From contig JBHHVK010000003.1 of NCBI GenBank assembly GCA_046754205.1, positions 1-33,414 of the forward strand: a stretch of 33,414 nt of DNA, in the 5' to 3' direction. The notes under the pieces are model-generated. The model was not told where the DNA came from. It saw only the letters and a program-made list of their open reading frames with translations, and did not search any database. Positions 1 to 33,414 of this stretch are shown piece after piece. This DNA comes from Thermodesulfobacteriota bacterium (lineage in GTDB: Bacteria > Desulfobacterota > GWC2-55-46 > JBHHVK01). How positions within the stretch are numbered: position 1 is the stretch's first letter; the number at the start of each line of letters is the position of its first letter. Made by a program: the position numbers and the translations under genes.

Positions 1-194
1 TCCGTGAGCTTCGATATCTCTACGGCGTCGCCTATGTGGTCGGCGTGGCCGTGGGTCACGAGTATGGCGTCAACGCTGACGTCCTCGGGCTTTATCCGGG
101 CGCTCGGGTTGTCGTTGAGGAAGGGGTCTATGATGATGGACCTGCCGCCGGCCTCCACGGTGAAGCAGGAATGCCCCTGGAATGTAACCTTCAT
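1..194 (-). CDS. Metal-dependent hydrolase, metallo-beta-lactamase fold (UPF0173-like), C-terminus runs off the window edge
   Basis: Manual translation from ATG at 194: [30 protein letters not shown]...[16 protein letters not shown] (THxHxDH motif); strong SD AAGGAGG upstream; not in the ORF track because truncated. Confidence 0.85.
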
Positions 195-302
195 CTGCGT
201 TGACCTCCTTTCGGATGAACGTTTTCCGGATGGACCCCTTTCAGGCCGGTGAAATCATCGAGCCGCCCGCATCGCGCCCCCGCCCGTTTCGTCCATAAAA
301 GG

Positions 303-740
303 TCAAAAACACTTTACGTCCATGCCCCTTCTGCGAAGGAGCGCCGCGGCCACCCCTTCGCCCCGGACGAGCTCCCCCTCGGGCGTGTATATGAACCCGG
401 CCCCGCAGGAGGGGCTATTCTCCTTGAGACAGGCGCGGGAGGCCCCGGTAAGGGCCGCTATCGCGCCCACGGCCTCGGCCCCGGAGATGAACCGGCCCGT
501 TACGTCCGCACCCTCGATGTCGACGACCCTTGCGTGGCCGTCGAGCACATCCGCGCCCGAGCCTCCGGCTATGGCGGCAGCGGGCCTCGGGGTCGGAAGG
601 CCCCCGAGCTGCTCCGGGCAGACGGGGACGATGTTCGCGTCCCCGAGCGCGGCGAGGACCTCCTCGGAGAGGGCGTGGCCGCCGTCGTGCCTCGTCGCCA
701 GGCCAAGGAGGCAGGAGCTTACGAGGACGGTCTCCTTCAT
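303..740 (-). CDS. DUF523 / 2-thiouracil desulfidase (TudS)-family protein
   Basis: Motifs VSSCLLG, VPVCPEQLGGLPTPRP, LKENSPSCG, GEGVAA; start overlaps purN stop (ATGA). Confidence 0.85.
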   Translation of the reverse strand: MKETVLVSSCLLGLATRHDGGHALSEEVLAALGDANIVPVCPEQLGGLPTPRPAAAIAGGSGADVLDGHARVVDIEGADVTGRFISGAEAVGAIAALTGASRACLKENSPSCGAGFIYTPEGELVRGEGVAAALLRRRGMDVKCF

Positions 741-1396
741 GGCCCGCCGGGCTCTGGCGGTGGGTTTTCGAGGGCGCCCTCACAGGCCGGAGCCCCGTCC
801 ACCAGGACCCTTCTCCCCTCGACCATGAGCCTGCCTTCGCTGAATAGCCGGATGGCCCTCGGGTATATTCTGTGCTCCTCGACAAGGATCCTCGCCGCGA
901 GTGTATCGGGGGTGTCATCGGCGAGGACCGGCACCACAGCCTGTATTATTATCGGGCCCGTATCGCACCCCATGTCCACGAAGTGGACGGTGCAGCCGCT
1001 GAACCTGACGCCGTGCTCTATGGCCTTCTTCTGCACCCCGAGCCCGGGAAAGGAGGGCAGCAGGGCGGGGTGGATGTTCATTATCCTGCCGGAAAAGGCC
1101 TTGAGAAAGTCGCCGGTAAGGAGCCTCATGAAGCCGGCGAGCACGACGAGCTCCACGCCGTACTCCTTCAGGACCCGCACCATCTCCCGGTCGAACCCGG
1201 CCCTCGAAGGGAATGCCTTCTTCTCCACGACCACGCCCGGGATGCCGTGGCTCGCGGCCCTTTCGAGCGCCCCGGCCTTCGGGTTGTCGCTCACCACGAC
1301 GCATACCTCGGCGCCGAGTCCGCCCGCTTCGGCGGCGTCTATTATGGCCTGGAGGTTCGTGCCCCCGCCCGAGGCGAGGACCCCTATTTTAAGCAT
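737..1396 (-). CDS. purN: Phosphoribosylglycinamide formyltransferase
   Basis: IGVLASGGGTNLQAII, LAGFMRLL, NIHPALLPSFPG, GCTVHFVD, DTGPII motifs; downstream of purM. Confidence 0.97.
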   Translation of the reverse strand: MLKIGVLASGGGTNLQAIIDAAEAGGLGAEVCVVVSDNPKAGALERAASHGIPGVVVEKKAFPSRAGFDREMVRVLKEYGVELVVLAGFMRLLTGDFLKAFSGRIMNIHPALLPSFPGLGVQKKAIEHGVRFSGCTVHFVDMGCDTGPIIIQAVVPVLADDTPDTLAARILVEEHRIYPRAIRLFSEGRLMVEGRRVLVDGAPACEGALENPPPEPGGP

Positions 1397-1428
1397 GGGT
1401 CATAAAGACCGGAGGTCTTCCGGATTTG

Positions 1429-2490
1429 TCAGAAGGGCCCGCTGCCCGTAAGGACCACGGCCGGTCCCTTTTTGCTCTTTTTCGCCTCTATCTCGCCTAT
1501 GGTCCAGGCCCTGAGCCGGTGTTTTTTTAACCTTTCGAGCACGCCCGCCTCGTCACGGGGTGAGATAACCAGCGCCATGCCGACCCCGCAGTTGAAGGTC
1601 CTGAGCATCTCCCCGGCGCCGACCCCGCCGCCCTCGGCTATGAGCCGGAATATCGCCGGCACGGTCCATGAGCCGGTGTCCACCACCGCGCGCGCGCCTT
1701 CGGGGAGCATCCTCGGTATGTTCTCCTGAAAGCCCCCGCCGGTTATGTGGGCCATGCCCTTGATGGTGAACCTCTTGAGGAGGTCCAGGACGGGCCTTAC
1801 GTATATCCTCGTGGGCCTCAGGAGCGTGGAGCCGAGCTCGGCCCTGAGCCCCCTGGGCCGCGAGCCGACCTTAAGGGCCAGTTTGTCGAAGAGTACCTTC
1901 CTGGCGAGCGAGAAACCGTTGCTGTGGAGCCCGCTCGAGGCGAGCCCTATGACCCTGTCACCGGGCCTTATGCGCCTTCCGTCGATAATCCCGCGCCTCT
2001 CGACGACGCCGACGCAGAACCCGGCGAGGTCGTAGTGGCCCGGACGGTAGAGCCCCGGCATCTCGGCGGTCTCGCCTCCTATGAGCGCGCACCCGGCCTC
2101 CCTGCAGCCCTTGACGACCCCCCTTACGACGCTCGCGGCCCTTGCGGCGTCGAGCCGTCCCGTTGCGAGGTAGTCGAGAAAGAACAGGGGCTCGGCCCCG
2201 CTCACCACGATGTCGTTGACGCTCATGGCCACGAGGTCGACGCCCACGGTATCATGCCTGTCGGCCATGAAGGCGACCATGAGCTTGGTGCCCACACCGT
2301 CCGTGGCCGAGACGAGCACCGGGTCCTTCATCCCCTTGAAACCCGCCTTGAAGAAGGCGCCGAATCCCCCGATATCTCCCATGACCCCGGGCCTGAAGCT
2401 CGAGCGGACCGGCCCCTTTATGAGCCTTACGAGCCTGCTGCCCTCGTCTATATCGACCCCTGCGTCCCTGTAGGAGATTCCCTTGCCCAT
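1429..2490 (-). CDS. purM: Phosphoribosylformylglycinamidine cyclo-ligase (AIR synthetase)
   Basis: YRDAGVDID, TDGVGTKL, GAEPLFFLDY, GGETAEMPG, SSGLHSNGFSL, AHITGGG, TFNCGVG. Confidence 0.97.
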   Translation of the reverse strand: MGKGISYRDAGVDIDEGSRLVRLIKGPVRSSFRPGVMGDIGGFGAFFKAGFKGMKDPVLVSATDGVGTKLMVAFMADRHDTVGVDLVAMSVNDIVVSGAEPLFFLDYLATGRLDAARAASVVRGVVKGCREAGCALIGGETAEMPGLYRPGHYDLAGFCVGVVERRGIIDGRRIRPGDRVIGLASSGLHSNGFSLARKVLFDKLALKVGSRPRGLRAELGSTLLRPTRIYVRPVLDLLKRFTIKGMAHITGGGFQENIPRMLPEGARAVVDTGSWTVPAIFRLIAEGGGVGAGEMLRTFNCGVGMALVISPRDEAGVLERLKKHRLRAWTIGEIEAKKSKKGPAVVLTGSGPF

Positions 2491-2498
2491 GGCTCCAT

Positions 2499-2527
2499 AG
2501 ATTAATCAAAAGCCCCGCCAATGTCAA
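2499..2527 (-). promoter_or_regulatory. Sigma70-type promoter for purM-purN operon
   Basis: Minus strand TTGACA (2527-2522), 17-bp spacer, TAATCT (2504-2499); ends 8 nt before the purM ATG. Confidence 0.7.
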
Positions 2528-2583
2528 TGAGAGCTTTCGCGCCGTCGAGGGCTCCCCGGGGCCTCCGGAGAGGGGACAGGCGA

Positions 2584-2623
2584 CGCACAGATTCATGTGC
2601 ATGACCGCATAAGAACCTGTGCA
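2584..2623. promoter_or_regulatory. Tandem imperfect palindromes, putative enhancer (bEBP upstream activator sequences)
   Basis: CGCACAGATTCATGTGCA (2584-2601) and CGCATAAGAACCTGTGCA (2606-2623), 22-bp period, ~110-150 bp upstream of the predicted sigma54 TSS. Confidence 0.6.
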
Positions 2624-2707
2624 TTGCCGGCGGTATTTTCCCGGCCATCGAGTAAACCAATCCTGAACCATGTTGATTTTGCTTGTCTTTCCTTCACGGC
2701 TCACCCT

Positions 2708-2723
2708 TGGCACCGCCCTTGCA
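2708..2723 (+). promoter_or_regulatory. Sigma54 (RpoN) -24/-12 promoter
   Basis: TGGCAC-CGCCC-TTGCA, exact match to TGGCAC-N5-TTGCW, in an AT-rich intergenic patch. Confidence 0.85.
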
Positions 2724-2733
2724 TTATAAATCT

Positions 2734-2840
2734 TGTTAAAGAATGCCCGTTGTTGATTTAACGTCAACATACCTCCTTTAAAAAACTCATAAGTCTTCTT
2801 GTCCACACGGGCCCGGCAGCCTTGAGCGGCCGGCGGTTTA
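2734..2840 (+). ncRNA. Candidate sigma54-dependent small RNA or structured 5' leader carrying an anti-SD motif
   Basis: Follows the sigma54 promoter; hairpin TGTTGA-N7-TCAACA (2751-2769), ACCTCCTTT (2771-2779), GC hairpin CCGGCAGC-CTTGA-GCGGCCGG (~2813-2833); no convincing plus-strand ORF; boundaries approximate. Confidence 0.35.
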
Positions 2841-3093
2841 GCAAGGCGCTTGAATGTTTGCGGTCAGTGATTCCACAGTTACGTACCTTGGTTCCGGCGG
2901 TCGGCGCAGCTACGGATGCCCGCCCGAGTCTCCTTTTACAACGGAAGACCCCGCTGGAGAAGTGCGTAAACCCGGTCGCTCAACCATCGGCCTTATCCAC
3001 CGGTTCATCCGGAAAGCCGGGTCCCGTTACGCCGATTCCGCATGGACACATCAACCTATCGCAAAGGGAAAACCCAAAAAGGAGGTGCAGAGA

Positions 3094-3384
3094 ATGAGAA
3101 TCACCGAGATCAAGATCCTTCCCGTTGACGGTGACGAGAAACTCAAGGCCTATGTGACCATCAAGCTCGACGACTGCTTCGTCGTCAGGGACATGAAGGT
3201 CATCAAGGGCAACACGGGCTACTTCGTGGCCATGCCGGCCAAGAAGATGAAAGACGGGACCTACAGGGACCTCGTTCACCCCCTCGACAAACCCACGCGG
3301 CAGCAACTCGAGGAACAGGTGATGGTCGAGTACCACCGGGTGAAAGCCGACCCTTCCCTGAGCGGTGACGCCGTAGCGGTCTGA
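3094..3384 (+). CDS. spoVG: Septation protein SpoVG family nucleic-acid-binding protein
   Basis: MRITEIKI...LKAYVTIKLDDCFVVRDMKVIKG...FVAMPAKK..DGTYRDLVHPL; start moved to ATG 3094 behind SD AAAGGAGGT. Confidence 0.93.
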   Translation: MRITEIKILPVDGDEKLKAYVTIKLDDCFVVRDMKVIKGNTGYFVAMPAKKMKDGTYRDLVHPLDKPTRQQLEEQVMVEYHRVKADPSLSGDAVAV

Positions 3385-3388
3385 ACCG

Positions 3389-3405
3389 GGCCGACAGGGT
3401 CGGCC
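3389..3405 (+). terminator. Perfect 7-bp GC hairpin after spoVG (no U-tract)
   Basis: GGCCGAC-AGG-GTCGGCC just after the stop codon. Confidence 0.3.
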
Positions 3406-3409
3406 ACAA

Positions 3410-3501
3410 GGGGGTAGAGGGGTGATGGGGTGATGGGGTGGGTTGGGGGGCAGATGGTTATGTGGCAGGGGGGGGCGAGGGGGGTTGAGGGGTGCGCGGG
3501 G
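3410..3501 (+). repeat. G-rich low-complexity tract (multiple G>=3 runs)
   Basis: GGGGGTAGAGGGGTGATGGGGTGATGGGGTGGGTTGGGGGG... Confidence 0.7.
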
Positions 3502-3526
3502 ACTGAGCGAGAGAATTTGAGGGATT

Positions 3527-6100
3527 GTGAGGGGAGACTCCTTGGAAAGGAACGGTTCGGCGACGGGTCTTAAGAAGGCGCTGCTTGCATCAGCCGTCTT
3601 CATCGGGGTTACATGCCTGGTTTACTATCCGGTGGCCTCGGACCCCACGGGGGCCGTCACAGGGCCCGCCGATGACGCCAACGCCATCATCTGGCACCTC
3701 TGGTGGTTCGCCCGCTCCATGGCCGACCCCAGGTACTCACCCTTTTTCACCACCTTCGTGGAGAGCCCCTTCGGCGTTGAGCTCACGCAGATGACCCTGG
3801 CCAACCACCTCGCGGCGCTGCCGATTACGTGGCTCATCGGCCCGGTGGGGTCATACAACCTGATGATCCTCCTGTCCTTCTTCCTCTCAGGGCTCGCCGT
3901 ATACCTCCTCGTCTTTGAACTTACCGGCTCATTCGCCCCGGCCCTCTTCGCCGGCCTTGCCTACTCCTTTTCCCCCTATCACACGGTCTTCTCCGCCTCC
4001 GGCGGCATGGACGCCGCCCAGATTCAATACATGCCCTTCACATTGCTCTTCGCCGTAAGGTTCGCGCGCACGAAAAGGCCCGTCCACATGGGCCTCGCCT
4101 TCCTCTTCTTCGCGCTCTCCGTCTTCTCCTTCGGGTACTACGCCGCGCTCGCGGCCGTGGCCATCGCCGTCTGCGTGCTCTACTTCTACGGGGCGCACGA
4201 TTCCCCGGCCGTGGAAGGGGCCGGCAACGCCAGGGCCGGTTCCGGCAGGATCTTTCTCGCCGCTGCGGCGGGCTTCAGCATACTGGTCCTCCTGTCCAAC
4301 ACCGCTGAGGACGTCTCCACGATGCTCAAGATATCGGCGCTCCTCGCCGCCCCCGTGGCGGCCGCTGTATACTTTTTCGGAGGCCGCCCGGTAGCCGCGG
4401 GTGCGGCGGAAGGGCCAGGCAGCGCCGCCTTCGGGGGCCGGCAGGGCCGTGGAGCCCCGGTCGAGGGCCTCCGGTCAATCTGGGGCGGGCTCAAACCCGG
4501 CCATAGGCTGTCCATGGCGGCGGGAGCGGCCCTCTTCGCCGGGTCGGTATACCTCTTCCTCCACCCACTGCTCGATATCGCCGCGAGACCCATATCGGAC
4601 TCCTATATAGTCCCATGGTACAGCTACCTCTTCCCGGCCCCCGACCATCCGCTTCTTGGCGGCCTCGTACCCGAAGCCCTCACGCCGCCGGGCGACCCGC
4701 TCTCGGGCAGGATGGTCCACGTCGGCTTCACCCTCACGATACTGGCGCTTGCAGGGGCGCTTATAAGGCTCCCGTCGGCGTCCGGCGGACGCGCCCGGAG
4801 GTCGAGGGGGTTTTTCGCCTTCCTCCTCGCCGCCGGGGTCCTGCTCCTCATACCCCCGGTGATAAGGGCCGGGGACTTCGTCTTCCGCGCCCCGGTCTAC
4901 TATCTCCACGCCCTGCTCCCCCCCTTCGTGGACATAAGGAGGGTCATAGTCCTCGTCGTCCTCGCTTCATCCGTGCTCGCCGGGCTCGCCCTCTGGGCCC
5001 TCACCGACGGGATCCGCGCACGGTCCGTCAGGGCCGCCGTCTTCATCGCCGCCGCGGCGCTCCTCGCCGTGGAGTTCGCCCCCTCGGTCGGCTACACCGA
5101 CATGACAGGGGTCCCGGGGGCGTACCGCTGGCTCGCCGATCGGCCCGATGAGGTCACGGTCATCGAGTACCCCCTTACGTCCATCTATGACGCCGGGAGG
5201 TACGAGGCCTTCTACGGCCAGACCATACACTCCAAAAGGCTCGTAAACCCCTTCGCCGCGGTCGGGCACGACCCGAGGCCCGTAAACCGGGCCCTCGGAA
5301 AGCTCATAGACAGGGGAGGGGCGGGGGCCTCACCCTTCGCCAACCCGGGGCTCGCCGCCTCGGTGCTTGCGCGAATAGGCGTCGACTACGTGGTGGTGAG
5401 AACCGACAAGCTCGGGGTGGCGCCGATGATAGACCCGGACCTCGGGCTCGACGAGGTCGCGTCCTTTCCGGACTCGAAGGTCTACAGGGTCTCGGCCCAG
5501 GCGGCAACTGCCACCGTGAGCTTCACGGGATTCAGTCGAGGCGGATATTTCATCAACGAGCTTCAGCGGGGCGAAGACGCCTTTGTGAACATAAGCCGCT
5601 TCGTCCGACCCCCGGCCCTCTGGGACAGGGCCGGGGACGCCGCGAGAGCGTGGCTTGCCTTCGGACGGAGCGCGACGCTCAGGATAACGCCGTTGGTCGA
5701 CGGGGCCATGACCTATGACCTCAGGTTCAAGGCGAAGAGCTACGCCGCCCCCGCCTCGATGACCGTGACCGTCGACGACGGCCGTTCCCTCGTATTTCCC
5801 CTCGCGCCCGAGGCGCGCGAGTACAGGGTCCCTGGCCTCACCGTGCGTGCCGGCTCCAGGGGGGTATCTCTCCGCATGGAGCTGGACGGCAGGGCGCCGC
5901 TCGTGCCCACCGGCGCGGCCGCGCCCCAGGGCGTCGGAAAGGTCTCCGTCGGCGCGGCCATAAGGGGGGTGACGCTTATCCCCGGGCCGGCCCCTGCCCG
6001 GCGCGGGTCCGGAGGAGAAAACCGCGGGATAGGGACGAAGACCTACGACGGGATATACCTCTCCGGCGGGTCCGTCGGGCCGCAGGGCCGTCGCTCATGA
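3527..6100 (+). CDS. Polytopic membrane protein, putative GT-C-fold glycosyltransferase (YfhO-like) with C-terminal extracytoplasmic domain
   Basis: 857 aa; acidic DD after first TM (GPADDANAIIWHLWW), YNLMILLSFFLSG..YLL, AGLAYSFSPYH, many TM segments, AYRWLA..VIEYP..YGQTIHSKRLVN pattern. Confidence 0.65.
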   Translation: MRGDSLERNGSATGLKKALLASAVFIGVTCLVYYPVASDPTGAVTGPADDANAIIWHLWWFARSMADPRYSPFFTTFVESPFGVELTQMTLANHLAALPITWLIGPVGSYNLMILLSFFLSGLAVYLLVFELTGSFAPALFAGLAYSFSPYHTVFSASGGMDAAQIQYMPFTLLFAVRFARTKRPVHMGLAFLFFALSVFSFGYYAALAAVAIAVCVLYFYGAHDSPAVEGAGNARAGSGRIFLAAAAGFSILVLLSNTAEDVSTMLKISALLAAPVAAAVYFFGGRPVAAGAAEGPGSAAFGGRQGRGAPVEGLRSIWGGLKPGHRLSMAAGAALFAGSVYLFLHPLLDIAARPISDSYIVPWYSYLFPAPDHPLLGGLVPEALTPPGDPLSGRMVHVGFTLTILALAGALIRLPSASGGRARRSRGFFAFLLAAGVLLLIPPVIRAGDFVFRAPVYYLHALLPPFVDIRRVIVLVVLASSVLAGLALWALTDGIRARSVRAAVFIAAAALLAVEFAPSVGYTDMTGVPGAYRWLADRPDEVTVIEYPLTSIYDAGRYEAFYGQTIHSKRLVNPFAAVGHDPRPVNRALGKLIDRGGAGASPFANPGLAASVLARIGVDYVVVRTDKLGVAPMIDPDLGLDEVASFPDSKVYRVSAQAATATVSFTGFSRGGYFINELQRGEDAFVNISRFVRPPALWDRAGDAARAWLAFGRSATLRITPLVDGAMTYDLRFKAKSYAAPASMTVTVDDGRSLVFPLAPEAREYRVPGLTVRAGSRGVSLRMELDGRAPLVPTGAAAPQGVGKVSVGAAIRGVTLIPGPAPARRGSGGENRGIGTKTYDGIYLSGGSVGPQGRRS

Positions 6101-7533
6101 CGTTGCCCTGCCGAAGGGACAAAAGTATGTGGATGAAGATGATCCGAAAGGTTGAGGCCGGCCCCGGGGCGAAGGCGCGGCAGCGGACGGGGGCCGGACC
6201 ATGCCCCCTGTTAAAGGCCCTTGTCCTGGTCCTGACCATGATCCTTCTCGCCGGCGCTTCCTCCCCGGCCAGGGCGTCGGACCTCCTTAAAAACCCAGGG
6301 CTCGACGTCTGGGAGGGCGGCGTCCCCGAAGGGTGGTCCGGGGAGGGGGGAGGGGCCATCGAAAAGGCCGGCCCCGAAGGGGGCGGCGCTTTGAGGTTCG
6401 AGTCCAGCGGCGGGGGCGCGCCCTTCATCTTCCAGAAGCTCCAGGCCAGGGCCCGCTATAGAGGGTCGCTCATGACCTTCTCCGCATGGGTGAAGACGGA
6501 CTCTCCCGAGAGCGCCTATCTCGAGTTCTCGAACAGGGCGGGCATGGACGTGTCGAGCGAACCCCACCCCGGAGACGGCCTGTGGCACAGGCTCGAGGTC
6601 ACCGCCAAGGTCCCCGCAAGGGAGGGGGCCGTCGAGTGGAGGATAAGGAACTACGCCCCCGGTGTCACATACGTTAAGGGCGCGGAGCTTACGACAGGCG
6701 CGGGGACACCGGCCGCGGGCGAGGCCGCGGGGCTTGTCATGGGCGGGGAGGGCGGGGCCCTCTGGCTCGCCTCCCTCGGCGCGCTGATGGCGGTAACGGT
6801 CGTCTTCTTCAGGCGCAGGAGAGGGACCATCGAGGCGAGGCTCGTCGAGGCCGCCCTGCTGCTCCTCATCATATCAAACGCCATGCTTATTCTGAAAAAC
6901 GGGGGCTACGCTGCGGTGACCGCAAACCTCGCCTGGGCCGCCTTTGTCGCGGCCGCCGCGGTCTTTGCGGCATCACGTTTCAGGGCCGGGATTATCCTTT
7001 CCCTCGCAAGGCCCGGTGCCCTGTACCTGACCCTCATGGGCGCCGCCATCGTTATCCTCGTCCACTCCCTTTACAGGGGGGACCTCGGGGGCGCCGAGAG
7101 GACGGCCGGGGCGCTCTACGCCCTTATGGTCATCGAAGTGGCCGTCATCGTGGCGAGAAAGGCGCTCGCCTACAGACGAGACGCGGCATCGACAAGAGCC
7201 CTCTCGATACGGATCGAGCCGCGCGCGAAGCACGCTGCGAAGGGGCGCGTACCCATGGCGCCTCCCCCCGGGCTCGAAGGCCTTGCCGAAAGGGAATCGG
7301 CCGGCGCTGCATGGGCCGGGCGGACGGGGGAGGCAGAGGGCCGGCTCCACGGACCGGGGGCCGGGTACGCCGAAAGAGGAGGGATGGGTAGAGATCCGGC
7401 GCCTCACAGGGGGTTGAGCTCGCTTGAGATTACGCAATTTGGCCGCGGAGCCGGGGGCGAAGCCCCCCGGCATGGAGAAGGGCCGGGTTTAGGGGGAGAG
7501 GAGAGTTTAACCGACAAAGGGAGGACGCGATGA
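6097..7533 (+). CDS. Membrane protein with signal-like segment, carbohydrate-binding-module-like domain (CBM4/9-like) and ~5 TM helices; true start may be somewhat downstream
   Basis: ALVLVLTMILLAGASSPARA|SDLLKNPGLDVWEGGVPEGW...TFSAWVKT...W..LEV pattern; stop overlaps next ATG. Confidence 0.55.
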   Translation: MTLPCRRDKSMWMKMIRKVEAGPGAKARQRTGAGPCPLLKALVLVLTMILLAGASSPARASDLLKNPGLDVWEGGVPEGWSGEGGGAIEKAGPEGGGALRFESSGGGAPFIFQKLQARARYRGSLMTFSAWVKTDSPESAYLEFSNRAGMDVSSEPHPGDGLWHRLEVTAKVPAREGAVEWRIRNYAPGVTYVKGAELTTGAGTPAAGEAAGLVMGGEGGALWLASLGALMAVTVVFFRRRRGTIEARLVEAALLLLIISNAMLILKNGGYAAVTANLAWAAFVAAAAVFAASRFRAGIILSLARPGALYLTLMGAAIVILVHSLYRGDLGGAERTAGALYALMVIEVAVIVARKALAYRRDAASTRALSIRIEPRAKHAAKGRVPMAPPPGLEGLAERESAGAAWAGRTGEAEGRLHGPGAGYAERGGMGRDPAPHRGLSSLEITQFGRGAGGEAPRHGEGPGLGGEESLTDKGRTR

Positions 7534-8960
7534 AGGTAGTTCTCACAAGGCCCAATTACCACAGCCACCTCATAACCCCCCAGCTCGGCATCGGGTACAT
7601 ATCCTCCTATCTGAAAAAAAACGGGGTGGACTGCTTCATAGTAGACGGGCTCAACCACGGCCTCACGAACTACGAGATACTCGACCGGTGCAAGGACGCC
7701 GACGTGGTCGGCATAAACTGCCTGAGCGACTACTACCCGGCCGTGGCCGACCTCTCCAGGCTCTTGAGGTCGCGCGGAAAGACAGTGGTCATAGGGGGCG
7801 CGCACCCGTCGGTGCTCCCCCATGAGACGCTCAAGGGCACGGAGGCGGACTACGTGGTGGTGGGCGAGGGCGAAGAGACGATGAGCGAGCTCGTGGCCGC
7901 CATCGCCCGGGGCGGGCCGACGGACGCCATTCCGGGCGTCTGCTCCCGGGAGACGAAGGAGTTCGAGAGGAGGGACTACATAAAGGACCTCGACTCGCTC
8001 CCCTTCCCGGACTGGGAGGAGATGGACCCGAGGACGTACAAGAAGGCACCCCACGGGGGGTTCGTAAAAAAGTTCCCCGTTGCCCCCGTAACCTCCACCC
8101 GGGGCTGCCCCTACGTCTGCACCTTCTGCGCCAGCCCGGAGATATGGGGCCGCCGCATAAGGTACAGGTCGCCGGCGAACGTGGTGGACGAGATAGAGTA
8201 CCTGGTCCGCGAGTACAGGGTAAAGGAGATCCACTTCGAGGACGACAACCTAACGCTCAAGAGGAGCCACGTCGAAGGGATCTGCGAGCTCATACTCGAA
8301 AGGGACATAAAGGTCAGCTGGGCGACCCCGAACGGCATACGGGTGGACACCATAACCCCGAAGCTCCTGAAGCTCATGAAAAGGAGCGGGTGCTACTTCA
8401 TCGCCTTCGGCATCGAGTCGGGCAACGACGAGATACTGAGGAACATAAACAAGGAGACCGACCTCGCCACCATCACCTACGCCGTAAGGGAGGCGAAAAA
8501 GGCCGGGATGCTGACCCAGGGGTTCTTCATATTCGGCCTGCCCGGAGAAACGGAGCGCACCATAGCCAGGACGGTGGAGTACGCGAAGTCGATCCCGCTC
8601 GACAAGGCCCAGTTCCTCCTGCTCGACGTGCTCCCCGGCTCCGGGATATGGAAGGACCTGAGACAGTGGCACACCCCAGACCCCACGAGGAGGAGCTACC
8701 AGCAGGTCTCGTGGGTCCCCGACTCCATACAGCGCGATTTTCTCGAGGCCGCGCCTTCGAAGGCGTTCAAGAAGTTCTTCCTGCGGCCACGGCAGGTCTA
8801 CACCGCGCTCAAATACATAAAACCCTCGCAGTTCAACTTCGTGGTGCGCCGCATGGCGGACTTCGGCATCATCCCCGGCGCCGCCAAAAAGGACCCCGCC
8901 CCGCCGCACAGGACGCCCGGGCTGCCGAAGACGGGAGCTGCCGGGAACAAGGTGCGGTAA
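7530..8960 (+). CDS. B12-binding-domain radical SAM protein (class B methyltransferase-like)
   Basis: PQLGIGYISSYL, GGAHPS, GEGE, TRGCPYVCTFC (CxxxCxxC), EDDNL, FGIESG; SD GGAGG. Confidence 0.92.
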   Translation: MKVVLTRPNYHSHLITPQLGIGYISSYLKKNGVDCFIVDGLNHGLTNYEILDRCKDADVVGINCLSDYYPAVADLSRLLRSRGKTVVIGGAHPSVLPHETLKGTEADYVVVGEGEETMSELVAAIARGGPTDAIPGVCSRETKEFERRDYIKDLDSLPFPDWEEMDPRTYKKAPHGGFVKKFPVAPVTSTRGCPYVCTFCASPEIWGRRIRYRSPANVVDEIEYLVREYRVKEIHFEDDNLTLKRSHVEGICELILERDIKVSWATPNGIRVDTITPKLLKLMKRSGCYFIAFGIESGNDEILRNINKETDLATITYAVREAKKAGMLTQGFFIFGLPGETERTIARTVEYAKSIPLDKAQFLLLDVLPGSGIWKDLRQWHTPDPTRRSYQQVSWVPDSIQRDFLEAAPSKAFKKFFLRPRQVYTALKYIKPSQFNFVVRRMADFGIIPGAAKKDPAPPHRTPGLPKTGAAGNKVR

Positions 8961-8984
8961 AGAGATGGAAAGGGATAGACTTTC

Positions 8985-9593
8985 ATGCCTCTGCCCATAG
9001 CACATTCGCTGCTGTCGACGAGCGTATTCGTCGCCTCGAGCGGCAGGCTCCGCCTGAGGGACAACTACCGGCTCCTCGCCCTCTTCATATTCGTGGGCCT
9101 CTTCCCGGATGCGGACTTCATCACGCTCCCCTTCTTCGGGTTCGGGCTCCACAGGGGCCTGAGCCACTCGCTGTTCTTTACGACCGCAGCCTCCATGGCC
9201 ATCTACGCCGCCGCCAGGCCATGGATGAGGGACACGCCGGCCCGGCTCTGGCTCTATCTCGCGGTCGCCATGGGGCTCCATCCCATCTGCGATTTTTTCA
9301 CCCCCGACCTGCTCGAAACGCGCGGGGGCGTGATGCTCTTCTATCCCCTGAGCTCCGCCTACTATGAATCGCCATGGCCCGTCTTCATGGGCATAGAGCT
9401 CCGATACCTATACACCATCTTCAGTTTCCACACCATCGTGGCGCTCATCCACGAGACCATCGTGGCAGGGTCGGTCCTTTTGGCCGTCATCTTCATAAAG
9501 AGGGGCACCGTGGCGGCGTCTCGCAGACGTGGGTCGGGCGAGGGACGCCCCGCTGTCCCGATAACCACCTGCGAGAGGGGCGGTGATGAGTAG
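8985..9593 (+). CDS. Inner-membrane metal-dependent hydrolase, YdjM family
   Basis: HSL, PDAD, HRGLSHSL, HPICD motifs with TM segments. Confidence 0.8.
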   Translation: MPLPIAHSLLSTSVFVASSGRLRLRDNYRLLALFIFVGLFPDADFITLPFFGFGLHRGLSHSLFFTTAASMAIYAAARPWMRDTPARLWLYLAVAMGLHPICDFFTPDLLETRGGVMLFYPLSSAYYESPWPVFMGIELRYLYTIFSFHTIVALIHETIVAGSVLLAVIFIKRGTVAASRRRGSGEGRPAVPITTCERGGDE

Positions 9594-9683
9594 CTTCGGC
9601 CCCCGCAAAAGCTCCTTTCATGCCGCGTCCGGCGGGCCGTGCCCGCCTGTGAGCGGGCGGCCGCAAGAGAGGGAAGGTGTGAT

Positions 9684-10691
9684 ATGAGCGCCATGACCAG
9701 GGTGAAAAAAGACCTCGGCTTCCTGTCGAGAATAGCGCTCTGCCACATCACCGGCAGGCGCTACCCGCTGTCCGTCACCTACATCGCCACCTACAGGTGC
9801 AACTTCGCCTGCAGGTACTGCGACGTCTTCACGTACAAGACCAGGGAGATGACCACCTCCGAGGCGCTCTCGATGATAGACGAGTTCGCCTCCATCGGCG
9901 CGCGCAGGTTCAGCTTCAACGGCGGCGAGCCGCTCCTCAGGGCCGACATAGGGGAGCTCGTTGCCCGGTGTAGACAAAGGGGGCTCTTTACAACGATGTT
10001 CACGAACGGCTCGCTCGTGGCCAGGAACCTGAGGAAGATAAAGGACCTCGACATCCTCTCCGTTAGCCTCGACGGCCCCGAGGACATACACGACGCACAG
10101 CGCATGAAGGGCAGCTTCGGCAAGGTCGTCGAGGGGATAAGGGCGGCGAAGGACGCCGGCGTGAAGGTATGGACGAACACCGTCCTTACGAGCCTGAACC
10201 TCGCGCGCATCGACGAGGTGGTCGCCCTCGCAGAGTCCCTCGGGGTTAAGATGATATTCCAGCCCGTCATCGACTACTCCCACTCCTCGGGGTCGAGGAA
10301 TATAAACGGCCTCAAGGCGCTCGACGGCGACTACGCGAGGGCCATCGAAAGGCTCAGGGACCTGAAGCGCCGGGGCGCCCCGATAGTCCACTCCGACGAG
10401 TACCTCGACTACATAAAGGTCCCCGTCTGGTCGCAGAACAAGAGAAAGTGCTGGGCCGCGCAGCTCTACTGCGCCGTGACGCCCTCGGGGCAGGTAGCCC
10501 CCTGCTACCCCATATTCAACGCCGGGGACTGGCCGAGCGGGCTGGATATCGGCTTCGGCAACGCCTTCCTCAAGAACAGGACCTTCTCCTGCGACGGATG
10601 CTACTGCGCCCTCGTGGAGACCGACTTTCTATACTCCTTCAACGTCCGGGCGATGCTGAACCTCGCAAGGTCCGTGGAGGCAAGGTCATGA
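9684..10691 (+). CDS. Radical SAM protein with C-terminal SPASM/twitch-like Cys domain
   Basis: CNFACRYC, GGEPLLR, TNG, VSLDG; C-terminal CWAAQLYCAVTPSGQVAPC...CDGCYC; start set at ATG 9684 behind a purine-rich SD-like stretch. Confidence 0.88.
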   Translation: MSAMTRVKKDLGFLSRIALCHITGRRYPLSVTYIATYRCNFACRYCDVFTYKTREMTTSEALSMIDEFASIGARRFSFNGGEPLLRADIGELVARCRQRGLFTTMFTNGSLVARNLRKIKDLDILSVSLDGPEDIHDAQRMKGSFGKVVEGIRAAKDAGVKVWTNTVLTSLNLARIDEVVALAESLGVKMIFQPVIDYSHSSGSRNINGLKALDGDYARAIERLRDLKRRGAPIVHSDEYLDYIKVPVWSQNKRKCWAAQLYCAVTPSGQVAPCYPIFNAGDWPSGLDIGFGNAFLKNRTFSCDGCYCALVETDFLYSFNVRAMLNLARSVEARS

Positions 10692-12112
10692 AGGTGCTCC
10701 TGGTAAACCCGCCATACGAGGGGAACATAAACACGTGGACACCAGAGTCCACGAACAGGGCCATCGGGGCCCAGCCGCCCATGGGGCTCGCCTACGTGGC
10801 GGCGATGCTCGAAAAGAGGGGCGTCGAGGTATCGATCCTCGACGCCAACGCCATGGGCCTCGACGCCGAGGGGATAAGAAGCCGCGTGGCCCGTGCGGCG
10901 CCGGACGTCGTGGGGGTTACGGCCATGACCCTCATAGCCGCCAACGTGCTCGCCACCTGCAGGATAGCCAAGGAGGCCTCGGGGGCCGTAACGGTCGTGG
11001 GGGGGCCGCACGTGTCCATATTCGCCCCGGAGACCCTCTCGAGCCCCTACGTGGACTACGCCATCGACGGGGACGGCGAGTACTCCTTCCCGGACCTCGT
11101 CGCCGCCATAGGGGCAAAGGCCCCGGCCCGTGAGATTGAAGGGATAGAAGGCATCGTCTACAGAAAAGACGGCGGCATAGGCAAAAACGGCGTGGCCATC
11201 GCCAGGGACCTCAACGCCTTGCCCTTCCCGGCGGTCCACCTCCTTCCGGGCGAGCTCTACTCGCTCGCCAACGCCCGGAGCCCCTTCGGCTCGATAGTAA
11301 CGAGCCGCGGGTGCCCTTACAAGTGCTGCTTCTGCATCCGCAGCCACATAGACGACTACATCCGCTTCCGCGACCCGGTAAACGTCGTCGACGAAATCGA
11401 ATTCCTGATGAACGAATACGGCGTGAAGGAGATAAACATCAGGAACGATACTGTCACGGTTAAAAAGACCCATATAACGGGTATTTGCGATGAAATACTG
11501 AGGCGCGGCCTCAACATCAGCTGGCAGGGCCCCACGAGGATCGACTGCGTGGACAGGGACCTCCTGCTCCTCATGCGCCGGGCCGGGTGCCATACGCTCC
11601 GCTACGGCATAGAGTCCGGTAACCAACAGGTCCTCGACCGCATGGGCAAGCAGATAACCCTAGGGCGCATACGCGACACAGTCCGGTGGACGAAGGAGGC
11701 GGGCATAGAGGTAATGGCCTACTTCATGGTCGGCTACATAGACGAGACTCCGGAGACGATGACGGACACCATAAGGTTCGCCCGGGAGTTGAACCCCGAC
11801 GGGGCGATATTCTCCATCGGCACGCCGCTGCCCAACACCGAGCTCTTCCGGGTCGCCGTAGCCAGGGGGCTCATAGAAAAGGACTACTGGAAGGAGTTCG
11901 TCACCGGACGCCGCTACGACCGCGCGCCCTACCTCGTCCCAGACGCCGAAAAGTGGGCCCGGCGGGCCCTCTGGTCCTTCTACTTCAGGCCCGGGTACAT
12001 AGCCAAACGCCTTAAGAAGATCGACTCCTGGGACGCCTTTAGGAAACACGCCCGAGGGGCCTACTCCTTCCTCCGCTTCAAGATGAACAAAAAGGTCCCG
12101 CTCGCCAGCTGA
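10688..12112 (+). CDS. B12-binding-domain radical SAM protein
   Basis: MKVLLVNPP, PPMGLAYVAAML, GGPHVS, GDGE, TSRGCPYKCCFC, YGIESG; ATGA overlap with previous gene. Confidence 0.92.
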   Translation: MKVLLVNPPYEGNINTWTPESTNRAIGAQPPMGLAYVAAMLEKRGVEVSILDANAMGLDAEGIRSRVARAAPDVVGVTAMTLIAANVLATCRIAKEASGAVTVVGGPHVSIFAPETLSSPYVDYAIDGDGEYSFPDLVAAIGAKAPAREIEGIEGIVYRKDGGIGKNGVAIARDLNALPFPAVHLLPGELYSLANARSPFGSIVTSRGCPYKCCFCIRSHIDDYIRFRDPVNVVDEIEFLMNEYGVKEINIRNDTVTVKKTHITGICDEILRRGLNISWQGPTRIDCVDRDLLLLMRRAGCHTLRYGIESGNQQVLDRMGKQITLGRIRDTVRWTKEAGIEVMAYFMVGYIDETPETMTDTIRFARELNPDGAIFSIGTPLPNTELFRVAVARGLIEKDYWKEFVTGRRYDRAPYLVPDAEKWARRALWSFYFRPGYIAKRLKKIDSWDAFRKHARGAYSFLRFKMNKKVPLAS

Positions 12113-12114
12113 CG

Positions 12115-12190
12115 TGGGCCGGTGGGGGGCCGGTGGGGGGGGGTGGGGGGGGCGGTGGGGGGGCGGTGGGGAGGGGGGGCTTAGAGGGGG
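12115..12190 (+). repeat. G-rich low-complexity tract
   Basis: Repeated (C/G)GGTGGGGGG-like units directly after the stop codon. Confidence 0.7.
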
Positions 12191-12211
12191 ACTTAACTGA
12201 TGGTTGGTGTC

Positions 12212-12250
12212 AACCGATAACCGGTAACCGGTAACCGACAACGGGCAACG
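12212..12250 (+). repeat. Heptanucleotide tandem repeat (AACCGRY)n
   Basis: AACCGAT AACCGGT AACCGGT AACCGAC AACGGGC AACG. Confidence 0.8.
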
Positions 12251-12264
12251 AAAAAGGGGCAGTT

Positions 12265-13809
12265 ATGAATATCACCTTCGCCTATCTCGCCGCCGAAAGC
12301 GTCGCCATAGAGGTCCTGTCGAGCGTTCTCAAGAGGGAGGGCCACAACGTGACCCTCGTTTTCGACCCGGGGCTCTTCGACGACAAGCAGTACCTCGACA
12401 TACCGATACTCAAGAAGGCCTTCGCCAGAAAGACGGACGTCGTGGAGCGGATAGTCTCCGACCCTCCGGACCTGCTCTGCTTCTCAGTGGGCACGGACAA
12501 CTACCGGTGGGCCTGCGAGGTGGCCCGCCTGGTAAGGGACAGGCTCGACGTCCCGGTAATCTTCGGCGGCATCCACGCCACGGCCGTGCCGGACCGGGTG
12601 ATAAAGAACCCCTTCGTGGACATGGTATGCGTGGGCGAGGGAGAGGAGGCCATGGTGGAGCTGGCGAGCTCCATGGAGAGCGGGGCCCCCGATACCTCCA
12701 TAGAGAATATCTGGTTCAAGCATGACGGCCGGGTGATAAAAAACCCCGTGCGCCCGCTCGTCCAGGACCTCGACGGCCTGCCCTACCCCGACAAGGAGCT
12801 CTTCGCCCCTCACATACCCATATACCACGGCAAGTACATGATGATAACGAGCCGCGGCTGCCCCTTTCAGTGCACCTACTGCTACAACAACGTCCTCAGG
12901 CGCACCGTCTACGGCAAGGAGAAGAAATACGTGCGCCAGAGGAGCGTCGAAAGCGTCATAGGGGAGCTGAAGGCGATGAAGGAGAAGTTCGAATTCACCA
13001 ACGTCGCCTTCATGGACGACTGCTTCGTGGCCAACAGGCGCTGGTTCAGGGAGTTTTCCCGAAGGTACGCCACGGAGGTCGGATTGCCCTACAGCTGCAT
13101 GGCCTACACGGGACAGGTTGACCCGGAGATGGGGCGGATGCTCAAGGACTCGGGCTGCAACCGCATGATGTTCGGCATCCAGACCATGGACCGCAAGACC
13201 CGCGAGGAGGTCCTCAAAAGGTCCTTTGAGACGGATGAGAAGATAAAGCGGGCCATAAGGGTCTGCGACGACGTGGGCATACCCTACTCGCTCGACCACA
13301 TCTTCGGCGCGCCCTTCGCCGACCCCTCGGAGCACGAGCGGACCGCCGCCTTCTACGCCGCCACCAACGCCATCAGGGTCTGCTGCTACGCGCTCTTCTA
13401 CTACCCGAAGACCGAGGTCACGGGCGCGGGCCTCGAGGCCGGAATACTCGACGAGAAGGCGGTAGAGGATATCGAGGAGGGTAAAGCGCGGCTCTACGTC
13501 TACGGCAGCTCGCTGTCGGCCGAAGAGCTCAAGATATTCAAGGCCCTCCGGAACTTCTACGCCGTCCTGCCGCTCCTGCCCACCCCTGTGCTCCTCTTCC
13601 TCCTGAGGACCGGGGTCTATAAGGGGCTCAGGTTCATGCCGAGGGCCTTCGCCCTCGCCTGCGAGACCGCCGTATCCATAAAGACTGGCCACCAGCGGGG
13701 CGTGGACTACCTGCGATACTACGCCCAGCACCTGAAGGGGACGGTAACCCGCCACAAAGCAGACACGGGGCTATCCGGCGGACCATCGAAGAGGGCGGCC
13801 GGTGAGTAG
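12265..13809 (+). CDS. B12-binding-domain radical SAM protein
   Basis: GGIHAT, GEGE, TSRGCPFQCTYC, MDDCF, FGIQT (variant of GIES). Confidence 0.9.
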   Translation: MNITFAYLAAESVAIEVLSSVLKREGHNVTLVFDPGLFDDKQYLDIPILKKAFARKTDVVERIVSDPPDLLCFSVGTDNYRWACEVARLVRDRLDVPVIFGGIHATAVPDRVIKNPFVDMVCVGEGEEAMVELASSMESGAPDTSIENIWFKHDGRVIKNPVRPLVQDLDGLPYPDKELFAPHIPIYHGKYMMITSRGCPFQCTYCYNNVLRRTVYGKEKKYVRQRSVESVIGELKAMKEKFEFTNVAFMDDCFVANRRWFREFSRRYATEVGLPYSCMAYTGQVDPEMGRMLKDSGCNRMMFGIQTMDRKTREEVLKRSFETDEKIKRAIRVCDDVGIPYSLDHIFGAPFADPSEHERTAAFYAATNAIRVCCYALFYYPKTEVTGAGLEAGILDEKAVEDIEEGKARLYVYGSSLSAEELKIFKALRNFYAVLPLLPTPVLLFLLRTGVYKGLRFMPRAFALACETAVSIKTGHQRGVDYLRYYAQHLKGTVTRHKADTGLSGGPSKRAAGE

Positions 13810-14887
13810 GATAGTAAACATGAAGGGGGCCGGGGCGGCGATCCTCGCGAGGACCGTCCTCTGGCACCTAAGGTACTACGTCACGGGAAGGTCCTTTCCG
13901 CTCGCGTCGACGTTCCAGCTTACCAACAGGTGCAACCTGAGATGTATCATGTGCAACATCCCCAACAACCCCAGACAGGGCGTCCTTTCGCTAAAGGACT
14001 TCAAGGGGATCGTCGCCGAGCTCGGCGGGTTGGGTTGCTGCTACGCGTCTTTATCCGGGGGGGAGGTCCTCACCATACCCGACTTTTTCGATTACCTCCA
14101 TGCCGCAAAATCCCACATCCCCTCGGTCAATACCGTCACCAACGGCCTCCTCCTCGATAAAGGCGCGGCAGTTGAGTTCGCCCGGTCCGGCGTGGACTCG
14201 GTCTCCATAAGCCTCGACGGCCTGGAGAAGACCCATGAGAAGACACGCGCCAGAAAGGGCGCCTTCTCCATGACCGTCGAGGCGATCGAGAGGCTCAGGA
14301 CCTTCGCCCCCGGCGTCAGGGTCGTCGTGAACACCGTAATCGCCCCCTGGAACATAGACGAGCTGCGCGAGCTTACCCTCTTCGTCGAAGGGCTCGGGGT
14401 CTTCCACAAGTTTCAGCCCCTGAACGAGCACCCCTCCTTCGAGGGGCAGACGAGGCCCTACGGGGTGGCGGGGCTCGGGACCTTCGACGGGGCCGGGGTG
14501 GAGGAGCTGATAAAATTCCTCCTCACAAGGAAGAACGTCGTCAACTCGAGGTACTTCCTCCGCTCCATACCGGCGTATCTGTGCGGCGGCGTGGGCGGGG
14601 GTCTCTTCGACGCCGACTGCACGCTGCCGAGGTACGTAGTCGAGTTCAGGGAAGACGCCCGCATGTACCCCTGCCTCGGAGGACTCGGCTGGAAGGGCGG
14701 ATACCCTGTAGCCGGCGGGGTAGGGAAGGTATTGGGGAGCGCCGGGTACAGGGCGGACATAAAAAGGCTCGCGCGATGCCGCTCGTGCACAAAGAGCTAC
14801 TCGGTCTGCTACATAGAGCCGCGGGTCACCTTCCCGGTCTCGAACTTCATCAGGTACAGGCTCCTGCCATCCTTTACGACCAACTGA
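13802..14887 (+). CDS. Radical SAM protein with SPASM/twitch-like domain (alternative start ATG 13820)
   Basis: CNLRCIMC, SGGEV, TNG, ISLDG; C-terminal CTLP...MYPC...CRSCTKSYSVC. Confidence 0.88.
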   Translation: MSRIVNMKGAGAAILARTVLWHLRYYVTGRSFPLASTFQLTNRCNLRCIMCNIPNNPRQGVLSLKDFKGIVAELGGLGCCYASLSGGEVLTIPDFFDYLHAAKSHIPSVNTVTNGLLLDKGAAVEFARSGVDSVSISLDGLEKTHEKTRARKGAFSMTVEAIERLRTFAPGVRVVVNTVIAPWNIDELRELTLFVEGLGVFHKFQPLNEHPSFEGQTRPYGVAGLGTFDGAGVEELIKFLLTRKNVVNSRYFLRSIPAYLCGGVGGGLFDADCTLPRYVVEFREDARMYPCLGGLGWKGGYPVAGGVGKVLGSAGYRADIKRLARCRSCTKSYSVCYIEPRVTFPVSNFIRYRLLPSFTTN

Positions 14888-14913
14888 TATGACTAACTGA
14901 AAGTGTCGCCTCG

Positions 14914-16866
14914 ATGCTGAAGACATTGAAAGAAAACCCCCTGGCCAGGCATCTCGCCTATACCGCGGCCGCCGTCCTATCCCTTGCGGCCCTCTACCTC
15001 GCCCTTTACTCCTTGCCAGAGGGGGTGATACGCCTGGAGGCGGAGGACTTCACCACAGGTCCGGATTGGGTGAGGCTCGAGGACGTAAACTTCTCCGGCT
15101 CGGCGGGGATAATGACCATGGCGTCGGGCCCGGGGAGCGTGCCCGCGACCGGCGCCTTCACCGTGGCGGAGCGGGGCGGCTACACCATCTGGCTCAGGTA
15201 CTTCGGCAACTACGCCGCGAGCGACCTCGACCTCTGGAACAGGGCGTATACGAACAACTTTTCATACATCGACTACTTCGGGGCCGCGCGCCCCCAGACC
15301 CTCGCGGTACGGGTGGACGGCTCACCCCGGGTCGTGACACTCCAGCGCGGCGACCACCGCTACAGGTGGGCGCGCGTGGAGGCGGGGCCCCTCGACGCCG
15401 GCCCCCACGCCATCACCGTCTGGAAGGAGGGCCCGATGGGGCCGCCATCCGGGGGAGGCGTCACCCTCGACTCGGTCCTCATAACCGATGACGGGGGCTA
15501 CAGCCCCGGCCGGCTCGATATGCTCCCGAGGCAGGCCTCGGAGTTCTTTGCTCCTCTCCTCATAGTCCTCTTCCCCCTCCTCGTCTGGTACGCCACGAGG
15601 CGAGGGGAGGGCGCCGGGGGCGAGGGGGGGGGAGGTGGCGCAAGGGGCCGGGCGGCCGTCTATATCTTCTATTCCTGCATCCTGAGCCTCGTGCTCTCCG
15701 TCATGTGGATAGACACGGACGGAGGGTTCTGGCTCTGGCTTACACAGAACAGGGCGTTCACCATCGGCTCGATATACACCAAAGGCGAAGCGCTCCACCA
15801 CAGGTACGTCTACCCGCCTCCCATAGCGGCCATGCTCATCGGGCTGAGGCCGGTCTTCACGCTCTTCGGCGCCACCGGGGGCATAACGCCTCTGTCGCTC
15901 ATCCTCGGCAAGCTCATCGTAATCCCCGTAGCCGCCGCCGTAGGGGTGGTCCTCTACCGTCTCGAGGGCGAGAGGGCCGTGCTCCTCTGGGCGCTCAACT
16001 CCGTGGTGCTCTTTACCGTGGCGGCCAACTCCATGTACTTCGGACTCGCCTTCATGGTGGCGCTGACGCTCCTGCTGATCAAACGTGGCCGTCATTACCC
16101 GGCGGCCCTCGCCCTCGGCGTCGGGCTCGCCTACATGTCGGCCGCCATGCTCCTCGTCCCGCCCTTCCTGCTCCTGTTCAGGAACTTTGGCGCCGGCAAG
16201 GCCGCCGCCATGGCGGCCCTGGTCCTGGTTCCCGGGTTCCTGATATTCCTACCCTACTCGGTCGTCGACCCGGCCGGAATGAACGCCCGGGTCATGGGGG
16301 CGGGGATATCCACCTGGATGCACATGCACCTCGGCCTGAGGCTCGGCGGGGTGGGCCTTACGGCGCTTCTCTACGGGGCGCTTCTCGCCGGCCTGTGGGT
16401 GATGCGCCCCGGGTTCGACTACGGAAGCGTCTCCATCGTCTTTGCCCTGACCGCGCTCATATATCTCCACATCGGGGCCCCGCACTTCCTCGCCTGGACG
16501 GTGGCCTTTCAGCCGGCGGTAATCGTCTCCGCCGCGAGGCTCCGCAGGGAGGTCTTCTACAGCCTCTACGTCACGGCGCTCATGGTCTGGGCCTCCTTCT
16601 TCATGAATACCGGAGGGGCCGGTGACAGGGCAGGTGAAACGGGGTTCTTTCCCTATTACATATTCTACACCTGGCCCTTTGACGTCTACGTATTCATAAA
16701 GAAGTTCTACGGCAGGATAGACCTCTTCAAACCCGTGGACCTCGAAGCGCTCACGCATTCCCTCTCGGCCGGTGTGAGCGCGGTGCTCTTCGTCGTCCTC
16801 GCCCTTGAGCTATCGAGGCGAGGGGGGCCCGCGGCGGAGAAGACCGGCGGGGGGGCCTATGACTGA
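14914..16866 (+). CDS. Membrane protein: N-terminal CBM6/35-like beta-sandwich plus polytopic domain, putative GT-C (GT87-like) glycosyltransferase
   Basis: IRLEAEDF, GYTIWLRY, LDAGPHAITV, LDSVLIT (CBM-like); then DTD loop, YVYPP motif and ~10 TM helices. Confidence 0.6.
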   Translation: MLKTLKENPLARHLAYTAAAVLSLAALYLALYSLPEGVIRLEAEDFTTGPDWVRLEDVNFSGSAGIMTMASGPGSVPATGAFTVAERGGYTIWLRYFGNYAASDLDLWNRAYTNNFSYIDYFGAARPQTLAVRVDGSPRVVTLQRGDHRYRWARVEAGPLDAGPHAITVWKEGPMGPPSGGGVTLDSVLITDDGGYSPGRLDMLPRQASEFFAPLLIVLFPLLVWYATRRGEGAGGEGGGGGARGRAAVYIFYSCILSLVLSVMWIDTDGGFWLWLTQNRAFTIGSIYTKGEALHHRYVYPPPIAAMLIGLRPVFTLFGATGGITPLSLILGKLIVIPVAAAVGVVLYRLEGERAVLLWALNSVVLFTVAANSMYFGLAFMVALTLLLIKRGRHYPAALALGVGLAYMSAAMLLVPPFLLLFRNFGAGKAAAMAALVLVPGFLIFLPYSVVDPAGMNARVMGAGISTWMHMHLGLRLGGVGLTALLYGALLAGLWVMRPGFDYGSVSIVFALTALIYLHIGAPHFLAWTVAFQPAVIVSAARLRREVFYSLYVTALMVWASFFMNTGGAGDRAGETGFFPYYIFYTWPFDVYVFIKKFYGRIDLFKPVDLEALTHSLSAGVSAVLFVVLALELSRRGGPAAEKTGGGAYD

Positions 16867-17015
16867 ATGGGCCGGGTGTGCGGCTGCGCGAAAGGGTGCG
16901 CCTGCGGGGGGCCGGGGCGCGGGAAGGCCCACGGGGCCTGCGGCCGAAGGGTCCGGCGCCGTGGGAGCGGCCGGTCCCGCCGGCCTTCGGAGCGGGTGGG
17001 ACGCATGGGGGCGCC

Positions 17016-20000
17016 GTGAGTAAAGAGTCCGTCGCAATAGGCGCGGCCGGGCTTGCCGGGGCCGTCTCCAGGGAGCGCAGGGAGGCGCTCATAGCCGTTT
17101 GCGCGCTCGTCGTCCTCGGCCTTACGGCCCTTACCTGGTTTCGGGGAGACGCCTACGCCGTTGCCGGTTATGACTTCGCCACCTCTCTGAGGCCCCTCGA
17201 CGACCTCACCCGCGCCTTCTACCTCTGGGACGAGAGGCTCTACGCGGGGTCCCCGAACCTGCTCGCCATCGGGACCATCCCCTACTTCCTCCTCCAGTAC
17301 GTCCTCCAGACCCTCATGGGCTCGCTCTGGCGGGGGCAGATGGTCTTCTTCACCCTCCTCTTTCTCGCCCCGGGGCTCTCCATGTACTTCTTCGCCCGTA
17401 CGATCTTCGCGCAGGCGAGGGACAGGGGCGCCATGGCGCTTCTCGCCGCGCTCTTTTACATGCTCAACACCTTCGTCGTCGTCAAGTGGAACCGCGGCGA
17501 GCTAATAACGCTCTTCGGTTACGGTATGCTGCCCCTCTATCTCGGCCTCTTCGAGAAGATACTGACCGACGGGCCCGGTCCGGCGCGCCTGGCCCTGTTC
17601 ATCCTTGCCATGTTCTTCTACCCGGTGACCCTCGGCCACGCCGCGGACTTCGTCATCACGACAGGCATCTTCTGCGCCTTCGCCGCCTGGCGGGTGGCCT
17701 TCGGGGGTGAGCCGGGGGGCAGCCTTTCCAAAAGGGCCGGGGCCGCCGCCGCCGCGGCCCTGGCCGTCGTCCTCACCGGGGCGTGGTGGATAGCCCCGCT
17801 TGCCGCCTCAATCCTCTCGAGCTTTCCGGCAGGGGGGGCGGGAGGTGTCGCCGGGGCGGGGGGAGCGGGGGGCATCGCGTCATTCGCCCTGGCCGACCTC
17901 GGGCTCGTCCGCTACTACTCCTCCTGGGCGGGCCTCCTGAACGTGATGAAGATGTGGTTCTTCCCCATGTATTCCACTGACTTCGAGTTCACGACCCAGT
18001 TCTACAGGCCGGGCACGCTGCTCTTTCCCATCATCGGCTTCTCGGCGCTCCTCTTCAGGCGGAACCGGTACGTGCTCTTCTTCGCCGCGCTCGCGGCCGC
18101 GGGGCTCTGGCTCTCAAAGGGGTCTCACGAGCCCCTCTCCGGCCTCTACGAGTGGATGTACCAGAACGTCCCCTTCTTCTTCATCTTCAGGGCGCCGAGC
18201 AGGTACTTCCCCGTGATATACGTCTTCAGCCTCACCGTGCTCACCGGATACTCCGTCGTCTCGGCATCGGCCGCGATAAAGAGGAGGCTCCCTGCATCGA
18301 AGGTCCTCTACCGGATGCCAGTGGGGTTCGTCATGGCGCTCGTCTTCTTCCACTCCTGGCCGGTCTTTTCGAGGGACGTGATATTCAGAAACGTCACCGA
18401 CGACGTCCTGCACCCGAGTGTCTTCATGGATCTGCCCCCCTACTACGAGAGGCTCGGCGGCTGGCTCTCCGCAAAGGAGAAAGAGAGGTACTTCAGGGTG
18501 CACTCCTTCACCAACCAGGCTTACCTCAACTACACCTGGGGGTACTCATCAACCGACATCTCGCCCAAGGTCCTCGAGGTCCCGCAGACCGTAAAGTTCT
18601 CCCAGGAGCTCCTCTTCGGCGTCCCGGGCTTCCACACCATGATGGACTACTTCGACAGGTCCTTCTGGGACTGGGACTTCGCCGGCACGGGCGAGGTGCT
18701 CGGCCTCCTGAGCGTAAGGTACATAACGAGCATCGACGACGTGATACGCAGGTACCTGCCCCATACAAACTACCCCGAGATACTCGATGGCGTTCTGCCG
18801 CGGCTGCCGGGGATAACCCCGGCGGCGGGCTTCGGCCCTGCCATCGTCTATGAAAACGAAAAGGCGCTGCCCCATATCTACACCGCTGGCAGGGGCAAGG
18901 TGGTCTACGGGGGGCTCGCCTCCTTAAGGACGCTCGCTGGCGCTGGCTACCTCGCCAGGCCGGTCCTCGTCTTCGCGGGGGGAGACTCGGGCTACGGCCC
19001 GGGCGACATGCCCCCCGGGAGTATGGACGAGGTCGTCTACGCGGATACGAACGTCTATGACGCCATTGTGGACTCGGCGCCGCGGGAGTACAGGTTCAGC
19101 CCCGGGCCGGGCAGGACCGAGTTCCTCGTCGAGACCCCCGGTGTGAGCCTCGTCTGGTCCTTGAAGGGGAGCGACCCTTCGGGTCGGGCGCGGATAGAGG
19201 GGCTCGATGCCCGCCGGACACCGGCCGGCGCGGAGACGCCCGAAGGGCTCAGGTGGGAGTTTCTCGGTTCCTGGGACACCGCGGTCCAGGGCCAGTACAT
19301 ATCGGTCGAGGAGGGCGGCACGGGCGAGCTGGTGGTCCTGCCGGAGGAGGAGTGGGAAGCGGCGGCCGGGGGCGTCCTCAAGGCCGAAGGGCCGGAAAGG
19401 CCGTGGCCCGTCACCCGGCTCCTGAGGGCCAGGGAGGGAGGACCCCCCGGGGGTTTTGCCTTTCGCTCCACGGGCGGCCTCCATCTCATCGACGTAACGC
19501 CTCAGCCGACCTTCCGGAAAAAGGAGGAGGCCCTGTACCGTAAGGACTTCACGGAAGACCCCGACCTCGGCGACTGGATCTTCGAGGCGGACACCCTTGT
19601 CGCTGCCGACGGTGGAGTCACCATCATCCCGCGCAAGGGAAAAGACGGCATGCACGCAGGCCGGATGCTCAATGAACAGCCCCCGGCGTCGGCCGGGACG
19701 CCGCCCGGCGTGGATATCGAGGAATATCCCTATCTCCTCGTAAAGGCGGGCTCAAAGCCTGAAGGGTACTTCGACGCCGACGCCGTTTTGCGGCTCGACT
19801 TCAACGGCGACGGCGTGGTGGATTCGGAGATGAGGGCCCCGCTTATCAGAGACGGTGAAGACGTGGGCCCGCTGGACCTCACCACCCTCCTTAAGCGGCA
19901 GTACGGTTATCCCGGCAGACGCGCCTATCGCGCCGTCTCCGTCACCCTCGATGTAAGTCGAGCCTCAGGCGCGGGGAGGCCTGAGGGGCCGGGTGGAGAG

Positions 20001-20732
20001 AGGCGGCCCTCCTTTACAATCGAGTCCATGAGGCTCGTCCGCTACGTGCCCGAGCGGGTGGAGCCCACAGCCGGGGGCGTCTACGGCCTCGTCCTCGACG
20101 GCTCGCCCCTTCGAAGCGGGGCGGATGGTCCCGTTGGCGGAGCGGTCGAGGTCGCCCGGGGAAGGCACACCCTCGGGGTGTGGAGGGCCGGCAAGGACGG
20201 GCCCGGGGATTTCGTCATAAGGATTGCCCCGGCAGCGCCCCTGCCCGCGACAGCTGACCCGCCCCCGGAGGTGGCCGGGTACGTGAAGGTCTCCCCGGCC
20301 CGGTACACCGTCCGGGTAAGGGGGCAGAAGGGCCCCTTCTGGCTCGTCTTCAACGAGGGCTTCAACCCGGGGTGGAGGGCCTACGCAAGACCCGCGCCCG
20401 AAGGCGCGGGCGGGGGTGGCAATGGGGGCAAGAGGGGCGAGGGGGGCGGGGGGGGCGGGGGGGTCGGGGGTGGGAAGGGGAGGGGGGGCAAGGGGGACGG
20501 GAAGGAGCTCGTCGGCCATTACCTCGTAAACGGGTACGCCAACGCGTGGTGGGTGGACGGCATCGGGGCCGCCCCGGGCGGGGCGCTCGATATATCCATC
20601 GAGTACACGCCACAGAGGACCTTCCGCGCCGGTAAGATAATTTCAATCCTTTCAGCGGCCTTCATGCTCGCCGGTCTGCCCGTCGGCGCGCTCGTCCTCA
20701 AGAGGTTCTGCCCCCGTGGCCGAACCCGGTGA
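17016..20732 (+). CDS. Large GT-C-fold membrane protein, AftD(DUF3367)/YfhO-like, with long extracytoplasmic region and C-terminal TM; ORF is open from 16878, GTG 17016 preferred
   Basis: YLWDERLYAG, AALFYMLN, FFIFRAPSRYF, YLNYTWG, VYENEKALPHIY, and YfhO-like C-terminus LVFNEGFNPGWRAY...VNGYANAW...IEYTPQRTFRAGKIIS. Confidence 0.7.
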   Translation: MSKESVAIGAAGLAGAVSRERREALIAVCALVVLGLTALTWFRGDAYAVAGYDFATSLRPLDDLTRAFYLWDERLYAGSPNLLAIGTIPYFLLQYVLQTLMGSLWRGQMVFFTLLFLAPGLSMYFFARTIFAQARDRGAMALLAALFYMLNTFVVVKWNRGELITLFGYGMLPLYLGLFEKILTDGPGPARLALFILAMFFYPVTLGHAADFVITTGIFCAFAAWRVAFGGEPGGSLSKRAGAAAAAALAVVLTGAWWIAPLAASILSSFPAGGAGGVAGAGGAGGIASFALADLGLVRYYSSWAGLLNVMKMWFFPMYSTDFEFTTQFYRPGTLLFPIIGFSALLFRRNRYVLFFAALAAAGLWLSKGSHEPLSGLYEWMYQNVPFFFIFRAPSRYFPVIYVFSLTVLTGYSVVSASAAIKRRLPASKVLYRMPVGFVMALVFFHSWPVFSRDVIFRNVTDDVLHPSVFMDLPPYYERLGGWLSAKEKERYFRVHSFTNQAYLNYTWGYSSTDISPKVLEVPQTVKFSQELLFGVPGFHTMMDYFDRSFWDWDFAGTGEVLGLLSVRYITSIDDVIRRYLPHTNYPEILDGVLPRLPGITPAAGFGPAIVYENEKALPHIYTAGRGKVVYGGLASLRTLAGAGYLARPVLVFAGGDSGYGPGDMPPGSMDEVVYADTNVYDAIVDSAPREYRFSPGPGRTEFLVETPGVSLVWSLKGSDPSGRARIEGLDARRTPAGAETPEGLRWEFLGSWDTAVQGQYISVEEGGTGELVVLPEEEWEAAAGGVLKAEGPERPWPVTRLLRAREGGPPGGFAFRSTGGLHLIDVTPQPTFRKKEEALYRKDFTEDPDLGDWIFEADTLVAADGGVTIIPRKGKDGMHAGRMLNEQPPASAGTPPGVDIEEYPYLLVKAGSKPEGYFDADAVLRLDFNGDGVVDSEMRAPLIRDGEDVGPLDLTTLLKRQYGYPGRRAYRAVSVTLDVSRASGAGRPEGPGGERRPSFTIESMRLVRYVPERVEPTAGGVYGLVLDGSPLRSGADGPVGGAVEVARGRHTLGVWRAGKDGPGDFVIRIAPAAPLPATADPPPEVAGYVKVSPARYTVRVRGQKGPFWLVFNEGFNPGWRAYARPAPEGAGGGGNGGKRGEGGGGGGGVGGGKGRGGKGDGKELVGHYLVNGYANAWWVDGIGAAPGGALDISIEYTPQRTFRAGKIISILSAAFMLAGLPVGALVLKRFCPRGRTR
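20410..20502 (+). repeat. In-frame G-rich tract encoding a Gly-rich insert
   Basis: Encodes GAGGGGNGGKRGEGGGGGGGVGGGKGRGGKGDG between GWRAY and HYLVNG motifs. Confidence 0.7.
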
Positions 20733-20753
20733 AGGGTACCGAGGAGAACGGTT

Positions 20754-21974
20754 ATGGAACGTACAGTCGGAAATAGAAGCGATTCATCGGGCGCAGCCCG
20801 GGGACCGGACCAGGGAAGGGGCGGCGCATGGTCCCTTAAGGCGGCCCTTGCCGTCGCCGCCGCTCTGGCCCTCGGGTTCTCCTTCGCCCTCTTCAGCAAC
20901 CTTTTCACCTATCACGACCAAGAGGTCTTCCGGGCGGACCTCCTCTCCGGCGCCGACAACCCGCTCATCGCAGCGACGCAGGCGTCGCAGCGGGACGTGT
21001 TCGTGGTGAACGGCAGGAAGGAGTCCCTGGTATGGCTCAGGGACAAGTCCCTCGAGGTCCCCTTTGCCGCCAAAAGGCCCCAGGCGCTCCTGTTCCGGCT
21101 CAGGGCCTACTTCCAGAAGTCCAACTACACCAGGGCCGGGGTCGAGCTGACGGTAAACGGCAGGACCGTTCACACCTACAAACCCCGCTGGAAGGGCGGC
21201 TTCGAGGATATCGAGCTGATGGTCCCGGGAGCGGCCCTCATCAAGGGGCCCAACAGGCTGGGCATCAGGGTCCTCGGCGCCGGGGCGCGAAGGGTAGGGG
21301 TCGAAAACCTGAGGGTCAAGAACTACGCCGGTGTGAGCAAGAACTTCCCGACCTCCGTCGTCCTCTTCGACGAGAACTACCATGGAGAGGGATATTCCGC
21401 ATACACCAGGCCGCTTGACTACGTCTTCTATCCGGTGGCCTTCTTCCTGGTCTGGCTCATCTCGGCCAACACCGCCGCCCTCGGGGGCTTGCCCCTGAGC
21501 GTCGCTCTGAGGAAGGCCTTCTACGTATATCTGCCGACAGTGGTCGTCCTCGCCGGCGTTGTCCTCTTCTCGGTAGCTTCAGCCTATACGGTCGTATGCC
21601 GAAGGGACACCTTCCTCATCTTCGTCTTCGTCCCCGGGGGGCTCTATTTTGTCTACCATAACTTACGGTCCCTCGCCAGGCGCCTGACCAGAATGCCGCT
21701 CCCCGCCGCCCCAAGGGCCCCCGTGGAAGTGAGGACAAAGACCCGGGCCCCGAAGCTGCGCCTCAGGACCGAGCGTCTCGCGGCGGGGGCAAGGTTTCTT
21801 GTGAGGCACATCGCCACCGCTGCCATCGCATTTTTTATATTATGCCTCCTCTCGGCAGGGGTGCTCCTCATATTCGAGTACCGGACCCCGGCCGAGAGGC
21901 TCGCCGATGTCGCCTACTTCTCGCTCGTCGTCGGGGTCCTTACGAGGATCTTCGACCTGAGAAGGGGCGAGTGA
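20754..21974 (+). CDS. Hypothetical membrane protein (N-terminal TM, beta-rich extracytoplasmic domain, ~5 C-terminal TMs)
   Basis: 406-aa ORF with SD GAGGAG, codon usage like neighbours; VELTVNG...LIKGPNRLGI beta-sandwich-like pattern. Confidence 0.7.
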   Translation: MERTVGNRSDSSGAARGPDQGRGGAWSLKAALAVAAALALGFSFALFSNLFTYHDQEVFRADLLSGADNPLIAATQASQRDVFVVNGRKESLVWLRDKSLEVPFAAKRPQALLFRLRAYFQKSNYTRAGVELTVNGRTVHTYKPRWKGGFEDIELMVPGAALIKGPNRLGIRVLGAGARRVGVENLRVKNYAGVSKNFPTSVVLFDENYHGEGYSAYTRPLDYVFYPVAFFLVWLISANTAALGGLPLSVALRKAFYVYLPTVVVLAGVVLFSVASAYTVVCRRDTFLIFVFVPGGLYFVYHNLRSLARRLTRMPLPAAPRAPVEVRTKTRAPKLRLRTERLAAGARFLVRHIATAAIAFFILCLLSAGVLLIFEYRTPAERLADVAYFSLVVGVLTRIFDLRRGE

Positions 21975-22079
21975 GCTTCAGGGGAAACGAAATGGGCCCG
22001 GGCCGTATATGGATTCCATCCGGCGGTCCGGGGGGTCAACGGCTCGGCCGGGGTCTACGATAGGGATGAGGGTCGGATC

Positions 22080-23402
22080 ATGACCGCACAGAGGGGTCTT
22101 GGAAATTTTGCATCGATAGTGGCCGGGAATTTTCTCAACAAGGCCGTCTCCATCGTCGTGCTCTCATACCTCACCTGGCACCTCGGCCCCTCGGGCTTCG
22201 GCAGGTACTCCTTCGTGGTGGCCTATATGACCTTTTTCGGGATATTTACCGACATGGGCGTAAATACGGTGACGGTGAGGGCGATCTCACGGGGCGCGGT
22301 GGACCGGTCCGAGGCCTTCGGGGCGGCCATCGTGCTGCGTCTGGTGCTGACAGTGGCGGCCCTGGCCGCCTCTTTCGCGGCCCTCCGCCTTTCCGGCTAC
22401 GGACGCGACGTCCTGGTAACAGCCCTCGCCGCCGCCCCGGCGCTCTTCGTCTCCTTCAGGGGGCTATTTTTCAGGAACGTCTTCGAGATACCCTTCCTCG
22501 CCGACCTCAGGATGGACCGGCCCGCCCTCGTCAACTTCGCGAACGAGCTCCTTGTCCTCGCCGTCGTCGTGGTGATGGTCACCAGGGGCGCGGGGCTCGT
22601 AGAACTCCTTGTCGCCATAAACATCGCCTACGTGCCCGGCTTTGCGGTCATGGCAATATCGGCCGTCAGACGCATGAGGCCGAGGTTCGCGCTCAAGGCC
22701 GGCCCCTGCTGGAGACTCTTGAAGGAGTCGGCCCCGCTCGGATTGTCGGGCCTGCTTGAGGGGGTCTTCATCATAACACCTGTCCTCGTGCTCTCCAGGC
22801 TCGCCACCCCGGCCTCCCTCGGCCTCTTCACCCTGCCGCTGAGGCTCGTCTCGTCGCTCTGGATAATACCCGTGGCCGTAATGGTCACCATGCTGCCGGC
22901 CATGAGCCGGGATGCGGGGCGGGACAGGGCGGCGCTCAGAAGGAGGCTCACCGCGGGCCTCGGTTTCATGGTGCCGGCCGGGTTCGTCCTCGCGCTCGCG
23001 GCCTCGCTCTTTTCGGACGAGATAATCATTCTCCTTTCGGGCGAGGCCTTCGCCCGGTCCTCCACTGTGCTTTCGATAATGGCCTGGGGGACGTTCCTCT
23101 ATTTCGTCAACTCCGTATTCTTCTACACCTTCGCCGCCGCCGGCCGGGAGCTTTTCGGTCTCCTGCCTTGGTGCGCGGCTACGGCGGCCTCGTTTATCCT
23201 CGGGCTCATCTTCATACCGAGGTTCGCCCACCTCGGGGCGGGCTGGGCCTTCACCATATCGATGGCGGCGGGGCTCGCGGTAAACCTCGCGCTCATAGGG
23301 CGGGTATTCGGCGCGACCCTTCATGGCGTATTTTCCGGAGGGTCAAAGGCCTCGGGCGGGGGGCCGCGCCTGGCCCTCCGCGCGACAAAGGAAGAAAAGT
23401 AA
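22080..23402 (+). CDS. wzx: Wzx-type oligosaccharide flippase (MOP superfamily)
   Basis: LGPSGFGRYSFVVAY..FFGIFTDMGV; ~12 TM; LIFIPRFAHLGAGWA. Confidence 0.85.
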   Translation: MTAQRGLGNFASIVAGNFLNKAVSIVVLSYLTWHLGPSGFGRYSFVVAYMTFFGIFTDMGVNTVTVRAISRGAVDRSEAFGAAIVLRLVLTVAALAASFAALRLSGYGRDVLVTALAAAPALFVSFRGLFFRNVFEIPFLADLRMDRPALVNFANELLVLAVVVVMVTRGAGLVELLVAINIAYVPGFAVMAISAVRRMRPRFALKAGPCWRLLKESAPLGLSGLLEGVFIITPVLVLSRLATPASLGLFTLPLRLVSSLWIIPVAVMVTMLPAMSRDAGRDRAALRRRLTAGLGFMVPAGFVLALAASLFSDEIIILLSGEAFARSSTVLSIMAWGTFLYFVNSVFFYTFAAAGRELFGLLPWCAATAASFILGLIFIPRFAHLGAGWAFTISMAAGLAVNLALIGRVFGATLHGVFSGGSKASGGGPRLALRATKEEK

Positions 23403-23409
23403 GAGAGAG

Positions 23410-24909
23410 ATGGAAGCCGGAGAGCTTAAAAGAGGGGTTATCACCCATACCGCAGGGGCCGAAAGAGGCGGCGCCGTCGGTGCAGGGCTCGCCGGCGCGT
23501 GGCCGAGGGCCGTACCCGCCTTCGCCCTCTTCGCGCTGTCCGTCATCTTCATAACCCTCCCGCTCTTCTTCGAGCGTCTCCACTCCGACGAGGTCATCTA
23601 CTGGGACGTGGCCAGGAACATCGCTGCCGGGGCCGGCGTTACGAGCGAGACCCTGGGCGGTGTCTTCTTCTGGCACGCCCCGTTGCCCTTTTTCATCGTG
23701 GCGCCTTTCCTCAAGCTCTCGGAACACATCTTCCTTGCGAGGGCCCTATCGAGCCTCTTTACCGCCGGGTGCGCGGTCCTGGTCTTTCTCATCGCCGAAA
23801 GGAAGGCTTCGAGGGCCGAGGCCGCGCTCTCCGCCGTCCTCTTCGTCTTCAGCTTCCAGGCCCTCAGGTACGGGGGCAGGTTTTACCTCGACCAGTACGG
23901 GGCCTTCTTCTTCCTCCTCGCCCTATACCTCCTGGGCGCGGGCCGGGTCTTTGCCGCAGGGGTATCGGCCGTCCTCATGTGCGCGGCGCGGGAGTACTGG
24001 CTCGGGGTCTATCCCTTCATGCTCCTCTACGCGGCCCTCGACAAACGCCGCGGGTCCGCTTCGGCCTTTGCGGCCCCCATGGTAGTAACCGCCCTGGCCC
24101 TTGCGGCCGCTCTCGCCGCCTACGGCGCGCTGCCCCGGGCCTGGGCCTTCGCCTCGGGCGGGGCGATAGCCAGGAACGTCTACGCCTCGCTGACGGCTCA
24201 TACCGCCGGGGGTCTCCTCTCATCCCTTGCCCGCGGTTGGACGGAATTCGCGGCGCTCAACGCCGTCGTAATAGCGGGCTTCATCGCCTGGACCATTACC
24301 ACCGGACCGAGGAGGTACCTCCTGCTCGCCCTTCCTCAGGTCCTTCTCATAAGCCTCGTACACGGCTTCATCGTCGACGGCGGTGCGACCCAGTACCCGC
24401 TGGCCCTGGTCGCGGCGCTCGCCCCCTTCTCCGGGCCGGGGCTCGCGCGCCTCTGGGGGCGTCTCCCCCTGAGGGGGCTTACGGGCCGCCGGTTCGTCCC
24501 GGCTGCAATAGCCGTGGTGGCGGTCCAGTACGCGGCCCTCAACGTGCTGGCGACTACGGTCTCGCTTCACCAGAACTCCGGCGTCTACGGCCTCGGCTAC
24601 GGGCCTGACCGCGAGGTCATCGGCAAACTCAGAAGAGAGGCCAGGGGGGACTTCATCCACGGCATACACGGCGCCTTTGTCCCGGACAGGTCCAGATGGG
24701 ACTGGACGGACTACTACTTCGCCGATGCGATAGAAAAGGACCCCGACTGGCTCGTGGCCTACTCCAACTACCTCGAGGTCCTCCCGCACGACCGGTGGAA
24801 AGGCAGGGCCGAGGTCGAGGTCATAGGCCCGTACACGGTCGTCCACTCCCTCGAGCGCGGCGGAGTTGCCCGGGCCGTGGCCGCGGCCGGTCCAAAGGGC
24901 GACGGCTGA
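23410..24909 (+). CDS. ArnT/PMT-like (GT83/GT39-like) GT-C glycosyltransferase
   Basis: HSDEVIYWDVARNI (DE motif), HAPLPF, LARALS, multiple TMs; start set at ATG 23410 after the flippase stop. Confidence 0.75.
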   Translation: MEAGELKRGVITHTAGAERGGAVGAGLAGAWPRAVPAFALFALSVIFITLPLFFERLHSDEVIYWDVARNIAAGAGVTSETLGGVFFWHAPLPFFIVAPFLKLSEHIFLARALSSLFTAGCAVLVFLIAERKASRAEAALSAVLFVFSFQALRYGGRFYLDQYGAFFFLLALYLLGAGRVFAAGVSAVLMCAAREYWLGVYPFMLLYAALDKRRGSASAFAAPMVVTALALAAALAAYGALPRAWAFASGGAIARNVYASLTAHTAGGLLSSLARGWTEFAALNAVVIAGFIAWTITTGPRRYLLLALPQVLLISLVHGFIVDGGATQYPLALVAALAPFSGPGLARLWGRLPLRGLTGRRFVPAAIAVVAVQYAALNVLATTVSLHQNSGVYGLGYGPDREVIGKLRREARGDFIHGIHGAFVPDRSRWDWTDYYFADAIEKDPDWLVAYSNYLEVLPHDRWKGRAEVEVIGPYTVVHSLERGGVARAVAAAGPKGDG

Positions 24910-24937
24910 CGGAAAAAAACAATAAAAGGACGGGATC

Positions 24938-26341
24938 ATGCTCAAGGAGCACAGCAGGATATTCTTAAACATCCTCTTCCTCATAGACCTCGCATCCATC
25001 GCAATAAGCTGGACGGGCTCATACTACCTCAGGTTCTACTCGGGGCTCCTGCCGGCGCCCAGCGGCGCGCCAGAAGAGCTGCCCTACCTCCTCGCCGCCG
25101 CGCCGGTGGCGCTTATATGGGGCCTCTCGCTCAAGGGGTTCGGCCTGTACAGGCCCCGTAGGCTCGGCAACCGCGCCTCGGAGACCCTGGACATCGCCAA
25201 GGCGTCTCTCGCCGCTACTCTCGTGCTCGTCGCCGTCACCTTCTTCGTCAGACAGTACGAGTTCTCCAGGATGGTCATCGTCATCTTCTTCTTTCTCGGC
25301 ACCGCGCTTCTCGGCACTTCGAGGTACCTCTTCAGGGAGGTCCTCAGGTACATAAGGAAGAGGGGGTTCAACATCAAGCGCGCCATCGTGGCCGGCACGG
25401 GCGCTCCCGCCAGGGTGGTCATAGAGAGGCTCGAAGGCCATCCCGAGGTGGGCATAGAGATTACAGGCGTTGTCACGGGCGCGAGGGGCGACGCGGGCTC
25501 AAGGGTATTCGGCGTGGAGGTGATAGGCGATTACAACGACCTCGGCATGCTCATAAAGGGGCGCTGCGTGGACATCCTCTTTATAGCGCTATCCTGGAAC
25601 GAGCACTCGAAGGTTATGGACATCCTCAAGTCCCTATCCGACGAGACGGTCGACATAATGGTCGTCCCGGACCTCTACGAGTTCATAACCCTCGGCGGCG
25701 GCGTCGAGGAGTTCGACGGGCTCCCGGTCCTCAACCTCCAGAACACGACCATCTACGGCTGGAACAAGATCGTCAAACGGGGCGCCGACATCGTAATAGC
25801 TTCGATACTCCTCGCCCTGACCTCTCCTCTCATGGTCCTCCTCGCCGTCCTCGTCAAGGCCACCTCCCCCGGGCCGGTACTCTACAGGCAGGAGAGGATG
25901 AGCATCGGCGGCGACACCTTCAAGATACTCAAGTTCCGCTCCATGTGGACCGGAGCCGAGGGGGCCTCCGGGGCCGTATGGGCCGGCCCGGGAGACCCGA
26001 GGAGGACGCGTATCGGGGCCTTTCTCAGAAGGACGAGCCTCGACGAGCTGCCTCAGCTCATAAACGTGCTCCGCGGAGATATGAGCCTCGTGGGCCCGAG
26101 GCCCGAGCGGCCGGTCTTCATAGAGGAGTTCAGGAAGAACGTCCCCAGGTACATGCTCCGCCACAAGATGAAGGCCGGCATCACAGGCTGGGCCCAGGTG
26201 AACGGCTGGAGGGGCAACACGGACCTGAAAAAAAGGGTCGAGCACGACCTCTACTACATAGAACACTGGTCCTTCATCTTCGACGTAAAGATACTCTGGC
26301 TCACGCTCTGGAAGGGCCTCATAAACCGCAACGCCTACTGA
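24938..26341 (+). CDS. wcaJ: Undecaprenyl-phosphate glucose phosphotransferase (WcaJ/GumD-type priming phosphoglycosyltransferase)
   Basis: 4 N-terminal TMs, KRGADI, KFRSM, LRRTSLDELPQLINVLRGDMSLVGPRPE, GITGWAQVNG, DLYYIEHWS. Confidence 0.9.
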   Translation: MLKEHSRIFLNILFLIDLASIAISWTGSYYLRFYSGLLPAPSGAPEELPYLLAAAPVALIWGLSLKGFGLYRPRRLGNRASETLDIAKASLAATLVLVAVTFFVRQYEFSRMVIVIFFFLGTALLGTSRYLFREVLRYIRKRGFNIKRAIVAGTGAPARVVIERLEGHPEVGIEITGVVTGARGDAGSRVFGVEVIGDYNDLGMLIKGRCVDILFIALSWNEHSKVMDILKSLSDETVDIMVVPDLYEFITLGGGVEEFDGLPVLNLQNTTIYGWNKIVKRGADIVIASILLALTSPLMVLLAVLVKATSPGPVLYRQERMSIGGDTFKILKFRSMWTGAEGASGAVWAGPGDPRRTRIGAFLRRTSLDELPQLINVLRGDMSLVGPRPERPVFIEEFRKNVPRYMLRHKMKAGITGWAQVNGWRGNTDLKKRVEHDLYYIEHWSFIFDVKILWLTLWKGLINRNAY

Positions 26342-26361
26342 AAACCAGGGGGGATTGCCCG

Positions 26362-27435
26362 ATGAAAAAGCGGATTCTCATAACCGGCGGCGCAGGGTTC
26401 GTCGGCTCGAATCTCGCCGTATCCTTCAAGAAGAAATATCCCGGCACGGAAGTCACGGCCCTCGACAACCTCAAGCGGCGCGGCTCCGAGCTGAACCTGG
26501 CGCGACTCGCAGGCCAGGGCGTCGACTTCGTCCACGGGGACGTCAGGGACCCCGGGGACCTCGCGGTTGACGGCGACCCGCCGGAGGTCATCATAGAGTG
26601 CTCGGCCGAGCCGAGCGTGCTCGCGGGCTTCGACTCCGGCCCTGGTTACGTCGTCAACACCAACCTCCTCGGCGCCTTCAACTGCCTCGAGGCCGCGCGC
26701 AGGTGGAATGCCGACGTCCTGTTCCTCTCGACTTCGAGGGTCTACCCCGTTGAAAAACTCAACTCCGTGAACTTTACCGCGGAGGAGACCCGCTTCGAGC
26801 TTGCCCGCGAGCAGACCATCCCCGGGGTCTCGGCGCTCGGCATCACGCCTGAGTTCCCGCTCGCCGGCCACCGCACCCTCTACGGGGCCACGAAGCTCGC
26901 CGCCGAGCTGCTCATCGAGGAGTACGGCTACATGTACGGGCTCCGGGCCGTGATAAACCGCTGCGGCGTCATAGCCGGCCCCTGGCAGTTCGCCCGCGTG
27001 GACCAGGGGGTCTTCACGCACTGGCTCGGCTCGCACTACTTCAAAAAACCGCTCGCCTACTTCGGCTACGACGGCTCGGGCAAGCAGGTGCGTGACCTCC
27101 TCCACGTGGACGACCTCTTTGAGCTGATCGACCTGCAGGTCGAAAACATCGCCAGGATGGACCGCTCGGTCTTCAACGTCGGGGGAGGCCCCGGTATCAG
27201 CCTCTCTCTGGCGGAGACCACCGAGCTCTGCGCGAACATAACCGGCAACAAGACGGAGGTGAGGGGCAAGAGCGGGCGGAGGGCTGCGGACATACCCATC
27301 TACCTCTCCGACAACAGCGGGGTGAATGACGCCACGGGCTGGCTCCCAAAAAAGGGCCCGGTTGAGATACTCAGCGACATCTTCAACTGGATACGATCCA
27401 ACGAGTCGCATGTCAGGAACACCCTCTTCCCCTGA
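26362..27435 (+). CDS. NAD-dependent epimerase/dehydratase, CDP-paratose 2-epimerase (RfbE/Tyv)-like
   Basis: ILITGGAGFVGS, DNLKRRGS, YGATK, NRCGVIAGPWQF..VDQG, GKQVRDLLHVDDL, FNVGGG; start ATG 26362. Confidence 0.85.
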   Translation: MKKRILITGGAGFVGSNLAVSFKKKYPGTEVTALDNLKRRGSELNLARLAGQGVDFVHGDVRDPGDLAVDGDPPEVIIECSAEPSVLAGFDSGPGYVVNTNLLGAFNCLEAARRWNADVLFLSTSRVYPVEKLNSVNFTAEETRFELAREQTIPGVSALGITPEFPLAGHRTLYGATKLAAELLIEEYGYMYGLRAVINRCGVIAGPWQFARVDQGVFTHWLGSHYFKKPLAYFGYDGSGKQVRDLLHVDDLFELIDLQVENIARMDRSVFNVGGGPGISLSLAETTELCANITGNKTEVRGKSGRRAADIPIYLSDNSGVNDATGWLPKKGPVEILSDIFNWIRSNESHVRNTLFP

Positions 27436-27498
27436 GGGGCCAGGGGGCCGTGGGGGGACGGGGGGCGGCAGGAGGGGGAACAGGGGGGGGGTGGGGGG
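27436..27498 (+). repeat. G-rich low-complexity tract
   Basis: GGGGCCAGGGGGCCGTGGGGGGACGGGGGGCGG... immediately after stop codon. Confidence 0.7.
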
Positions 27499-27656
27499 TA
27501 AGAGCCGTAATGCGTCGGCTTAGACCGATTCCTTGCTAAAGGGAGCTTCATCGAATGCCGAAATAGTGGTAAGCGGACGGAGATGCCTGAAACGGGTATG
27601 AGCCGGGCATGGGACGCAACCGGGGGGGGGCGCATCCGCCCCCTCCAAGTTCCGTC

Positions 27657-27686
27657 TTGACAACCGAGACGTGCCTGCTTTATACT
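27657..27686 (+). promoter_or_regulatory. Sigma70-type promoter
   Basis: TTGACA (27657-27662), 18-bp spacer, TATACT (27681-27686). Confidence 0.7.
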
Positions 27687-27695
27687 TGTTGCCGG

Positions 27696-27708
27696 CAATC
27701 CGTTGATT
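27696..27708 (-). promoter_or_regulatory. Putative IHF-binding site
   Basis: Minus strand AATCAACGGATTG matches WATCAANNNNTTR, flanked by an A/T-rich tract. Confidence 0.45.
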
Positions 27709-27769
27709 TATCACTATTTTTCCCGCCTCTACGACTTCGGGGCGGGACTCGGCCAGACGGATTACTGCC

Positions 27770-27865
27770 ATGTCAACGATGATGCTCCTTGCGGCCTTAT
27801 CGGTCTTGCTATGGACGGCCGGCCGGCTCCTGAGTTTCGCGGCCTCCTCCTACCCACTCGAATAG
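27770..27865 (+). CDS. Candidate 31-aa hydrophobic small protein
   Basis: MSTMMLLAALSVLLWTAGRLLSFAASSYPLE*, downstream of the sigma70 promoter; no clear SD. Confidence 0.3.
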   Translation: MSTMMLLAALSVLLWTAGRLLSFAASSYPLE

Positions 27866-28076
27866 CATGCCGGTAAAAGGCCTGTGAAAACACCTGCCAG
27901 GGGGCCCCTGCAGGGGGGCTCTGCCGTGGGGCCGGGGCGCGGTTATAGTTTAAAGGCGGGCGTTTTCCGAAGAGCGGCGCCCTCCTGTCGGCCTTCGGTC
28001 TCAGCCGCGCCAGACCACGGGATTCGCGGCAAATCGGCTCTTTTTTTCCTTATACTAAAAATCATCGGGAGGTTTC

Positions 28077-29378
28077 ATGCATATCTGCGTTATTGGAACG
28101 GGTTACGTGGGGCTTGTGACCGGGACGTGCTTCGCCGATTTCGGCGTGAGCGTGTCGTGCGTCGACAAGGACGCGGAAAAGATCGAAAGACTCAACAACG
28201 GCGAGATACCGATATACGAGCCGGGTCTTCAGGAACTGGTGACCAAGAACATCAACGAGGCCAGGCTCACCTTCACCACCGAGCTCGCCGACAGCATCAA
28301 GGAATCCCTCGTCATATTCATAGCCGTCGGCACCCCGCCGAAGCCGGACGGCTCGGCCGACCTCTGCTACGTCGAAGAGGTCGCCCGCACCATCGCCGCT
28401 AACCTTAACGGCTACAAGGTCATCGTAACAAAGTCCACGGTGCCCGTCGGCACGGGCAAGCTCATAGAGGAGATAATCTCAGCCGAGCAGGGCGGGGACC
28501 ACAAGTTCGACGTGGCGAGTAACCCCGAGTTCCTGCGGGAAGGCTCGGCCGTCGAGGACTTCATGCGCCCCAACCGCGTCGTCCTCGGGGCCAGGTCCGA
28601 GCAGGCAAAGGCCATACTCCGGGACCTCTACGCCCCGCTTTATCTCCTCGAAACCCCCTTCATCGTCACGGACATAGAGACGGCCGAGCTGATAAAGTAC
28701 GCCTCCAACGCCTTTCTCGCCACCAAGATATCCTTCATCAACGAGATGGCCAACATATGCGAGCGGGTGGGGGCCGACATACACATGGTCGCCAAGGGCA
28801 TGGGGCTCGACAACCGCATAGGCCCCAAGTTCCTCCACCCCGGCCCGGGCTACGGTGGGTCGTGCTTTCCGAAGGATACCTCGGCCATCACGAAGATAGC
28901 CAGAAAACACGGCTACGCCTTCAAGATAGTCGAGTCGGTCATAGAGGTCAACCAGGCCCAGAGGACCCTGATGGTGGAGAAGATAAAGTCCGCCATCGGA
29001 GGACTCTCAGGCAAAACGCTCGGCGTCCTCGGCATTACCTTCAAGCCCAATACCGACGATATCCGCGAATCCCCGGCGCTCGACATAATGAAGATACTCG
29101 TGGAGGGGGGGGCGGGTATCAAGGCCTACGACCCGGCGGGCATGAACAACGCCCGTGAGGAGGGGCCCGAGGGCATAAACTACTGCGGCGACGCCTACGA
29201 GGCGGCCGAGGGCAGCGACGCCATCGTGATACTCACCGAGTGGAACCAGTTCAGGAACCTGAACCTCGAAAAGGTAAAGGACCTTCTCAAGACCCCGATA
29301 CTCATTGACCTGAGGAATATCTACGAGCCCGAAAGGGCGAGGAAGATAGGCTTCGAGTACTTCTCCGTGGGCAGGTAA
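28077..29378 (+). CDS. ugd: UDP-glucose 6-dehydrogenase
   Basis: IGTGYVGL, KSTVPVG, SNPEFLREG, KYASNAFLATKISFINE, GYGGSCFPKD, FKPNTDDIRESP; SD GGGAGG. Confidence 0.95.
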   Translation: MHICVIGTGYVGLVTGTCFADFGVSVSCVDKDAEKIERLNNGEIPIYEPGLQELVTKNINEARLTFTTELADSIKESLVIFIAVGTPPKPDGSADLCYVEEVARTIAANLNGYKVIVTKSTVPVGTGKLIEEIISAEQGGDHKFDVASNPEFLREGSAVEDFMRPNRVVLGARSEQAKAILRDLYAPLYLLETPFIVTDIETAELIKYASNAFLATKISFINEMANICERVGADIHMVAKGMGLDNRIGPKFLHPGPGYGGSCFPKDTSAITKIARKHGYAFKIVESVIEVNQAQRTLMVEKIKSAIGGLSGKTLGVLGITFKPNTDDIRESPALDIMKILVEGGAGIKAYDPAGMNNAREEGPEGINYCGDAYEAAEGSDAIVILTEWNQFRNLNLEKVKDLLKTPILIDLRNIYEPERARKIGFEYFSVGR

Positions 29379-29525
29379 AGAGGCCCCCGGACCCGTTCAC
29401 GGGCCCCGGCGGCGCGTTGTTTCAAGTGGTCGACTCCCCGCCCCCGGGGCCGGTCCTCCCCCCCCCCGGGCGGTGAGAAAACTGTTGACTCCGCCGCGGC
29501 AAAAGAGGTATATCTAATACAAGCG

Positions 29526-29912
29526 ATGATTGGCCGTCTCTCAAATAGAGGCTCAATCAACTTCAGGCTCGTCTTCTGGGTCCTTGTGCTGTCCGCCGTC
29601 ATATACGGCGGCTACAAGTTCGGGCCCCCCGCGATACACCATTACATGCTGAAGACCGCGGTCAACAACGAGGCGAAGGTCGCCCACATGTACACCAGCG
29701 ACAAGCTCGCCGACCGCATCATGAAAAAGGCCCGGACCTGGTCGGTCCCGCTCGAAAGGGACGGGCTGGTCGTCGAGAAGTGGCGGGACTCGGTGCACAT
29801 CAAGGTCAGCTACGCTGTCCATCTCGATTTTTTTGGCAGGTACTCAAAGACCCTTGAGTACCGCATAGAAGTTACCCGCCCGCTGAAGACGGGCTCAAGG
29901 GTACTCTATTGA
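29526..29912 (+). CDS. Small membrane-anchored hypothetical protein (N-terminal TM after a pilin-like 'NRGS' leader; DUF4845-like)
   Basis: 128 aa MIGRLSNRGSINFRLVFWVLVLSAVIYGGYKFGPP...; family assignment is tentative. Confidence 0.6.
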   Translation: MIGRLSNRGSINFRLVFWVLVLSAVIYGGYKFGPPAIHHYMLKTAVNNEAKVAHMYTSDKLADRIMKKARTWSVPLERDGLVVEKWRDSVHIKVSYAVHLDFFGRYSKTLEYRIEVTRPLKTGSRVLY

Positions 29913-29999
29913 GACGCTTGCCTCCTGCCGCTCCGGGAGGATGTTTGTACCGATAAATCCGGTGGTTAGGGCAATCGGTTAGAGTACTTTCTGATGTCC

Positions 30000-30088
30000 G
30001 GGGGGGCCGGTGGGCCGGGGGGGTAAGGTGGCAGGGGGTTTGGGGGCCAGGGGGGCCGGTGGGGCAGGAGGGCAGAGGGGACGGGGGG
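30000..30088 (+). repeat. G-rich low-complexity tract
   Basis: Multiple G>=3 runs upstream of the pyrR leader. Confidence 0.7.
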
Positions 30089-30110
30089 CGCGGTAAGCCT
30101 TTTCAAAAAA

Positions 30111-30814
<704 letters not shown>

Positions 30815-30835
30815 CCGAAGGGTTTTTGTCCTGAT

Positions 30836-31768
30836 ATGATACTGAAGCGAAAGGACCTGCTCGGCATGGAGGACCTCTCCGGCGAGGAGATAGACGCCGT
30901 CCTTACGACGGCCGCCTCCTTCAAGGAGGTCTCCGCCCGCGAGATAAAGAAGGTGCCGACCCTGAGGGGGCGGACCGTCATAAATCTCTTCTACGAGCCT
31001 TCCACCCGGACAAGGACCTCATTCGAGATAGCGGCCAAGCGCATGAGCGCCGACGCCGTCAACATCTCCGTGGCTACGAGCTCGGTCGTCAAGGGCGAGA
31101 CCCTGAAGGACACGGCGCGCAACCTCGAGGCCATGAGGCCCGACTGCATAGTCGTAAGGCACCGGTCGGCCGGGACCCCGCAGATGCTCGCAAAGTACGT
31201 AGACTGCTCGGTCATAAACGCCGGTGACGGGGCCCACGAACACCCGAGCCAGGCGCTGCTCGACATGCTCACCGTCCTCGAAGAGAAGGGCAGGATCGAG
31301 GGGCTCAAGGTGACTATCGTCGGCGACATCGCCCATTCGAGGGTGGCGAGGTCCAATATCATCGGTTTTTCGAGGATGGGGGCCGAGGTGGTCGTCTCCG
31401 GCCCCCCGACGATGATACCCCCGGGCATAGAGCGGCTCGGCTGCCGCGCCACCCATGACATGAAAGAGGCCCTTGCCGGGGCCGACGTCATCATGATGCT
31501 CAGGATACAGCTCGAGCGCCAGCGCCAGTCGCTCTTCCCCTCCATAAGGGAGTACGCCGCGCTCTACGGCCTCGACGAGGCCAGGCTCGCCGGCGCCAGG
31601 GACGACGTCATAATACTCCACCCCGGCCCGGTCAACCGCGGGGTGGAGATTGCAAGCGAGGTCGCCGACGGCCCCTACTCGCTCATACTCGACCAGGTCA
31701 CCAACGGCCTGGCCGTGAGGATGGCCATCTTCTACCTCCTCCTCGGCGGCACGCGGGAGGACGAATAA
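30836..31768 (+). CDS. pyrB: Aspartate carbamoyltransferase catalytic subunit
   Basis: [44 protein letters not shown]. Confidence 0.97.
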
Positions 31769-33082
31769 ATGCCGGAAGGTCGAGCGTTGAAGAGACTCTT
31801 CATTAAAGGCGGCCGCGTCGTGGACCCGGCCTCCGGCGTGGACGGCCCATTCGACGTCCACGTCGCCGGAGGCACTATCGCAGCGGTCCTGCCCCGCGGC
31901 GATGACTCCACCGGCAGGTCCGAAGGCGCGGCGGACCAGGAGGTCATAGACGCCTCGGGCATGCTCGTGCTCCCGGGCCTCGTGGACCTGCACACCCATC
32001 TCCGTGAGCCGGGGTACGAGTACAAGGAGACGGTCGCCACGGGAGCAGCCGCCGCAAAGGCTGGAGGGTTTACCGCAATAGCCTGCATGGCCAACACAGA
32101 GCCCGTGGCGGACAACGCCTCGGTCATTCGTTTTATCCTCAGGAAGGCCGAGTCAACGGGGATAAACGTCCACCCCGTCGGGGCCGTAACCGTGGGCCTT
32201 GAGGGCCGGAGCCTCACCGAGATGGCGGACCTGAAGGAGGCGGGCTGTGTCGCCGTCTCGGACGACGGCAGGCCCGTCATGGACCCGGCCCTCATGCGCA
32301 GGGCCCTCGAGTACTCGAAGGCCCTGGGCCTCGTCGTCATAACCCACGCCGAGGACGCCGGGTTCGCCGGCGCCGGGGTGATGAACGAGGGCGTCGTATC
32401 CACGAGGCTCGGCCTTACGGGCGTACCCAACGCGGCCGAGGACGCCATGGTCGCCCGCGACGTAATGCTCGCCGAGCTTGCGGGCGCGAGGCTCCACGTA
32501 GCCCACGTCTCGACCCGCGGCTCGGTGGAGATAATAAGGGCCGCAAAGGCCAGGGGGGTGAAGGTCACTGCGGAGGCCACGCCCCATCACCTTACGCTCA
32601 CCGACGAGGCCGTGGACGGCTATGACACCAACGCGAGGATGAACCCGCCCCTGAGGTCGCGCGACGACGTGGAGGCCGTAACAGGCGGGCTCGCCGACGG
32701 CACCATAGACTGCGTGGCCACGGACCACGCGCCCCATTCCGTCATAGAAAAGGACGTGGAGTTCGACGCGGCGGCCAACGGCATAATCGGGCTCGAGACC
32801 GCCTTCCCGCTCGTCTACGGGCTCGTCGAAGAGGGGGTAATCGGCCTCTGCGAGGCGGTGGCCGCCATGACCGTCAAGCCCGCGCGTCTTCTCGGCCTCG
32901 ATCACGGCACGCTCCGCGTGGGCAGCTCCGCCGACATCGCCATCGTGGACCCGGAGCGCCGCTGGACCGTGGACCCCGAAAAGCTCCGGTCGAGGTCGAA
33001 GAACACCCCCTGGGCCGGCAAGACCATGAAGGGCAGGGTCGAGATGACCATCTGCCGGGGAGAGGTGGTCTACCGGGCCTGA
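31769..33082 (+). CDS. pyrC: Dihydroorotase
   Basis: [45 protein letters not shown]. Confidence 0.95.
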
Positions 33083-33167
33083 TGTAAATGGGGTATGGCA
33101 GGATGACAAGGATTGTGATACTTATTGTATAACTGACCGAGAAACCAGCAAAATAACGGATGACGAA

Positions 33168-33414
33168 TTGAAAAAAGCTGTCCTCGCCCTTGCCGACGGA
33201 AACGTCTTCGAGGGGCTCTCCATAGGCGCCGAGGGGGAGACCGTCTCGGAGCTTGTCTTCAACACCTCCATGACCGGCTACCAGGAGGTCTTGACCGACC
33301 CCTCCTACAGGGGCCAGATCGTCTTGATGACTTACAGCCAGCAGGGCAACTACGGGGTAAACGACGAGGACATCGAGAGCCGCAGACCCTGGGCCGAGGG
33401 CTTCGTCGTAAAGG
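33168..33414 (+). CDS. carA: Carbamoyl-phosphate synthase small subunit, truncated by window end
   Basis: From TTG 33168: [16 protein letters not shown]...[27 protein letters not shown]...GNYGVN. Confidence 0.93.

What the first reader, a model, noticed from the sequence alone, without database searches (positions are those of the whole stretch)
3527..27435. Radical-SAM / GT-C cell-envelope glycan-tailoring locus
Seen: 14 co-directional, partly overlapping genes combining five CxxxCxxC radical SAM enzymes with four GT-C-like polytopic proteins, a Wzx flippase, a WcaJ-type priming enzyme and a sugar epimerase, with ugd following. Known: GT-C enzymes (ArnT, PMT, AftD, YfhO) move sugars from polyprenyl-phosphate carriers onto acceptors outside the cytoplasm, and sugar-acting radical SAMs are characterised mainly in antibiotic pathways (GenK, GenD1, BtrN, NeoN, DesII, AprD4). 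Inference: the locus makes radically modified (C-methylated, epimerised, deoxygenated or rearranged) sugars or lipid-linked units, flips them, and attaches them to surface proteins, lipids or glycans. I know of no characterised envelope pathway with this composition.
Basis: partly seen in the sequence, partly recalled or inferred. Interest (0 to 1): 0.88.

Follow-up and report, generated by a model that had tools for sequence, protein, structure and literature searches.

The report
Radical-SAM plus GT-C envelope glycan locus
A conserved operon in uncultivated groundwater bacteria joins five radical-SAM enzymes to four membrane glycosyltransferases that work outside the cytoplasm, which points to an undescribed way of chemically tailoring cell-surface sugars.

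Summary
Window 3527-27435 carries 15 (not 14) co-directional, tightly packed genes. They include three B12-binding and two non-B12 radical SAM enzymes, all with CxxxCxxC. There are four GT-C-type polytopic proteins, two shown by structure models (AftD Z 25.9; GPI-mannosyltransferase/PimE Z 21/17) and two by weaker evidence. Two further membrane proteins have no assigned fold, and the rest are YdjM, Wzx, a WcaJ-type primer and a tyvelose-epimerase-like SDR; ugd follows behind its own promoter-like site. The whole locus sits between the same flanking genes in two other genera, and partial copies lie on five further MAG contigs. A second, paralogous radical-SAM/AftD-like/GT2 locus lies elsewhere in the same genome. 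Across the phylum, 9 of 15 neighbourhoods of distant homologues of one B12 enzyme hold a GT-C gene, and natural B12-radical-SAM/glycosyltransferase fusions exist. None of the five enzymes reaches any curated family cut-off, and my literature searches found no description of this combination. Best reading (about 0.55): the cytoplasmic radical SAM enzymes tailor a sugar, most likely lipid-linked. It is then flipped, and GT-C enzymes add it to a periplasmic glycan. The chemistry and the substrate are inferred, not shown.

The parts
3527..6100 (+). g01, an 857-aa polytopic membrane protein (about 9 TM) with a C-terminal soluble domain; DUF6311/YfhO-like GT-C candidate; probable start at 3542
   Evidence: Pfam PMT_2 E 9.6e-4, 19.8 bits, below the 26.1 cut-off. 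Atlas feature score 0.99 and structure TM 0.78 (by row) to DUF6311 clusters, plus YfhO-named clusters. D49 and D50 are invariant in 5 orthologues. TM count.
6097..7533 (+). g02, a 478-aa membrane protein: N-terminal anchor, about 170 non-hydrophobic residues (fold unknown), five TM segments and a low-complexity tail
   Evidence: No Pfam or NCBIfam hit. Conserved at 33-37% identity in all complete orthologous loci. TM pattern. The extracytoplasmic, sugar-binding nature of the middle stretch is my reading of the sequence and was not tested.
7530..8960 (+). g03, B12-binding (class B) radical SAM enzyme a
   Evidence: PF02310 65 bits and PF04055 94 bits. CPYVCTFC at residue 193. Best NCBIfam hits are BchE 172 and HpnJ 171 bits, far under the cut-offs of 481 and 578.
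8985..9593 (+). g04, YdjM-family inner-membrane protein (putative metal-dependent hydrolase)
   Evidence: PF04307 62 bits, cut-off 29. Present between g03 and g05 in every orthologous locus that covers this stretch.
9639..10691 (+). g05, radical SAM enzyme with a C-terminal Cys-rich (SPASM/twitch-like) part; probable start at 9684
   Evidence: PF04055 97 bits. CNFACRYC at 54 and Cys 271, 278, 289, 318, 321, 323. Best NCBIfam hits are PTO1314 135 bits (cut-off 306) and HpnH 96 bits (cut-off 225). Best PDB hits are PqqE 1.9e-14 and BlsE 7.7e-14.
10688..12112 (+). g06, B12-binding radical SAM enzyme b
   Evidence: PF02310 78 bits and PF04055 70 bits. CPYKCCFC. BchE 208 and HpnJ 170 bits, both below cut-off. 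Orthologues start at this ATG.
12265..13809 (+). g07, B12-binding radical SAM enzyme c, the most conserved gene of the locus, with a conserved hydrophobic C-terminal segment (residues 433-451)
   Evidence: PF02310 60 bits and PF04055 61 bits. CPFQCTYC. 74-77% identical in relatives. Best PDB hit TokK 3.4e-9.
13802..14887 (+). g08, radical SAM enzyme with a C-terminal Cys-rich part
   Evidence: PF04055 77.5 bits. CNLRCIMC at 44 and Cys 261, 273, 291, 326, 329, 336. Best PDB hits SkfB 6.8e-18 and BlsE 8.4e-10.
14914..16866 (+). g09, 650 aa: N-terminal anchor, CBM6/35/36-like beta-sandwich (residues 34-194) and a GT-C domain of the PimE/PIG-M type (residues 230-648)
   Evidence: AF2 model pLDDT 74.3, pTM 0.78. 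VIA scores: 9wno_A Z 21.1 (341 aligned, rmsd 4.3), PimE 9dm5 Z 17.1, ArnT 5f15 Z 14.9, CBM35 chains Z about 14. Atlas GT87 clusters score 0.95. W-I-D267-T-D269-G is invariant in 18 sequences.
16878..20732 (+). g10, 1284 aa: AftD-like GT-C domain, a large soluble domain and a C-terminal TM helix; probable start at 17016
   Evidence: Model of residues 60-720: pLDDT 77.4, pTM 0.82. AftD 6w98_A Z 25.9 (534 aligned, rmsd 4.6); STT3/PglB/AglB Z 17-21. 10 of the 29 listed relatives carry a precomputed PF11847 hit. The window's own protein has no Pfam hit.
20754..21974 (+). g11, a 406-aa membrane protein: anchor, about 180 non-hydrophobic residues (fold unknown), then TM helices
   Evidence: No family hit. 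33-37% identical in relatives. TM pattern.
22080..23402 (+). g12, Wzx-type flippase
   Evidence: PF01943 75 bits, cut-off 28.2. 11 TM. No match between g11 and g13 in locus L013.
23323..24909 (+). g13, PMT/ArnT-like GT-C; the ORF begins at 23323, the probable start is 23410
   Evidence: PF02366 22.7 bits, equal to the cut-off, and PF13231 17.6 bits. Orthologues align from residue 48-71 onwards.
24938..26341 (+). g14, WcaJ-type polyprenyl-phosphate hexose-1-phosphate transferase
   Evidence: TIGR03023 488 bits, cut-off 410.75. PF02397 227 bits.
26362..27435 (+). g15, NAD-dependent SDR; the closest solved relative is CDP-tyvelose 2-epimerase
   Evidence: PF01370 126 bits. PDB 9rl0_E 6.2e-40 over the full length.
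27657..27686 (+). Sigma-70-like promoter match (11 of 12) in the 642-bp gap before ugd
   Evidence: This is a consensus match only.
28077..29378 (+). ugd, UDP-glucose 6-dehydrogenase, probably a separate transcript
   Evidence: TIGR03026 500 bits, cut-off 189.8; TuaD model 619 bits.

Best explanation
[quoted passage not shown] Five soluble radical SAM enzymes, three B12-dependent and two with auxiliary Cys clusters, then remodel the sugar by radical chemistry. The options are C-methylation, epimerisation, oxidation, decarboxylation or ring contraction, most probably while the sugar is lipid-linked. YdjM may trim the intermediate. Wzx flips the product. In the periplasm four GT-C transferases (AftD-like g10, PimE/PIG-M-like g09, DUF6311/YfhO-like g01, PMT/ArnT-like g13) add it to a growing or pre-existing glycan. 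g09 carries a CBM-like module that could hold that glycan; roles for g02 and g11 are unknown. Shown here: the gene content, the folds of g09 and g10, the conservation, and the recurrence of the radical SAM/GT-C pairing. Inferred: the substrate, the order of steps, the chemistry and the acceptor.
For: (1) Operon structure: 15 co-directional genes with 4-8 bp overlaps, including the junction between membrane protein g02 and B12 enzyme g03. The radical SAM block is enclosed by GT-C genes on both sides. (2) The whole order is kept between spoVG/purM and ugd/pyrRBC in G006 and G011, with radical SAM enzymes 62-76% and membrane proteins 33-58% identical. Partial copies lie on L013 and L016-L019. (3) GT-C folds: g10 matches AftD at Z 25.9, and g09 matches GPI-MT-I and PimE at Z 21.1 and 17.1, with a CBM35-like module. 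g01 is DUF6311/YfhO-like. (4) A paralogous locus lies in the same genome (G000:C8) and in G006 and G011. It holds three B12 radical SAM enzymes, one g05-like radical SAM enzyme, an AftD-like protein, a PTPS_related membrane protein, a near-threshold PMT_2 protein, two GT2, a nucleotidyltransferase, an epimerase and a GLF/amine-oxidase-like flavoprotein. (5) I scanned neighbours at 15 loci around distant g07 homologues (33-38% identity by tblastn) in 14 other genomes of the phylum. Nine of these loci hold a GT-C family hit above Pfam's cut-off (YfhO or PMT_2), and several hold small GT2 genes. In the genomes counted, these families number about 3-18 copies per 3-4.5 Mb, so a random 20-kb stretch would hold one only a few per cent of the time. 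(6) Natural fusions: 5 of the 9 longer homologues of g07 combine B12-radical SAM domains with GT2 or GT4 domains. (7) Precedent: Cds and HpnJ are radical SAM enzymes proposed to contract a sugar ring on a lipid-linked head group (passages of PMC13459092). (8) g07 has a conserved hydrophobic C-terminal segment, as expected for an enzyme working at the membrane.
Against: No radical SAM enzyme here reaches any curated family cut-off, so no chemistry can be assigned. The best PDB matches cover only the generic radical SAM core. The window's locus has no GT2 to make polyprenyl-monophosphate sugars, which are the usual donors of AftD-, PimE-, ArnT- and PMT-type enzymes; WcaJ makes a diphosphate-linked sugar. 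Six of the 15 distant neighbourhoods showed no GT-C gene among the neighbours I scanned, and the triple radical SAM cassette in L037 and L039 (also seen, unscanned, in L049) stands in a non-glycan context. I picked the neighbours to scan by size and hydrophobicity, and the genomes used for copy counts were ones already seen to carry such genes. The enrichment is therefore an estimate, not a test. The Wzx/WcaJ tail varies between relatives, so it may be a separate module. The fusion proteins are only 25-29% identical to g07.
Confidence: 0.55

Rival explanations
1. The radical SAM block modifies a lipid and not a sugar: the polyprenyl carrier, a glycolipid anchor or a membrane lipid, by methylation, cross-linking or adenosyl addition. 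The GT-C enzymes would then handle or decorate that lipid.
For: The best NCBIfam similarities are to lipid-acting enzymes: HpnJ, HpnH, HpnR and the ladderane-associated B12 radical SAM family. The g05-like enzyme of the paralogous locus has a weak DUF3463 hit at 16.5 bits; that this domain is the C-terminal domain of HpnH is recalled, from no call. An amine-oxidase/CrtI-type flavoprotein sits in that locus. g07 has a hydrophobic C-terminal segment.
Against: All these scores lie far below the family cut-offs. BchE and phosphonate or RiPP methylases score equally well. Squalene-hopene cyclase was found in G000 but not in G006 or G011, both listed as 100% complete and both carrying the locus, so hopanoids cannot be the common substrate. 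The accompanying genes that can be named are sugar enzymes.
Confidence: 0.2
2. Two unrelated modules merely lie side by side: a radical SAM cassette for a cofactor, metabolite or peptide, and a glycan locus.
For: Related radical SAM cassettes occur without glycan genes in L037 and L039 among the neighbours scanned, and in L049 by eye. L018 keeps the radical SAM block on a 7.5-kb contig where no GT-C gene is seen. The chemistry of the enzymes is unknown.
Against: The radical SAM block is nested inside the GT-C genes and overlaps g02 by 4 bp. That order is kept in every orthologous locus long enough to show it. An independent paralogous locus repeats the pairing. Fusion proteins with glycosyltransferases exist. 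No intergenic gap conserved among relatives could hold a precursor peptide: the 153-bp g06-g07 gap shrinks to 34-55 bp in G006 and G011.
Confidence: 0.12
3. The system glycosylates and radically modifies a secreted or surface protein, combining PMT/OST-like protein glycosylation with peptide-modifying SPASM and B12 radical SAM enzymes.
For: g05 and g08 resemble peptide maturases: SkfB 6.8e-18, PqqE 1.9e-14 and the StsB, mycofactocin and ApyD models. The g10 fold also matches STT3 and PglB at Z 17-21, and g13 hits PMT.
Against: No candidate substrate gene lies in the locus. Radical SAM enzymes are cytoplasmic while GT-C active sites face the periplasm, so both would have to act on one exported protein. 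g10's best match is AftD, a glycan-extending enzyme, and g09 carries a carbohydrate-binding-module-like domain.
Confidence: 0.06

Closest known systems
Mycobacterial arabinan assembly (AftA-D and EmbA-C GT-C enzymes using decaprenyl-phosphate-arabinose that is remodelled while lipid-linked)
   Same: g10's best structural match is AftD (Z 25.9, 534 residues aligned). As I recall of AftD, g10 also has a large soluble domain and C-terminal TM helices. Several GT-C enzymes are encoded together. The idea of remodelling a sugar while it is on the polyprenyl carrier is recalled knowledge of DprE1/DprE2 and comes from no call.
   Different: The organism is labelled a Deltaproteobacteria MAG (record titles). 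The window's g10 has no PF11847 hit. The locus has no UbiA/DPPR synthase and no DprE-type enzymes. Five radical SAM enzymes stand where the tailoring step would be. A UbiA gene next to YfhO and a g07-like enzyme was seen only in the distant locus L034.
Three-component extracytoplasmic glycosylation (GT2 polyprenyl-phosphate-sugar synthase, flippase and a GT-C such as YfhO, ArnT or GtrC)
   Same: The logic is shared: a lipid-linked monosaccharide is made inside, flipped, and transferred outside by a GT-C. The paralogous locus and many distant loci have exactly the small GT2 plus GT-C pair.
   Different: Those systems are not described with radical SAM tailoring; this is recalled, and my searches found none. 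The window's locus has WcaJ in place of a GT2, and four GT-C enzymes in place of one.
HpnJ (hopanoid cyclitol ether) and Cds (calditol synthase)
   Same: These are radical SAM enzymes proposed to rearrange a sugar attached to a membrane lipid (passages of PMC13459092). HpnJ is among the best NCBIfam hits of g03, g06 and g07.
   Different: The scores of 111-171 bits lie far under HpnJ's 577.6 cut-off. The locus is kept in genomes where no squalene-hopene cyclase was found. The surrounding genes are for glycans, not hopanoids or tetraethers.
Sugar-acting radical SAM enzymes of antibiotic pathways (GenK, AprD4, BtrN, DesII, BlsE, NeoN)
   Same: They perform radical chemistry on sugars. AprD4, DesII and BlsE appear among the PDB or NCBIfam hits of g05, g07 and g08.
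   Different: The matches are weak and limited to the core. Those enzymes act on soluble pseudo-oligosaccharides or nucleotide sugars in secondary metabolism, not in a Wzx/GT-C envelope context.

Membership tests
Radical SAM superfamily (g03, g05, g06, g07, g08) | CxxxCxxC cluster motif within a PF04055 core | tested here: met
   PF04055 scores 61-97 bits against a 29.5 cut-off. Each of the five has one CxxxCxxC.
Class B (cobalamin-dependent) radical SAM (g03, g06, g07) | N-terminal B12-binding domain ahead of the radical SAM core | tested here: met
   PF02310 scores 65, 78 and 60 bits against a 32.1 cut-off.
Class B (cobalamin-dependent) radical SAM (g03, g06, g07) | Cobalamin actually bound and used | not testable with these tools
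   This needs the purified protein.
Any named class B subfamily (BchE, HpnJ, HpnR, PhpK, ladderane, BzaD and others) | Score at or above the curated NCBIfam cut-off | tested here: not met
   The best scores are 208 bits for BchE (cut-off 481) and 171 bits for HpnJ (cut-off 578). None of the 25 families shown for each protein reaches its cut-off.
SPASM/twitch radical SAM (g05, g08) | C-terminal auxiliary Fe-S domain with a Cys-rich motif | tested here: inconclusive
   Each has six C-terminal cysteines. No SPASM Pfam hit was listed. All SPASM-family NCBIfam hits are below cut-off.
GT-C fold glycosyltransferases (g09, g10) | Polytopic N-terminal module with the GT-C helix arrangement | tested here: met
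   g10 matches AftD at Z 25.9, and all of the top 50 matches are GT-C-type chains. g09 matches GPI-MT-I at Z 21.1, PimE at 17.1 and ArnT at 14.9.
GT-C fold glycosyltransferases (g09, g10, g01, g13) | Conserved acidic residue(s) in the first extracytoplasmic loop | tested here: inconclusive
   Conserved acidic residues follow the first TM of each module. In g09, D267 and D269 are invariant in 18 sequences. In g10, D99 is nearly invariant in 29. In g01, D49 and D50 are invariant in 5. g13 has a D-E pair after TM1 (sequence). Equivalence with known catalytic residues was not checked by superposition.
GT-C fold glycosyltransferases (g01, g13) | Fold or family hit | tested here: inconclusive
   g01: PMT_2 at 19.8 bits is below the cut-off, and the Atlas gives DUF6311/YfhO-like at TM 0.78. 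g13: PMT at 22.7 bits is exactly at the cut-off. I made no structure model of either.
AftD family, PF11847 (g10) | Match to the family HMM | tested here: not met
   The window's protein has no Pfam hit at E up to 10. Ten of the 29 listed relatives carry a precomputed PF11847 hit of unknown strength. The fold is AftD-like, but family membership by sequence is not shown.
GT87/PimE, PF09594 (g09) | Match to the family HMM | tested here: not met
   No Pfam hit. The likeness rests on Atlas features (0.95) and on structure only.
Wzx flippase (g12) | Polysacc_synt domain and about 12 TM helices | tested here: met
   PF01943 at 75 bits and 11 TM by hydropathy.
WcaJ-type polyprenyl-phosphate glucose-1-phosphate transferase (g14) | Score above the TIGR03023 equivalog cut-off | tested here: met
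   488 bits against 410.75. Sugar specificity is not testable here.
Wzx/Wzy-dependent polysaccharide locus | Wzy polymerase, chain-length regulator and outer-membrane export protein present | tested here: not met
   No Wzy_C, Wzz or Poly_export family hit was found on any of the locus's 15 ORFs or on ugd. Wzy proteins are poorly conserved, so a divergent one cannot be excluded.

The most novel reading that the evidence does not exclude
B12-dependent and SPASM-like radical SAM enzymes form a previously unrecognised tailoring layer for polyprenyl-linked sugars, recurrent across this phylum. They would turn ordinary hexoses into C-methylated, epimerised, ring-contracted or decarboxylated units that only GT-C transferases then install in the periplasm. 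If so, the envelopes of many anaerobic bacteria carry glycans with radical-made sugars that no characterised pathway explains.
Probability: 0.35. Interest if true: 0.85.

Novelty: new variant of a known kind. Interest (0 to 1): 0.72.

Why it matters
GT-C pathways and radical SAM sugar chemistry are each well known, but I found no described envelope pathway that joins them. Two reviews of B12-dependent radical SAM enzymes (2022 and 2026) contain none of the words polysaccharide, glycan, undecaprenyl, lipopolysaccharide or cell wall. A 2026 review of lipid-modifying radical SAM enzymes does not mention undecaprenyl or polyprenyl (term searches). If the link is functional, it assigns a biological context to several large orphan radical SAM subfamilies. 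It also predicts new sugar structures in the envelopes of anaerobes, and it gives a defined enzyme set, a lipid-linked hexose plus five enzymes, for in vitro discovery of new radical reactions. Related loci lie in single-contig genomes of the phylum such as G073, which may belong to cultured strains, so the idea may be testable there.

Tried and rejected
Sequence searches of the PDB with the g10 protein and with profiles of g09, g10 and g01 gave nothing meaningful. The best hits were a GH31 C-terminal domain at E 0.07 and GPCR fusion artefacts. GT-C status therefore had to come from structure models.

Pfam at E up to 10 gave no hit for g02, g10 or g11, and only one meaningless hit (DUF543, E 2.5) for g09.

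Rfam at gathering thresholds and ARAGORN found no RNA genes or riboswitches in the window. No cobalamin or SAM riboswitch is therefore seen at this threshold.

The hopanoid reading was rejected as the common function because squalene-hopene cyclase was not found in G006 or G011.

The RiPP reading was set low because there is no conserved space for a precursor gene.

Literature searches found no paper on this combination: radical SAM + GT-C + polyprenyl + cobalamin, radical SAM + YfhO, cobalamin-dependent radical SAM + polysaccharide + undecaprenyl, B12-binding radical SAM + glycosyltransferase and radical SAM + AftD. The library lacks most subscription journals, and supplementary files were not consulted.

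I sent no complex-prediction job, because I make no claim that particular proteins bind. I used no sequencing-run tools.

Full report
WHAT IS THERE. The window is contig C3 of a 2.2-Mb, 319-contig, 93.7%-complete genome. Its close relatives in public records are titled 'MAG: Deltaproteobacteria bacterium', several of them groundwater isolates. Window-wide G+C is 59-68%.

In order they are:
- g01, an 857-aa membrane protein
- g02, a 478-aa membrane protein
- g03, a B12-binding radical SAM enzyme
- g04, YdjM
- g05, a radical SAM enzyme
- g06, a B12-binding radical SAM enzyme
- g07, a B12-binding radical SAM enzyme
- g08, a radical SAM enzyme
- g09, a 650-aa membrane protein
- g10, a 1284-aa membrane protein
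- g11, a 406-aa membrane protein
- g12, Wzx
- g13, a PMT-like membrane protein
- g14, a WcaJ-type transferase
- g15, an SDR epimerase

ugd follows after a 642-bp gap that holds an 11-of-12 sigma-70-like promoter match. The flanks are purM and spoVG upstream and pyrR, pyrB and pyrC downstream. Genes overlap by 4-8 bp at g01/g02, g02/g03, g05/g06 and g07/g08. Each of the five radical SAM proteins has one CxxxCxxC. g05 and g08 also have six C-terminal cysteines. The five are predicted soluble, except for one hydrophobic segment each in g06 and g07; the g07 segment is C-terminal and conserved. No GT-A or GT-B glycosyltransferase, Wzy, Wzz or export protein was detected in the locus.

ARE THE MEMBRANE PROTEINS GT-C? 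Sequence methods were nearly blind here. g01 gave PMT_2 at 19.8 bits, below the cut-off. g13 gave PMT at 22.7 bits, exactly at the cut-off. g09 gave one meaningless hit (DUF543, E 2.5), and g10, g02 and g11 gave nothing even at E 10. PDB sequence and profile searches were empty.

Structure models settled two of the four.
- g09 was modelled from 18 sequences, with pLDDT 74.3 and pTM 0.78. Residues 34-194 form a CBM6/35/36-like beta-sandwich (Z about 13-14). Residues 230-648 form a GT-C module that matches Candida GPI mannosyltransferase I (9wno_A, Z 21.1, 341 aligned, rmsd 4.3). It also matches PIG-U (Z 17-19), PimE (9dm5, Z 17.1) and ArnT (Z 14.9). The protein Atlas independently puts g09 next to GT87 clusters (score 0.95; structure TM 0.68 by row).
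- g10 residues 60-720 were modelled from 29 sequences, with pLDDT 77.4 and pTM 0.82. The model matches mycobacterial AftD best (6w98_A, Z 25.9, 534 aligned, rmsd 4.6). Next come STT3, PglB and AglB (Z 17-21), Pmt4, AftA, DPY19, ALG12 and ArnT. Ten of the 29 listed relatives carry a precomputed PF11847 (AftD family) hit.

For g01 the Atlas gives DUF6311 and YfhO-like clusters (feature score 0.99; TM 0.78 by row over residues 8-657). All four proteins keep acidic residues just after the first helix of the module (sequence). g02 and g11 have an N-terminal anchor, a stretch of 170-180 non-hydrophobic residues and then more TM helices. Their fold was not tested.

CONSERVATION. With g10 as query, 3 of 40 other genomes of the order gave strong matches (E below 1e-200): G004, G006 and G011. 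In G006 and G011 the whole locus, g01 to ugd, lies between the same flanking genes. The radical SAM proteins are 62-76% identical and the membrane proteins 33-58%. Five more public MAG contigs carry parts of it. There is some variation:
- L016 and L019 lack g09.
- L018 lacks g06; this is a 7.5-kb contig labelled Parcubacteria.
- L013 has no Wzx match between g11 and g13.
- G006 and G011 carry two and one GT4 genes, respectively, between g13 and g14.

So g01-g11 is the conserved core, and the Wzx/PMT-like/WcaJ/epimerase tail is more plastic.

A SECOND LOCUS OF THE SAME KIND. Contig C8 of the same genome, and syntenic places in G006 and G011, encode a related set:
- a PMT_2-like membrane protein (25.6 bits, just under the cut-off)
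- an AftD-like paralogue of g10 (23-29% identity by tblastn; 28-30%)
- a small GT2
- a sugar-phosphate nucleotidyltransferase
- an SDR epimerase
- three B12 radical SAM enzymes, interleaved with another GT2 and an amine-oxidase/GLF-like flavoprotein
- a g05-like radical SAM enzyme
- a 994-aa PTPS_related membrane protein

Six of the genome's 12 above-threshold B12-binding domains lie in these two loci. The pairing of radical SAM enzymes with GT-C enzymes is therefore duplicated and kept.

BEYOND THE ORDER. g07 found matches at E up to 1e-40 in 102 of 401 genomes sampled across the phylum. Only G000, G006 and G011 hold orthologues at 74% identity or more. The next tier is full-length at 34-40% identity. 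I fetched 18 of those places. Most hold tandem arrays of two to seven B12 radical SAM genes.

I scanned selected neighbours at 15 of the 18 loci, from 14 genomes; L047-L049 were not scanned. Nine loci hold a GT-C family hit above Pfam's cut-off:
- YfhO in L034, L046 and L050
- PMT_2, often fused to TPR repeats, in L033, L035, L038, L041, L043 and L044

Small GT2 genes, class I methyltransferases, a UbiA prenyltransferase, Wzy_C and MurJ also occur. Six loci showed no GT-C among the neighbours scanned: L036, L037, L039, L040, L042 and L045. Of these, L036 has two GT2 genes and a DUF6798 membrane protein. The triple cassette of L037 and L039 (also seen, unscanned, in L049) sits among unrelated genes.

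Copy numbers of these GT-C families in a few of the genomes are about 3-6 for YfhO and 6-18 for PMT_2 per 3-4.5 Mb. A random 20-kb stretch would thus hold one in a few per cent of cases, against the 9 of 15 observed. This is an estimate and not a test, because I chose which neighbours to scan and which genomes to count.

Finally, 5 of the 9 longer homologues of g07 are natural fusions of B12-radical SAM domains with GT2 or GT4 domains, at 25-29% identity.

WHAT THE RADICAL SAM ENZYMES MIGHT DO. None reaches a curated cut-off. g03 and g06 score best on BchE, HpnJ and a P-methyltransferase family; g07 on HpnJ; g05 on PTO1314 and HpnH; g08 on SkfB and NirJ-type models. PDB matches cover only the core: TokK, CysS, TsrM and AprD4 for g07, and PqqE, BlsE and SkfB for g05 and g08. 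Chemistry therefore cannot be read from homology. Class B enzymes mostly methylate unactivated carbons, though some contract rings or cyclise (abstracts of PMC12931638 and PMC13142503 in the listing).

There is precedent for radical SAM enzymes acting on a sugar that is already attached to a membrane lipid. Cds is proposed to convert glucose to calditol on tetraether lipids, and HpnJ to convert glucosamine to a cyclitol ether on bacteriohopanetetrol (passages of PMC13459092). g15's closest solved relative is CDP-tyvelose 2-epimerase (6.2e-40). g14 passes the WcaJ equivalog cut-off. ugd would supply UDP-glucuronate.

MOST LIKELY MECHANISM (confidence about 0.55). A hexose is activated and loaded onto polyprenyl phosphate. 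The five cytoplasmic radical SAM enzymes remodel it at the membrane, and YdjM may trim it. Wzx flips it, and the four GT-C enzymes add it to a periplasmic glycan; the CBM-like module of g09 could hold that glycan. Gene content, the folds of g09 and g10, conservation and recurrence are shown. Substrate, chemistry, order of steps and acceptor are inferred.

The main weaknesses are these:
- The window's locus has no GT2 to make monophosphate-linked donors.
- Six of the 15 distant neighbourhoods showed no GT-C gene.
- The Wzx/WcaJ tail is variable.
- No chemistry can be assigned to the radical SAM enzymes.

RIVALS.
- Lipid substrate, about 0.2. It is supported only by sub-threshold likeness to hopanoid and ladderane enzymes. 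Its hopanoid form is weakened by the lack of a squalene-hopene cyclase match in G006 and G011.
- Mere adjacency of two modules, about 0.12. The nesting of the radical SAM block inside the GT-C genes, the gene overlaps, the paralogous locus and the fusion proteins argue against it.
- Protein or peptide substrate, about 0.06. No precursor gene is present, and the topology is awkward.

NOVELTY. The components are known kinds, but the combination is not described in what I could search. Term searches in two B12-radical SAM reviews and one lipid-radical SAM review also found nothing. Subscription journals and supplementary files were not covered. I rate it a new variant of a known kind, extracytoplasmic GT-C glycosylation with a radical SAM tailoring stage, with interest 0.72. 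It is conserved, duplicated and recurrent in the phylum, and it gives orphan radical SAM subfamilies a testable context. Its function still rests on inference.

Noticed in passing
G000:C8:4000-23900 (L051); also L052 (G006:C16) and L053 (G011:C1): A second, paralogous radical SAM/GT-C locus. It holds three B12 radical SAM enzymes, one g05-like radical SAM enzyme, an AftD-like protein, a PTPS_related membrane protein, a PMT_2-like protein, two GT2, a nucleotidyltransferase, an epimerase and a GLF/amine-oxidase-like flavoprotein. One search flagged '3 TGA' inside its match to the C8 paralogue, yet a 1225-aa frame is open in L051.
   Followed up: partly
G000:C156:2867-3817: A squalene-hopene cyclase match (489 bits) in the window's genome. 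None was found in G006 or G011. It may be a lineage difference or a binning artefact.
   Followed up: no
L018 (NYYU01000011.1, 7460 bp): A contig labelled 'Parcubacteria group bacterium' carries the radical SAM block (g03, g04, g05, g07, g08) at 38-72% identity, without g06 and with an extra 1.2 kb between g07 and g08. This could be misbinning or gene transfer.
   Followed up: no
window 12265-13809 (g07 residues 433-451): A conserved hydrophobic C-terminal segment in an otherwise soluble B12 radical SAM enzyme. It may be a membrane-association helix.
   Followed up: no
window 249-1451: A 400-aa ORF with no Pfam hit, yet 49-51% identical over about 240 residues at the syntenic place in G006 and G011.
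   Followed up: no
window 2854-3384: The SpoVG ORF is 176 aa, but the SpoVG domain and the similarity to relatives begin at residue 80-81. The true start is probably downstream.
   Followed up: no
window 29526-29912: A small 128-aa ORF between ugd and pyrR with only a weak DUF4845 hit (E 0.0095). A terminator-like hairpin follows at 29921-29940.
   Followed up: no
L034:2107-2949 and neighbours (G073:C1): A UbiA-family prenyltransferase and a Wzy_C protein lie beside a YfhO-type GT-C, a class I methyltransferase and a single g07-like B12 radical SAM enzyme, in a single-contig genome. The arrangement is reminiscent of polyprenyl-phosphate-pentose pathways.
   Followed up: no
P0048-P0050: Proteins of about 985 aa, 39-42% identical to g07, carry only B12-binding and radical SAM domains. 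They are apparently tandem double radical SAM fusions.
   Followed up: no
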